This document shows positions 1-53,295 of a DNA stretch of 53,295 nucleotides, piece by piece. Source of the DNA: a virus (taxonomy: Duplodnaviria > Caudoviricetes); IMG/VR virus record IMGVR_UViG_3300033076_000662, positions 1 through 53,295 of that record; one strand, written 5' to 3'. Position numbers and translations under genes: made by a program. Under the pieces are notes generated by a model that had not been told where the DNA came from, ran no database searches, and worked only from the letters and a program-made list of their open reading frames with translations. Position 1 is the stretch's first letter. Each line of letters opens with the position of its first letter.

Positions 1-328
1 GCGGCGAGCATGACCGCGTAAATCTTCTCCCAGTACATCTCTCCGTCACAGGCGTTCCACCACGCATCTTGGGCAGCTTGTCGCTGCGTATCGGTGAGCG
101 TGAACGGCATCAGCTTCCAGCCTTCCGGCACCGATGTCCGAATTCGGACGTCGGGCTGCTCCAGTGCTGCGCGGAGGGTACTTTCCACGTCATCAAGCCA
201 GTCCCCATCCACTCCCGGCATAGCAGGCAGAACGACCGTCTGAGGCACTGCATGGACCCAATCTCGAAGTGCTTGGTGGGCTTCAAGCGCCTGCTCCACC
301 ACGGAGCGCGGCAGGGTGATGTTGTCAG

Positions 329-676
329 TCATTTCGTGTTCCTTCCTATTTCTGCCGCTACGCACACGATGGCGCGGCGGGTTGCTGCGTAGGGGTCGTT
401 GTTACAGCTCTCCATTACGTTTACTCCGGAGTTACGAAACGTAATGGCATCAACCCTTGCGTGTGTCGCAGCCATAACCGGAATACTGATTCCCATATTC
501 AACTTCACCGCCAGACGCAGCGCGTCGCCGTCGTTATGAAGTGGATTCCAAAACATATCGGGGCCGTTGTCAGTTGTTTCCAGCCAGTCACCGTCATGAA
601 GAAAGCTTGGAATGCTACCTACGATGGTAAGCCCTGCTGCCTTTGCGGCCAGCTCCAGCAGTGTGCGGTCGCTCAT
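329..676 (-). CDS. hypothetical phage protein
   Basis: 115 aa ORF with an AGGAGA RBS, overlapping its neighbours in a tightly packed minus-strand operon. Confidence 0.7.
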   Translation of the reverse strand: MSDRTLLELAAKAAGLTIVGSIPSFLHDGDWLETTDNGPDMFWNPLHNDGDALRLAVKLNMGISIPVMAATHARVDAITFRNSGVNVMESCNNDPYAATRRAIVCVAAEIGRNTK

Positions 677-1074
677 TTTGTTTCTCCTTCGACCTTGGCG
701 ATGGCGTCGCGGGCCACGACTTGCGCGTCACCCGCAAAGTGAACATTTCTCGGGTCCGCTATGCGGCGCAGCGCCTCCAGCAGCTCGTTGCACCGCTCCT
801 TGAGCGCCACGAGCTCGCCGATCTGCTCGGCGTTCTCGCGGGTCAGGTGGTCGATGGTGGCGCGGAAGTCCTCGTTCTCGGCGTGCTGACGGCGCAGTTC
901 GGCGGCGGCTTGCAGGGTGGGTTCAAGATCACGTCGCAGACTGATGGATGTGAGTTTCTCTAGCTCATCAGCCAGCCGCATGGCTTCGGGTTGCCGCTTG
1001 CCGGCGCAATGGCCGAGGCACTCGGCCTCGGGGTAATTGCAGCCGCTGGCTGCGTGCGGGCAGGGTTTGGTCAT
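673..1074 (-). CDS. hypothetical phage protein (Cys-rich N-terminus, coiled coil)
   Basis: Start trimmed to MTKPCPH, where the ATG overlaps the upstream stop (ATGA); 133 aa. Confidence 0.6.
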   Translation of the reverse strand: MTKPCPHAASGCNYPEAECLGHCAGKRQPEAMRLADELEKLTSISLRRDLEPTLQAAAELRRQHAENEDFRATIDHLTRENAEQIGELVALKERCNELLEALRRIADPRNVHFAGDAQVVARDAIAKVEGETK

Positions 1075-1238
1075 GCCGTCCCCCACTTCGCCAGCCAGAC
1101 GGCGATGGCCGATGCTGCGGACATCAGGCACGGCAGGAGGACGGCGTAGCCGGCCAAGGCGCGCGCCAGGTTGGCAGCAGCCCGGCGGCGCGCAGGGCAG
1201 CGCCGGCCTTGGGCGCAATCATGGTTACAGCAATTCAT
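1071..1238 (-). CDS. small membrane protein with CNxxCxQGRxC motif
   Basis: Read by hand (below the ORF track cut-off): MNCCNHDCAQGRRCPARRR...AVLLPCLMSAASAIAVWLAKWGTA; it fills the gap between flanking genes exactly. Confidence 0.6.
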   Translation of the reverse strand: MNCCNHDCAQGRRCPARRRAAANLARALAGYAVLLPCLMSAASAIAVWLAKWGTA

Positions 1239-1549
1239 TACAGCTTCCCTCCAAGGTCGTAGTAGCGGTGCAGGACTTCAGCCGGTGTCGGTTCGACACC
1301 CATCTCGCGGCAGACGTAATCGCCGGTACGCTCAATTTGCACCAAGTCGGCGCTTGGGCCAAGAGCCTTCTTGCAGGCGCGCAGGTCGCGCTCGAAACGC
1401 TGGGCGGCAAGCTTGGCGTCCACTAGGTCAGCGGCAATCGCGCGCTCAACCTGTTCGTCGCTCCGGCCGTCGAGCAGGTAACTACCCCCGATGATCAGAG
1501 TGGCACCTGCGGCCAGCGCCCATGTGGTGAATCGGTCAAAGGTAATCAT
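1238..1549 (-). CDS. hypothetical membrane-anchored protein
   Basis: N-terminal hydrophobic segment (WALAAGATLIIGGSYLL); start MITFDR is coupled to the upstream stop. Confidence 0.6.
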   Translation of the reverse strand: MITFDRFTTWALAAGATLIIGGSYLLDGRSDEQVERAIAADLVDAKLAAQRFERDLRACKKALGPSADLVQIERTGDYVCREMGVEPTPAEVLHRYYDLGGKL

Positions 1550-1719
1550 GCATAACCCCATGGATGAACGATGACTAGGTAGCCGAAGTCATCGATGACT
1601 GCAGGGCTGATGGTCTCGTCGTTTACCAGCGACCAATATGGGGTATCATGGTAGCGCATCCAGCTGCTGCGTGCGTTGTAGGCTAGGGTACTACCATACG
1701 GCATTTGATAGGTGATCAT
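1546..1719 (-). CDS. small hypothetical protein (AVIDDFG motif)
   Basis: Read by hand: MITYQMPYGSTLAYNARSSWMRYHDTPYWSLVNDETISPAVIDDFGYLVIVHPWGYA; coupled to both neighbours. Confidence 0.55.
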   Translation of the reverse strand: MITYQMPYGSTLAYNARSSWMRYHDTPYWSLVNDETISPAVIDDFGYLVIVHPWGYA

Positions 1720-1983
1720 TCAAATCTCCTTGAATGCATCACGCTCGGCCGCGACGCTCTCTTCATGCAGCCAATCCATCTCACGCACAACGCTGTCGTG
1801 GCGTTTCCAGAGCTGCTGTTCGATAGGCTTGAGTTGTGACTCTAGGAAGTAGCCGGTTAAGTCAAAGCCGTTGCCGGCCAAGATCGACTCGATCCAGAGG
1901 ACGCCGCAGTCGTCGTCGATTCCGTATTCGATAGATACCGGCATGCCGCCCTCGCCAATGTTGAGAACCTGATGGAACATCAT
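1720..1983 (-). CDS. hypothetical protein
   Basis: 87 aa with an AAGGAG RBS, coupled to its neighbours. Confidence 0.6.
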   Translation of the reverse strand: MMFHQVLNIGEGGMPVSIEYGIDDDCGVLWIESILAGNGFDLTGYFLESQLKPIEQQLWKRHDSVVREMDWLHEESVAAERDAFKEI

Positions 1984-2243
1984 TTGGTCTCCTTGTTGTA
2001 CTCGTCCATTGCGACATCCATTCGTTTTGCCAGCGGGGAGCCGGCCGGGAGTCGATTGGCGCGCGGGCCGCTGGAGTGGTAGGTGCGTGCAGCGTCAGGC
2101 TCGTGCACAATGCAGATATTACCGGTGTCCATCATGTGGGGCACCCCATACGTTTCGGTCAGTCGCACTGGGTGTAACGTGCGACGGCGTGGGAGCAATT
2201 CGATTACTTGCATTTCATTTTCCTCTATGTACCTATCAATCAC
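1980..2243 (-). CDS. hypothetical early protein
   Basis: First ORF after the promoter at 2264-2293; the true start is probably just after the ATAGAGGA RBS (about 2218 or 2213). Confidence 0.55.
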   Translation of the reverse strand: MIDRYIEENEMQVIELLPRRRTLHPVRLTETYGVPHMMDTGNICIVHEPDAARTYHSSGPRANRLPAGSPLAKRMDVAMDEYNKETK

Positions 2244-2263
2244 TGGGACGTTCCAGTGATTTT

Positions 2264-2293
2264 ATTATAACACAACTTGTATTAGTGGTGCAA
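2264..2293 (-). promoter_or_regulatory. sigma70-like early promoter
   Basis: TTGCAC-N18-TATAAT with an extended -10 TG, intergenic. Confidence 0.7.
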
Positions 2294-2296
2294 TAA

Positions 2297-2485
2297 TTAG
2301 TCGCATCGAGCGGGGTTAGGGTCGCACCCAGGTGCCAGTTGCCCGAAGTCATCAACCACTGCCCACTGGGAATTGGTGAATCGGTCGGCTCCGACAAGGA
2401 CCATCCAGCGATGATGGCGGTGGGAGTACCACCACCCAGCAGCGTTGTTGGTGGCGGACAAACAGTCGATGTAGTAGGTGGTCAT
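2297..2485 (-). CDS. small hypothetical protein (AVVDDFG motif)
   Basis: Start MTTYYID overlaps the upstream stop; 62 aa. Confidence 0.55.
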   Translation of the reverse strand: MTTYYIDCLSATNNAAGWWYSHRHHRWMVLVGADRFTNSQWAVVDDFGQLAPGCDPNPARCD

Positions 2486-2883
2486 ACCGCAACGCCTTTC
2501 TTGCGTGCTGCATTCTTCAATCGCATCACAGCCACCCCCATGTTGGGGGACTCTTTCCACACATCGTCACGCAGCCCGTAGCCGGCGGCCATCGAACGCA
2601 GGCGCACTGTATCCAGTTGCGGGGTGGTCGTGGTGGACTTCCGTGGGGTCTCCGAGCGCTTCATGGGTGTTGGTGAGGGCGTAGGTACCGGAGCGGCCTC
2701 TGCAACCTTCTCTGGGCGTTCTCCGACCATCACCCCGTTAGCGATCGAGACACCGGATTCGGTGGTGTAAGATGTACCGTTGTGCCGCGCATACTCGCCT
2801 TTGGCCCACCAGGGCACATAATTGGGATCGCCGGCCGGTGCCGGGAAATGGTCATCCAGTGGGGGGAATGTATTGCTGACCAT
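2482..2883 (-). CDS. hypothetical early protein
   Basis: 133 aa with a GGAGG RBS, a Pro/Thr linker and a basic C-terminal domain. Confidence 0.65.
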   Translation of the reverse strand: MVSNTFPPLDDHFPAPAGDPNYVPWWAKGEYARHNGTSYTTESGVSIANGVMVGERPEKVAEAAPVPTPSPTPMKRSETPRKSTTTTPQLDTVRLRSMAAGYGLRDDVWKESPNMGVAVMRLKNAARKKGVAV

Positions 2884-3042
2884 CTTAACCTCCGATGAAC
2901 TCGAAATTACGACAAGCGCAGTAGTACATCACTTTGTACTTGCCCCACCGGTGCCACGCATCCTCTATATTAGCTGCCACGCCGAGCGTAACAGGGGAGA
3001 TTGCATGGTCGTGCAAAAAATCGGTATGTTGGATTACGCGAA

Positions 3043-3363
3043 TCATTTCTGTTCTCCCATTTTGTCGATCAAGCGCTGGCGGGCGGCATACAACTGGTCG
3101 ATCAGGTCCCCCTCCTCGCCGGTTATCAGCTTCCCAATCTTATACCTGGCCACCACTTTGGCCCCAGGCGTGTCGCCCGGCGTCCAGTCGAATGTGAACA
3201 GTCGGATTCCGGACAGCGGGTCAGTCACGCACCACCTGGAGCCGTCCCTCCAGTAGTGCAGGGCCAGATCCAGATAATGGGATTCAAGGTGAATGCGGAC
3301 GCCGTGGCACGGCACTGTGTTGATCGGCTGACCGCTGGCGTTCCGGATTGTTACTTCTCGCAT
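3043..3363 (-). CDS. hypothetical protein
   Basis: Start trimmed to MREVTIRN after an ATAGAGGA RBS. Confidence 0.6.
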   Translation of the reverse strand: MREVTIRNASGQPINTVPCHGVRIHLESHYLDLALHYWRDGSRWCVTDPLSGIRLFTFDWTPGDTPGAKVVARYKIGKLITGEEGDLIDQLYAARQRLIDKMGEQK

Positions 3364-3397
3364 TTTAAGTTCCTCTATTAATCTATCGGGTGTTGGG

Positions 3398-3922
3398 TCA
3401 GTCGGCCTTCTTGGCCTTTTCTTTGTCTCGAATTGCCTTGCGGGCCAGATTACCAAGCGCCATGCGCTGCAGCCCATTGTTTAGGTGTCCGTACTTGGCG
3501 TGCAGCTCTTTCACAGTGACGTCCAGGATGTGGGATACCTCGATATATACTGCAGTCAACGGCAGTCCACGGAGCTCTTCAGCAACTTTATCCCCGCAGT
3601 CCACGGCAATTTTAACCCCTTTATCAGTCATGATTTTGGTCCTTTTGTAGATGTTCAGGTAAAGAGCATCAACTTTACCGTTCTTGCGCTCGTTAATGTC
3701 CACCGGCTTGGGTTCAACCGATGTCTGAACTGGTTCTGCAGCTTCTTCGATTTCGAGTTGATCCGGGATTTCTTCGAATTCCTCGTCGCTGGAACCGTGG
3801 TTGGTCAGGGCACCGTTGCGAACCTTAGATTCGACACCACTGGTGCGAATAGTAGTCCAGCCGCCGCGAACGACGACGATTTCAACGATTTGACCAGTAG
3901 CGGTAAGGGTTGCGATTTGCAT
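3398..3922 (-). CDS. hypothetical early protein
   Basis: 174 aa, first gene after the promoter at 3957-3986, ATAGAGGA RBS. Confidence 0.7.
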   Translation of the reverse strand: MQIATLTATGQIVEIVVVRGGWTTIRTSGVESKVRNGALTNHGSSDEEFEEIPDQLEIEEAAEPVQTSVEPKPVDINERKNGKVDALYLNIYKRTKIMTDKGVKIAVDCGDKVAEELRGLPLTAVYIEVSHILDVTVKELHAKYGHLNNGLQRMALGNLARKAIRDKEKAKKAD

Positions 3923-3956
3923 TTTGCGTGTCCTCTATTAGCTATCTTGAGCCTTT

Positions 3957-3986
3957 ATTATAACACAGGCTGTGGTACCGGTGCAA
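3957..3986 (-). promoter_or_regulatory. sigma70-like early promoter
   Basis: TTGCAC-N18-TATAAT with an extended TG; same layout as 2264-2293. Confidence 0.7.
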
Positions 3987-4021
3987 TAACTGGACCACGC
4001 AAAATGCATTTCGTTGTGTTT

Positions 4022-4339
4022 TTACAACACTTTGGCCGATTTCAGCGCACCAGTCTGGCAGTCAAATACCAACTCCAGATTTGGTTGAGTCCAGAAATTG
4101 TCGTGTGCTGGTGTCCTTCCGATGAACACCCGCCGGGTAGACTCTTTCGGCATGTCCGGTTTCACTCGGTACTCGGATATCGGACAGTCCCAGTCGGGTG
4201 TTGCGCACTCCACCCACCCAGTCATGCCGGCAAAACCTCCGATCTCAACCCTGGCTCGGGACTCAATCGTGGCACCATCAATCCAGGCCAGGATTTCTTT
4301 CTTCCATTTAGCCCTTGCGGGCGACGTTGTGTTGATCAT
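4022..4339 (-). CDS. hypothetical phage protein
   Basis: 105 aa with a GAGGAG RBS and an 'I.AW.DG..IE...W....P.W....YR.KP' pattern common in phage proteins. Confidence 0.65.
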   Translation of the reverse strand: MINTTSPARAKWKKEILAWIDGATIESRARVEIGGFAGMTGWVECATPDWDCPISEYRVKPDMPKESTRRVFIGRTPAHDNFWTQPNLELVFDCQTGALKSAKVL

Positions 4340-4353
4340 GGTCCACTCCTCAG

Positions 4354-4656
4354 TCAGTCAGTCAGCCCGGTTTCTTCTTCCATATACTCGACGTTTCCGA
4401 TACGATCGGCGGCGAGCATGGCATACCCGGAAATATCGATCCAGTGGTCGAGGATGTTGGGGTTGCCGTTGACGATGCGCGAGATTTTGTGCAGGATCAT
4501 GTCCATCGCCTCGCGTTGCACCATGCTAAGACATCCATAATTCGGGTGCTCCATAACATGATATTTCAGCGCTCGGGACAGCGCTGCCTGGTCGGTGAAA
4601 TCGCCGTAGGCGGCACCACGTTCGGTCAATACGGCACGTACATCATTCCTGCTCAT
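4354..4656 (-). CDS. DUF6378-like protein
   Basis: L.ERG..YGDF ... LHKISRI.NG.P...DHW.DI.GYA.L pattern; start trimmed to MSRNDV. Confidence 0.7.
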   Translation of the reverse strand: MSRNDVRAVLTERGAAYGDFTDQAALSRALKYHVMEHPNYGCLSMVQREAMDMILHKISRIVNGNPNILDHWIDISGYAMLAADRIGNVEYMEEETGLTD

Positions 4657-4831
4657 CTTGGGTCTCCTCTTCTGGCGACTCCTCGCCGGGTTTAACGAAT
4701 CGGTGCTCCTCCTCTTTGGTGGAGAAACGATAGTTGCAACTTTCACACTCGCGCCTACGCCTGATGCGGTTGTTTGCGTTGTTGTAGGTGCTGGTAACGT
4801 AGGTGTCGCCACCACACTTTGGACACTTCAT
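4643..4831 (-). CDS. NrdR-like zinc-ribbon protein without an ATP cone
   Basis: MKCPKCG..T.V..T....IRRRREC..C..RFST matches the NrdR N-terminal CxxC...RRRRxCxxC pattern; only 62 aa. Confidence 0.7.
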   Translation of the reverse strand: MKCPKCGGDTYVTSTYNNANNRIRRRRECESCNYRFSTKEEEHRFVKPGEESPEEETQDEQE

Positions 4832-5367
4832 ACGCCCAGCTCCTCACACATGGTCCGTACTGCCTTGCGGATGTGCAGGTCGGGGTTCGAATCACTGTAC
4901 CAATCAACTGAATCAGTGAGCTGACGGCGCAACAGCGGAAGGACCTCCTCACGGGCGTGGCGGCCGACCCCGTAGTTATCCAAGAAATGAATAGCCTCTA
5001 TCAGATCGGCCAACTTCACCACCATTTCAGCCACCGTTCCGCGTACGGCACCGGCCACCTCGTAGTAATTACGGTCGTAACTGGCCTCGGCCTTCACCAG
5101 ATCGGCACCGCAACCGCGCAGGGTCTCCTTGTATGGGGTCGGGGTGTCGCCTGTGAACACTTCGATTGAGTCATGCATCAGTGCCCAATACACGACCTGC
5201 AGATGACGGTCCGGATGCAGCACCCCATTCCAGCCGATGTCGTGTGCCAGCCGGGTGGCCAGGATCGTGACGTTGAATGAATGCTCGGCAATCGTCTGCG
5301 AACGGGACGTGTCCACAATCCCCCAGCGCTTGACGTGCGACATGCGCATGAGTTCAGAAATCTTCAT
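4828..5367 (-). CDS. datZ: HD-domain dATP triphosphohydrolase (YfbR-like)
   Basis: RM..VKRW, Q.IAEHSF.V, ALMHD..E..TGD.PTP.K and VKLADL.EA motifs; directly downstream of purZ and mazZ; start MKISEL with a GGAGGAG RBS. Confidence 0.85.
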   Translation of the reverse strand: MKISELMRMSHVKRWGIVDTSRSQTIAEHSFNVTILATRLAHDIGWNGVLHPDRHLQVVYWALMHDSIEVFTGDTPTPYKETLRGCGADLVKAEASYDRNYYEVAGAVRGTVAEMVVKLADLIEAIHFLDNYGVGRHAREEVLPLLRRQLTDSVDWYSDSNPDLHIRKAVRTMCEELGV

Positions 5368-5374
5368 GGCTTTA

Positions 5375-5683
5375 TTACTCCTCCATATGTTGCATTGTCC
5401 CAGTGGCTGGGTCCCGACGCCACTGACGGTGTTCATTCACGGCCATCTTATCGAGCACGGCCCGCTCGATGTCGATACCATATTGGCTAGCCAGATCGAG
5501 TACCAAGATAACTACGTCAGCGTACTCATCCGGGGTCACTCTATCCTCGATCAACTCCTCGACCTCGATTAACATCTTGCGAAGGATCTCATCCGCAGTG
5601 CGGTCAGGAAACATCCTGTCCGCCCATGCGGTGATCCCCACTTGAAATGCCTTCAATGTGCAATCAGTGGGGTCGGTCATCAC
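5375..5683 (-). CDS. mazZ: MazG-like (DUF550) dGTP/dATP pyrophosphohydrolase
   Basis: W...FP...K...EVEEL...DEYADV.IL..D...K...N..R.W pattern; translationally coupled to purZ. Confidence 0.85.
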   Translation of the reverse strand: MMTDPTDCTLKAFQVGITAWADRMFPDRTADEILRKMLIEVEELIEDRVTPDEYADVVILVLDLASQYGIDIERAVLDKMAVNEHRQWRRDPATGTMQHMEE

Positions 5684-6726
5684 AGGTCCAGCAGATCTTC
5701 GTTACGGGGCCATTCACGGATGTCCGAGTCATCCGGGCCGGTACAGATGTAGTCCACTGTGTACCCAGTGGTCTCAATCTGCCGCATGATTCCTTCAAGC
5801 TGTTCCGGCGTGCAGTAATCTGCAAAGGTCAGCACCACACGGTTATCCATCCACATTGCGGCGCAATGGAACATGGCGTGGCTGAATTGATGCAGCGAGA
5901 ACTCGAACACACGGCGCGGAAGTTTCGTCACCGTGGTAAGTTCCGGTTTCTGGTTCAGTTCCTCCCAGGTGAGTTCACGCTGACCCTCGTAGGCCGGACC
6001 GCTGGAGCCGTCCCGGTTGTTCACCCGGATCGGGAACGTGCGCATGACGTTCCAGACGGTGATATCACTGGCCCATTTGAAGGGTAGGCCACAATCGGCG
6101 GCAATCTGCCACGGGGTCACGTCGCGCGAGGTGCAGTACGGCCAGTCACCATGATAGAGCGACAGCCCGAAGCCCTGAGCCCCCTCGACCAGCACTTTCT
6201 GTGCAAGTTGCAATTGACGGTCATACTCGAATCGATCAACCACGTACTGCTCCAGCTCAGTCCCCGCGAACCCCAGCCGTGCGATGGCCTTCGAGTCGGG
6301 GTCACGCAGGATGCGATCAATCATCGCTTGGCCCACGCCCTTGGCGGTAGAACCCATCTTGGTCTGTCCCCGGTCTTTCTCCCGTTGCGCGTGCTCATCC
6401 GTGACCACCGCTGCATTCTCGTGGATCATCAGCCGCTGGCCAGGCCGCAGATACTCACGGATTTCGCGCAGCAGAGTGTCGGCATGGATCAGGGCACCGG
6501 GGCCGATCATCACGTTCTTCACGGTGGGGCAGGTCACGCCCACGGGCAGCTGCTGCACCATCATCGAGATGCCGCGTTCGCGGTCGTTGTAGGTGTGGCC
6601 AGCTTGGGTGCCGTAAGCACAGATCACAGTGTCGTACGGTCGGCGCTTGGCCAGCCAACCAGTGACGCCGCCTTTACCGCACGAGCCCCACATGCCGTCC
6701 ATCGTCATATCGATCATCATTTTCAT
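5680..6726 (-). CDS. purZ: N6-succino-2-amino-2'-deoxyadenylate synthase (PurA paralog)
   Basis: PurA-fold motifs AGHT, GST.KGVG, EGAQG and YCTSRD; Ser in place of the catalytic Asp (WGSCGKG versus WGDEGKG); RTFPIRV and TTVTKLPRR; short (348 aa); clustered with mazZ and datZ. Confidence 0.9.
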   Translation of the reverse strand: MKMMIDMTMDGMWGSCGKGGVTGWLAKRRPYDTVICAYGTQAGHTYNDRERGISMMVQQLPVGVTCPTVKNVMIGPGALIHADTLLREIREYLRPGQRLMIHENAAVVTDEHAQREKDRGQTKMGSTAKGVGQAMIDRILRDPDSKAIARLGFAGTELEQYVVDRFEYDRQLQLAQKVLVEGAQGFGLSLYHGDWPYCTSRDVTPWQIAADCGLPFKWASDITVWNVMRTFPIRVNNRDGSSGPAYEGQRELTWEELNQKPELTTVTKLPRRVFEFSLHQFSHAMFHCAAMWMDNRVVLTFADYCTPEQLEGIMRQIETTGYTVDYICTGPDDSDIREWPRNEDLLDL

Positions 6727-6734
6727 GTTTCCTT

Positions 6735-6941
6735 TCAGTTTTCGTCTATTGACAGTTTCAAATCTTCACGTACGCTGGACAGTCTGTCCAGGATGTCGTG
6801 CATGGTTTCCACCTCGGTCGGGGTGTACTTGGAGCTACGGACGCATTTGGACAGGACGGACCGAATAAGGTCCATCTCCCACAGATGTAACTCCAGCGGG
6901 GCCATTCCGTTACCATCAATCATCGCTCTATCCTCTATCAA
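6735..6941 (-). CDS. hypothetical protein
   Basis: Short ORF ahead of purZ; start uncertain (probably MIDGNG after ATAGAGGA). Confidence 0.5.
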   Translation of the reverse strand: MIEDRAMIDGNGMAPLELHLWEMDLIRSVLSKCVRSSKYTPTEVETMHDILDRLSSVREDLKLSIDEN

Positions 6942-6952
6942 TCGGTGTTAAC

Positions 6953-6973
6953 AAAAAGCGGGGTTGCCCCCGC
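6953..6973 (-). terminator. rho-independent terminator
   Basis: Minus strand GCGGGG-GCAA-CCCCGC-TTTTT. Confidence 0.7.
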
Positions 6974-6981
6974 AGCGGAAA

Positions 6982-7164
6982 TCAATCGTCAGCGAGGAAA
7001 TTTTCAATCGCAGCAATCCGCGACTCAAGGAAGAGGACGCGATCGGCGTCACAATCGGGGACCAAGCCGGCGCGCCGAGCCTCCCAAATCACGCCGAGCA
7101 AAATCTGGACATCGGCCGAGTCAAGAGACAACAGGGCGGCCGGAACAAGGGAATCAGAAGTCAT
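6982..7164 (-). CDS. hypothetical protein
   Basis: 60 aa with an ATAGAGGA RBS, between a promoter and a terminator. Confidence 0.55.
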   Translation of the reverse strand: MTSDSLVPAALLSLDSADVQILLGVIWEARRAGLVPDCDADRVLFLESRIAAIENFLADD

Positions 7165-7196
7165 GATCTATCCTCTATTGGTGTTGGTGAGACTCT

Positions 7197-7226
7197 ATTA
7201 TAACACGAGTGGGACAACCTTCGCAA
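7197..7226 (-). promoter_or_regulatory. sigma70-like promoter
   Basis: TTGCGA-N18-TATAAT with an extended TG. Confidence 0.65.
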
Positions 7227-9053
7227 TTAGTCTTTCGCCTCCATCCAGTTGGCACCGACACCCCAGTCGCAGGTAATGGGGACGCGCAGCTTTATCGGAT
7301 TTATCACCCCATCGAATGTGGTGTACAGCTTCGCGATCGGCTCGGGGTCTGCGCCCTTCTCCAGCGATATCCCGATTTCGTCGTGCACCGACAGCAGCAA
7401 TCGCCCCGCCTCAGTATCCTTCAAATACCGGTGCAGCAGGATTAACTGTTGCTTCATGCAATCGGCCGACGTGGCCTGGTAGATCAGTCCTGATGCTTTG
7501 TGTACGAACTGACCGCCGGGGAATCGGAGCCGACGACCCATGATCGAGCGAACGAATCCACGTTGCTTGGCGATAGCTGACGCCTTCCCTGCCATATCTT
7601 TCATGCCAGGATTGGCGGAGTGATATTTCTCGAAGATTGCCATGGCCTCGGGGCCTGCCTTCAGGTAAACATTGCCGCCCGGTCCTTTCTCCTCGGTGAA
7701 TGGCAGCCCGCATTCCTGCGCCAGCCTGCCGGAGCCCATGTTGAAAGCAAGCCCCAGATTGATGGCTTTGCTGGAAGGGCCACCGGCATACTGCGCGTTT
7801 CGCGGGATGCCAGTCATATCCGACACCAGCTGGTGGAAGTCCAGATTCGGGTCTTTGCGGTAGGCATCCAGAATCGCCGGCACCTGGCCGTAGTGGTTGG
7901 CCACTCGGAATTCAAACTGGCTCCAGTCCATGCCCAGCCACTGGGCACCCTCGTCCGGCAGGAAAATCGGGCGCACGATGGATTTAATGGCTTTATCCCG
8001 TGATGGAATCTGTTGCAGCGCTGGCGCTGTGATACTGAGTCTGCCGGTTCCCGTTCCCGCCTCCGCGTCGTTTTTGGTCTGGTTGAAGTTACAGTGGATC
8101 AGACCATCCTCTTGGTGCCCAAGGATGTGGCCGGACAGAAAGGTGTCCCTAGTCTTGAGCATCTTGCGCAAGTCCAGGATCATCTTCGCTGCCGGGTGAC
8201 GCATGCGGCGCAGGCAATCCGCGTTGATCGATGGCTTTCCGCCCTCGGTGGATTCGGCTATTGTTCCGTCCACCAGCCGCCACAAACCGTCTTCGTCCTT
8301 TTTTGGCTGGAATAGCTTCGCGATCGAGCCAGAAGGGTTCGGGTTGACCTCGAAGCCTGCCATCCTATTGAGATCCCGCTGCGTATCCTCTGCGCGCTTC
8401 GTGATATCGCGGACGGCCTGCTCGGCACGTTCTACGTCCACCCGGAGCCCGTACTCCTCCATCTCGATCAGGATGGGTAGCAACTGCAACTCCAACGAGT
8501 GCACCTGGATCAAGTCCGCCATGCCCATTGCCTCCTGGGCTAGGTACAGCGCCTGGGTAGCTAGCGTATCCTGTTTGGCGTACCTGCCGACTATCGATGA
8601 CGGTGCCCGGTGCAGGTTCGGCATCTGCGCCGACCGAGTAGGGCGGCCCCCGAACAGTGCTGCCAGCTCGGGGTAAATCTCCGAATCCTTCGCAATACCC
8701 GCGTACTTGCGCGCCAAGAAATCCAGCTCGTAGGTCGGTTCGTGCTCATTAAGCAGCGCCGCGCGTATCATCGTGCAGTCGATGCGGTCCGGCGGCAATA
8801 CGATCCCCGACTCGCGCAGCATGTGGTAGTCGAATTTCAAATTATGTCCAACCCACTTCGCCACAGTACCGGATTTGATCACATCTCGTAGCCATGGTAT
8901 CGCACCTGGCTCCTCCCGGACATCCCAGTAATACGTTGACTTGTCCGGCAGCGTGATGGAAATTCCGAATACCCTATCCTTCCAGAAGTGCAGGCCAGTG
9001 GTCTCGGTATCGATTACCAGGTATGGTACCTGGTCTATTCGGGGAAAATTCAT
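7227..9053 (-). CDS. dpoZ: family A DNA polymerase with 3'-5' exonuclease, DpoZ-like
   Basis: Exonuclease motifs DTETTG, HNLKFD and YA.QD; motif A DWSQFEFR; motif B KAINLGLAFNMG; motif C VHDE; lies next to the purZ cluster. The PolA call is firm; the dpoZ label is inferred. Confidence 0.8.
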   Translation of the reverse strand: MNFPRIDQVPYLVIDTETTGLHFWKDRVFGISITLPDKSTYYWDVREEPGAIPWLRDVIKSGTVAKWVGHNLKFDYHMLRESGIVLPPDRIDCTMIRAALLNEHEPTYELDFLARKYAGIAKDSEIYPELAALFGGRPTRSAQMPNLHRAPSSIVGRYAKQDTLATQALYLAQEAMGMADLIQVHSLELQLLPILIEMEEYGLRVDVERAEQAVRDITKRAEDTQRDLNRMAGFEVNPNPSGSIAKLFQPKKDEDGLWRLVDGTIAESTEGGKPSINADCLRRMRHPAAKMILDLRKMLKTRDTFLSGHILGHQEDGLIHCNFNQTKNDAEAGTGTGRLSITAPALQQIPSRDKAIKSIVRPIFLPDEGAQWLGMDWSQFEFRVANHYGQVPAILDAYRKDPNLDFHQLVSDMTGIPRNAQYAGGPSSKAINLGLAFNMGSGRLAQECGLPFTEEKGPGGNVYLKAGPEAMAIFEKYHSANPGMKDMAGKASAIAKQRGFVRSIMGRRLRFPGGQFVHKASGLIYQATSADCMKQQLILLHRYLKDTEAGRLLLSVHDEIGISLEKGADPEPIAKLYTTFDGVINPIKLRVPITCDWGVGANWMEAKD

Positions 9054-9075
9054 TTCTGTCCTCTATTAGTCTCTG

Positions 9076-9094
9076 AAAAGGGGCTTGAAGCCCC
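9076..9094 (-). terminator. possible rho-independent terminator
   Basis: Minus strand GGGGCT-TCA-AGCCCC-TTTT after the HNH gene. Confidence 0.5.
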
Positions 9095-9096
9095 AA

Positions 9097-9567
9097 TTAC
9101 AATACGTCCTTGAATCTCTCCAAGAACTCCTCTTCGGAACACGGAGTCAATCTGCTATGATACGTGCCTCCGACCTGCTCAAACGTGTGAAGCATGTGAC
9201 AATTATGGCACAAAATCCTGCATTTCCCAACTTCTGCCACCAACTTGTCAAAACACGCCCCCCTAGATACCAAGTCTGCTATGTTGGCGTACTTGTCACA
9301 CCCATCCAAATGATCGAACGCCAGCACCCTAGTGTCCGCCTCGCCGCACCTAGCGCAGGTCCTTCCCGCTACATAGTTTACAATCCACTGCTGGTTTCTC
9401 TCCCTTCTCCTTTGCATCCTATTTCTTGCCCTCTCTCTTTGTAGATCGGCCGTGTCGTAGTAGTACTTTTTTTGCTTCTCTTTGTATTCGATGTGCTCCG
9501 GCGACCCCGGTTTAAATCTAGGGTTCCCAACCTTTATCACATCGCCATTCCATCTCCTTTTTGCCAT
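9097..9567 (-). CDS. HNH endonuclease
   Basis: CxxCG..D.R.L.FDH...KC.ILC.NCH..H; start trimmed to MAKRRW; extended -10 TGCTATAAT upstream. Confidence 0.8.
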   Translation of the reverse strand: MAKRRWNGDVIKVGNPRFKPGSPEHIEYKEKQKKYYYDTADLQRERARNRMQRRRERNQQWIVNYVAGRTCARCGEADTRVLAFDHLDGCDKYANIADLVSRGACFDKLVAEVGKCRILCHNCHMLHTFEQVGGTYHSRLTPCSEEEFLERFKDVL

Positions 9568-9647
9568 ATCAACCCCGCAGAATATGTTAAAACGCCCCTC
9601 ATCCTTCCAAGTGATATTATAGCACACTTGGACATTGTGGTGAGGGG

Positions 9648-9905
9648 TCAATTAAAAGGGACGTCGTCCCCATCGTACGGTTGGTCGTATTTCATCGGCT
9701 CCGCCTTTTTCTCCTTGGGGCTGAGCTTGAGCGAGAAGTATTTCTTGCCCTCCATGCGACCGCCGGGCTTGCCCTCGTTCACCCAGGCCGAGACCCAGTA
9801 CTCGACGCCCTCGACATTGATCGAGCCGGAGAACTCGGGGTGCTTGTCGCTTTTACGGTTCTCGTTGCGGGCCAACATGCCGGAATTAGTGTTGTCGTAA
9901 GCCAT
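9648..9905 (-). CDS. small single-stranded DNA-binding-like protein
   Basis: NSG.L.RN..K...HP.F.G.I.V.G.EYW.SAW...KYFSL pattern with an acidic DDVPF tail like that of SSB. Confidence 0.6.
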   Translation of the reverse strand: MAYDNTNSGMLARNENRKSDKHPEFSGSINVEGVEYWVSAWVNEGKPGGRMEGKKYFSLKLSPKEKKAEPMKYDQPYDGDDVPFN

Positions 9906-9921
9906 TTTTCGTTACTCTCTT

Positions 9922-11337
9922 TCAGATTTTAAAGCCATTCGGTCCATCGACAATATCGAGGACTTTCCTAGCACGGGTCATCCCGACGTAGAACGTGCGG
10001 ATTTCGTCGTCGGGAAATTTCATTGCGGTCTCGGCCACGCGGCTGGTCATGTCAGTCATTAGTATCACCCGGTCCGCCTCGTGGCCTTTGCTTGCATGGA
10101 TGGTGGACAGTCGAACATCGGGTTTTGCATCCAGGTCCGTGTCAATGTAGAAATCCAGCATGCTAATCGGGATATCCAGTCTAACATGGAACGGACGGGA
10201 CGTGAGTTCCGACCATTTCCCATCAGTAACCAGGCGTTTCGATGTGGCGTTGCAGGCGTGCAGCAGCGTATTCTTGCCGGATTCCGTGATTTTCTCACCA
10301 CGGGCCAGCGCGTTGAACGTGCGGATGGCCGTCGCCCACCGGTTCTGGTACATCCCTGGCCTGCCAGACTCCCGTAGATACGGAATACGCCCCTCGATCA
10401 GCGACTTCTCAACATCCCTCAATACTGAGTGCGTCCGTCCCAGAAGTAGCGTATCCTGCCCCCTCCGGATCGTAACCGAGTCGATACCGCCAAATACGCG
10501 GACCAGTCCCACATCACCAGTGCAAGTGAACACCTTATCGACGCGACGACTGACGCGACGGATGAGGGCCTGTGATTTTTTGTGCACTGCAACAGGTAAT
10601 CGGTGCGATAGTGATAGTACCTCGCTATCACCATCATGCCGTTCGATGAATTCAGACATGCCATGCGGGTCGGCACCGGACCACGTGTAGATGGCTTGGT
10701 CATCATCCCCGGCCACTGTGACTGCTTTCGCATTCTCAGTGATTCGCTCGATGACCCGCCACTGAAGAGGTGATAGGTCCTGTGCTTCGTCAATAAAGAA
10801 GATTTCAGCCGACGAGCTAACGCCCCCTTTAGCAACGGCGTCGAGCATATCGGTGAAGTCCCAATATCCGAAAACAGATTTCCAGTCAGCGTACGCATGG
10901 CGGAACATATTGAATTCGGCGCGGGTTCCGGGGCGGTCGGATAGGTCATACGCCTCATCCGGGTCCGTGTAGGTGTTGCGCGAACGGTTGATAATGTCGA
11001 GATATGCATCGCCATCTGCCCTTTCCTCGTCGTCTTCTGGTGATTTTCCGATGATCGGTACGCCGACCTTGGCTGCAAATTCCCGCAGCTTTGCACTATC
11101 CACCACCTGCGGCTGCCGCAGACCCATCAGGCGGAAGCACATGGAATGGATCGTGCACACATTGTCTGACCTGCGGATACCGAGGCGTGACAATGCCTCA
11201 CTGGCGGCCGCCCGTGTGAAGGACAGGAACGCGATGCTGTCCGGGGAGACCCCCAGGTCTTTAGCCTCCTGCACTCGGCGTAACAATTCCGTAGTCTTGC
11301 CAGTGCCCGGTGGCCCAAAAATAGCTTTTGTAACCAT
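9922..11337 (-). CDS. UvrD/Rep-like SF1 DNA helicase
   Basis: GPPGTGKT, FTRAAA, TIHS, IDEAQD, GDDDQAIY, STIHASKGHE and YVGMTRA motifs. Confidence 0.9.
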   Translation of the reverse strand: MVTKAIFGPPGTGKTTELLRRVQEAKDLGVSPDSIAFLSFTRAAASEALSRLGIRRSDNVCTIHSMCFRLMGLRQPQVVDSAKLREFAAKVGVPIIGKSPEDDEERADGDAYLDIINRSRNTYTDPDEAYDLSDRPGTRAEFNMFRHAYADWKSVFGYWDFTDMLDAVAKGGVSSSAEIFFIDEAQDLSPLQWRVIERITENAKAVTVAGDDDQAIYTWSGADPHGMSEFIERHDGDSEVLSLSHRLPVAVHKKSQALIRRVSRRVDKVFTCTGDVGLVRVFGGIDSVTIRRGQDTLLLGRTHSVLRDVEKSLIEGRIPYLRESGRPGMYQNRWATAIRTFNALARGEKITESGKNTLLHACNATSKRLVTDGKWSELTSRPFHVRLDIPISMLDFYIDTDLDAKPDVRLSTIHASKGHEADRVILMTDMTSRVAETAMKFPDDEIRTFYVGMTRARKVLDIVDGPNGFKI

Positions 11338-11383
11338 TCTGATGCCCTCTATCAAATCTATATCGGCCCCGAAGGGCCGGGCA

Positions 11384-11635
11384 TTACGCCGCAATATTCA
11401 GGGCGCGGTCTTCGTAGGTCAGAGCTTTCTGACGCAGCGGCTCCAGCTTCTTTCGGATCTCATTGAACCCATCAACAGATTCTTGGTTGTCGGCGTCCTT
11501 GGCAAGATATTCCATATACGTGGACACCCGCTCGAACAGATAGTTGATGGTGTTCTTGTGTGCGATCTGCTCGCGCAGCCTACGCTGCTCAACAGTCTCA
11601 GCCCAACCCTCATTGCCCATGGTTCGCATTTTCAT
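11384..11635 (-). CDS. hypothetical protein
   Basis: 83 aa helical ORF with a GGAG RBS. Confidence 0.55.
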   Translation of the reverse strand: MKMRTMGNEGWAETVEQRRLREQIAHKNTINYLFERVSTYMEYLAKDADNQESVDGFNEIRKKLEPLRQKALTYEDRALNIAA

Positions 11636-11676
11636 TTCTCCGATGTTCGGTTATTGATGATCAGTGGATCGTTGGA

Positions 11677-11778
11677 ACCACTGTAGAACCCGGCTACGGC
11701 TAGATACCATAACTTCCCCTCAAGTCCCAACCATACCAGTCGCAACCGGGTTCTACAGTGGTCCCCGTCTTTCCGGGG
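11677..11778. repeat. intergenic inverted repeat with adjacent hairpin
   Basis: ACCACTGTAGAACCCGG (11677-11693) and CCGGGTTCTACAGTGGT (11746-11762) are perfect 17-bp arms; CCCCG-TCTTTC-CGGGG follows at 11763-11778. Confidence 0.8.
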
Positions 11779-11824
11779 TGTCAGCGAAGGTCTAAGAATA
11801 ACCCCCTAGCACAGGGCCGTCATA

Positions 11825-12595
11825 TCAGTACTCGGTACCATGCTGGGTTACGGTATCGTCCGCGTCGATGTCGTAATCACTACTGACCTTCACGCCGCCC
11901 TGAGAAATCGTATTGTACAGCTTCTCAGCGCGCTCGTAAATTTCCTTCGACACAAATCCGAGCGGGGTGATGTTCAGGTTGTAGTAGCTTTCATTCCGCG
12001 CGTTCGTCTCAGTCACTGCCGACAGCTTGTAAGCGCGGGCAAACGAGTCCATGTTGGACATACGAACCAGCGAATTCCATCGCTTGCTGACCTTCATCTT
12101 GGATTTTGACATGGAGATGACCGCCTCCGTCCATTCGCCAGCATGGCCCACCAGCACAAAATGCTGGGCCGTGTCGATCGCTTCCAAGCCTTCTTCGTTC
12201 AGCTGGGCGATAGCGGCGTTGGCTGCCGCGAGGCTGGTGAAAGCGCCACGGAAACCGTTGGAACCGCCACCGCCCGACTTGCGATCTTTCCAAACCAGGT
12301 ACTGCTTGGAGTAGTACACCGGAATCACAGTGACGGTCTCGCCATACAGCTCGCGGGTCACGTTGTTGTAGAGCATGCCCTCATCGGCACCCTCGATGTA
12401 GGCCGCATCTTTCTTGTTACGGGCCGGGGACAGCGCCTGGATGAGTTCGATTCGGGGGATGACGAGATCATCAGCGCCGACGTTCTCGGCACCGCGGCCG
12501 CCCTCTTTACCGCGCAGGAAATCCGGAACCTCATTGGTCACTGCGATTTCGAATTGGTTGGTGATTGCTACTTCAGTCTTAGCCATTTTGGCCAC
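11825..12595 (-). CDS. putative phage ssDNA-binding or annealing protein
   Basis: G.EN....DL.IPR..L.Q.LSP pattern, acidic C-terminus, located in the replication module. Confidence 0.55.
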   Translation of the reverse strand: MAKMAKTEVAITNQFEIAVTNEVPDFLRGKEGGRGAENVGADDLVIPRIELIQALSPARNKKDAAYIEGADEGMLYNNVTRELYGETVTVIPVYYSKQYLVWKDRKSGGGGSNGFRGAFTSLAAANAAIAQLNEEGLEAIDTAQHFVLVGHAGEWTEAVISMSKSKMKVSKRWNSLVRMSNMDSFARAYKLSAVTETNARNESYYNLNITPLGFVSKEIYERAEKLYNTISQGGVKVSSDYDIDADDTVTQHGTEY

Positions 12596-12665
12596 CTTTC
12601 AGGTTTACAGGTGCCACTTCGGGCACCGGGGTTATGCCGGCGGGGTGCCGGCGGATTCGATTATA

Positions 12666-13097
12666 TCACGACCGGGTGATGCTGGCCCTGGTAAATGGTG
12701 AAACGTTGAGCATGTCCTCAGGGAACTCTTCCCCGTTTTGAAACATTTTCTTGACAGCGGCTTTCAGCGTGGATGGGTTAACGCTATTTTGCACCAGATC
12801 ACCACGGCCATTATCGGACAGCCATTGGTAAAAATCTTCTTTGCGGTCGGATTTGATACTGACGTGCATGTCGGAGGTGAGGCTAACGCGGCCAATACCA
12901 TTGACGGCTAGGCGGGCTATGCCCTCATCTTCCATCTTTGCCGGGATCTTAGTAATCCGGAGAAAATCGAAAGTGCGGTTCACCGCCTTCAGTTGCTGCT
13001 CCAGATCTTCTTTCGCTGCCTGCACTTGAGACATCGCCGCGATCAGCTCGACTAACGTCAAACTGTCATAAGCCGAGAATTCATTCGTTTCAGACAT
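12666..13097 (-). CDS. conserved phage replication-module protein
   Basis: Coiled coil followed by IP..M...G and WL..NG.GDL....V.P.TLKA.VK pattern. Confidence 0.6.
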   Translation of the reverse strand: MSETNEFSAYDSLTLVELIAAMSQVQAAKEDLEQQLKAVNRTFDFLRITKIPAKMEDEGIARLAVNGIGRVSLTSDMHVSIKSDRKEDFYQWLSDNGRGDLVQNSVNPSTLKAAVKKMFQNGEEFPEDMLNVSPFTRASITRS

Positions 13098-13422
13098 TGC
13101 CCTGGCCTTTCGTGCTGATAGTCACGGATGCATATCGCTGATCTCTTCCATTCCATTTCAGGATGTTCATCCTGCTGGTTTTCTCAGCCAGTATCGCGAA
13201 AACCAATCCAGTAATAACTGGTGATCCGCTAGGAGCCACGAAATCGATTTCAGGGTCATACTTGGACAGGCCACGGCGGATTTGTTCTACCAGTTTCACA
13301 TTGTGAAGAGACTGGCTCGCCATCGATACTTCGGATGCAGTAAGAAATACCACATCGCCGTACCGCTGCGCGTCACCGTAATCGGCCGACGGGACCTCTT
13401 GGGTCACATATACTTTGCTCAT
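13090..13422 (-). CDS. hypothetical protein
   Basis: 110 aa with MSKVYVTQE...A..YG.V and SGSP...KW motifs. Confidence 0.65.
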   Translation of the reverse strand: MSKVYVTQEVPSADYGDAQRYGDVVFLTASEVSMASQSLHNVKLVEQIRRGLSKYDPEIDFVAPSGSPVITGLVFAILAEKTSRMNILKWNGRDQRYASVTISTKGQGNV

Positions 13423-13463
13423 TTTGTGTTACTCTCTATCATCTCGTAAGCCTCTATTATACA

Positions 13464-15185
13464 TCACGCCGGAGTACCGAACAATTGCTCAGCATTTCTT
13501 GATTCAATGCTGGAGCGTACATACTCGGACATGTCCTTTTTGTTTTTAACGGCATCGATGATAGACGCGTCTACTGTCCCCTCGGCCACCAAATCGATAT
13601 ATAGCACCGACTTGGTTTGGCCAATCCGGTGCGCCCGGTCCTCCGATTGGTCCCGCTCGATGTATGAGAACGAATTGCTGAAATACACCACCATTTCGGC
13701 GGCTGTCATATTCAGGCCAGTGCCACCTGTCTGGGTGTTGCCCACCAAAAATCTTGCACGGCGTTTTTGGAACAGCTCTTGTACGTTGTAGTCACGTTGC
13801 TCTTCCGGCACCGCACCATGTATCTCCACCACCTGGTTGTGCCCGTATCTCTCGCGTAATGCATCTACCACCATCCGGATTTCAGGGATATACCGGCACC
13901 ACACGATAGTTGGGACCGCATGCTCCTCGGCTATTGACATCAGCTCTTCGATCTTGGGGTTTTTGCCGGGTATCAGTTGGTGGTCGTAGTTGGTTGTCCC
14001 ATCCTCCGACGGCTCACTTTCATATGTGATAATGCCGCCACAAATCTCTTGCAGCCGGAGCATGCGTTCGAGCACTGTTTTGACGTACAGTCCCCGATCT
14101 CCAGTGACTGCTTTGTTGTTTTTAAGAATTTCTCGATATAGTCGTTTTTGCTCATCATTCAATTTCACCTCGCGGATCTCGTATACTTTAGGGGGTAGCT
14201 CGGTCAGTACGTCAGACTTACGAACCTGATAGACGTATGGGGACACCAGCTCCACCAATTCCTCCATGTTTTGATATCCCACAATCTCCCGCCCCTCGTA
14301 GCCGCCCATCACGGCGTATCGATTACGGAACGAATAATAATCGCCGGTACCAATGATATCCGGGTTAAGTAGCTCGAACTGCATGAAAAGGTCCAGTGGT
14401 GCATTAGCCACCGGAGTGCCGGTCATCACTATCCGATATTTCGCGCCACGCGAAATTTTCACCGCCGCCTTACTACGGTTCGCTGAGTGGTTCTTGATCA
14501 TATGTGCTTCGTCCACTACCATGCCGCACCTGGAACTGGTATTTACGAATTTCGTGGCTAGTTCTGCCGCCTTACCGGCCGCTAGCGATTCGGTGCCGAC
14601 CACTAATACTTTCATCGTGTCGCTCGGCGTGGTGTTCCATTCAAGGAATTTGGCCGGTTTCCCGGTGTCCAGGATCAGGCAGTCGGTCTCTATCGGCGCG
14701 TGAATCGCGAACTCCCGCACCCAGTTCATTCGGGTGCTATACTTCGTAAGTATGAGAACCCGATCCACCCGACCTTCCAGAAAATAGGCTGAATACAGGT
14801 CGATCGATGTCTTGGTCTTCCCGGTGCCCATGTCCATGTAGAACGCGTACGCGGTCTTGTCCCAGGCCAGATCCAATGCCCTGCGCTGGTACTCCCGTGG
14901 CTTCGTCTTGAACTTGTACACCTGGGGGAAGGGGTTAATAGCTTCAGCGGTCTGAACGGCCAGGGAACGGCTCGCGGCGTCACGGGCCTCCTGTGACCAT
15001 TGCCAGTTGGCAAGCTTGTCCACCATGTACCTGGAATTCGCCCGCAGAGCTGGGGCCGTCCATGCTTTGCGCTTGGAATCCCACCGCCTGCTAGGAATCT
15101 GGCGCACTGTGTTCACCATCCAAGGCGGTGAGTACAGAATAAACCTGCCGGACTTAGTATCGTATTCGATTCGAGTATCGGTCAT
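13464..15185 (-). CDS. SNF2-family SF2 helicase
   Basis: DMGTGKT, DEAH, MTGTP and QSEDRAHRIGQ motifs. Confidence 0.9.
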   Translation of the reverse strand: MTDTRIEYDTKSGRFILYSPPWMVNTVRQIPSRRWDSKRKAWTAPALRANSRYMVDKLANWQWSQEARDAASRSLAVQTAEAINPFPQVYKFKTKPREYQRRALDLAWDKTAYAFYMDMGTGKTKTSIDLYSAYFLEGRVDRVLILTKYSTRMNWVREFAIHAPIETDCLILDTGKPAKFLEWNTTPSDTMKVLVVGTESLAAGKAAELATKFVNTSSRCGMVVDEAHMIKNHSANRSKAAVKISRGAKYRIVMTGTPVANAPLDLFMQFELLNPDIIGTGDYYSFRNRYAVMGGYEGREIVGYQNMEELVELVSPYVYQVRKSDVLTELPPKVYEIREVKLNDEQKRLYREILKNNKAVTGDRGLYVKTVLERMLRLQEICGGIITYESEPSEDGTTNYDHQLIPGKNPKIEELMSIAEEHAVPTIVWCRYIPEIRMVVDALRERYGHNQVVEIHGAVPEEQRDYNVQELFQKRRARFLVGNTQTGGTGLNMTAAEMVVYFSNSFSYIERDQSEDRAHRIGQTKSVLYIDLVAEGTVDASIIDAVKNKKDMSEYVRSSIESRNAEQLFGTPA

Positions 15186-15188
15186 GGC

Positions 15189-16748
15189 TCAATACTCCGG
15201 TTCGAAATTAGGTTCATCGATGGCTACCCGATATTCGTCGGTTAGTTCTACCAGCCACACATTAACTGGATATGTAGCACCGGGTACCCGCATCTTAGTA
15301 TGCGTGGCCCCTAGCTCCCGCCGCAGCGTGTTCCACAGGTCCATACCAGATTGCAATTCAGCTTTGGTGCGCTTGAGGTATTCGGAAAATGCGATACCCT
15401 TGAACACCAACGTTCGAACACCGTCAATAGACTGGACCACCGGTACGTTCCGCATAATAGCTTTCCGCTCCGCAATATCCGTGCCGTCCGACGACAAGTC
15501 GGCTTTTTGCGCGAACTCCTTGAATTTGCTCACTATCACCCCCGATGCGCTAGCCTCCTTGGGCACCTCGATGGTCTTGAGGGTGGGTACCAAGGGGTCA
15601 AGCACGTGCTTGCGCCACACCTCTTGAGAGATCTTCGGGATGTTGATCTTGAGCTGCTCGAAGATCAACGTGCCCATGGCCTGCGGATCGCGCAGGATGA
15701 TGGTGGGGATGTTCGAAATGAGCTTCTCGTTCACATGGATCCCCCAGCGCGGCGGATCGGACTGGTATTCGATCAGCTCGGTGAACTTCGGCATGTTGTC
15801 AAACGAGTCCATCTCTTTGAGCTCTTCCGACGAGATACCAAACTCGCGGGTGACGCAGACCTTACGATCGCATAGCGATTTGCAGGGATCCTCGCCACAC
15901 TTGTACTGGTAGTCCCGGCGCGATGCGGAGCGGATCACCTTGCGGGCTTCTTGTAGGCCCAGCGGCTTGTCGAATATCCCCTTGTTCAACTCCAACGCGT
16001 CCTCAAAGAACGTGTCCGGGCGGGCGCGCTTGAGGTACACGGTAACGTTGTACATGGCCTCGTTGCGAGCGCCGGACTCCACGCCCATGTGGATCATCTT
16101 CTGGATACAGGGGGGTGCCTCCAAGTGCTCACGGCCGCCATATTCACGCAGCCGGTCCGCTGTCACCCTGCGGCTCTGGGCCATTCGAATGAACAGCTCA
16201 AATGACATCGGGCGGCCGGATGAGTCGAGCGCATACCTAGTTGTATCATCGCCGCCGAAGTAGCACAAATTCAACCAGTTGCCAAGCGATTTCTCGCCAC
16301 TCTTGGTCACCACCGAATCCTGCTTAGGGAAGATCTCAGTCTTGTGTGGCAGCGCCAGCATGTCGCGCCAGGAGCTTAGCAGGCGGATTACCAACTTGGC
16401 GGGCAAGAACTCTGAACCAAACAGGTACAGGTGGGCACCGCCCCGCTTACTACGGCACATTACCAACGGCAGCCGGTGCGCCTCGATCTTGGCCTGGATG
16501 CCGAGCAGGTCTACGTCCTCCGGGTCATCGTGCTTATCCACGTCGATGGCCCCGAACATCACCGTACCGCCGTCGGTAATCGGGACGATACCCAGCCCCA
16601 TTCGACCGGCTACATGGTCCTCGTAATTCGAGATCTGAACTTCGGCCTTCTCGGTCAGTGAATTCCCGGTGGCTGGGTCCCAGCGACCGTATGACCGTAG
16701 ATTGCCAGCGAACAGACTCGCGAACTCGTTAATCAAGCTATTGCTCAT
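15189..16748 (-). CDS. archaeo-eukaryotic primase (AEP) with PriCT-like domain
   Basis: GAIDVD, RSKRGGAHLY and EIFPKQ motifs; PPC...G.RN PriCT-type region and a Cys cluster. Confidence 0.75.
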   Translation of the reverse strand: MSNSLINEFASLFAGNLRSYGRWDPATGNSLTEKAEVQISNYEDHVAGRMGLGIVPITDGGTVMFGAIDVDKHDDPEDVDLLGIQAKIEAHRLPLVMCRSKRGGAHLYLFGSEFLPAKLVIRLLSSWRDMLALPHKTEIFPKQDSVVTKSGEKSLGNWLNLCYFGGDDTTRYALDSSGRPMSFELFIRMAQSRRVTADRLREYGGREHLEAPPCIQKMIHMGVESGARNEAMYNVTVYLKRARPDTFFEDALELNKGIFDKPLGLQEARKVIRSASRRDYQYKCGEDPCKSLCDRKVCVTREFGISSEELKEMDSFDNMPKFTELIEYQSDPPRWGIHVNEKLISNIPTIILRDPQAMGTLIFEQLKINIPKISQEVWRKHVLDPLVPTLKTIEVPKEASASGVIVSKFKEFAQKADLSSDGTDIAERKAIMRNVPVVQSIDGVRTLVFKGIAFSEYLKRTKAELQSGMDLWNTLRRELGATHTKMRVPGATYPVNVWLVELTDEYRVAIDEPNFEPEY

Positions 16749-16804
16749 TGACTTTGCACCTCTAGTGGACTATGGAGACTGAATTATACCACGGGCGCTG
16801 GGCG

Positions 16805-16833
16805 TTGACCAAGCCCCGAAGTTGTGTTATACT
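16805..16833 (+). promoter_or_regulatory. rightward sigma70-like promoter pointing into non-coding element copy 1
   Basis: TTGACC-N17-TATACT with an extended TG; divergent from a leftward TGGTATAAT at 16783-16791 that serves the primase gene. Confidence 0.65.
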
Positions 16834-16851
16834 AGAATCTCTCGGGGCCGT

Positions 16852-17317
16852 GGTGCAACGCCACATGTATTCTTCTCCCCACACCCTGTATCCGCCGTAT
16901 CCGGCATCATGGAACAGCAATGGAACACCCCCTCTCGAATGGAAGAACCGGTTCTGTATCCGTGTTCCACGCACGCGGGGGTAATTCTCTGTCGCAGACT
17001 TGCGACAGCAATATAGTATATATACGGATACAGCGGATACAACGGATACAGAATACACCTCTCCATTCGAGAGAAGTTGTATCCGGCACTGTATCCGTTA
17101 ACCAATACGGGCGGATACAAATTGTTCAGACGGCGGACCTCTCTCCATTGGCACCTAGGGTCAAACCCGGAATCTCCCACGTGTGTGCGCGTTGTAGATA
17201 AGAGAAGGGGTCTTCGTTGCTTTCTGAATATTCCGGGCTATATTAGTAGCTTGAATATTATCAGAACGCAACGAAGACCCCAAGGAGAGGCTCGGAGACA
17301 CATTCAGGTGTGTCTCC
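16852..17317 (+). repeat. non-coding iteron/hairpin element, copy 1 (inverted paralog of about 49095-49613); putative origin or ncRNA
   Basis: CGGATACA/TGTATCCG repeats (three in tandem at 17024-17050), palindrome CTGTCGCA-GACT-TGCGACAG, AT-rich tract and a long hairpin at 17207-17281. Confidence 0.85.
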
Positions 17318-17326
17318 AGTACCGGG

Positions 17327-19336
17327 TTAACGCTGTTCAGCCGCTTGAATGTCCCGCTCGATATCGGGTAGGTCGGTACTGCCAGCGGTGGCGGGCCGCA
17401 AATCGTTCTCGATGTCCGGCATTTCACCTCCACCGCTCGGTGCTGGGAACACGGCCCCGGTAAGACCGGTCGTCACACCCGCCTGTGCTGTGGTTGCCTT
17501 TAGTGCCTTCGGCGCCTGTTGCGCCGTGTGTTCTTCCAACAGCTTGACCGCCGCCGCCACCTGATGGGGGTCGTGTGCCGCCAACATGTCCGCCAGTTTA
17601 GCCGCCACGCTGTCTGTCATCGTGGCCTTGTTGAATCCACGCATCACGGTGCCAACGAGCGATGGCCAGAAGCTGCCGGTGACAGCGCCCGTCACCACTT
17701 CTCCGACCCCTGGTTGACTTTCCAGCGCTTCTCTACCCTGCATGGTCTTTGCAGTTTGAGATCCGCCGAGTACCCGGTTGGCTTCAGTGAACAGCTGCGC
17801 TTCACGCTCCAGGGCTGTTTTGAACAGGCGGAACTGCTCCGGGGTGTCGAATAGCGGCATGAGCTTGGCCTGTGTTTCCGGTGAGCCAATCACGCCCTGT
17901 GCGGCGTTGCGGTTGCTGCTCGGACCCATGATGCTACCGTAAAGGTTGCGGGCCACCCCGGTGCGGAACGCCTCCTTCTCTGCCTGGGACATGCCGGCGA
18001 CCATTTTCATTATCTGTTCATGGTCAAGCTTGCCGAAGTCGTTATACCCGGTGCGCATAGCATCCAGCACTTCCATGTCACCAGCGTAACCCCGGCGTGC
18101 CGCAGCGTATTCCGGCACATTCTGGTCTATAGCGTTTACGAATTCCTTGCGCAGCTGACGCAGGGCGTTCGCTTCCGATTTCGACATGCCTTGACCGTTA
18201 AATCCGGACTCGATAGTAGCGTCGATGCCGCGTTTAATGTAATCAAGGGTTCGAACATCTGGAAGCTGGCGCAGGTTGAATCCCTGAAGCACCGGCAGCC
18301 CGGTTTGCGGGTCGTTGATATAAATTGGCTCATGGATGTCCGGGAGCTTGAACCTGGAGGGGTCTTCGCCGCGCAGCTTTGCAGCAAGGGCCTCCTTGTT
18401 GGCGATGTCACGTGCTTTGTTGTAGAAACCGGCAAAAGAGGGGTCTTTCAGGATCTCGGTAATCCGAGGGTCATCAACGGGGCCTGTGGCGTAGGCTTGA
18501 TCGTACAACGTGCCGGCTTTGGACCTCAGCTCTTCCACTAGTCGCTGTTCATCACCGTAGTAATCTCCGGGCTGCAAGCCACGACGAACTTGCTGGTACG
18601 TGCGTTCACGCGCGCCGGCTTTCTGCTTGATAAGTTCACGCTCCAGGGTCTGCGCACCCTGTCCCGTGCGCTGAGCCACGGCACGTGCCAAGTCAACCGT
18701 GGCGGGGGAGACGTTGGCAAGTCGGGACGGCACCTGCAGCAACCGGTCAACAGACATGCTGGTCTCGGCTTGCCTGGGGCTGATGCCCGCATCACGTAGC
18801 GCCTGCGCCAGCTTACCGGTGGCTACGCTTTGCACGTACTCATCGCTGGGGGCCAGTCGTTCGCGCAGCCAGCGAGCACCGGCCCCGGCACCCCTCAGCG
18901 CCACAGGGACGCCGACCCCGGTCACGCCGCCGAGGATGCCGCCGGCAACTGCGCCGCCTACGCGCTCGCCTTCTTTGGCTGCACCCGCGCCGGCAACCGC
19001 ACCGCTGCCGGCACCAATGGCTCCGAGCCGGGCGAGTGTCGCCAGTGTGGAGCGACCGAGCTGCTGGGCACCCGCTGCCTGTCCGCCAGGGATCATCATC
19101 GCGGCGACACCGGGGGCAGCCCCGCCAGCGAACTCACCCAGGGTCTGTGCTACTGGGTGTTCCTTGGCGAACCTGCCGTACTCATTGTGGATCTTGGCCA
19201 GCGCCTGGTCGTAGCCTTCGTCGCCAAGCTTGGAGCGCAGCCACGCTTCGGCCTCGTCACCCCAGCCCATCGCAAGACCCTGGCCCAGCGTGGCCCGCGC
19301 CAGGTTGGCGGCGTAGTTGGGTTGATTGTCTGCCAT
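17327..19336 (-). CDS. internal virion / DNA ejection protein
   Basis: 669 aa, Gly/Ala-rich N-terminal helices (QG...GWGDEA.A), last gene of the virion module. Confidence 0.65.
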   Translation of the reverse strand: MADNQPNYAANLARATLGQGLAMGWGDEAEAWLRSKLGDEGYDQALAKIHNEYGRFAKEHPVAQTLGEFAGGAAPGVAAMMIPGGQAAGAQQLGRSTLATLARLGAIGAGSGAVAGAGAAKEGERVGGAVAGGILGGVTGVGVPVALRGAGAGARWLRERLAPSDEYVQSVATGKLAQALRDAGISPRQAETSMSVDRLLQVPSRLANVSPATVDLARAVAQRTGQGAQTLERELIKQKAGARERTYQQVRRGLQPGDYYGDEQRLVEELRSKAGTLYDQAYATGPVDDPRITEILKDPSFAGFYNKARDIANKEALAAKLRGEDPSRFKLPDIHEPIYINDPQTGLPVLQGFNLRQLPDVRTLDYIKRGIDATIESGFNGQGMSKSEANALRQLRKEFVNAIDQNVPEYAAARRGYAGDMEVLDAMRTGYNDFGKLDHEQIMKMVAGMSQAEKEAFRTGVARNLYGSIMGPSSNRNAAQGVIGSPETQAKLMPLFDTPEQFRLFKTALEREAQLFTEANRVLGGSQTAKTMQGREALESQPGVGEVVTGAVTGSFWPSLVGTVMRGFNKATMTDSVAAKLADMLAAHDPHQVAAAVKLLEEHTAQQAPKALKATTAQAGVTTGLTGAVFPAPSGGGEMPDIENDLRPATAGSTDLPDIERDIQAAEQR

Positions 19337-19342
19337 GTTCTA

Positions 19343-21499
19343 TTACTCCAAATTGCCAGGGGTTGAATCAGTAGACCGGTAGAGTCCGGACTTGATCTCG
19401 TTGAGTCGTTTTTCTTCCCGTGCTCGGCGCTCCTTGGCAGCTTTGTAAGCGCGTTGGATGATCTTTGCCCGGTCTTCCGGAGTCTTAGAGCCTGCGCCCT
19501 CCAGCTCCATCAGGATAGCGCGTTCACCCTCCGTCGGAGCGCCGCCGAATGTGGTCTTGAGTTTAGACATGACTTGGCTGCCCAGCAGGTTCTCGACTTC
19601 CGATGTGTTCGACAATTTTGGGTCTTTAACCCCGGTCTCTTGCAGCAGCTTCCGCTGTGCCCGTTCAATCGCAGTGTTTCCGAATGTATTCGGGTTCAGC
19701 TGGTAGGCCCGATTCAGATCTTGCAGGGCGCTGTCCAAGCTAGACAGCGCGTTTTCAGTTTCCGTCTTGAGCTGCACTTCGGCCGGGGTTAGCTTGGCGG
19801 ACTCGGATTTCCTCAGGTCCAAACCCTGTTGTTGGATACCCAGGCTGAGGGCTTTGAAGAGATTACCGCCTTCCAACTTTTGCTTCACGTAGTCGTTTAC
19901 GAATTGGTTGAATTCCGGCGTCCCCTTTTGCAGCCCCGCATCCAGTGCTGCCTTACCGGCCTCGGATTGGGGGCGACCTGATGCCAGCTCTTCCCTGAGC
20001 AGGTCGCGCACAAAACCGGAACGGGTTTTCGCTTCATCAGCAGCCAGTTGCCTCGTGGTGGCGAGGTCTTCACGGGCATTGGTCGCGCGCATTTTTTGCG
20101 CTTCAAGCATGAGTTGCAACTGTTGCTTGCGGGCTTCAGACTGAGCGGAGCGAGTTTCTTTCTGGTGAGCTGCCATTTCGGCACCAGCCAAGGCTGCGTT
20201 TTCCATGAAGCTCCCGGTCTTGGTCGGAGCACCGAAAGCGGCTGCCAGCCGGAAGTACAACTCAGCTTTCGACGGTCCCGCGCTTTCCGGGTTTGCCGCA
20301 AGCTTGGCCAGCATCTCGTTGAACGCACCGAGTTCCTTATCCGACCGAGCCCGCGCGGTGTGCAGCTCCTCCGCGTATGGTGACGGGGATTGTTCATACC
20401 TGGAGAGCATAGCGGCCAGCGGGCCGGCTGTCGAGCGGGTCGTTGGTACGTCAGGTTGCGGTGTTGGCAGCGCGGGGAAAGAAGATGCGGGTCGGGCTAA
20501 GATACCCGCCGGAACCAGGGGTGAGAGTCCGAATTTCGTGGACTTTGAAGATCCGACGAAATTGGCCACCGGGTCTGCGATACCCTGAGCGGCTGCGTCC
20601 TTACGAATCAAATCAACAAGCTCCGGGCTCAGGTTGCTACCGCCCGTGAGTTGAGGCAGGGCCTGCGGGTCCGACCCTGCTTGGCTTGTGTCTACTTCAC
20701 CACCCTCGGCATATTTCTTCACGAGACCGCCCATGCAGTATCCATCACCGCCATCCGAGTCCCCGCCGTCCGACCCGTCAGAATCTGATCCGTACCCGCC
20801 GCCCCCGATAGTCCCAACGTCAGGAGCATCACCGAGCGCGCTGAATCCGTTATCAGAGCCGTGGCTACCGCCGCCGTTCCAGGTGGGCGCTATATTGGTC
20901 TGAGCCTGTGTCTGACCAGCGATAGAAGAGATTGCCGGAGCTGCGGATTCCCGCAATACTCCCGTCAGGTTAGGCATCTGCGGCGTGCTGTATTTGGGCA
21001 GGCCCAGCACGTTATTGCCCCAATAGTTGCCGGTGGCTCGGTAGATGTCTTCGTTACTTACACCCCACTGACGTTGGGCATCGGACACTTCGGCCGGGGT
21101 TGCAGATTGATGCTGCTGAAGCCAGTCGCGGATATTGGCGTAGTATTGGTTGGCCCCGATACCTTCCGGGGCAGTGGCAGAGGTGTACCCGGCTGAGCTT
21201 GCTTTATCCAACGGCAGAGCACCGGTTCCGAACTGAGAGCGGGAATACATCGGGGTGGAGGTCAGCCGATTGCGATACTGTGTGGAATAGTCGTTGTAAG
21301 CTTGCTGGTCCGCTTTATAGCTCGCCAAGTCGGCGTCATATTTAGCCTGCAGCTCTTCCAGCGGGATGCGTTCTTGCGTTCCAGGACGATACACAAGCAT
21401 GTCTGCCTCCGGTTTGACGGGGGCAGACATCCCACCGTACACCAACGCCGGGGTGGACACCCCGTACTGCTGCATCAGCCGATTAAGTTCGTAGCTCAT
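19343..21499 (-). CDS. internal virion / DNA ejection protein
   Basis: 718 aa with coiled coils, a C-terminal LK.TFGG.PTEGER pattern, a low-complexity linker and YAEGG. Confidence 0.65.
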   Translation of the reverse strand: MSYELNRLMQQYGVSTPALVYGGMSAPVKPEADMLVYRPGTQERIPLEELQAKYDADLASYKADQQAYNDYSTQYRNRLTSTPMYSRSQFGTGALPLDKASSAGYTSATAPEGIGANQYYANIRDWLQQHQSATPAEVSDAQRQWGVSNEDIYRATGNYWGNNVLGLPKYSTPQMPNLTGVLRESAAPAISSIAGQTQAQTNIAPTWNGGGSHGSDNGFSALGDAPDVGTIGGGGYGSDSDGSDGGDSDGGDGYCMGGLVKKYAEGGEVDTSQAGSDPQALPQLTGGSNLSPELVDLIRKDAAAQGIADPVANFVGSSKSTKFGLSPLVPAGILARPASSFPALPTPQPDVPTTRSTAGPLAAMLSRYEQSPSPYAEELHTARARSDKELGAFNEMLAKLAANPESAGPSKAELYFRLAAAFGAPTKTGSFMENAALAGAEMAAHQKETRSAQSEARKQQLQLMLEAQKMRATNAREDLATTRQLAADEAKTRSGFVRDLLREELASGRPQSEAGKAALDAGLQKGTPEFNQFVNDYVKQKLEGGNLFKALSLGIQQQGLDLRKSESAKLTPAEVQLKTETENALSSLDSALQDLNRAYQLNPNTFGNTAIERAQRKLLQETGVKDPKLSNTSEVENLLGSQVMSKLKTTFGGAPTEGERAILMELEGAGSKTPEDRAKIIQRAYKAAKERRAREEKRLNEIKSGLYRSTDSTPGNLE

Positions 21500-21515
21500 A
21501 GGTTCATCCTTGCTT

Positions 21516-22847
21516 TTACGGGGTTGTCAGACCTTTGTACAGCGACAGCCCCTGCGCCAGCTGCGCCAACGGGGAGGCAGAATATGTAGCGCCCGAGGTC
21601 GTGTTCGAGCCTGTGGTAGATGTCGGCGTAATGGGTGCCATACCACGAATTTGAGTGCTGAGCCAGTCAAGTTGCTGCTTGGGGTACAACTGTTGGGCTT
21701 GATATTGCTGGTAAGCCGCATCCAGCTGTTTTTGCATCTGGTTTTGTTGCGACAATCCGGCAGATTCCAGCGCTGCCACGTCGGCAGTGCCCATAGTTTG
21801 CCCGAGTTGAGCCATGTTAGCTAGCCCAGTGAGTGCGCTTTGCTGCCGCGCCAGGTCGGAGCTGGCCAGTTGGCCCGCTTGCGCGCCGAGATTGGCGTAT
21901 AGTTGGGCCTGGGCCTGATTCAGGCCACCCATCGTACTGGCCATCTGTCCGTATTGGGAAGACCCCTGCAGCTGTTGGTTAATAGCCTGTTGCTGGGCGT
22001 TGGACAGAGCTTGACCGCCTTGGAGGACCGCCTGTTGCTGGGCCGTGCCCAAGCTGCCCGCCGTGGAAGCCAGCTGTGCTGCGCGGGCTTGGTCTTGCTG
22101 CGCTGCGGTCAGGGCCTGTCCGTAGCCGGACTGCAAAGCCTGTGCCTGTTGACCGAGTATGGATTCTTGAGTGTCTCGCAGGGCGCGGGAACCGAACTCA
22201 CCCATACGGGTGCCGCCGAATTGCCCAGCCCTAACGAAAGCATCAGACACGCCGGGAAGGAGGTTTTCAGTTAGATTCCTAGCCCCGAGTTCAGCAATTC
22301 TGTCCGTCACTGCCGTGTTGTACGGATTCATATAGTCCGTCACCCCCTCGTAAGCCCCGCGCGAGGCTTGCTGTAGGTAGGGGGACGCGGACTGGAGACC
22401 GCCGTACGATATTGCCTGCTGGACATAAGGGTCCAACATGCTGACGGCTTTGGAGTAATCCATCCCTTTGAGGAGACCGGACTGAGTATCGATGTAGGGT
22501 TTGGCCGAACCGGCAATATCGACGTTCTCGGCTTTTGTAAAATACGGGGACGCCGCGTCCGACGCCCCGGTAGAGCTGGCCAATCCAGCCATGCCGGCTT
22601 GGGCTTGCTGCAGGGTGGGCCGCCACGCGCCTTGGTTGGCCTGCACCTGCTGATACGCCTGCTGTTGCAGCGGGGACAGCTCCGCTACCGTCGGCAGCTC
22701 GTACGCCTGGTATGGCGTGTTGGCTATATTGGTGGCAACCTGGATCTGGTTGTAGATCGCGTCCTGCATCCACTTCGGGGTCTCAGTGGACGATGTGGTG
22801 TAAGACGTGGCGGTTTGGGGTGCACCTTGGAACAAACTATTGGCCAT
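21516..22847 (-). CDS. internal virion / pilot-like protein
   Basis: Gln/Ala-rich; YMNPY...V and AGQFGG.R pattern typical of podovirus ejection proteins. Confidence 0.65.
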   Translation of the reverse strand: MANSLFQGAPQTATSYTTSSTETPKWMQDAIYNQIQVATNIANTPYQAYELPTVAELSPLQQQAYQQVQANQGAWRPTLQQAQAGMAGLASSTGASDAASPYFTKAENVDIAGSAKPYIDTQSGLLKGMDYSKAVSMLDPYVQQAISYGGLQSASPYLQQASRGAYEGVTDYMNPYNTAVTDRIAELGARNLTENLLPGVSDAFVRAGQFGGTRMGEFGSRALRDTQESILGQQAQALQSGYGQALTAAQQDQARAAQLASTAGSLGTAQQQAVLQGGQALSNAQQQAINQQLQGSSQYGQMASTMGGLNQAQAQLYANLGAQAGQLASSDLARQQSALTGLANMAQLGQTMGTADVAALESAGLSQQNQMQKQLDAAYQQYQAQQLYPKQQLDWLSTQIRGMAPITPTSTTGSNTTSGATYSASPLAQLAQGLSLYKGLTTP

Positions 22848-22848
22848 T

Positions 22849-24492
22849 TTAACGGGCCTCCTTCAAATAAGCGAGCGGAGATTTGGCGTTCGCGCTGAAC
22901 TGACCACGGGCCATCGATTTCCCTTTATGTTGGCGGACTTGTTGACGCATGGCGTCTAGCCTGCGTGCGCCTTCTTTGGTGCTACCGTCACCCAGTAGGG
23001 CCACAGTTTCAGCGTCCATCACGTATTCGCCGTCCGACAACCTGGCGTCGATGGTGTCTGCCCTGCCAGAGCCGGAGCCGCGTGCCAGGTAGGCCACCTG
23101 CGACAACGCCCCGCCACGGGCCAACCTGGGAACCGGTTGGTTGTATTTGCCGCCGGTGATGAGGTTCCAGTTCCTGGCCATGTACTCAGGTAGCGCAACA
23201 CCGGATTTGGCGGCGTCCTGCTGCATGGCGTTCCAATCCCAAGTTATGCTCGGGCGGTTGAAGTATTCACGCTGTTCAGGGGACATCGTGGACACCGCCT
23301 GTTGAACGGACGGAGGGGCTGAGGAGAGGGACCCAAGCAAAGTAGCCCCCATCATCAATTCCTTCGGCCCCAGTTTCCCGAACACGCCCGAGTCCGTGGT
23401 TGGGGCGGGGCCGGAACCCTCATACCCATAGTTGGAATTCATGAAAGCCCTGTCAGCCGAGCTGGCTCCGGCCTGTCTGGCGGACTCAACAGCAGTCTTG
23501 GAAGGACTGTAGCTGGAGTGCAGACCGCTGGCTAGACCCGCCAAGCCCGCGCCGGCTAGGGATTCACCCGGTTTGAATCCTGCGGCCATCATGTTGCCGA
23601 ATTGAGAGCCCGCAGTGTTAACCCCGGTGCCGAAAGCACCCGTACCTCCTGCACCCTGCACCTGGGAACCCAGGTAACTACCGAGTGCACCCTGCACCGC
23701 ACCCCGCAAAGCGCCTTGACCAGTCGCAGCACCCATTGCGCCGCCGATGATACCAGACCCGAGAGCGTTCTGAGCGACCTGCCCCATACCGGGGGCCATT
23801 GCTCCGCCAACTACGCCGCCTAAGCCCTGCCCCATGGCTCCGAGAGCAGCGCCCTGCAGGGGGTTCCCGCCAGCCAGCGCCGAACCCAAACCTCCGGTGA
23901 CCGCCCCACCTAGGATAGCGCTACCAACCGTACCCAACCCCAGACCTAACGCACCGCTGATGGCAGTGCCGACTCCGGGAGCTACGATGCTCAACGCGAT
24001 CGGGGCCACCGTTTTAATCAGGCTCTTCAGAGAAAAATACTCGGGGAGCCCCGTGGTCGGGTTGATGGAGCCGCTACCCCCTGAGCGCCGCAGCATTTCG
24101 GCCTCTCGCGGGTTGATATGTGCCAGCATAGTGTCACCACCACGGCCGGCAGCCCGGAGCCGCTGCGCTGCCTGCGCTAGGCCGCCACGCGCGAATCCTT
24201 GTTGCTGCAACCTGGACGCCAGCTTGTACATGACAACCAACAGTGATACCAGGACCACAGGCTCAAACTGCTCGGGCAGATCCTCCGGGTCAAGCAGGCC
24301 GCTACGTATCGCTTTGTCGCGGATGGACTGGTAGTCTTGTGGGGAAGACAGGGCCGCTTCCAGTATGGAGATCAATTGCTGCGCGTCGCCGGCCGTGACG
24401 GGCATATCGCCCATTCTTTGTTCTGCCGCAGCTACGGCCTGCGCAATCTGCGGGTTGGTCTCCGCCACTTGCATCAATTGCTGTTTATTCAT
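22849..24492 (-). CDS. internal virion / DNA transfer protein
   Basis: RGGDT.LAHINP.EA..L...GG.G.INP.TGLPE and G.G.GR.D.I.A.LSDGEYV motifs; Gly-rich hydrophobic middle. Confidence 0.65.
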   Translation of the reverse strand: MNKQQLMQVAETNPQIAQAVAAAEQRMGDMPVTAGDAQQLISILEAALSSPQDYQSIRDKAIRSGLLDPEDLPEQFEPVVLVSLLVVMYKLASRLQQQGFARGGLAQAAQRLRAAGRGGDTMLAHINPREAEMLRRSGGSGSINPTTGLPEYFSLKSLIKTVAPIALSIVAPGVGTAISGALGLGLGTVGSAILGGAVTGGLGSALAGGNPLQGAALGAMGQGLGGVVGGAMAPGMGQVAQNALGSGIIGGAMGAATGQGALRGAVQGALGSYLGSQVQGAGGTGAFGTGVNTAGSQFGNMMAAGFKPGESLAGAGLAGLASGLHSSYSPSKTAVESARQAGASSADRAFMNSNYGYEGSGPAPTTDSGVFGKLGPKELMMGATLLGSLSSAPPSVQQAVSTMSPEQREYFNRPSITWDWNAMQQDAAKSGVALPEYMARNWNLITGGKYNQPVPRLARGGALSQVAYLARGSGSGRADTIDARLSDGEYVMDAETVALLGDGSTKEGARRLDAMRQQVRQHKGKSMARGQFSANAKSPLAYLKEAR

Positions 24493-24504
24493 GTACAGTG
24501 TCTT

Positions 24505-24729
24505 TCAGGCAAGGGATTCGCACATACGCTCCGCCCATTCACGCCACGTAGTGAAATTATAAGGGTTTGGAAGGTTTCTGCCAAGTGATGTGTTGTTCAA
24601 AAACTGCACCCCCCAATTCTGCCAATCCGACTCCAACATCAGCTTACCAAATGCGCCGTACAGGTCCAAGTCCAGTACAGCGCAGTCGGCCCAGTCGGTA
24701 AGAGACATTCCGTGTGGTCTTGTCAGCAT
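24505..24729 (-). CDS. small virion-associated protein
   Basis: 74 aa with WQ.W and P.PY.F..W.EWA motifs, coupled to the upstream gene. Confidence 0.6.
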   Translation of the reverse strand: MLTRPHGMSLTDWADCAVLDLDLYGAFGKLMLESDWQNWGVQFLNNTSLGRNLPNPYNFTTWREWAERMCESLA

Positions 24730-26247
24730 TTACAACACCGTACCATCGCCGGATTCTACGTGGGCTATGATTTGCCCCATCTGGTAGTCCCCACCAATCA
24801 CATTGGATTCGAACCGGGCTCGAAGTTCCCTGCGCTGCTCCCTGAGGACTACGATTTGTTCGTTGGGCACGGATGCTTCATCTACAAACGTTACCGACTG
24901 GCCGTAAACTTCCGGCGCGCGGGCGTTGGCCCTGCCGGTGATGGTGACCTGCATGTCCCCCGATTGTATGAAATCGGGTTCTATCATGTGCACCCGCAGC
25001 ATACTGTTCTGACCCTGCACCAGTGATGACAGGTCAGCGGTCTCAAAGTACGATTGCACCGGTGCTATCGAGGTGCCGTCTATCTCATCCACACCCTGTT
25101 CGTGTACCCACACCTTATACCCGGTGCTGTGTTGGGTGGAACCCACAAGTATGGGGGCGGCATATGCGTTGTTAAACTGACCAGCCGATCTGCCGTCGGA
25201 CGGGAGTTCCGTGTCGTACCAGCAGTCTTCGCGCACGTTGTATATCACAGCGTGCGTGCATTCAGTGGCAGATCCGCGCGGGTAGCACCACCAAATCTCC
25301 CCGTAACGGGTGACTTTGAACGCAAAAACCTTAGACCTCTGAGCCGGATTCAGGTTATCGAAGAACCAGTTGAGGTTCATCTGGTTTGGCACATCCCGAA
25401 CAACGCCGTTGAACATCAGGAATCGATCAACACCGCACCAGAAGAAAACACCATCGTATTCCACTACGCTGTCCGCTGAGATGATAGAGGTGTCAGTAGC
25501 TATAGTGTCAAATTGGAATACGGTGCTCCCGCCAGTGAAGCTGGCCCGTATCAGCGCATCGTACGCCCAGAATAGCCCGGCGGGGGCTGAGCCGGACCCC
25601 GCACGCAGAGGCATACCTTTGATGATTTTCTGGCCCCACGCCCTAGCAATGCCCGACCCAGAACCCGTGAGGTTAGACGGGGAGCCGGCAACGGACCACC
25701 CAACCACACCGTCAGACCCGTAATAGAACAGGTACGGATGCAGCATCACGATACCGCCAGTGGCGTTGGCCCCAGAAGGCAGCGTGATAGGGGCAAGGGC
25801 AGCCGTGCCGAAGGCATCCCCATAGTAAATGTTTCCGCCGACTGAATTACATGCGCATGTGCCATTCGGGGCCACGTGCGCCAAGATCGCAGTCCCGTAC
25901 GATGAGGGCTCATATGCGTACGAAAACATCCACCTGTTGTCAACCGAGACCGGCATCCCGACCGGTGTCCGGTCGTGTATAGTGGATGAATTCTTCCCCG
26001 AGTCCAACGTGAAGCTTTCCAGCTTAGCACTGCTGCCGGAATGGCAGTACTGCATGGATTGCCGGGTGATACTTGAAAAACCACGGGAGGCACCGGACAA
26101 TCGCTTACTCACCGCCCTGAAACCGCCCATCTTACGAGGAAGACCCCTCTGGATTCGCATCCATTTACCATCGGTGTAGAAGTCTCCGTCGAATTTAGTT
26201 CCGTCCCGTTTTATGCCGGGTTTAGAACGCAGAATCAGGGTGGGCAT
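24730..26247 (-). CDS. tail tube / packaged DNA stabilization protein (P22 gp10-like)
   Basis: 505 aa, beta-rich, GEIWW.YP and YN..E..WY motifs; located just before the ejection genes. Confidence 0.65.
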   Translation of the reverse strand: MPTLILRSKPGIKRDGTKFDGDFYTDGKWMRIQRGLPRKMGGFRAVSKRLSGASRGFSSITRQSMQYCHSGSSAKLESFTLDSGKNSSTIHDRTPVGMPVSVDNRWMFSYAYEPSSYGTAILAHVAPNGTCACNSVGGNIYYGDAFGTAALAPITLPSGANATGGIVMLHPYLFYYGSDGVVGWSVAGSPSNLTGSGSGIARAWGQKIIKGMPLRAGSGSAPAGLFWAYDALIRASFTGGSTVFQFDTIATDTSIISADSVVEYDGVFFWCGVDRFLMFNGVVRDVPNQMNLNWFFDNLNPAQRSKVFAFKVTRYGEIWWCYPRGSATECTHAVIYNVREDCWYDTELPSDGRSAGQFNNAYAAPILVGSTQHSTGYKVWVHEQGVDEIDGTSIAPVQSYFETADLSSLVQGQNSMLRVHMIEPDFIQSGDMQVTITGRANARAPEVYGQSVTFVDEASVPNEQIVVLREQRRELRARFESNVIGGDYQMGQIIAHVESGDGTVL

Positions 26248-27446
26248 TAGAACGTTCCTCCGTCAACAACTCCGATTGGGGCCACTCCCAGCGCCGACCA
26301 CACCGCAGCTGGGTTAGCGGCGGTGAATATGGAGTCACCAAGCGATGTAGCACCTAGATTGATTCTGGCGGCCGACGGGGTTGTGGCGCCGGTTCCGCCC
26401 TGAGACACCTGCACCGGCAGGGAAATAGTAGACGTGTCCGCATCCACCACATTCACCCCGTCGCAATAGAAGATTGCGCGTTGGCCCGTAGATATGGCGA
26501 TACCAGTTCCGGAGGCTGTTTTGATTGTAAGGGTATACGCTCCTGACGTTTGGTTATCCACCCAATACTGCTGCACAGTAGTTGGGACAATCACGGACCT
26601 GTCCGCAGTCAGCGTCCCGGTGAATTTGTAACCAATTCGGTTCAATTCAGTACCGGTCAGCGTGTAGCTGCCGGAGCCTGAAACGTCAATCACCGTATAG
26701 TCGAACGCAAACACAGCGGGCTGTCCGAACCCGATGGTGAAGTAGTTTGCTCCGTCGGTGACGATGATGGCCGATTCGCCGGGCTGAAATGACAGGGTGG
26801 CGTATGAGTCGATAGTAGGGCTGCCGGACGGGTCAACAACCACCGCACCGGTGCCGGAATTGCGGAAATAACAAAACCAGTTGTTCCCCACAGAAGAAGC
26901 TGCGGGCAGCGTGAAGGTTCCGGCGGAGCCAGTCCACACAAACATAACTGCACGATCCGTAGGTCCGGCGGTGTAGTTGCTACTGAAGGTGGACACGGGT
27001 ACCGATTGGGACAGAGTAGAGCCGATAGCTACCACCCCGGTTCCGACCAGATTGGATGCGGTGGCCTCAGACACCAGGGACCCGTACTGCAGTGATTTCC
27101 AGCTTCCGGCTTCAGAAGTGTTGTTGGTCAGGTACAGCTGCCAAGAGGTCCCAGGGGCCACAACGAGTATCTGTGACCCAACGTAGTTCTTCAACACTAC
27201 GGAGTTAGACCCCACGTTGTTGATCAATACGGTTTCACCCAGACTGGCCTTGTTAGCGGCGGGCAGCGTCACGCTGTACGACGCCGAGCTGGACGTGATA
27301 TCCATGACTTTTGACAGCACGAAACTCGGGTCAGACAGCTCGTTTGGCCAGGACAGCGAGACGCTAGAAGTCAGGGTCAACAGCTGGTAACTGACCTCAG
27401 ACGGGTAGATGTTAGCGCCGCCAAACACATCGGTATAACTAGTCAT
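26247..27446 (-). CDS. tail structural protein
   Basis: Ser/Thr-rich repeated TLP.A...G beta units with a C-terminal GGTGAT...AR.NLG motif. Confidence 0.6.
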   Translation of the reverse strand: MTSYTDVFGGANIYPSEVSYQLLTLTSSVSLSWPNELSDPSFVLSKVMDITSSSASYSVTLPAANKASLGETVLINNVGSNSVVLKNYVGSQILVVAPGTSWQLYLTNNTSEAGSWKSLQYGSLVSEATASNLVGTGVVAIGSTLSQSVPVSTFSSNYTAGPTDRAVMFVWTGSAGTFTLPAASSVGNNWFCYFRNSGTGAVVVDPSGSPTIDSYATLSFQPGESAIIVTDGANYFTIGFGQPAVFAFDYTVIDVSGSGSYTLTGTELNRIGYKFTGTLTADRSVIVPTTVQQYWVDNQTSGAYTLTIKTASGTGIAISTGQRAIFYCDGVNVVDADTSTISLPVQVSQGGTGATTPSAARINLGATSLGDSIFTAANPAAVWSALGVAPIGVVDGGTF

Positions 27447-28075
27447 GCTTCAGCCCTAATAGAAGATCGATCGGTAATACGTTTCAAGTCCTCGGCCCCG
27501 ATACTTTGCAGAGCTTGAGCGTAGATTGGAGTCAGAGACTGTGCGCGGGCGTCATTTTTCAAGAACACCGCAGCCTCAACCAACGTTCCGTAAAGAAGTG
27601 CGTCCGGGGCATACTCGGTGAACCAGTTGGTCTGGTTCTCTTCGCTCAACAATGCCGGCTGTTCGTAGTACAGCACTTCAAGCGTAGAACCGGTGCTGGG
27701 GGTAGGAACAAACAACCAATGGTTGTAGTCGTAATCGGCATAAAACTCCGGGGTCCTGGTGTCCGACTCGTTCGGCCAGTACGACCTCAAGTACTCATAA
27801 GATCGCGGGAAGAGCGGGTTCCCGTCAGCTGTGATGCTAACTGTGTCGCGCCACCTGTCCGGCTTGCGGTACACGGCGACCCCTGCGGTCAACGGCGTGG
27901 ACACAGCCCGAATGAAACCCTGTATTTTGAGGTCCCTGGCAATCCGACGTTCAGCCAGCGAAACCATGCGCGGAAGCTGTTCGAACACCAACGGGTCGGA
28001 GGCTGGGGTGAAACCCCGTTCCATGTAACGTCTAGCATCGTCCAAAAGGGACGAGTAAGTCATGATGTAACTCAT
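27443..28075 (-). CDS. head-tail adaptor protein
   Basis: LAE.RI.R.L, P.P...Y.EVLYY and NW....PD.LLYG.L.EA..FLK pattern. Confidence 0.7.
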   Translation of the reverse strand: MSYIMTYSSLLDDARRYMERGFTPASDPLVFEQLPRMVSLAERRIARDLKIQGFIRAVSTPLTAGVAVYRKPDRWRDTVSITADGNPLFPRSYEYLRSYWPNESDTRTPEFYADYDYNHWLFVPTPSTGSTLEVLYYEQPALLSEENQTNWFTEYAPDALLYGTLVEAAVFLKNDARAQSLTPIYAQALQSIGAEDLKRITDRSSIRAEA

Positions 28076-28095
28076 AATACCACCATTTGCTGAAG

Positions 28096-28506
28096 TTACT
28101 TCAGTTTGGACCGCAAGTCGGATATCTGAGAGTTCAGATTTTCCAACCAGCCGCCGTCAACACCGAGGACCGCTTCCCTAAGCCTACGATCGGTGACGGA
28201 TGACTCCAACTGGATTATCTGTTCAAGTACAGACCGGTTCAGTTCTTCGTCGGTCTTACTCCTGACGACCCAATCAGTTTCCCATCTACACAGCTCCGAG
28301 TTGAAAGCACACCCCGATTGGACGGCAATTTGAAGGCTGGAGTCAACCACCGGAGGGCCAACACTAACCACGCGATGCACACCAAAATCAGCCATGGTTT
28401 GTTCCGGTACATCGGACGGGAAGCTGATATCTGGGTGGTCCAGCCTTAGCTGATCTACGGAATATGGGTAGGTTTTAACCGCACCATTATGAATAAGAAC
28501 ATACAT
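28096..28506 (-). CDS. tail fibre assembly-like protein
   Basis: YPYS..QLR.D.P..SFP motif, downstream of fibre genes. Confidence 0.55.
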   Translation of the reverse strand: MYVLIHNGAVKTYPYSVDQLRLDHPDISFPSDVPEQTMADFGVHRVVSVGPPVVDSSLQIAVQSGCAFNSELCRWETDWVVRSKTDEELNRSVLEQIIQLESSVTDRRLREAVLGVDGGWLENLNSQISDLRSKLK

Positions 28507-28508
28507 AA

Positions 28509-29771
28509 TTAGAAACTCCTGCTAGGTTTTATGGACACCAGTATCCCAGCTGACGCGGACCCAGATCCGAGACCAATGTACCTTGCCCCGATGTACCCGC
28601 TTTGAACAATCTGATCAAACACCCGATAACTAGTTGTGCGAGTATCGGAGTCGGTGACCCTCGGTGTCATACTGGTCGGGGCGACTAGGGTCAACGAGAT
28701 CTCGTTGACAGTTCCACAAGCTATTAACGCGGATTGGCTCTTTGACGGCGTGATCGAGGCAAGATTCAGCGGGTCAGAATTGGTTACAAACACCCCAACA
28801 GTGTCGTAACTGGCGTATCTGTAAGTGAGTATACATCCGGTGGTCAGGTTATTCGGCTCGGCGCATGTGAAGGTGTAGATGGAGGGTTCAGATTCACCGG
28901 CCATCTTATAAGCCAACCGCAAGTTGGGCAGACTACCTTCGTCTGCAATCTCCGTCCACCCAGTGTCTCCGGTCCAAGATCCAGACCCAGTTCCTCCGGC
29001 AGACATGACGGCAAGCATAAGGTCGCCGCTTATAGTGCCGGAGGGCTTTGATACCGTCAGCGTTTGACCCACGACAGTACTCTGTGTGGAGGCATAGGAC
29101 ACGAATTCAGGAGCCAAATAAGGTTCGTTGGTAATCTGGAATAATAAACCTGCAGTAATCGGACCGTTGCTGACGGAGAAAGTAAGCGTCTTGTTACCAG
29201 ATGATGAAGCTGCCTGATATTTATCATATATCAGAAACGCGCCGGGTCTCACACCAGTCGATCCGATGTATGATACGCGGTTTGTCATATCCGTAGGGAA
29301 ACTTCCGACCACTACGTTGTCGTCTTCGTTTGCGAAGACGGCACATAACCGGCCCGAATAAGACGGATTTATACTGCTGGCGGTCACTGTATTCGAAGTG
29401 GCTCTAGAGATAGCACCCACTGTGTTTACCCGCGTAGCATCTCGATACACTAGTATAGACACCGCGTTAGAGTTGGTAGCAGACCATGTGAACGAGTAAT
29501 CCCCGCTTTCAGATGCCGCCGACTTGACGGCTATAAACATGGTGTTACCAGTAGAGTTTTCAAGGTAAACCAAATTGAAACCAGCCGGCACAGACACGGT
29601 TGAGCCTGAAAACAGGTTGAACCCAACCGCGACCAGCAAATCGCCGTTTTGTATACCCGCCGGGGCTGTTACAGTATTGGTAAGGGTGGCGTACCTAGCC
29701 ACGCTACTGGATACGAACGCCGGGGGCTTCCTTAGCGCCCCGGTGCTGGACAAGAGCTTCGACGCTATCAT
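28509..29771 (-). CDS. tail fibre-associated / receptor-binding protein with a duplicated domain
   Basis: Two similar halves (P.G...GDLL.A...K.A..E...Y.F); start trimmed to MIASKLL. Confidence 0.55.
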   Translation of the reverse strand: MIASKLLSSTGALRKPPAFVSSSVARYATLTNTVTAPAGIQNGDLLVAVGFNLFSGSTVSVPAGFNLVYLENSTGNTMFIAVKSAASESGDYSFTWSATNSNAVSILVYRDATRVNTVGAISRATSNTVTASSINPSYSGRLCAVFANEDDNVVVGSFPTDMTNRVSYIGSTGVRPGAFLIYDKYQAASSSGNKTLTFSVSNGPITAGLLFQITNEPYLAPEFVSYASTQSTVVGQTLTVSKPSGTISGDLMLAVMSAGGTGSGSWTGDTGWTEIADEGSLPNLRLAYKMAGESEPSIYTFTCAEPNNLTTGCILTYRYASYDTVGVFVTNSDPLNLASITPSKSQSALIACGTVNEISLTLVAPTSMTPRVTDSDTRTTSYRVFDQIVQSGYIGARYIGLGSGSASAGILVSIKPSRSF

Positions 29772-30325
29772 TAAGAATCCCCAACCCGAGCTGCGTAGAT
29801 TGTCGTTCCGACCTTCCACATTTGTATTGCGGTATACCCAGTCGTATTCAGAACCGGGGCGGTGCCGAAATTGGTTTTCCACGACACAGGAACGGAAGAC
29901 CAATTGATCGTGTACGCGGACCCGTCATCCACCATTAACGTCAAAGACTGGCCTTCGGCCCAAGTTCCAGCCGTAGGGGTCGAATTGTCGGTCAAAGTCC
30001 AAGTCTGAATAGACCCGTTAGCTGGGGAAAGAGCAGGCGTGGTCCCAGATATGGCGTATACTTGTTCAGTGTACCCACCGGTGATGATCTGACCAGCAAT
30101 GGTTTTGTTGGTCAGGGTTTGTGCCCCAGTCAGCGTCACCAGCCCAGACGAAATGACGGCCGAATCAGCGATGGTGACCACCGTTCCGGCGGCGTTTTTG
30201 AAGAACAGTTTTCCGTCTTGGATATTAATAGCCAGCTCTCCGGGCTGCAGGCTACCGGAGAGAGGGACAGCACCGGCAGTAGAACTCCGATATAGCTGAA
30301 TGGGGGTGTAGTTGGTCTGCGGCAT
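29771..30325 (-). CDS. short tail fibre protein
   Basis: P....L..GELAIN..DGKLF.K fibre N-terminus and TLTG.QTLTNKT. Confidence 0.6.
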   Translation of the reverse strand: MPQTNYTPIQLYRSSTAGAVPLSGSLQPGELAINIQDGKLFFKNAAGTVVTIADSAVISSGLVTLTGAQTLTNKTIAGQIITGGYTEQVYAISGTTPALSPANGSIQTWTLTDNSTPTAGTWAEGQSLTLMVDDGSAYTINWSSVPVSWKTNFGTAPVLNTTGYTAIQMWKVGTTIYAARVGDS

Positions 30326-30326
30326 A

Positions 30327-30674
30327 TTACTTCAGCCTCTCCAGTTTGTACAGCGTGCGGGCATGTAGACCGCATATTTCGTCTAGCAGGTTCTCAAGCA
30401 GCGGAATGCCGCCGGATAGCTTCTCTCGGTTGTCCGTAATCCAAGCCATTGAATCAGCGATACCTTTTTTAGCGTCGGAATCATACTTGGTTTTTCCGAC
30501 CACCCCGAACACACCCTGGTATGACTCAATGTACCCGTCAAGCTGTTCGATGAGTTCTTCGTAGAACTCACCCAGAGCTTGGTGCTGGGAGTAAGATTCG
30601 GTTTTCCAATGCTCCACATGAGACGCATCTCTGAGGGCCAGGGCCTTGTCTATAAATTGTTCAATCAGCGCCAT
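30327..30674 (-). CDS. Dps/ferritin-like four-helix protein (DUF5856-like)
   Basis: H..HW.T.SY..H.ALGEFY......D...E.YQG ... TLYKL pattern. Confidence 0.65.
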   Translation of the reverse strand: MALIEQFIDKALALRDASHVEHWKTESYSQHQALGEFYEELIEQLDGYIESYQGVFGVVGKTKYDSDAKKGIADSMAWITDNREKLSGGIPLLENLLDEICGLHARTLYKLERLK

Positions 30675-30688
30675 TTTAGTATACCGGT

Positions 30689-31918
30689 TTAAGCAATCAA
30701 CAGTCGATACGCCGGTTTGATAACGCTACCTGGAGTGGTGCCCGGTAGATTGGAGGTTTTCAACGTCACCGTAGCGTCACCCCAGATGTAAAACCTCAGC
30801 CGGGTATTGGCCGCATAGTACCGGGTAGCATTCACCTGCACTTGGGTCTCAGTCGCGTTCTGCAGAACCAGCTGCCTACCGGAATACGTAGTCGGGTTCC
30901 AGGTTACACCGTCAGAAGAATCTTCAGCGTAGAAATAGATACTCTTGTTCGAGGATGAAGGCTCAGCGTTGAACTGAATGTTGATAGCGTAAGACCCGTT
31001 CTGCAGGATTGTAACAACCCCGGTGTCGGAATTATACGTAAATCCGGAAGAACCCGCCACCAGCGTCGGCGCGGCGAATACCTGCGGGGTGGTAGGTAGG
31101 GTTACAGATGCGCGAGTGTCCCTAATTTCAGCGTTCGGGTACCATGCTGTTTTATCTACATGGATATATACCCTACCTGACACAGCGTCCGACGTCACCA
31201 CGGTACCAATATCTACTACGTAATTCGGCTGTAGCGGAGCAGTTGAAGTCCAGTCCCCAGAGGACGCGGCCGACAAGTACAACCGAGTTCCAGCAGGATA
31301 CCCGGTTGTATTCAACCCGTTAACCACCCCAGAAACACAAACGTAACCGTAACCACCGGCATCAATATCAGCCGTTACCATCCCGAGCGTGGACTGGGAA
31401 GCCGTTGCGGTATCGGCTTTAGCGAGGGTAACAGTGGGCCAGCCGCCGGACGCACCGCTTATATACACCATCTTACCATTAAGCAGCGCGGAGCCCGTCG
31501 TGTTGTACACACGGACTAATTGCTCCCGACCCAGGTTGACAGTTACGTCCGAATCATCGTTGTAATAGGCTAGGGAATGAGATTCAGCGTCGTAGAACAG
31601 CTTGCCTTCCGCATGCGGCGGTACCGGGGCAGAGCTGTTGAACCCCACCCGAGATATCCCAGTCAAGGAGGTTATATCGGAGTTATCCCCAACCAGCGCG
31701 TAGCTTTGTGACAGCTTGGCGGGGGTTACTGCACCGCCCGCTAGCTTGGACTCAGTTATGGAACCGTCTGGGATGGTGCCCGTAACGATATCCCCGGCTC
31801 GGATTTTGTAAGTCCTGCCGCCGTAGATAAAAATCAGGTATCCATCGGGCGATGCCACCGGGGACTCCGGCAGCTGAGACACCCGTGTCGGAATGAGATT
31901 ACTAGGGACTTGCGCCAT
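30689..31918 (-). CDS. tail fibre / spike protein
   Basis: VPSNLIPTR.SQLP anchor, G.VYISG and G..LYLS...G motifs, C1q-like C-terminus. Confidence 0.6.
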   Translation of the reverse strand: MAQVPSNLIPTRVSQLPESPVASPDGYLIFIYGGRTYKIRAGDIVTGTIPDGSITESKLAGGAVTPAKLSQSYALVGDNSDITSLTGISRVGFNSSAPVPPHAEGKLFYDAESHSLAYYNDDSDVTVNLGREQLVRVYNTTGSALLNGKMVYISGASGGWPTVTLAKADTATASQSTLGMVTADIDAGGYGYVCVSGVVNGLNTTGYPAGTRLYLSAASSGDWTSTAPLQPNYVVDIGTVVTSDAVSGRVYIHVDKTAWYPNAEIRDTRASVTLPTTPQVFAAPTLVAGSSGFTYNSDTGVVTILQNGSYAINIQFNAEPSSSNKSIYFYAEDSSDGVTWNPTTYSGRQLVLQNATETQVQVNATRYYAANTRLRFYIWGDATVTLKTSNLPGTTPGSVIKPAYRLLIA

Positions 31919-31929
31919 CTACGTCTCTT

Positions 31930-32232
31930 TCAAGGAATTAGGTAACTGCCGCCGTCTTCAGTCAGCAGGAATGAGTCCCCGTCTTCGGTGATGACGCCAG
32001 AGGGATTGGTTCCAATCGGCTCGTCAGGACGCACGAACGGCAAAACCACCCTGTCTTCGCCTCTGGGAGCCAGTCGATATGGGTCGTATTCGTCCCGGTC
32101 GTCGCGACACACCATGAGCGCGGGGAAGTTCGGGTCGGGCCGGAGTTCTGCCAATTTGAATTTGCGGGAACACCGCGCACATAGCGCAACGCCGAATGTG
32201 GATTCGCCGCGAACGTCAGTGAATCGGCTCAT
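31930..32232 (-). CDS. small virion protein with CxxC
   Basis: CARC..KF...L..DPN...L.VC...D..DPYRL pattern. Confidence 0.6.
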   Translation of the reverse strand: MSRFTDVRGESTFGVALCARCSRKFKLAELRPDPNFPALMVCRDDRDEYDPYRLAPRGEDRVVLPFVRPDEPIGTNPSGVITEDGDSFLLTEDGGSYLIP

Positions 32233-33209
32233 TTAGTGTACATCCCGATAGAAGGCTGAATGAACGTAGGCGATCCGTCATTATCACCATCCCACGCCGC
32301 CTGCAGAGACATGGCTGCACGTTGTTCCAGCACCGGGATCAGGTTAGCGTCTACCGCCGGGGTTTCTGCCGCGACACGGGCAGCTAGCCCATTGATAATA
32401 GCCTCCAACCATCGGGCGGGGACCTCTACGTCCTGCCGGAGGTTTTGCGTATCCATGATCTGCCTGTGGCGCCAGACCACTACCTGTTGGTGCTCCGCAG
32501 CCGCGTTGGGCGATGGCCACAGGTTGAGCACCGGGTAGGGCTCTGAGCGTTGGAACCAATAAGTAAGCGGACGCCCCTGGTAAACTTTGTTGCTTTGAGC
32601 GGCGTAAGTGTCACGGTTCAGCGCGCCCATTGGGATCTCTTGCGGCATGTTACCGAAGAACACCTGCGACACAGAAATGGGGGAGGACGAGACCAACCTG
32701 TAGTAGTCGCGCGTAACCACCGGAGACAGATCCCACCACTCCCATTCCCCGGCTGCCGCGCCGGAATCTGTGGTGCGCAGCGTGGCCCAAGACACGCCGT
32801 CGGTGGAAGTTTGCAGTGACAACGCCACACCAGTGGCGGACCATTTGACACCAACCGTGCCGACCGCAGCCCCGCCCGCGAAGTACGCCTCGTAGCTGGT
32901 CGAGGTTTGGGTGACGGAGCCCGTGAATTCCTGCAGGGTGCGCAGATTGGCGTTCAGGACCTCGATTGTACCTTTATCCAATGGTACCTGGCTAACACCC
33001 TCGTACATCGGGTAGATCTGACGCTCGATGCACCACGACGGTGGTTTGGGGTTGGCCAGGGAAGAAAGAAACGCGTAGAGAGACTCTAGCGCGTACTGTT
33101 GCATCTCTGCCGTTATACCTTGCGCAGGGAGGCGGCAGCGCCTGAATGCGTGATCTACGACCCGTAGCGCATTGAATGTGGTATTGCTAATTGCGCCCGA
33201 GTAGGCCAT
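32229..33209 (-). CDS. tail/neck protein with an inserted discoidin-like domain
   Basis: SG....F......AFRRC N-terminus, S.DG..W...YYRL insert, GRP..YW...LWP.P. Confidence 0.6.
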   Translation of the reverse strand: MAYSGAISNTTFNALRVVDHAFRRCRLPAQGITAEMQQYALESLYAFLSSLANPKPPSWCIERQIYPMYEGVSQVPLDKGTIEVLNANLRTLQEFTGSVTQTSTSYEAYFAGGAAVGTVGVKWSATGVALSLQTSTDGVSWATLRTTDSGAAAGEWEWWDLSPVVTRDYYRLVSSSPISVSQVFFGNMPQEIPMGALNRDTYAAQSNKVYQGRPLTYWFQRSEPYPVLNLWPSPNAAAEHQQVVVWRHRQIMDTQNLRQDVEVPARWLEAIINGLAARVAAETPAVDANLIPVLEQRAAMSLQAAWDGDNDGSPTFIQPSIGMYTK

Positions 33210-33271
33210 GCGGTAAACTCCAGGATTCTAAATCTCCCGTGAATTATACCGCAAGGCTGTCAGCAGGGCAA

Positions 33272-33442
33272 TTACTTTTTACCGACCTGACGAGCCTGGG
33301 ACAGTGCGATAGCAACTGCCTGCTTCGGGTTTTTGACGACCTTGCCGTCTTTACCGGAGTGAAGTGAGCCCTTTTTGAACTCGCTCATTACAGTGCCGAC
33401 CTTGGCCTGTTGCTTCGGAGCCAGTTTCTTTGCAGTTGCCAT
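33272..33442 (-). CDS. small basic protein (DUF6496-like)
   Basis: KV..VM.EFK.G.LHSG...VKNPKQA.AIALS.AR; start trimmed to MATAKK. Confidence 0.7.
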   Translation of the reverse strand: MATAKKLAPKQQAKVGTVMSEFKKGSLHSGKDGKVVKNPKQAVAIALSQARQVGKK

Positions 33443-33503
33443 TTTCACACCTTGAACAGAACCCAGAACCAAATAACCGGGATGAGTACCGCGAAAAGCG
33501 CAC

Positions 33504-33677
33504 TCACACACGACCTCGCTTGTCGTAGATAGACAGGGCGACACCTACCAGCGCGGAACCCCCGCCGACGATGGCGTCCATCGTACCGCCGTCAATACCG
33601 TACTTAACGGCAAAAGCACCGCCCAGAGCGGTCAGGATGTGACGAGCCAGAGCAGCCAGAATAGTCGTGTTCATCAT
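33504..33677 (-). CDS. putative holin
   Basis: Read by hand: MMNTTILAALARHILTALGGAFAVKYGIDGGTMDAIVGGVSALVGVALSIYDKRGRV; two hydrophobic segments, a basic tail, adjacent to the endolysin. Confidence 0.7.
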   Translation of the reverse strand: MMNTTILAALARHILTALGGAFAVKYGIDGGTMDAIVGGGSALVGVALSIYDKRGRV

Positions 33678-33689
33678 CTTAACTTCCTT

Positions 33690-34166
33690 TCAAGTTTGCA
33701 GCAGCGCTGCGATTCTACGAGCCCAACCCTTACCGAACGCACCCCAAGTGGGCAGATTCGTCATGAATTGTAACCGCATTCCGAGCATGCGAGCCAGCAC
33801 ACGGTCCGGAACACACTGTTGCGCTGACAACCTGGTCTGCGCACCGATAACGCCGTCAGCCTTCACACCTAACGCACGTTGAAGCCAGTACGTCGCCTGA
33901 ACCGGACCTGAGTTGTACGCGGCGTCAAATACTGCGTAGCGCAATTGGTCTGGCAACTCATCGGCTCTGACCGCATCCCAGTACTCCGAACGGGCAATGC
34001 GCTTGGCAACACCAACCGACAGGTCCCGCATAGACCCCGTGTACCCATTGGCCCGTGCCACCCGCTCCGTTATACCCCAACGGGTGGCTCCACCGGGATC
34101 ACTGGGGTTGTCTGTAAAGTCGCCCTCATGGCCGAGTAGTGCGTCAAATGCAAGGTCGAAATTCAT
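33690..34166 (-). CDS. glycoside hydrolase family 108 endolysin
   Basis: HEG....P.DPGG.T.WGIT, FDAAYNSG, LQRALGV..DG.IG..T and FGKGW.RR motifs. Confidence 0.9.
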   Translation of the reverse strand: MNFDLAFDALLGHEGDFTDNPSDPGGATRWGITERVARANGYTGSMRDLSVGVAKRIARSEYWDAVRADELPDQLRYAVFDAAYNSGPVQATYWLQRALGVKADGVIGAQTRLSAQQCVPDRVLARMLGMRLQFMTNLPTWGAFGKGWARRIAALLQT

Positions 34167-34351
34167 AGTTTTCCGCTACCGCCTAACCAAGCAAATAGCG
34201 CGAGAGCACCCGCCCCAACCAGCCATAGAACCTTGTTAACAACGGATTTGCCGATTTGAGTGTATACCCGCTCGATGGCGACCTCGGCGGCTCGCTCTGC
34301 GATAGCTTCAATTTGAGCCTCAGTCAGTTGGGGTATGGACGTTGGGGGCAT
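34163..34351 (-). CDS. small membrane protein (lysis cassette)
   Basis: 62 aa with one C-terminal transmembrane segment, overlapping the lysin start. Confidence 0.6.
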   Translation of the reverse strand: MPPTSIPQLTEAQIEAIAERAAEVAIERVYTQIGKSVVNKVLWLVGAGALALFAWLGGSGKL

Positions 34352-34365
34352 ACGGATACTAGTCG

Positions 34366-34635
34366 TTACGCTTCTATTGGTTTCAGCCCCAAGGAGGCAA
34401 GGACTTCCTGAACATCATCGTAGTAGACCTGACTCGGCCACGCCACAGAGCCGTCGGTGATGCGGGCCAGATCCTCGTCGGCCCACAGGCCAGCGCAGAC
34501 GTAGCGGGTGGCGACGGTAGGATCAGCGCCTTCAGTGGCCTCGTAGAAGCCGCTGACAAACGAGCCGGGGAAATCGGCCTGCGCGGCGGCTTGGTCGTCT
34601 TCGGTGATGATGACTGTTGCGTTGGTGTAGTCCAT
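34366..34635 (-). CDS. hypothetical protein (possible fibre chaperone)
   Basis: Acidic 89 aa protein, translationally coupled to the spike fibre gene. Confidence 0.55.
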   Translation of the reverse strand: MDYTNATVIITEDDQAAAQADFPGSFVSGFYEATEGADPTVATRYVCAGLWADEDLARITDGSVAWPSQVYYDDVQEVLASLGLKPIEA

Positions 34636-36362
34636 CAGTAGGCTCCCGTTTTCTGGTTCAGCCACGCCTCTGTGCCGGCAATCTCACTGGCGCTGGCTTG
34701 CTTGCCTGAGACGACTAGGCCGTATAGCCTGCCGTTGAACCACAGCGACGTGCCTGCACGAGCGCCGATGTAGAGCGGGTAGTTGCCGTAGTTGCCGGTG
34801 CCTTGGGTAGCAGTCGATTGCGCGACTTGTGCGCCGTTGACGCGCAGCGTTGCGGATGGGGCGGAGATGTTGCCGATGCCGCTAATCACGTTGGTTATTG
34901 GTTGCGGATACCCGCTATTTGCAAACGCTCCAGATGCAGCCGTGCCTGAAGTTTCAAACGAATAGCCCGTTGACGGAGGGAGGCCACCAGGGGCTGCCAT
35001 CCAAAATGTTCCTGCGCTACCAGGTGATGTACTAAGTTCAACTAGTGCTTTGTAGTTACCATCACTCAACTTCCTTGCCCCAGCCGACACAAACATCTTG
35101 TCGCCGTAGGTGAAGTCAATGCTGTTGGTTTGCAGCCACTGGTTCACGCCGTTGAAGCTCAGGTAGGGCTTGAAGCCCACGGTGTCGTAGTCTGTTGCTG
35201 TGTTGACGCGCTGATAGGCGGGTTGGTTCAGGGCGTCGTTGGTGACGCGGAGGTCTGCGCCCCAGATGTAGATGCCGGCAGTTACGCCATCGCCTATGCA
35301 TTGCGTACTGTTGTCGGCGTCTGAGCAATACAACCCTATGTTTGCATTGCCTCCTAGCGCAGCAGACAATGTGGCACTGATTCTGAGCCAGCCATTTCCA
35401 ATATCTGTTATGTTAGAAGAGGAAAAGTTGGCACCTCTAGTGCCGGGAACTTTATTATCCAAGTCAAACCAGCAATTATTGTTTCCATTATATGCCAACA
35501 GCATCGCCCACCGCTTGCTGCCTTTTTTTACATATGCCGAAAAAGTTTTCTGCGGTGATGTAAATTCTGTTCTGTAGATGCCAGAGAAAGTGTTTGTTGC
35601 GTTCGACGGGATAAGCGCGTCGGCAGTTATTGTTCCATTTGGGGCAGAAATCGCGTCTGCTGCTATGGTAACATTCTGCTTACTCCAAATAGCATCATCA
35701 AACTGCTCAGTCTTCGTCAGCAGGCTATACCTAGCCGACAGCACTGGAAAGTTCGCGCTGTTGCCGCTTGGGTTGAAGGCGTGGTTGCCGGGGAGTTCGC
35801 GGACGGAGAGTGAATTTATAATCGCAGTTCCAGAAGTGCCGGGTTCTGACGCAAGAATGTTTAGAAATGCCCCATACGCGGGAATCTGAATCGTGTATGT
35901 TACATTAGACGTAAAAGTAAAAAACGTAGCGGGAAGCGCACCAGTTACTGAACTTGTGAAATAGATACGATTAGTTGCCGCAGGTGATGAAATGTTGAAC
36001 GTAACGTAATATGTCCTGCCACTGATCGTACCTATGTTCTTGCCAACAACTCCCGTTCCAATCCCTGTGTACGAATACCTTGAGCCATCGACAATTGAGC
36101 ACGTTCCTGCTGCAGAGCCTCCACTGAGGCTAGACCAAACGTTATCCCCCAGCACCAACCCCTTCGACTTGTCCAGCATCAACCCAACAGGCTGCCCAAC
36201 AGCCGTCACAGGCGTGGTTCCGGCTGCGTCCTGGAACATCGTGCTGAAATCCGACGGGTCGTACCATGCGCCGTTGACGCCGGTGGTGAAGAGGCTAGCC
36301 GGAGTGTTGAACAGCGCGGCAACATAGTTCTTGGGGAACCCAAAACCAAACCCGAACGACAT
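34635..36362 (-). CDS. head spike fibre protein (LamG/lectin-like domains)
   Basis: G.WYDPSD..T.FQD.AGTTPV...GQPVG..LDKS N-terminus; TEQFD...W.K and G.GW.R.S head-fibre domain; LYIG.R.G....F.G..Y C-terminus; follows the spike base gene. Confidence 0.7.
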   Translation of the reverse strand: MSFGFGFGFPKNYVAALFNTPASLFTTGVNGAWYDPSDFSTMFQDAAGTTPVTAVGQPVGLMLDKSKGLVLGDNVWSSLSGGSAAGTCSIVDGSRYSYTGIGTGVVGKNIGTISGRTYYVTFNISSPAATNRIYFTSSVTGALPATFFTFTSNVTYTIQIPAYGAFLNILASEPGTSGTAIINSLSVRELPGNHAFNPSGNSANFPVLSARYSLLTKTEQFDDAIWSKQNVTIAADAISAPNGTITADALIPSNATNTFSGIYRTEFTSPQKTFSAYVKKGSKRWAMLLAYNGNNNCWFDLDNKVPGTRGANFSSSNITDIGNGWLRISATLSAALGGNANIGLYCSDADNSTQCIGDGVTAGIYIWGADLRVTNDALNQPAYQRVNTATDYDTVGFKPYLSFNGVNQWLQTNSIDFTYGDKMFVSAGARKLSDGNYKALVELSTSPGSAGTFWMAAPGGLPPSTGYSFETSGTAASGAFANSGYPQPITNVISGIGNISAPSATLRVNGAQVAQSTATQGTGNYGNYPLYIGARAGTSLWFNGRLYGLVVSGKQASASEIAGTEAWLNQKTGAY

Positions 36363-36373
36363 TAGGACACCCC

Positions 36374-36628
36374 TTAGAAAACGGCGGTAATCAGAGTGGC
36401 GGTGGTACCCGTAGACCACACACGACGAACGCGAACGGGGATGACTGTACCGGCGTTCACACCACTGAACGTGACCGCTGAACCCTGGGCAGTGGTAACT
36501 TTCACGTTACCCGCCCCGCCAACGTAGATTACCGAAAACTGGGGAAGGTCCACGGAGTCGCTCGGAGTAACGGCGGCTGCGTCCTCCGGGTACATCGGGT
36601 AGGTGGGAGTAGGAGATGTCTTAGCCAT
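36374..36628 (-). CDS. head spike base protein (RcGTA Rcc01079-like)
   Basis: A.AVTPSD..DL....IYVG.AG.V.V......VTF.....G...P.RV.RV..TGTTAT pattern. Confidence 0.8.
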   Translation of the reverse strand: MAKTSPTPTYPMYPEDAAAVTPSDSVDLPQFSVIYVGGAGNVKVTTAQGSAVTFSGVNAGTVIPVRVRRVWSTGTTATLITAVF

Positions 36629-36663
36629 TATGTAAAATTCCTTGAATGAGTGAATTTTAAGTG

Positions 36664-36690
36664 AAAAACCCCGGCTTGGGGCCGGGGTTT
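36664..36690 (-). terminator. rho-independent terminator after the major capsid gene
   Basis: Minus strand AAACCCCGGC-CCCAA-GCCGGGGTTTTT. Confidence 0.8.
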
Positions 36691-36705
36691 AGTGGCTTCC
36701 GACAA

Positions 36706-37620
36706 TCAGACGCCGGGGGTGGCGTACAGGGCGCGCGGATCGGTCCAGCCCACCGCGTAACGCTCGGTTGCTTTGTAGCGCATTGAATCTGTCTCGAAGT
36801 CGCCCTCCATGCTCTTGTCCAGACCGCGGCGCATCATGACCTTCAGACCTTCCGGCGCATCGGTCTGGATACCCCAGAAGGTGGTCGAGGTGATACGCGA
36901 CAGGTTGGCTTGACCGTCACCCAGCAGGCCCATGGACTTGACCGGGTTGATGTCGTTGTTGTTGCCGCCAGCGCGCAGCACCGACTTCAGCAGGACTTCG
37001 GCCTGGAAGACGTTGCTCGAACCGGTGACCAGCTGCTTCGGGGTCAGGCGGATACGCTTGCCGTTGTTGTCCACCGCGTTACGGATCTGGATGAGCAGCT
37101 GCTCAAGCGAGGTCTGCGACAGGGCGGCGGCGGTGGCCAGCTGGTTGCTGAACGTACCGTTGACGATCGGGTGGTCGGTGGCGATAAGAGACTTACCGTC
37201 GCCGCCTGCATATGCGCTGTTGAAGGCGCGGTTCAGAATGTTGGCGCACAGGGTCTCTTTGGTCTCGACCAGCGACTGCGCCAGGTGCTTGGCGTAAGTC
37301 TGACCGATACGGATGTGGTCGCCGTCTTCGACCAGCACTTTGGTCAGGGCGAAGGCCAGGCCGTACACCTTGTACAGGTAGCGCTGTTGGAACAGCACGC
37401 CGCCGGACTGGTAGGTCACGGGCATGCCGTCCGGCAGCTCGGGTGCTGCGCCCATACCATAGAGCACCGGCTCTTCGTGATACGTGCGGGCGATGCCCTT
37501 ACGCTCGTCGAAGACCTGCTTCCACTCGTCAGCGCGCTGGTTGTAAACACCGTCGAAGACCTCATTCAGGATGGGTTCAACAACGGCACGGAAATCAGTA
37601 CTACGCATCGGGTTAGCCAT
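36706..37620 (-). CDS. major capsid protein (HK97 fold, Mu gpT-like family)
   Basis: 304 aa with LNRAF...GGDG..L..T.HP and DF.T..MRYKA.ERY..GW.DPR motifs; strongly biased codon use; followed by a terminator. Confidence 0.85.
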   Translation of the reverse strand: MANPMRSTDFRAVVEPILNEVFDGVYNQRADEWKQVFDERKGIARTYHEEPVLYGMGAAPELPDGMPVTYQSGGVLFQQRYLYKVYGLAFALTKVLVEDGDHIRIGQTYAKHLAQSLVETKETLCANILNRAFNSAYAGGDGKSLIATDHPIVNGTFSNQLATAAALSQTSLEQLLIQIRNAVDNNGKRIRLTPKQLVTGSSNVFQAEVLLKSVLRAGGNNNDINPVKSMGLLGDGQANLSRITSTTFWGIQTDAPEGLKVMMRRGLDKSMEGDFETDSMRYKATERYAVGWTDPRALYATPGV

Positions 37621-37633
37621 GATTCATCACTCC

Positions 37634-38239
37634 TTAGATGCTGGCGGTCGGGTACTTGTAGGCGTGTTCGTTGATACGAACCGTGGCCACGACATAGGCG
37701 TCAGTCAGCGAGTCAGTGATCTGATTGGCGAAGCCCGTGATCTGGAACTGACCCGTGCCGGTGGTCTCAATCGCGCCGAGGTAGGCGGTAGAGCGACCGG
37801 TGGCGGTGGAGCCGTAGGGCGAGGCGCTCAGAGCGAAGTCACACTGCTCGCCGACCGAGGTCTGCACCGAATCGGTACCAGCGGTGCCGGGGTTGGCGTA
37901 TTGGACCTCGAACAGCGTTTCCGGGTCATCGTAGACCCAAGCGGTGATTTCGGTGGCCGAGGTGCTGGCGGGCCAGAACGGGCTGACGGTGGGCTTGCCG
38001 GTGGCGTCGCGGTACTCACAGCCGGCGAAGATGCCGAGTAGGGTGGTACCGGCGATGGTACCCGAACGGGTGCCGTCGGAGGTGGCGAGCTGGACAGTGC
38101 CAGCGTCAACCAGCTTCACGGGTTCGCCGCTGAACAGGTTGACAGCGTAACCGCTGGCGATGGTGTAGGCTTTCGGACGAACCAGACCGCTCGGGTGGTT
38201 CGCAGCACGGAAGCCAAAAGGTGCGCTAGTCGAAGACAT
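37634..38239 (-). CDS. capsid decoration / cement protein
   Basis: APFG.R...Y.IASGY...G.F.GC.Y...A.V.DDP...F.VQ pattern; immediately upstream of the major capsid gene. Confidence 0.65.
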   Translation of the reverse strand: MSSTSAPFGFRAANHPSGLVRPKAYTIASGYAVNLFSGEPVKLVDAGTVQLATSDGTRSGTIAGTTLLGIFAGCEYRDATGKPTVSPFWPASTSATEITAWVYDDPETLFEVQYANPGTAGTDSVQTSVGEQCDFALSASPYGSTATGRSTAYLGAIETTGTGQFQITGFANQITDSLTDAYVVATVRINEHAYKYPTASI

Positions 38240-38276
38240 GTGCAGGTTTCCTTAAATGGTTTCAAAGACGAGAGGA

Positions 38277-38807
38277 TCACTCCAGCTCGAACAGAGCGGA
38301 GCGTTTTTGCCCCAGTTCGGAAATGCCATCACCAATAGCCACGCTGGAGCCGGCGCGCCGAGCTTGCTGTTCGAGGAAGCCTGCGGTGTCGGAGAGTTTC
38401 TCCTCTTCGCGCTGCGGGGCATCATGGTGAGCCTCACGCATAAACTTCTCGTACAGCGAGATCGGCAGCTTGAATGCCAGCATCTCATTGACCCCAATGA
38501 ATCCAGTCCACTCGCCAGTTTTGATGGCGGCGTACTCCCAGCCAGGAACGTCTTCCGGCTTAATGGGTTCGTAGCCCAGACGCATGCGCGTTTGGATGGA
38601 GTCGCGGGGGTTAGTCGTGGTGAGCCAGCATGTGTGCCAGCCCGGCAATTTCGGCAGATCCGGCAGGGCGGATTGAAAGAACTGCTGACGGAACATTTCA
38701 ACCCGCTCATCTTCGGACAACATGCGATCTTGCGTCACCGCACGATCTTTCATCGCGCGACTGTCGCGGCTGTCACCAGCGGATTTCTTAAGGCGTTCGT
38801 CGGTCAT
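38277..38807 (-). CDS. head-module protein
   Basis: LP.LP..PGWH.CWL...R..LGYEP pattern; start trimmed to MTDERL. Confidence 0.6.
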   Translation of the reverse strand: MTDERLKKSAGDSRDSRAMKDRAVTQDRMLSEDERVEMFRQQFFQSALPDLPKLPGWHTCWLTTTNPRDSIQTRMRLGYEPIKPEDVPGWEYAAIKTGEWTGFIGVNEMLAFKLPISLYEKFMREAHHDAPQREEEKLSDTAGFLEQQARRAGSSVAIGDGISELGQKRSALFELE

Positions 38808-38872
38808 TAACTCGCTCCTTTCAGCGATTAAGCGTATTCTACTATTTAAATGTGTGATCGTCAAGTATATGT

Positions 38873-39832
38873 TCAGGCGCGATTTGCGCGGTCATACTCG
38901 GCATAGCGTTTGATATACTTGGTGCGAAGAACTGGGTCATCCCAAACACCGGCGTCGATAAGCGCCTGCTTGCGTTCGGGAGAGATGTAGACTTCACGCC
39001 TAGTACTGGTCGGGGCGTGCTCTTTGCCCGACCCCACGGCGGGGCCACCACGGGGTCGGCGCTCCTCGGATTGGGTTTCACCGGCAAACTTCCCGAACTT
39101 GTCCGGCAGGCGTCTAGCCGCGCGACGACGCAGCTCATCCCAGTAATCGGCGCTCTTCGGGTCGTAGCCATCGCGCACCAGGGTCTGGTCAATGGCCATT
39201 ACGATGGCCGAGTCCTCGTCACGGCCTTGGGGGTCGTACCATTTGTTCTCGTTCAGGAATTCCTGAGCGTGGGCCATGGTGAGGTCATCAATGCTAGTGT
39301 TCGGGCGTGGGGCCGCTTGCGCCGCTTGGACCTTGGTGTAGTTCAGCTGTTGGATCTTGGCCAACGCCTGATCACGATAGCGCATGGCTTGGGTGACGTC
39401 ATCACCATTGCCGGCCGCTACAGCTTTGGCGATGACCCGCTCAGCCATCTCCGCTTCTTGCGCCGCGCGCGCAATCTGAGCCTCCAGCCCGCTCAAATCC
39501 GCTTGGTGGGCGCGCTGCTCTTGAGCCGTCATGCGACGCTCAAGTTCCTCATTGCGCTTGCGCAGGAAATCAAGTTCCACCTTGTCACGTTTGATGGCGA
39601 TTTCTCGGCGCTCCTTGCGCTCCAGCTTTTCGCGACGGCGCCGCTCGCGGATCTCAGCACGCTCGTCGTCATCGGCACCGGCAGGGATATTATCCTCATG
39701 ATCATCGTGATCTTCCTCAGCAGCTGCCGCAGGCTTCTCGCCCGGCGCTTGTTCGGTGATCACATACTCGACCTCTTTGCCCGGTTTTTCGTCGCGGTCC
39801 AGATCGTCGTCTGCAGTCAAGATATCAGCCAT
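38873..39832 (-). CDS. capsid scaffolding protein
   Basis: Acidic N-terminus, long coiled coil and N.WY...Y..EL.RR; lies between portal and capsid genes. Confidence 0.65.
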   Translation of the reverse strand: MADILTADDDLDRDEKPGKEVEYVITEQAPGEKPAAAAEEDHDDHEDNIPAGADDDERAEIRERRRREKLERKERREIAIKRDKVELDFLRKRNEELERRMTAQEQRAHQADLSGLEAQIARAAQEAEMAERVIAKAVAAGNGDDVTQAMRYRDQALAKIQQLNYTKVQAAQAAPRPNTSIDDLTMAHAQEFLNENKWYDPQGRDEDSAIVMAIDQTLVRDGYDPKSADYWDELRRRAARRLPDKFGKFAGETQSEERRPRGGPAVGSGKEHAPTSTRREVYISPERKQALIDAGVWDDPVLRTKYIKRYAEYDRANRA

Positions 39833-39845
39833 GTGTCATCTCCCC

Positions 39846-40241
39846 TCAAAAGAATGCTTTGATCTTCAGCGGGTCGGTAGTGACCACGCCCAGCAGATCC
39901 AAATCGTTGATCAGAATAAAATGCCCGGTCTCGCCTGCATCGTTCGTTTCCTTCCAGCGGTCGCCACCATAACGGGGAACTCGAACGAAATCGCCAACAC
40001 GACACCAGTCACCCTCGGGCCAAGATTCTTGCGTATTTCGATTCTTGAACGCCAGCGGGCCAAGTGCCACGACACGGGCCACGGATGTGTTCCAGTATTG
40101 GGTGTCTTTGTCGTTCTCGGTCAGGATGATGCCGCCCTTAGATTTGGTCTCGGGAGTCCGTACCTGTACGAGCACGCGGGATCCCAACGGTTTTACACCG
40201 GATTCTACTTCGGGGAATGCTTCTTTGAGTGCGTCAGACAT
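39846..40241 (-). CDS. GroES-like co-chaperonin
   Basis: KPLG.RVLV....E.KSKGGIIL...VVALGP...VGD.V..P.YGG...INDLD. Confidence 0.8.
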   Translation of the reverse strand: MSDALKEAFPEVESGVKPLGSRVLVQVRTPETKSKGGIILTENDKDTQYWNTSVARVVALGPLAFKNRNTQESWPEGDWCRVGDFVRVPRYGGDRWKETNDAGETGHFILINDLDLLGVVTTDPLKIKAFF

Positions 40242-40332
40242 GATAGTTACTGCTCCTTTCAGCAGATAAGTGCTGCGACGTTGCGCCGCAGTCCGACATC
40301 GATTTTAACAGAAGGACGAAAATCTGTACAGT

Positions 40333-40530
40333 TTACAGATCCGCACCGTCCTTCTCATGCTGGTCCAGTATGCTGAACAGCGTATTTAGGGCGTGGTCAA
40401 GACCCGCCAGATAGCCGCAGCGGAATCCGAAGTCATATTCGGATTTGCCGCCGGGCTGTTTCAACGCCTGAACCGCGTACTCGGCCTGTTCGGCCTTGAT
40501 ACGGTTCAGAAGTGCGGTCTCGATGTTCAT
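40333..40530 (-). CDS. hypothetical protein
   Basis: 65 aa with a Y.FG..CG...GL..A pattern, between portal and the GroES-like gene. Confidence 0.6.
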   Translation of the reverse strand: MNIETALLNRIKAEQAEYAVQALKQPGGKSEYDFGFRCGYLAGLDHALNTLFSILDQHEKDGADL

Positions 40531-40697
40531 GCTGGGGTGCGACGGCCTTGAGCCGGGGTGCCGGCTGCGGCGCGGGTGCCGGGCAGAGTCTTGCCGTCCA
40601 CCGGAAGACCCATGGCCAAGCGCTTGTGCTGGTTCACGGCTGCGGTGTTCATGCTGTCGCTTGCGCGGGCGGTTTTTGCTGCGGGACGGGTTGCCAT
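40527..40697 (-). CDS. small basic protein
   Basis: Read by hand: MATRPAAKTARAS...QHKRLAMG...GRRTPA; AAGGAG RBS; its stop overlaps the next start. Confidence 0.55.
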   Translation of the reverse strand: MATRPAAKTARASDSMNTAAVNQHKRLAMGLPVDGKTLPGTRAAAGTPAQGRRTPA

Positions 40698-40718
40698 TTT
40701 ATTTACTCCTTCGGTTGA

Positions 40719-43196
40719 TTAACGGGTGCCCGGATTGATGCCGGTGCCAGTGCTGACAGCGATCTTTTCCCCCGACATGATCTCCGCTGCGGCCAGACGC
40801 ATGGCGGTGTCGTTGTCGGCAGTGTTCATGCGCTCGCGCACGATATTATCTTCGGCCGAGATTCGCGCTGCCGATTGCTGGCGGAGCATCTCGCGCTGGA
40901 GATCTGCGTTACGTGCCTCTTGCCTGTCGGCCAGCGTTGCTTGATCACGTTGCGCCTGCAGTTGCAGTTTCGCCTGTTCCACTTGCTGGCGCTGTTGGGC
41001 GAGCTGACCCTGCAGTTGTGCGTTAAGCTGGGCCACCTGCATAGTGTTGTCCGGCGGCATCGGCGGTTGCGGGCGAAACTGTTGTGCTGCTTGATCGATC
41101 TGCGCCAGCTGTTGTTCAAATCCGGCCAACTGCTGCTCGATAAGGGCCTGTACCTGCAGGATCATCTGAACCTGAGCGCCGGACTCGTTTTCGATGACAC
41201 CTTGGCGTTGCGCCTGGTCCACCGCTTCGTGAGCCTGCGACAGATAATAATTCAGCACGTGGTCGCGCAGGTGCGTGGCCATCGGGTACAGATATGTCTT
41301 GATGATCGCCGGGTTTTTACCAAACAGCGGCGACTGCAGGAATGCCAAGTGCGTTTGGATATGCGCCAGGTGGTCCTGTGCCGGCAGTACGTACACCGGA
41401 CGACCCATGGCTGCAGCCACATTCTCGCTAACTGGGTCTAGATCTTCACCGCCGGGCGCCGGCTGCAATACGTCGTTCGCTTGGATCTTGAGGTTCGCTA
41501 GGAACATCTCTTCGACCTTGCGGGCGTCGTACATCTGCGGGGCTACAGTCGCGCGCTGCATAACCGCTTGCACTTGGGCAAACCGTTGGGTCTCGCTGAA
41601 AATGGCCGGGTCGCTAACCGGGACGACGTCCATCGGGCCGTCGAAATCGGCCGGCTCGATATCTAGGTCACCCGCCAGGCGCTCGACATCGTCTTCGGTC
41701 AGATAGGCCGAGTTGATCCGGTGCAGGATCTTGAACACTCGGGACATGGAAGCATGCAACCGCGAGTGGATCGAGCTGAACACCACCATACCCTGCTCGA
41801 TCAGCGCCATCGTGGTGCCAACTGGCTGGTTCGGATTTTGGTCCGACAGCTTCTCGAACGATGTCTGAATCACGCCTCGACCGGCGTCAGTCAAGAACCC
41901 AAGCAGTTGGAACAAGGTGGGGGATGGGCCGCCGAACGGGAGTGGCATCGCGAGCTTGCGGATGTCGTCCACCATCGCCCCGCCTTCCATCTCCACCACT
42001 TCAGTTGGCTGGACGTTGATGGTCTGGCCGTTCGGCCCGCCTTTGAGCTTGAGCAGCGTTGGGATGTTCTGGATGTGGGCCGAGTCCAGCAGGGCACGCA
42101 GCGCGCCGGTGGCAGCACCGGACAGGCCGCCGATCATGTGAGTCAGGCCGATCGGGTAGGCACCGCGCCACGGGACAAACGGAAACTCGACAATCCAGTC
42201 GAGTTCTTTCCGCATCTCGTCCTCTTTGTCCCAGTTGCGGTACAGGGACAGCGCTTCATTTGACGACTTGTCGATGGAAATGATGTACGGCTCCGGTCCG
42301 TCACCAAAATCCAAGTGTGTGTAGATCTCGTACACGGTGCGCAGGCCGTCTTCGTTGTACGAGGTGTCCTCCCGGCCTTCGATCCGGTCGTTGGCACGGG
42401 AGGCGGCGCTGAACTCCGGTTCCATCGCGACCGTGATGTCCACGTCGCGGTACATGCCACACTTAATGCGGCGGGCGTACTCGGATTTCGTGATGTACTG
42501 GACGTGGGTCTTACGCTCAGCCGAATAGAAATTGGTGGCGGCGAACGGCAAGTAAATGTCGTCGATCGCGATGAATTCGGAGGTGGGCCGCTTCCACTGC
42601 GGATTCCACATCAATTTCAGGTACTGCGCGCCGCCCAGTGGCAGTTGGGTGCTGAGCTGCTCCAGCTCGCCCCGGAACTCCGGCATCTGCTCCGTGACCT
42701 GCCAGTTCATGAAATCCGCCTTACGACGGGCTTTCTCGATCTTGGACTTCTCGCGTTCCCCGACGATCTTGGCCTTGACCGGGCCATTCGGAGGGAATAC
42801 CTCTTTCATGACGCGAGCCGAGAAGTCCACGCAAGCTTCAACCAGCATCGGGTGGACGACACGGTTAGCGCCGGCGAATTGGGCGCCGCCCGGGGCATCG
42901 TCGCCAAGACCGGTGCGGCGTAGTCCTTCCTCGTACAGTTTGTCGCGCTTGGAACGGGCTTCCTTGTCCCGCTCGATTTTGTCCAGCAGGTCCACGACCG
43001 CTGCGGACAGCTCCGACTGGTCTACCTCGTCCACGATGTTGGCGAAGTGTTCTAGGTTCTGGGCCAGATCTTGCTCGTCGTCCAGACGGACGATGGCACC
43101 GCCGTCTTCGGTGTCTTCGACTTCTGATTCTCCGAAATCGACCGATTCGAATCCGCGTTCGTCCTTCTCTTCCATCTTGTCTTCGGCTTCTGCCAT
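40719..43196 (-). CDS. portal protein
   Basis: 825 aa with VHP.L.EACV.F, LPL.G...K, GA....LR.L.D.A and PVGTT.AL.E motifs and a Gln-rich C-terminal barrel. Confidence 0.85.
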   Translation of the reverse strand: MAEAEDKMEEKDERGFESVDFGESEVEDTEDGGAIVRLDDEQDLAQNLEHFANIVDEVDQSELSAAVVDLLDKIERDKEARSKRDKLYEEGLRRTGLGDDAPGGAQFAGANRVVHPMLVEACVDFSARVMKEVFPPNGPVKAKIVGEREKSKIEKARRKADFMNWQVTEQMPEFRGELEQLSTQLPLGGAQYLKLMWNPQWKRPTSEFIAIDDIYLPFAATNFYSAERKTHVQYITKSEYARRIKCGMYRDVDITVAMEPEFSAASRANDRIEGREDTSYNEDGLRTVYEIYTHLDFGDGPEPYIISIDKSSNEALSLYRNWDKEDEMRKELDWIVEFPFVPWRGAYPIGLTHMIGGLSGAATGALRALLDSAHIQNIPTLLKLKGGPNGQTINVQPTEVVEMEGGAMVDDIRKLAMPLPFGGPSPTLFQLLGFLTDAGRGVIQTSFEKLSDQNPNQPVGTTMALIEQGMVVFSSIHSRLHASMSRVFKILHRINSAYLTEDDVERLAGDLDIEPADFDGPMDVVPVSDPAIFSETQRFAQVQAVMQRATVAPQMYDARKVEEMFLANLKIQANDVLQPAPGGEDLDPVSENVAAAMGRPVYVLPAQDHLAHIQTHLAFLQSPLFGKNPAIIKTYLYPMATHLRDHVLNYYLSQAHEAVDQAQRQGVIENESGAQVQMILQVQALIEQQLAGFEQQLAQIDQAAQQFRPQPPMPPDNTMQVAQLNAQLQGQLAQQRQQVEQAKLQLQAQRDQATLADRQEARNADLQREMLRQQSAARISAEDNIVRERMNTADNDTAMRLAAAEIMSGEKIAVSTGTGINPGTR

Positions 43197-43206
43197 CAGG
43201 AACTCC

Positions 43207-45261
43207 TTATTGTCCGTGCATCAGTTCTGTGCGCAGCTGTTCAACCATGCTATCCACTAGATCCGGATTATAACTTACTGGTTCGGCATTTACAAGTCCG
43301 CCGGTTGCAAACCCCTCAGTGGGTCTATTTATCACGGCGCTTTCGATTGCTCTCGCGTCCGCGTAGGACAGGTAATTCGGGACATCGAATCCAAGGTCGC
43401 GGATGCCCCGCAGTTGTTCATTGCCAAAATAATCTTCGGCGCGAAACAGACCGGCGTTCTCAATGTCACCTACTTTATCCCACTTCCCGCTTTTCACAAA
43501 GTCTTGGACATATGGCAGATATTGCTCGCCCGGTGCCTTGTTCTGCTTGCCCTTAATCTGGACAATGGAAGGCTCGAACGGCCCGATTTCTGGAACGTAC
43601 CTGCCGAGCCTATCATCCAGTCTCCAGCGCAGATTAGGATCGAGGACACCGCGCGATTTTAGCGACTCGTACACATCTGGTGGCAGGTCCTTTTCGTGCA
43701 ATAGACCTGTGGGGTCTGCGCCCGGTGCTACTTCAACCGTCACATGCGGATTGCCTTTCGCATCGCGCAGTGAGTAGATCTTGGTCTTGCCGGATTCGAC
43801 CTTGGAGCAGTATCCGCCGACACAGTTATCCATCAGGCGGCCTTCATTCTTGAGCTGTTCCTCCAGCAGTCGGGTGGCGTCGTCCCCGGCATCAGTCGGT
43901 TTCGTGATCTCCACCCACCGCAGCCCGCGCGCACTCTCGGGGTATTCTTTGAATGTTTGAACGGCCGGCGACTGTGCCAGTTTTGCTGCTTTCGCCGCAT
44001 CCCGCGCTGCTTGTTGTTCGGCCTGCCATGCGTGGATGTCTGCTGCCCGCTGCGCCGCTTTCTCCATGGAATAGCCGGCCAAGTCTTCTGGTTTCAGTCG
44101 CAGATGCTCCGGCATCCTAGTGCGCGGATTCAGTGCGTACTCCAACGTGTTGACCAGCTCCGGAAGACCGGCACCGGCGGGGTCTTCACTCAACGAACCC
44201 AGAGTATATACTGGTTCATTGGGGTCGAGCTTCGACAGCCAAGGGTTGGATTCGGCATATCTTGGGAAACGCGATGCGAATTCCCCGGCAGGGGTGCTCT
44301 TTACCACCAAATCGGAGCCACGCTCCCACCCTTTGGCCGCCGGGCTCTGCGCCATGCCTTCAACCGGGAACCCAGCTTTTGCACGCGCTTTGCGCACGGG
44401 CCATGGGGTGTATGTCGGGTCGCCTAGTTGCCAGAAGTCTTCCAGCGGAACGTGCGCCTGCGATTTTTCCGACATCCGCAGCGCGTCCTCTGCCGCCTGC
44501 AATCCGGTCTCACCTTGATACTGTGCGCGGTCGATAGCGCCCTCCCAGATTCCGGGCGGCATGCCAGGGCGTGGGCCTTCAGCACGGATCTGCGCCGCGC
44601 GGGCCAACTGCTTATTGGCCTCATCTGCCGCCGTCTGGTAAGCCGACTGTGCAGCACCGGCCCGACGCTCGATCATCATTCGCACCGGGTCTTCCGGCGT
44701 TCCCATGTAAGTCTTGACATACTTGGTCAGCGGGCCTTCGATCCACTTGTTGATTGCAGCCTCCGGCCCCGCTTCGTCGACGCCAAGTGGGCGTTTCAAG
44801 GGGGATAGGTTCTCTTCGATCGACTGCCCGATCCAGTTCCCGCCCTTCGGCTTGACCACGTGAACCGGGACGTTGGATTGCAGGAATTCGCGCCCGGCTC
44901 GGCTCACGGCAGAAGGCAGGGCAGCCACGGCGCGCAGGGGCGAGCCGGGACCGTTGTAGAACCCGCCAGCGAGTTGCCCGCCCGTAGTCGCCACTCGGCC
45001 CACCGGTGTCTCGCTCACAGAGCGCAGAGGTAGACGACGCTCCACATCTTCCGATGTCGGCAGCACGGTGCGCTCGGACAGGCCGGGTAGCATACGGACC
45101 AACGATTCAATATCGCCCGGCGCACCTAGGACCCCGGACAGGAAGCCCCGCAGGGCGGCCAGCGGCGCATCAGCCGAAGCTCGACGGTCCTGCTGGGACT
45201 CGGGACGCCTGCCGGCGCTACGGTACCCGATGTACGGGTGGTTCAGATCTTCATCGGCCAC
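43207..45261 (-). CDS. polyvalent-type protein with a PcfJ-like domain
   Basis: L..EG..M.NCVGGYC....G...IYSLRD..G.PHVT.EV...I.QIKGK.N; C-terminal FATGGLV. Confidence 0.7.
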   Translation of the reverse strand: MADEDLNHPYIGYRSAGRRPESQQDRRASADAPLAALRGFLSGVLGAPGDIESLVRMLPGLSERTVLPTSEDVERRLPLRSVSETPVGRVATTGGQLAGGFYNGPGSPLRAVAALPSAVSRAGREFLQSNVPVHVVKPKGGNWIGQSIEENLSPLKRPLGVDEAGPEAAINKWIEGPLTKYVKTYMGTPEDPVRMMIERRAGAAQSAYQTAADEANKQLARAAQIRAEGPRPGMPPGIWEGAIDRAQYQGETGLQAAEDALRMSEKSQAHVPLEDFWQLGDPTYTPWPVRKARAKAGFPVEGMAQSPAAKGWERGSDLVVKSTPAGEFASRFPRYAESNPWLSKLDPNEPVYTLGSLSEDPAGAGLPELVNTLEYALNPRTRMPEHLRLKPEDLAGYSMEKAAQRAADIHAWQAEQQAARDAAKAAKLAQSPAVQTFKEYPESARGLRWVEITKPTDAGDDATRLLEEQLKNEGRLMDNCVGGYCSKVESGKTKIYSLRDAKGNPHVTVEVAPGADPTGLLHEKDLPPDVYESLKSRGVLDPNLRWRLDDRLGRYVPEIGPFEPSIVQIKGKQNKAPGEQYLPYVQDFVKSGKWDKVGDIENAGLFRAEDYFGNEQLRGIRDLGFDVPNYLSYADARAIESAVINRPTEGFATGGLVNAEPVSYNPDLVDSMVEQLRTELMHGQ

Positions 45262-46663
45262 AAGAACACTCCTTCAATTGTGCGAGACCGCCACGGGCAT
45301 AATTACTGTACATTGGGTTTTCATCCGAGTGGATGATCAGCTGATCGATGGGGCGATCATAACTGTCCGCCGGGTATGTTGCTCGGCGTTCTTCCGGCGA
45401 CATCTTCATACGGGCCTGCACTGCGCGGGCCTCCGCTTCCCCGGCCAATCGGGCATAATTCTCAACCGGGTCGTCGGCCACCATACGATCGATCATCGGG
45501 TGCTCAGCCAGGTCCCAAGCGGCAGGATCTGGACTGCGACCGTAGGTACTCTTAAACCACCGACTGATGGTCATCCGGTCCGTCCCTTGGGCCAGCTCGT
45601 CCGCGATGGTTTTGGCGTCACCAATCAGTGGGGTCGGGAACATCCCCGGATTGCCGCCACGGCCGAAACCCTCGCGGGCTTGGATAGCATGTTGTAGCTC
45701 ATGCAGCGTGGTAGATTTATCCGAGCTAAATGTCGGGATCGACTGTATGTTTATTTGCTCCACTCTAGTGGGGTCCGCGCGCATGTAGGCCCCTCGGGAG
45801 GTCATCATGGGGTCCACCCTGGTGTGCATCCTATATAGATCGGGGTACGCCCGGCCGAGGTCTCCGTGTGCCAGGTAGGAGCTTACTGGACCGGAAACTC
45901 GATTGCGCATATAAGACATCAAGTCAGACAGACCTGACCGGTCGTTGGACAATTTCAGCGCCAATTCTTTGTTCCCGGACAAGGCGGCATCAATGATGGC
46001 CTCTCCGGTGGTAGCATATTCGTCTTTCAGCTGTTTTAGCGTTTTCTCAGCATATGGGGCAGTGGCCCACACACGCCTTATTTCGTCGGAGCCGCTGGCC
46101 CTATTGAGCGCGTTAATATACGCATCACGGGGTGTATAGAAATAGTCGCGGATGCGGGCCTTGCTGTCATCTATCTCTTGCCTCAGTATTCCCTCCGGCC
46201 CGCGCCAAGTACCGGTTTCCCGCCAAATATCTCGGGGATCTATGCCTGCTGTTTCCATTTCTGCGGCACGCTGCGCAGCGGCGGCATCCCAGGTCTTGGA
46301 CTTCGGGCCGACGAAAACACCCGCCTGACGGCTCAGAGCACCCTCGACGTTCCTGGGGGCGGCGGATAGCGTAGCGCCTTTAGACGCTTTCAACGCGGAC
46401 AGACCACCCATTATGGGTGCAACCTGCAATGCAGTACCGGCTGCGAATGCCGGTTCGGCTGCGCGCATGATGGCGACCCTTTGTGGATGCAGTGCGCTGA
46501 CTCCCAATTGGTCGGGTGTTTCGCCTAGGAAAGACCGCAGAGCAGCCATACCGACCGGCACGGGAGACTCGTTGATGTTCGTCGTCAGCTCCGGATTGAG
46601 CGCCCCTCCAGGCAGCGCATCACCCAGATATTTCTTGAATTCCGACCAGATACTAGGCTGCAT
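45251..46663 (-). CDS. polyvalent-type protein with LPD23-like and zincin metallopeptidase domains
   Basis: G..P..IW.ETG..RG..G..R.EI.D; HELQHAIQ..EGF..GG (HExxH); Y..LAGEAEAR.VQ.R; start trimmed to MQPSIW. Confidence 0.7.
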   Translation of the reverse strand: MQPSIWSEFKKYLGDALPGGALNPELTTNINESPVPVGMAALRSFLGETPDQLGVSALHPQRVAIMRAAEPAFAAGTALQVAPIMGGLSALKASKGATLSAAPRNVEGALSRQAGVFVGPKSKTWDAAAAQRAAEMETAGIDPRDIWRETGTWRGPEGILRQEIDDSKARIRDYFYTPRDAYINALNRASGSDEIRRVWATAPYAEKTLKQLKDEYATTGEAIIDAALSGNKELALKLSNDRSGLSDLMSYMRNRVSGPVSSYLAHGDLGRAYPDLYRMHTRVDPMMTSRGAYMRADPTRVEQINIQSIPTFSSDKSTTLHELQHAIQAREGFGRGGNPGMFPTPLIGDAKTIADELAQGTDRMTISRWFKSTYGRSPDPAAWDLAEHPMIDRMVADDPVENYARLAGEAEARAVQARMKMSPEERRATYPADSYDRPIDQLIIHSDENPMYSNYARGGLAQLKECSCGR

Positions 46664-48224
46664 AGGGGTTGCCTGCTTTCTTTCTATATTCCCGTGGTTC
46701 GATGATCTCGGCCGCCTGCGGCAGTTCAAACCAGCCTTCGTTCTTGAGATAGATGACAGCCTGAGTAAAGGTGTCCACGTAGTCGTCGTGCTCATCGACC
46801 GGGAATTTAGCCACTTGGCGCATGAACTTCGATGCCCAGCTGACAGTCTGGCCCGGGTTCTTGGTCGATTCCGGCACCCAAATCAATCCGAGTTCTAAGG
46901 TCGGTGCGGTTTGGTGCGCTCGCGATACTTTATCCGCGTTGCCCGGATTGTACCCGATCGCCGGGACTTTTGCCAAGTGTAGGTCTTGTAGCAGGGACTG
47001 CCCCGATGCTTTCGCTTCAACCAAGATGCGGTCTGGCCGTCGGGCGCGTACAAACGGCTTATCCTTCGACCCGCCACCGTACTCGGTTGTCCAGTCATCA
47101 ATAGCGCGCCGGCGCAGGTCTGGGTAACTCAGGTGCTCATCCCAGGCATCGATCAGCATCAATTGGCGTTCGTTCTTTAATGTAAACACGCCCCAGACGG
47201 TGCAAGCTGTCGGGTCCCCACTGCTCTTCTCGGTAAATGCACAATCGTACGACTGCAAAATGTACTCGAACTGTGGCAGCCCCGAATCCTTGGGCCACAA
47301 ATTGATGTATTTGGTCTTTAGGATACCGCCGCCGCTCGGGGTCGGGTCCTGCTGCAGCTGCCCCGACGACTGGTAGGTGCCCAACAACTGCTTCAGTCGG
47401 GTTATTTCCTCCTCACCAAATCGGTCGGGACAGATCAGCTCGCCGTCTTTGGTGCGTGGGTCGTAACGGCCGCGCGACGTGGTTCGGATCTTCCCGTCGT
47501 ATTCTGCCGGGATGCAGATGTGCTCCCATCCACCAATATCCTCTAGGATATGGCCTGAGATGTCCTTCTGGTGCAGTCGCTGCATAACCGTCACCATCGC
47601 GTCGGTCTTGGGGTTATTCAGTCGGGTGCTCCACACCGCGTCAAACCACTCCAAGGTCGATTCCCGCATTGTGTCGGACTGCGCGTCCTGGGCACCGTGC
47701 GGGTCATCCAGAATCAACCGTGAGCCGCCTTCACCGGTGGCTGTGCCGCCGACCGAAGTCGCCAGCCGATAGCCTGTCCGGTTGTTTTCGAACCGCTTTT
47801 TCTCGTTCTGGTCGCCAGTAAGGCTGAAAATGTCGGACCACCGCTCTTGGTACCAAGGGGACTGCAGCAGTCGGCGGGCTTTAAGATTGTCTCGAATCGA
47901 AAGGCTGCCCGAATATGATGCGGCCAGGAATTTTTGCTCCGGCGCATGTAACCACTCCCAGCAGCACCAGCCGACAGAAACAATCGTAGACTTCGAATGT
48001 CGCGGCGGGATGTTGATAAGCAAGCGGGAAATCTCACCACGGGAGACGGCCTCCAGATGTTCACAGATGACCTGGATATGCCAGGACGGGACAAATTCCA
48101 CGCCCGGCTCCATGTGCGGCCATGCTTGCCGGATGAACTCATAAAGTGATGACTCGGCTAGTCGCCGGGATCTCTCCCGACGAACCATGTCCATCATAAC
48201 TACGGGAGAAAAGGCGCTGGCCAT
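46653..48224 (-). CDS. terL: terminase large subunit
   Basis: LLINIPPRHSKS Walker A, ILDDPH Walker B, MQRLH, QSYD.A and HDDYVD motifs. Confidence 0.92.
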   Translation of the reverse strand: MASAFSPVVMMDMVRRERSRRLAESSLYEFIRQAWPHMEPGVEFVPSWHIQVICEHLEAVSRGEISRLLINIPPRHSKSTIVSVGWCCWEWLHAPEQKFLAASYSGSLSIRDNLKARRLLQSPWYQERWSDIFSLTGDQNEKKRFENNRTGYRLATSVGGTATGEGGSRLILDDPHGAQDAQSDTMRESTLEWFDAVWSTRLNNPKTDAMVTVMQRLHQKDISGHILEDIGGWEHICIPAEYDGKIRTTSRGRYDPRTKDGELICPDRFGEEEITRLKQLLGTYQSSGQLQQDPTPSGGGILKTKYINLWPKDSGLPQFEYILQSYDCAFTEKSSGDPTACTVWGVFTLKNERQLMLIDAWDEHLSYPDLRRRAIDDWTTEYGGGSKDKPFVRARRPDRILVEAKASGQSLLQDLHLAKVPAIGYNPGNADKVSRAHQTAPTLELGLIWVPESTKNPGQTVSWASKFMRQVAKFPVDEHDDYVDTFTQAVIYLKNEGWFELPQAAEIIEPREYRKKAGNPYAA

Positions 48225-48245
48225 TCCGTTATCACCTTTATCATC

Positions 48246-48788
48246 TCAGCTGTCACTGGTGGGCTTGGTCGCAGCGGCTTTCATCATCAATTTCTCAACC
48301 ACTGCCAACTCTTCGTCGGTGAGGTTCTTGAGATCGAGCGACGAGATTTGAAGCGGTGAACCGTCCGGGCCGGACACTTCACTGGTGATTTTTTCCCCGT
48401 ACTGTTTGGGTGCGACGCAGCGGGCGCGCCACCGGTAGTGGCTGGCCAGCTCCTTCGCACGCATGAGCGACATTTTGTCTTCCGCTGTATTGAGTTTGTG
48501 CTCGGCCAGCTCATCCCAGAGGATTGCGGCGTGTGCGCGCGCCTCACGCGTGCGAGTCTGCCGTTCGGGTGACTTAGATACCCAGTATACGACCGCTGAT
48601 GGGTGCACGCCGAGCTTTGCCGCTATCACGGCCATCGATTCCCCGCCCATGATGTCTTGGCACACCGCATCGAGCCCGTACTGGTCGATTTTATACTGCG
48701 CATCCCACTGATTTTTGGGGGTCTTGAGTTCCTTCTCAGTGGGCGGTGCCTTGGGCTTCGGGGAGTAATACCTGCTGTGGTCTATCAT
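48246..48788 (-). CDS. terS: terminase small subunit
   Basis: HTH (G.S...IA..LGV...V..W), AR...A...E and W.A....PK.YG.K motifs; upstream of terL. Confidence 0.75.
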   Translation of the reverse strand: MIDHSRYYSPKPKAPPTEKELKTPKNQWDAQYKIDQYGLDAVCQDIMGGESMAVIAAKLGVHPSAVVYWVSKSPERQTRTREARAHAAILWDELAEHKLNTAEDKMSLMRAKELASHYRWRARCVAPKQYGEKITSEVSGPDGSPLQISSLDLKNLTDEELAVVEKLMMKAAATKPTSDS

Positions 48789-49094
48789 GATACTTAGTCC
48801 TCATTCGGATGTGCGCGATAGTGCGCTACCGGATCTGCGACGTGCAGCCACCGGGGGCTTCTTTAAATGCTTGAATTCTACCACGGGTATTTCTGGGACA
48901 CAACGACCGCGTATCTGAATAGTGCGGATACTGGGCAGATACAGGTATATACCGGAAACCCTTGGTCGGTGTTGCGCCGCAGCAAGAACTGTTTCGAGTT
49001 TGTAACAAAGTGTAACAAGCCGGAAGTGGTGTGCGCTAGCCACTGGCTGTTTTAGAAGGGCAGGCAGCTGGGCACGCGGCACTCCTGGGGCGCA

Positions 49095-49613
49095 CCGATG
49101 TGTCTCCGAGCCTTTTCTTGGGGTCTTCCTTGCGCTCTGACGATATCTGAGCTATATTAGTAGCTTCTCGGGCTTCCGACGCAAGGAAGACGCCTTCTCG
49201 CGTCTTTTTCACGCTTACACGGGGGAATTCTAGGTTTGACCATAGGTGCCGAAAAAGAAAAGTCCGCCGTCTGAACAGCTTCTCCGATCTTGTATCCGCC
49301 CCTATTCGTTAACGGATACAGTGCCGGATACAGGCTTTTTCGAATGGAAGAAGGGTTTCTGTATCCGTTGTATCCGCTGTATCCGTATATATATACTATA
49401 TTTGTCGCAAGTTTGCGACAGAAACGAGCCTCGCACGGGCGTGGAACAACGGATACAGATCCCCCTCGGAATCTGCTCTCTCGAATGGAAAAGGGGGTTT
49501 CTTGTCTGTATCCGGCTCTGTTCCATCATGCCGGATACAACGGATACAGAAGGCGGTTTCTGAATCCCTCTGCAGGTACGATCACCCATGTGCAGAGACC
49601 CGGCGTTGCACCG
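49095..49613 (-). repeat. non-coding iteron/hairpin element, copy 2 (inverted paralog of about 16852-17317)
   Basis: Reverse complement aligns with copy 1: TGTATCCG x3 at about 49360-49386, TGTCGCAA-GT-TTGCGACA at 49403-49420, hairpin at 49123-49191. Confidence 0.85.
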
Positions 49614-49622
49614 AGTCCTTAC

Positions 49623-49651
49623 AGTATATCACACCGCCAGTATTGCCGCAA
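49623..49651 (-). promoter_or_regulatory. leftward sigma70-like promoter pointing into element copy 2
   Basis: TTGCGG-N17-TATACT with an extended TG, followed by GGTGCAACGCC as in copy 1. Confidence 0.6.
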
Positions 49652-50060
49652 TAATTTCCGGTGCCTTCGCTTTTTTCGACACCGTCATCACCCCCTGCGG
49701 TATCGCGGCTTTCATCATACCATCCACTTGCCCGGCCAGCCGCCCAGGTATGACCAGCACTTCACTGGTGTCGGTCTCTACCAGGTAGATGGATTTCCCG
49801 CCTGCCTTCAGATACCTTTCGTGCCACGCCGCTTGGTGTGGTTTGTAGGCTGGCACTCGTAGTGTTCCTTGGGTTGACCATTGCGCCGACTTCAGCTCGA
49901 CCCATATCGCCCGTGATATACCGTCGGCACCCATGAACACCCCGTGCAAATCCGGTGTGCCCATCCCCACTCGATTCTCGATGCGTTCCAGGTAGCAGTT
50001 TTTGCCTATTGCTCGTCGCAGCCACCCCCAAAACGCCTGTTCCGGTTTTTTACTCATCAT
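49629..50060 (-). CDS. PD-(D/E)XK nuclease (VRR-NUC / Holliday junction resolvase-like)
   Basis: E..FW, RIEN...GTPD, WVELK and Q.AW......GG motifs. Confidence 0.8.
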   Translation of the reverse strand: MMSKKPEQAFWGWLRRAIGKNCYLERIENRVGMGTPDLHGVFMGADGISRAIWVELKSAQWSTQGTLRVPAYKPHQAAWHERYLKAGGKSIYLVETDTSEVLVIPGRLAGQVDGMMKAAIPQGVMTVSKKAKAPEIIAAILAV

Positions 50061-50092
50061 GTTCCTTTCGTATGTTTGACGGATATCCTACT

Positions 50093-50641
50093 TCATGCAG
50101 CCTTGTATAGGATATGATTATCATTTTTATCATCTTTCGGACTTCGTAGGGCTTCCGGGATCGGGGGCATTTTGATCACCTTTTTTGGGTCTCGGATCTG
50201 TGCCTTTGCCCTATCAATCCCCCGTTGCATGTCAGCCACCGTGATCACCTCCATCTGTGCGTCGTGCAGCTCCATCAACCGGTTGAGCATCCCGATTTCT
50301 TCCCCGGTGGGGGTGTACCGTAGGATCTCCGTTGCCCGATATGCGATTTTAAGCAGCGCGTATCGACCATCAACTGCGACACCTGCGTACTCCGATCCAA
50401 ACCCCATCTGCTGCAACGACTCCACGATGTTGGACATAGCAACGAGTGCCGAGATGTCCTTTGCCGTGGCTGTGCCTTGCAGCAATGCGGCCATCGCCCC
50501 ATGGTTGGCTATCTTCAGATCCAGCAGGTAGGTGTCGTGCTGGTCCAGTGGCTTGAATCCCTCTTTCACCCAACTCACCGTGTCCAGTATCAGCCCAGTC
50601 TTCGGGCGGTATTTTTTGCGCGGCTTGGTGGATTTAGGCAT
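50093..50641 (-). CDS. hypothetical phage protein
   Basis: Start MPKSTKPRKKYRPK; conserved-looking H.A...L..G.AT..D and L..LHD.Q patterns. Confidence 0.65.
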   Translation of the reverse strand: MPKSTKPRKKYRPKTGLILDTVSWVKEGFKPLDQHDTYLLDLKIANHGAMAALLQGTATAKDISALVAMSNIVESLQQMGFGSEYAGVAVDGRYALLKIAYRATEILRYTPTGEEIGMLNRLMELHDAQMEVITVADMQRGIDRAKAQIRDPKKVIKMPPIPEALRSPKDDKNDNHILYKAA

Positions 50642-50900
50642 GGCGGATCTTTTCCTCTTGTGTTTTGATATATTCCTCACCGCTTCCGGCCCTTCGGCAG
50701 CCGGCGCAGGCCGAATCGGTTAACGATCGGTCGTAACGGCATTCGCGGGAAAATCGGTTGGGCCAGGTCGCGGTACCACGCCAGCCCTCTACCACGCAGA
50801 TATCGCGGTAGGGCGGCCGGTTCCAGCAACCATAACGGTGCTCGGCATCACGCACCCCGTGTTTGTGTACCGGGTGTTCAATCACTGGCATTTTATCCAA
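50634..50900 (-). CDS. small Cys-rich protein
   Basis: YGCWNR...S.ECRYD...D..C.GC. Confidence 0.6.
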   Translation of the reverse strand: MDKMPVIEHPVHKHGVRDAEHRYGCWNRPPYRDICVVEGWRGTATWPNRFSRECRYDRSLTDSACAGCRRAGSGEEYIKTQEEKIRHA

Positions 50901-50997
50901 TCTCCTTTTGTGCCATAGTGTAGTAGTGCCACAAAGAATGCAGCGACGCAGATCGGAATGACCACATACAGGCCGATTGCTTCAATGACATCAGCAG

Positions 50998-51477
50998 TCA
51001 TAAGAGACCACTCCAGACGCCGGCCGTGGTGCCACGGGTGGCACGTTGCTTAGCATTTTTGTAGGCCCGGTTTTTCATGTTCCAATCACGGTTTATGGTA
51101 GCTTTTGGCTTTTTCCTCGGACGTCGTACATCACACTCTTCGCCCGTCACTTTGACTGCCCAGATGGGACCCAGTGCATTGCTGCTCCCCGGATGCCCCC
51201 ACCCAGAGATGTACAGGACCCCTGCTTGATGCAGATCATGGACCGTACGGTTCACAGTGTTTTTGTGACAACCGGTACCCAAATGAATATCCCACCCCAG
51301 CATCGGCCCTTCGGTATCAAGAAACCGGTAGATAATCAAACGGACTGGGGTCCAGCGGATCGAGTCATTTCGCTGCATTTTGCGCACCCGCCAATTGTTT
51401 TTCCAGATCTTGAACCAACTCCCGCAGTTGTCGGTTCTCCTCAATCGCCTCATCCCGTTCCCGCACCGCCGCTTCAT
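50998..51477 (-). CDS. winged-helix DNA-binding protein
   Basis: I...TGCH.NTV.R.V..L...G..YISGW; the true start is probably MQRND at about 51378. Confidence 0.55.
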   Translation of the reverse strand: MKRRCGNGMRRLRRTDNCGSWFKIWKNNWRVRKMQRNDSIRWTPVRLIIYRFLDTEGPMLGWDIHLGTGCHKNTVNRTVHDLHQAGVLYISGWGHPGSSNALGPIWAVKVTGEECDVRRPRKKPKATINRDWNMKNRAYKNAKQRATRGTTAGVWSGLL

Positions 51478-51673
51478 AATGTGCCTCCCAGTCCTTGTTC
51501 ACGGCGTCCAGAAATCGCAGTTCGCGGGCGCAGGCTACCTCAAATGCGTCCTCCGGGTCGCACTGGCTGGCGAGTTCCAACGCTTTTGGTTTATTCGCCA
51601 TCGCACGCCTCCATCGGGAATACCAGCGGCGCGTGCTGGTTGAGCAGCCGTTTGATTTCCAATGCGACCTCAC
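51365..51673 (-). CDS. coiled-coil hypothetical protein
   Basis: The true start is probably MANKPK at about 51601. Confidence 0.5.
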   Translation of the reverse strand: MRSHWKSNGCSTSTRRWYSRWRRAMANKPKALELASQCDPEDAFEVACARELRFLDAVNKDWEAHYEAAVRERDEAIEENRQLRELVQDLEKQLAGAQNAAK

Positions 51674-52184
51674 GCACCTCCCACTGTGCTTTCTTGGCTG
51701 TGCGGTTCGCCAGCAGGTCGTGCCACATCTGGAAGTTGCCGCATATCCGCAAAGACGTGGTGCAGCCTTGCGGCAGGATGTAGCGGGCGTCCTCTTTCTT
51801 CATGCCGTGCTGTATTGCATCAAAGTAGAGCGCCTCAGCCGTTCGCTGAACCTGTCCCCACGACTCCCGAAACCAGAACGGCATCGTTGTCAGTGCGGGC
51901 GGATCAATGAACTCGACCGCCGTTTCCTTCACATATCGCTGTGACCGCTGAAGGATGCCCGCGTGCGCCACCCTAACCAGTTGGTGTGACGCCACGCGAG
52001 AAATGCCGCTGATGTGGAAATCAGCATAAGCGAAACGAAGCGTGGCCAGGTGGCTGACGCTCATGCAATGTGCAGCGCGGCGCAGGCATGCATCGCGTTC
52101 GGTGCTGCTGTCGTAGCACTCGGCAGCAGCCGCACCGATGTAAGCCTCGGCGTCCGGCGTGATGAATTTCAGTTCGACTTGCAT
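51591..52184 (-). CDS. thyX: FAD-dependent thymidylate synthase (divergent motif)
   Basis: ISGISR..SHQLVR, Q.SQRYV, G..KEDARY.LP, T......N...W...R....AQWE.R motifs; start trimmed to MQVELKF. Confidence 0.8.
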   Translation of the reverse strand: MQVELKFITPDAEAYIGAAAAECYDSSTERDACLRRAAHCMSVSHLATLRFAYADFHISGISRVASHQLVRVAHAGILQRSQRYVKETAVEFIDPPALTTMPFWFRESWGQVQRTAEALYFDAIQHGMKKEDARYILPQGCTTSLRICGNFQMWHDLLANRTAKKAQWEVREVALEIKRLLNQHAPLVFPMEACDGE

Positions 52185-52338
52185 TCTTGCCTTCTTTCTT
52201 GATGATGTAGACGGAACACCGGCAGCGACGGCGACTGCATGATGTTCTGTTTCTCGGCGCTCATGGTGCCCCCCCGGCTGCTGTGGTAGGACTTCTTGAC
52301 CGACTTGAAGAAGGCGGTAAGGCTGTTGTCTTTCGGCT

Positions 52339-52521
52339 TCATGCTCCGCTCCTGATCGGGACGTATGTGCATCCGTTATCCTGGCTGCCAGAGCTGGAAA
52401 CACAGGGCGTGCGCTCGCCCCAGGTCTGGCCGGGCAGGCGGTCGAAGCGCAGGCACTGGCGGCAGTGCTCATCCGGGTGCAGCGGCTCGCAGCGGTGGAA
52501 GTCGAAGGGGAGAGTTGTCAT
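52339..52521 (-). CDS. small Cys-rich protein
   Basis: MT.LP.D..RC.P...C..C.R pattern, packed among small genes. Confidence 0.5.
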   Translation of the reverse strand: MTTLPFDFHRCEPLHPDEHCRQCLRFDRLPGQTWGERTPCVSSSGSQDNGCTYVPIRSGA

Positions 52522-52922
52522 TGCTTGTTGCTCATGTGAAAGATGATGCCGACCAGCGCGATGCAGCCGAGACCGCCAACGAGCGCAAGGAAAAGCAGGA
52601 GCCAGATCAGGGCTTCTGTCATGCTCCGCTCCTTGCGCGGATGGCCACAGCTGCTTCCATCAGCATGCTTCGCGCAGCAAGCGTAGAGCAGCGCCTCGAC
52701 TCTTCATAGCACACCTTCGCGCACGCCTCGTGAAACATGCTGATGATCTCGTCGCGGGTCATTTCAGTATCTCCCTTTCCAGCAGTTCAGATAACGCAGT
52801 CAATTCCTCCAGCAGATAGTCAGGAGTGTGCGCCCGTTGGTTGAGGTGCTGTATCCCGCTGTAAAGCATCAGGGATTCCATGCCTGAGAGCAGGCGCAGC
52901 AGGCGCAGCAGGTCTAACTTGC

Positions 52923-53279
52923 TCATGCCTCACCCCCGATCCCGTGTTCTCGTTCTGCGGCTTCCCAGCCATCCAGCCAAGCATCTCGCGTGCTGGGGTT
53001 GGCTTTGGGGTATGGGCACTGGCGTTCAGCCTCCTCCGTCAGCGGCTCGCGCTTGGGCTGCGGGTGGGTGTAGAGCGGCCTGGATTCATATTCCCAGTCG
53101 TCGATGACAGGCGCTTGCTTGTAGTCGTATGCCACTTCCTTGCTGCACTCCTGCCACGACCACCACTCGCCGTCTCGCATCCACTTGGTACGCATCCTGC
53201 GCTGCCACGCTACCGGCTCCTGCTCGACTCGCTGCTGCGACTGGTGACAATCTGTCACCGTTTGCGGCGGCTCCACCAC
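52923..53279 (-). CDS. hypothetical protein (EPVAW / PLY..P modules); may extend beyond the window end
   Basis: QEPVAW...PLYTHP..REPLT.E...ER.HGIG modules typical of variable phage early proteins. Confidence 0.55.
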   Translation of the reverse strand: MVEPPQTVTDCHQSQQRVEQEPVAWQRRMRTKWMRDGEWWSWQECSKEVAYDYKQAPVIDDWEYESRPLYTHPQPKREPLTEEAERQCPYPKANPSTRDAWLDGWEAAEREHGIGGEA

Positions 53280-53295
53280 TGGCGGCTGCGGTGCT

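What the first reader, a model, noticed from the sequence alone, without database searches (positions are those of the whole stretch)
16805..49651. Two diverged inverted ~500 bp non-coding elements bracket the entire virion module
Seen directly: 16852-17317 and the reverse complement of 49095-49613 share the same ordered parts. These are GGTGCAACGCC, TATCCG repeats, GGCATxATGGAACA, a TGTCGCA..TGCGACA palindrome, an AT-rich ATATAGTATATATA tract, three tandem 9-bp NCGGATACA units, two opposite TGTATCCG units, GTTCAGACGGCGGAC, GGCACCTA.GGTCAAACC and a long terminal hairpin. Spacers have diverged while the motifs are kept, so this looks like a maintained functional pair, not a recent duplication or assembly artefact. 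The copies sit at the two module borders, upstream of the primase gene and upstream of terS. Inference: twin opposed replication origins, paired structured ncRNAs, or recombination ends that invert or exchange the 31.5 kb morphogenesis module. I do not know this arrangement from described phages.
Basis: partly seen in the sequence, partly recalled or inferred. Interest (0 to 1): 0.9.

Follow-up and report, generated by a model that had tools for sequence, protein, structure and literature searches.

The report
Paired iteron arrays in Z-genome phage
Two diverged copies of a roughly 500-base non-coding array of short protein-binding repeats sit at the two borders of the virion genes of a phage predicted to use 2-aminoadenine DNA, and they most likely act as a pair of replication origins.

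Summary
Window 16805-17320 (+) and 49095-49640 (-) are 80% identical inverted copies. All 18 TGTATCCG sites in the window lie inside them, against 1.5 expected by chance.

The window is a near-complete phage record carrying PurZ, a DatZ-like HD hydrolase, a family-A polymerase, an AEP primase and an SNF2-type helicase. That places it in the 2-aminoadenine (Z-genome) group of Acinetobacter phage SH-Ab 15497 and Salmonella phage PMBT28.

Two arrays were found in 12 of 12 genomes that carry this primase module: one upstream of the primase, and in the nine read one ahead of the late genes. They are absent from 2 of 2 genomes that share only the virion module. The repeat word differs by lineage: TGTATCCG, TGTTCCAY, TGTTACAY or GGTTGCTC.

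Each core has rough twofold symmetry around a TGTCGC-N6-GCGACA palindrome. Repeat words change without compensating changes in their partners, and RNAalifold finds no conserved fold. The repeats are therefore protein sites on DNA, not RNA stems.

- **Best reading (0.45):** an origin pair like SPP1 oriL/oriR.
- **Main rival (0.27):** operator arrays for the replication and late operons.
- **Not supported:** inversion of the virion module.
- **Orientation:** inverted in 8 genomes, direct in 4.

The parts
16805..17320 (+). Element A, whole, written in element orientation, which is antisense to all genes
   Evidence: It is conserved upstream of the primase in 9 of 9 primase loci.
16805..16833 (+). 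Promoter-like site P_A (TTGACC-17-TATACT with a TG before the second hexamer), reading into element A
   Evidence: The scan gives 10 of 12 matches. An equivalent TTGAC(T/C)-17-TACACT/TATACT is present in L026-L034. It is not evident in G009, PMBT28 or SH-Ab.
16783..16811 (-). Promoter-like site P_primase (TGGTCA-17-TATAAT with TG), back to back with P_A and reading into the primase operon
   Evidence: The scan gives 10 of 12 matches. The ATTATACCAC/ATTATAACAC block is conserved in relatives.
16850..16864 (+). Hairpin of copy A close behind the promoter: stem GTGGTG/CGCCAC with a CAA triloop
   Evidence: Over 11 distinct hairpins, 54 of 55 cells in the first five pairs are paired. Pairs 3 and 4 show changes on both sides. 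Pairing is strand-specific: 61 of 66 cells on the element-sense strand against 46 of 66 on the complement.
16887..17119 (.). Repeat array of copy A: 8 exact TGTATCCG sites in both orientations, plus TGTTCCAC and ATGGAACA sites
16990..17007 (.). Central palindrome TGTCGC-AGACTT-GCGACA, followed by the AT tract at 17010-17024
   Evidence: The half-sites are kept and the central 6 bp vary in relatives. The CCATTCGA motif pair and a repeat pair are symmetric about roughly position 17002.
17178..17191 (.). Alternating purine-pyrimidine tract CACGTGTGTGCGCG
   Evidence: Equivalent tracts occur in G007-G009, G001, PMBT28 and SH-Ab.
17207..17281 (.). Long imperfect hairpin with tip GCTATATTAGTAGC. Read on the minus strand it follows the stop of the 669-aa gene and is followed by TTCTCTTATCT, so it is probably the terminator of the late operon.
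   Evidence: The G-C to C-G change against copy B is compensated. The terminator role is my inference from reading; the scan tool cannot call loops this long.
49095..49640 (-). Element B, whole, in element orientation, which is the same sense as the genes
49623..49651 (-). Promoter-like site P_B (TTGCGG-17-TATACT with TG), overlapping the stop codon of the 143-aa gene and reading through B towards the late genes
   Evidence: Read. The scan tool did not call it, because the first hexamer matches only 3 of 6. TTGAC(G/T)-17-T(A/G)(G/T)AAT sits at the same place in G001, G006, G007, G008 and G009.
49596..49618 (-). Hairpin of copy B close behind the promoter: GGACTCGGTG-CAA-CGCCGGGTCT
49291..49548 (.). 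Repeat array of copy B: 10 exact TGTATCCG sites
49403..49420 (.). Central palindrome of copy B: TGTCGC-AAACTT-GCGACA
49120..49194 (.). Long hairpin of copy B. Its tip reads GCTACTAATATAGC in element orientation, so on the window's + strand it reads the same as the tip of copy A.
   Evidence: This hairpin is absent from the B copies of G001 and G006-G009.
48875..48903 (-). Promoter-like site P_late (TTGTGT-17-TAGAAT with TG), 87 nt upstream of terS
   Evidence: Read and not called by the scan. Relatives carry GGTATAAT/TAATTCGCGCC just before their first late gene.
49001..49018 (-). Two direct TTGTTACA units (49011-49018 and 49001-49008), the third repeat word seen in relatives, between B and P_late
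   Evidence: TGTTACA is the dominant word in G008.
15189..16748 (-). AEP (Prim-Pol type) primase, 519 aa, a candidate initiator
   Evidence: PHROG 21866, E 2e-119. Pfam AEP-TOTE, and a sub-threshold PriCT_1 match. The model's N-terminal half matches CAPP Prim-Pol, S-2L PrimPol and RepB'.
13464..15185 (-). SNF2-family SF2 helicase, 573 aa, with a variable N-terminal 100 aa or so
49629..50060 (-). 143-aa gene directly upstream of B in the seven environmental genomes examined, including the window; a possible Hjc/RecU-like nuclease
   Evidence: PHROG 2165. The Atlas lead scores 0.94 and the families are carried by only 12-56% of cluster members. Synteny is shown.
48246..48788 (-). Small terminase subunit (Sf6-like), the first gene of the virion module

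Best explanation
The two elements are paired assembly sites for DNA-binding proteins, and they belong to the phage's replication module. Each is a roughly 300-bp array of about 12-14 short (8-bp) binding sites with rough twofold symmetry. The sites face both ways around a central TGTCGC-N6-GCGACA palindrome. The flanks carry a short AT tract, two alternating purine-pyrimidine tracts and promoters.

I read them as the phage's two replication origins, in the manner of SPP1 oriL/oriR. Copy A sits next to the primase-helicase operon and would be the primary origin. A phage-encoded sequence-specific protein would coat the repeats there. The AEP primase and the SNF2-type helicase are the candidates I favour, but neither is shown to bind. 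The centre would then be opened, helped by transcription from P_A or P_B reading into the array. The primase would prime synthesis by the family-A polymerase.

Copy B lies between a possible Hjc/RecU-like nuclease gene and terS. It would bind the same protein and act either as a second origin or, as proposed for SPP1 oriR, as a bound barrier that stalls the fork and triggers the switch to concatemer synthesis just upstream of the packaging genes.

**Shown:** the anatomy, the conserved pair, the link to the replication module, the lineage-specific repeat words, the concerted evolution of the two copies, and the absence of a conserved RNA fold in the core.

**Inferred:** that a protein binds, which protein it is, that replication starts here, and the different roles of A and B.
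For: 1. **Repeat arrays confined to two loci.** 18 of 18 TGTATCCG sites lie in the two elements. The same holds for 18 of 20 in G001, 18 of 18 in G010 and 14 of 14 in G006.

2. **The pair is conserved.** Two arrays were found in 12 of 12 genomes with this primase module in which both could be sought: the window, G010, G001, G006, G007, G008, G009, SH-Ab 15497, PMBT28, K21lambda1, PSA28 and Kokobel2. For the last three, the second array is known only from a pattern match. An element lies upstream of the primase in 9 of 9 primase loci from the viral collection.

3. **The elements travel with the replication module, not the virion module.** G002 and G003 share terL at 74-77% and most virion genes, but lack the primase, helicases and polymerase. 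They have 2 and 0 TGTATCCG sites and no match to the element. Of 80 loci related by terL, only 1 (G010 itself) has a cluster.

4. **Repeat words change by lineage at homologous positions, in both copies of a genome together.** The words are TGTATCCG, TGTTCCAY, TGTTACAY, CGTTCCAT and GGTTGCTC. The A and B copies of a lineage group together with 100/99 and 100/100 support. A DNA site co-evolving with its binding protein would behave this way.

5. **Origin-like anatomy.** There is a palindrome with conserved half-sites and a variable centre, an adjacent AT tract, twofold symmetry, and promoters reading into the array. The position directly upstream of the primase-helicase operon also fits.

6. 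**No known initiator or DnaB-type helicase family appeared among the 41 ORFs scanned.** The replication module has an AEP primase whose model matches Prim-Pol enzymes and plasmid primase RepB'.

7. **There is a precedent.** SPP1 has two origin-like regions of similar organisation, both bound by gp38, one in the replication genes and one in the late region (PMC6316719, passages read; PMC3485210, abstract seen).
Against: - No binding protein is identified. Identity in sliding windows, compared between lineages with the same and with different repeat words, gave only weak signals confounded by phylogeny.
- Sites of 8 bp spaced 8-9 bp apart are shorter and tighter than classical 17-22-bp iterons. 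They resemble arrays bound by small repressors.
- The AT tract is short (15 nt) and is not conserved in the G001, G006 and L029 group. If the DNA carries 2-aminoadenine, an AT tract would not melt easily anyway.
- Each copy also sits at the head of a major operon next to sigma-70-like promoters. That suits a transcriptional role equally well.
- Base-composition skews give no replication signal.
- Relative orientation is not fixed: inverted in 8 genomes and direct in 4. 'Opposed twin origins' is therefore not a conserved feature.
- There is no experimental evidence of any kind.
Confidence: 0.45

Rival explanations
1. Operator arrays. A phage regulator binds cooperatively to the short repeats at the heads of the two large operons (primase/replication and terS/late). 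It sets the early-to-late switch, possibly by looping the two sites together. Replication starts elsewhere, or depends on recombination.
For: - Sigma-70-like promoters adjoin both copies: P_primase and P_A back to back at A, and P_B and P_late at B. Equivalent promoters occur in relatives.
- The 8-bp sites at 8-9-bp spacing, in mixed orientation, resemble arrays bound by small ribbon-helix-helix repressors. This comparison is from memory and was not tested.
- Further repeat-like units lie just upstream of P_late.
- In the PMBT28 group both copies face their downstream promoter the same way.
Against: - About 12-14 sites plus at least five other conserved blocks over 300-500 bp is far more than known phage operators need.
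- The inner end of copy A faces only the end of the late operon, with no promoter there.
- No helix-turn-helix, ribbon-helix-helix or other regulator family was found among the ORFs scanned.
- The elements co-occur strictly with the primase/helicase/polymerase module.
Confidence: 0.27
2. Cis-acting RNA. Transcripts from P_A and P_B carry a conserved stem-loop near their start (CAA triloop). It would act as a leader or RNA signal, for example for antitermination or stability, like the paired nut or put sites of lambdoid phages, or as a primer RNA.
For: - A promoter is followed 10-25 nt downstream by a hairpin whose stem covaries. Pairing is far better on the element-sense strand: 61 of 66 cells against 46 of 66, with 14 G-U pairs.
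- Contigs from two RNA libraries of one study cover 16618-17204. They carry no strand information and DNA carry-over is not excluded.
- Both strands fold far better than shuffles, with z of -9.2 and -9.0.
Against: - RNAalifold on 17 copies finds almost nothing: 14 pairs, -7.46 kcal/mol, covariation -0.1.
- Repeat words change on one side without compensation. For example, I1 and I2 are TGTATCCG in the window while I3 and I4 stay ATGGAACA.
- The strong fold on both strands simply reflects the twofold symmetry of the DNA.
- The CAA hairpin is missing from the A copies of G007-G009 and from the B copies of G001 and G006.
- No intrinsic terminator follows in the element sense, and P_A would read antisense into the tail genes.
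- There is no Rfam match. The best hits are generic microRNA hairpins far below threshold.
Confidence: 0.15
3. Recombination ends. The inverted copies are crossover sites that invert or exchange the 31.8-kb virion module.
For: - The copies are in inverted orientation in 8 of 12 genomes.
- A central palindrome with conserved half-sites and a variable 6-bp centre looks like a recombinase core site.
- Virion and replication modules are mosaic between relatives, with the breaks at these borders.
- The concerted evolution of A and B implies that the copies exchange sequence.
Against: - The central 6 bp differ between partner sites: AGACTT against AAACTT in the window, and AAGTCT against AAACTT in G010.
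- No integrase, invertase or transposase family appeared among the ORFs scanned.
- The primase and terL are co-oriented in all nine genomes where both were placed.
- Four relatives have direct copies.
- At 80% identity, with the longest exact shared run about 35 nt, the copies are a poor substrate for homologous inversion.
Confidence: 0.04
4. Packaging signal. The arrays are binding sites for the small terminase subunit (pac or cos type).
For: Copy B lies directly upstream of terS in the window, its environmental relatives and SH-Ab 15497.
Against: - There are two copies, and one is 32 kb away beside the primase.
- The window and G001 share the same repeat word, although their terS proteins are not detectably similar by tblastn.
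- G002 and G003 have a related terS (26-29% identity) but no arrays.
- In PMBT28 the second copy lies 2 kb upstream of terS.
Confidence: 0.03

Closest known systems
Bacillus phage SPP1 oriL / oriR, bound by gp38 (G38P)
   Same: In both cases a siphovirus carries two distant origin-like regions of similar organisation (repeats plus an AT-rich stretch). One lies in or next to the replication genes and the other in an intergenic stretch of the late region. In SPP1 both are bound by one protein, and the second is proposed to stall the fork and trigger the switch to concatemer synthesis with help from a Holliday-junction resolvase (PMC6316719, passages read; PMC3485210, abstract seen). Here copy B follows a possible Hjc/RecU-like gene.
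   Different: There is no sequence relation. SPP1 uses direct repeats, a gp38/gp39/DnaB-type gp40 set and host polymerases. This phage has short sites facing both ways in a symmetric array, an AEP primase, SF1 and SF2 helicases and its own family-A polymerase, and no gp38-like protein was found. Function here is untested.
Satellite phage P4 ori and crr, bound by the alpha primase-helicase (from memory, no call)
   Same: Two separated clusters of an 8-bp repeat are both needed in cis and are bound by a primase-containing initiator. The repeat length and the split into two sites are alike.
   Different: The P4 sites lie a few kb apart, and alpha fuses primase, helicase and DNA-binding domains. 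Here the primase and helicase are separate genes and the sites are 21 and 32 kb apart on the circle.
RSF1010 oriV with ssiA/ssiB and primase RepB'
   Same: The primase model matches RepB' (3h20, E 5e-4). RSF1010 uses two hairpin signals on opposite strands for primase-driven leading-strand starts (from memory). The strand-specific hairpin here sits on opposite genome strands in A and B.
   Different: The RSF1010 signals lie within one compact origin beside 20-bp iterons. Here the hairpins are 32 kb apart and are not present in every copy. The structural match covers only the catalytic fold.
Symmetric viral origins: SV40 core origin, and herpes simplex oriS, which is present twice in inverted repeats (from memory)
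   Same: Initiator sites lie in inverted arrangement around a central palindrome or AT element. In herpes simplex the origin is duplicated in inverted orientation and the origin-binding protein is an SF2 helicase.
   Different: Those are eukaryotic viruses with no homology to this phage. The weak match of the primase C-terminal part to the SV40 origin-binding domain (E 0.57) is not significant.
Lambdoid nutL/nutR (boxB) and HK022 putL/putR RNA signals (from memory)
   Same: Two copies lie in opposite orientation, each just downstream of a promoter, as small hairpins with a conserved loop and a covarying stem.
   Different: Those signals are 15-70 nt long and lie at the heads of divergent early operons. 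Here the hairpin is a minor part of a 500-bp DNA array, copy A reads antisense to all genes, and no N- or Q-like protein was found.

Membership tests
Iteron-type replication origin | Cluster of repeated binding sites confined to the origin | tested here: met
   18 of 18 TGTATCCG sites lie in the two elements, against 1.5 expected. The same pattern holds in relatives.
Iteron-type replication origin | Adjacent AT-rich DNA-unwinding element | tested here: inconclusive
   There is a 15-nt AT tract next to the palindrome in the window and G010, and TATATATAA in G007_A. The G001, G006 and L029 copies have none. Predicted 2-aminoadenine DNA would weaken its melting role.
Iteron-type replication origin | A cognate initiator protein binds the repeats | not testable with these tools
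   No initiator family was found. The candidates (primase, SNF2 helicase) are inference only.
Iteron-type replication origin | Replication starts at the site, or the site supports autonomous replication | not testable with these tools
   Composition skews are uninformative. Bench work is needed.
SPP1-like two-origin arrangement | Two similar repeat regions far apart, one by the replication genes and one in or before the late genes | tested here: met
   Found in 12 of 12 genomes. The SPP1 description comes from PMC6316719.
SPP1-like two-origin arrangement | Both regions are bound by the same origin-binding protein | not testable with these tools
   Indirect only: both copies of a genome share the same repeat words at the same positions.
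Structured non-coding RNA | Conserved secondary structure supported by covariation | tested here: not met
   For the core, RNAalifold gives -7.46 kcal/mol, covariation -0.1 and 14 pairs. Only the 15-23-nt hairpin behind the promoter covaries.
Structured non-coding RNA | Match to a curated RNA family | tested here: not met
   There were 0 matches at gathering score. Otherwise only sub-threshold microRNA-like hairpin hits appeared.
Site-specific invertible segment | A recombinase gene, and identical crossover cores in the two sites | tested here: not met
   No recombinase family appeared among the 41 ORFs scanned. The central 6 bp differ between A and B in the window and in G010.
Site-specific invertible segment | Both orientations of the segment occur | tested here: not met
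   The primase and terL are co-oriented in the nine genomes where both were placed. Short contigs cannot exclude rare isomers.
Mobile repeat (MITE or IS remnant) | Copies in unrelated contexts, ends with target duplications | tested here: not met
   There are only two copies. They sit at the same two gene borders in the nine genomes read, and beside the primase in all 12. The cultured-phage collection gave no DNA match.
2-aminoadenine (Z-genome) phage | PurZ plus a dATP-removing enzyme and a dedicated polymerase | tested here: met
   PurZ-type PHROG 1211 at E 1e-69, DatZ-type PHROG 7076 at E 2e-32, and a family-A polymerase. They are 36-49% identical to those of PMBT28 and SH-Ab 15497. The base itself is not measured.

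The most novel reading that the evidence does not exclude
These arrays are a kind of origin shaped by 2-aminoadenine DNA. Z:T pairs have three hydrogen bonds, so an AT-rich unwinding element no longer melts easily. The phage would instead open its origin by other means: a large symmetric protein array around a palindrome prone to form a cruciform, flanking alternating purine-pyrimidine tracts, and transcription reading into the array. An AEP Prim-Pol-type primase, perhaps with the SF2 helicase, would serve as initiator in place of a classical origin-binding protein. The second copy would act as a programmed fork barrier that starts concatemer synthesis next to the packaging genes.
Probability: 0.15. 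Interest if true: 0.8.

Novelty: new variant of a known kind. Interest (0 to 1): 0.55.

Why it matters
Nothing I could find in print says how phages with 2-aminoadenine genomes start replication or time their late genes. The searches were: PurZ with iteron; 2-aminoadenine with origin of replication, phage and primase; PurZ with intergenic, repeats and phage; and the listings for SH-Ab 15497 and PMBT28. I also read passages of two papers.

The pair described here is a conserved, sharply bounded, unannotated cis element. It is present in cultured phages (SH-Ab 15497, PMBT28, K21lambda1, PSA28 and Kokobel2), so the question can be tested directly at the bench.

The lineage-specific repeat words offer a natural specificity-swap experiment to find the binding protein. 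If the elements are origins, they would also be the piece needed to build plasmids that replicate as Z-DNA.

Tried and rejected
**Composition skews.** GC and AT skew in 2-kb windows showed no consistent break at the elements (window, G001, G008 and SH-Ab). Skew at four-fold degenerate sites differs between the late and early arcs in most of 8 genomes. The late genes favour both T and C, which looks like codon preference rather than a replication signal.

**Reads.** Only Logan contigs were available.
- Contigs of run X1 break at the triple repeat (17024-17046), as expected for a sequence shared with copy B, so they cannot address inversion isomers.
- RNA-library contigs cover 16618-17204 (X18 records 14 and 15; X19 records 21 and 22). 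They carry no strand or end information.
- X18 has no cover over 17417-18823. This is uninformative, because that gene is too diverged in relatives to be laid.

**Search for the binding protein.**
- Identity in sliding windows, between lineages with the same and with different repeat words, was confounded by phylogeny.
- The Pam3 gp32-like protein is invariant across lineages at many positions and looks like an enzyme or structural protein, so I dropped it as a specificity factor.
- Sequence searches of solved structures with the gp34-like protein, the 143-aa protein and the primase gave nothing useful.
- The C-terminal half of the primase model has low confidence and no significant structural match.

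**Other dead ends.**
- The cultured-phage collection gave no DNA match to 16000-20000.
- 8 of the 24 new loci found with the palindrome pattern had no further similarity to the elements and were not followed up.
- Complex prediction was not used, because no protein pair was in question.

Full report
**What is there**

The window is a whole IMG/VR virus record of 53,295 bases, estimated 97% complete. Nearly all long ORFs lie on the minus strand.

Positions 16805-17320 read on the + strand (element A) and 49095-49640 read on the - strand (element B) align over 617 columns at 80% identity. The repeat finder reports three collinear inverted arms. The word TGTATCCG occurs 18 times in the window, always inside the two elements, against 1.5 expected.

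**What the phage is**

The arc outside the virion genes encodes:
- an AEP primase (15189-16748);
- an SNF2-type helicase (13464-15185);
- three Pam3 gp32/33/34-like proteins;
- a UvrD-like helicase;
- an HNH endonuclease;
- a family-A polymerase with proofreading domain (7227-9053);
- a PurZ-type adenylosuccinate synthetase (5680-6726);
- a DatZ-type HD hydrolase (4828-5436);
- ThyX.

The closest cultured relatives by primase (40-43% identity) are Acinetobacter phage SH-Ab 15497, Salmonella phage PMBT28, Klebsiella phages, Pseudomonas phage PSA28 and Providencia phage Kokobel2. This is therefore a predicted 2-aminoadenine (Z-genome) siphophage. The modified base itself is inferred, not measured.

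**Borders**

Element A lies between the stop of the last virion-module gene (17327-19336) and the primase. Element B lies between a 143-aa gene (49629-50060) and terS (48246-48788). The language-model atlas places the 143-aa protein weakly near Hjc/RecU nucleases.

The scan tool finds two back-to-back sigma-70-like promoters at the outer end of A, both 10 of 12 with a TG. One reads into the element and one into the primase operon.

At B I read an extended -10 promoter over the stop codon of the 143-aa gene, and a second one 87 nt upstream of terS. The scan tool did not call either. Relatives, however, carry clear TTGAC(G/T)-17-TAnAAT sites at the first position.

The long hairpin at the inner end of A, read in the gene sense, follows the stop codon and is followed by a T-rich run. 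I take it to be the late-operon terminator. This is inference.

**Conservation**

All nine primase loci found in the viral collection carry the element upstream of the primase, in the same orientation.

I fetched whole records and found two arrays in each genome examined: one upstream of the primase, and one between the homologue of the 143-aa gene and the first late gene. This holds for the window, G010 (a close relative), G001, G006, G007, G008 and G009.

The cultured phages behave the same way:
- SH-Ab 15497 has its arrays at about 20.8-21.2 kb and 42.9-43.4 kb.
- PMBT28 has its arrays at about 20.7-21.1 kb and 43.5-44.0 kb.
- K21lambda1, PSA28 and Kokobel2 each have the triple repeat at exactly two places, one just upstream of the primase. 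I did not read the surroundings of their second copy.

That makes 12 of 12.

The control is G002 and G003. They share the virion module (terL 74-77%) but not the replication module, and have no array. Among 80 loci related by terL, only the one from G010 has a cluster of the two words tested. The elements therefore belong with the replication module.

**Anatomy and evolution**

An alignment of 17 copies shows one conserved order of parts:
1. a promoter;
2. a small hairpin with a CAA triloop;
3. two direct sites;
4. two inverted sites;
5. a CCATTCGA motif;
6. two direct sites followed by a CACGCG-type tract;
7. the palindrome TGTCGC-N6-GCGACA;
8. a short AT or TATAT tract;
9. three inverted sites;
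10. a second CCATTCGA motif or hairpin;
11. two direct sites and one or two inverted sites;
12. a TTCAGACGCC motif;
13. an alternating purine-pyrimidine tract.

The motifs and sites are roughly mirror-symmetric about the palindrome.

The word at homologous site positions differs by lineage:
- TGTATCCG in the window, G010, G001 and G006;
- TGTTCCAY in G007 and G009;
- TGTTACAY mixed with TGTTCCAY in G008;
- CGTTCCAT in the PMBT28 group;
- GGTTGCTC in SH-Ab 15497.

Both copies of a genome carry the same word at the same position. In a tree, the A and B copies of a lineage group together (100/99 and 100/100 support). Among close relatives they group by position instead. The two copies therefore evolve in concert.

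**DNA sites, not RNA stems**

In the window the first two sites are TGTATCCG, while their neighbours stay ATGGAACA. A stem would have needed a compensating change there.

RNAalifold on the 17 copies gives only 14 pairs, -7.46 kcal/mol and a covariation term of -0.1. Both strands of element A fold much better than shuffles (z -9.2 and -9.0). That is what a symmetric DNA array produces on either strand. There is no Rfam match.

The exception is the hairpin just behind the promoter. Over 11 distinct versions, 54 of 55 cells in the first five pairs are paired, two positions change on both sides, and pairing is much better on the element-sense strand. A transcript, or single-stranded DNA, of that strand probably forms it. 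It is absent from some copies.

**Mechanism**

I commit to paired replication origins, at 0.45. The reasons are:
- the arrays are confined to two loci;
- they track the primase/helicase/polymerase module;
- the site words co-vary with lineage in both copies;
- the layout is symmetric around a palindrome with an adjacent AT tract;
- promoters read into them;
- one copy lies directly upstream of the primase-helicase operon;
- no classical initiator or DnaB-type helicase is present, whereas the primase is of the Prim-Pol/RepB' kind.

SPP1 offers a documented precedent. It has two origin-like regions of similar build, both bound by gp38, one in the replication genes and one in the late region. The second is proposed to stall the fork and start concatemer synthesis with help from a resolvase (PMC6316719, passages read; PMC3485210, abstract seen).

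The main rival, at 0.27, is that the arrays are operators for a regulator of the replication and late operons, because each copy adjoins promoters. A combined role is possible.

**What the evidence does not support**

- **Inversion of the virion module:** the palindrome centres differ between the two copies, no recombinase was found, the modules are co-oriented wherever placed, and four relatives carry direct copies.
- **A packaging signal:** there are two copies, and the window and G001 share the same repeat word although their terS proteins show no detectable similarity.
- **'Opposed' orientation as a conserved feature:** it is inverted in 8 genomes and direct in 4, and the core is itself nearly symmetric.

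**Novelty**

I found no description of these elements in print (searches; passages; supplementary files closed). The GenBank tables for the records I fetched list only coding sequences there, and some place small hypothetical ORFs inside the element.

I rate the finding a new variant of a known kind. It is an iteron-type origin pair, or regulatory pair, with an unusual symmetric build from short sites, in phages whose DNA chemistry makes origin opening an open question.

Noticed in passing
window 2261-2296, 3954-3989, 7194-7229: Three copies of a 36-nt repeat. On the minus strand they read as TTATTGC-N-GTGTTATAATAAA, which looks like a shared promoter type ahead of early or replication genes. 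The -10 block resembles those of P_primase and P_B.
   Followed up: partly
window 9097-9651 (-): An HNH endonuclease gene lies between the UvrD-like helicase and the polymerase. It has no counterpart in any of the 10 genomes compared, including the close relative G010, so it is probably a recent homing-endonuclease insertion.
   Followed up: partly
window 17238-17251 and 49150-49163; L027, L029, L030, L034: The tip of the long hairpin (GCTA-N6-TAGC) flips its loop between close relatives: TATTAG in the window's copy A and in L029, CTAATA in L027 and L030. The two copies in the window read the same on the + strand although the rest of the element is inverted. This looks like recurrent small inversions of the hairpin loop, which would mean the stem forms in DNA.
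   Followed up: partly
window 13090-13422 (-): The Pam3 gp32-like 110-aa protein has many invariant residues across 16 homologues, with motifs VTQEV, APSGSP and LKWN. It is found in all eight element-bearing genomes compared, and its function is unknown. It may be a further conserved part of the replication or Z-base module.
   Followed up: partly
window 48801-49082 (-): The 93-aa ORF with a GTG start has no family hit and overlaps the predicted late promoter and repeat-like units, so it is probably not a gene. In the same way, small hypothetical ORFs are annotated inside the element in PSA28 and Kokobel2.
   Followed up: partly
window 15189-16748 (-), residues 284-298: The primase has four invariant cysteines (C284, C289, C293, C298) between the PriCT-like helical part and the C-terminal domains. 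This may be a zinc-binding element. The model has low confidence in this stretch.
   Followed up: no
G001 (L123) 69-210: A tandem array with a 9-bp period (ACCGGAACT-like units, about 11 copies) lies at one end of the record. I did not examine whether it is coding.
   Followed up: no
window 17327-49082 compared with 1-16748 and 49629-53295: At four-fold degenerate sites the late genes favour T and C on the coding strand (AT skew about -0.20), while the early and replication genes do not (about 0). The late arc is the more T-rich in all 8 genomes compared, clearly so in 7.
   Followed up: partly
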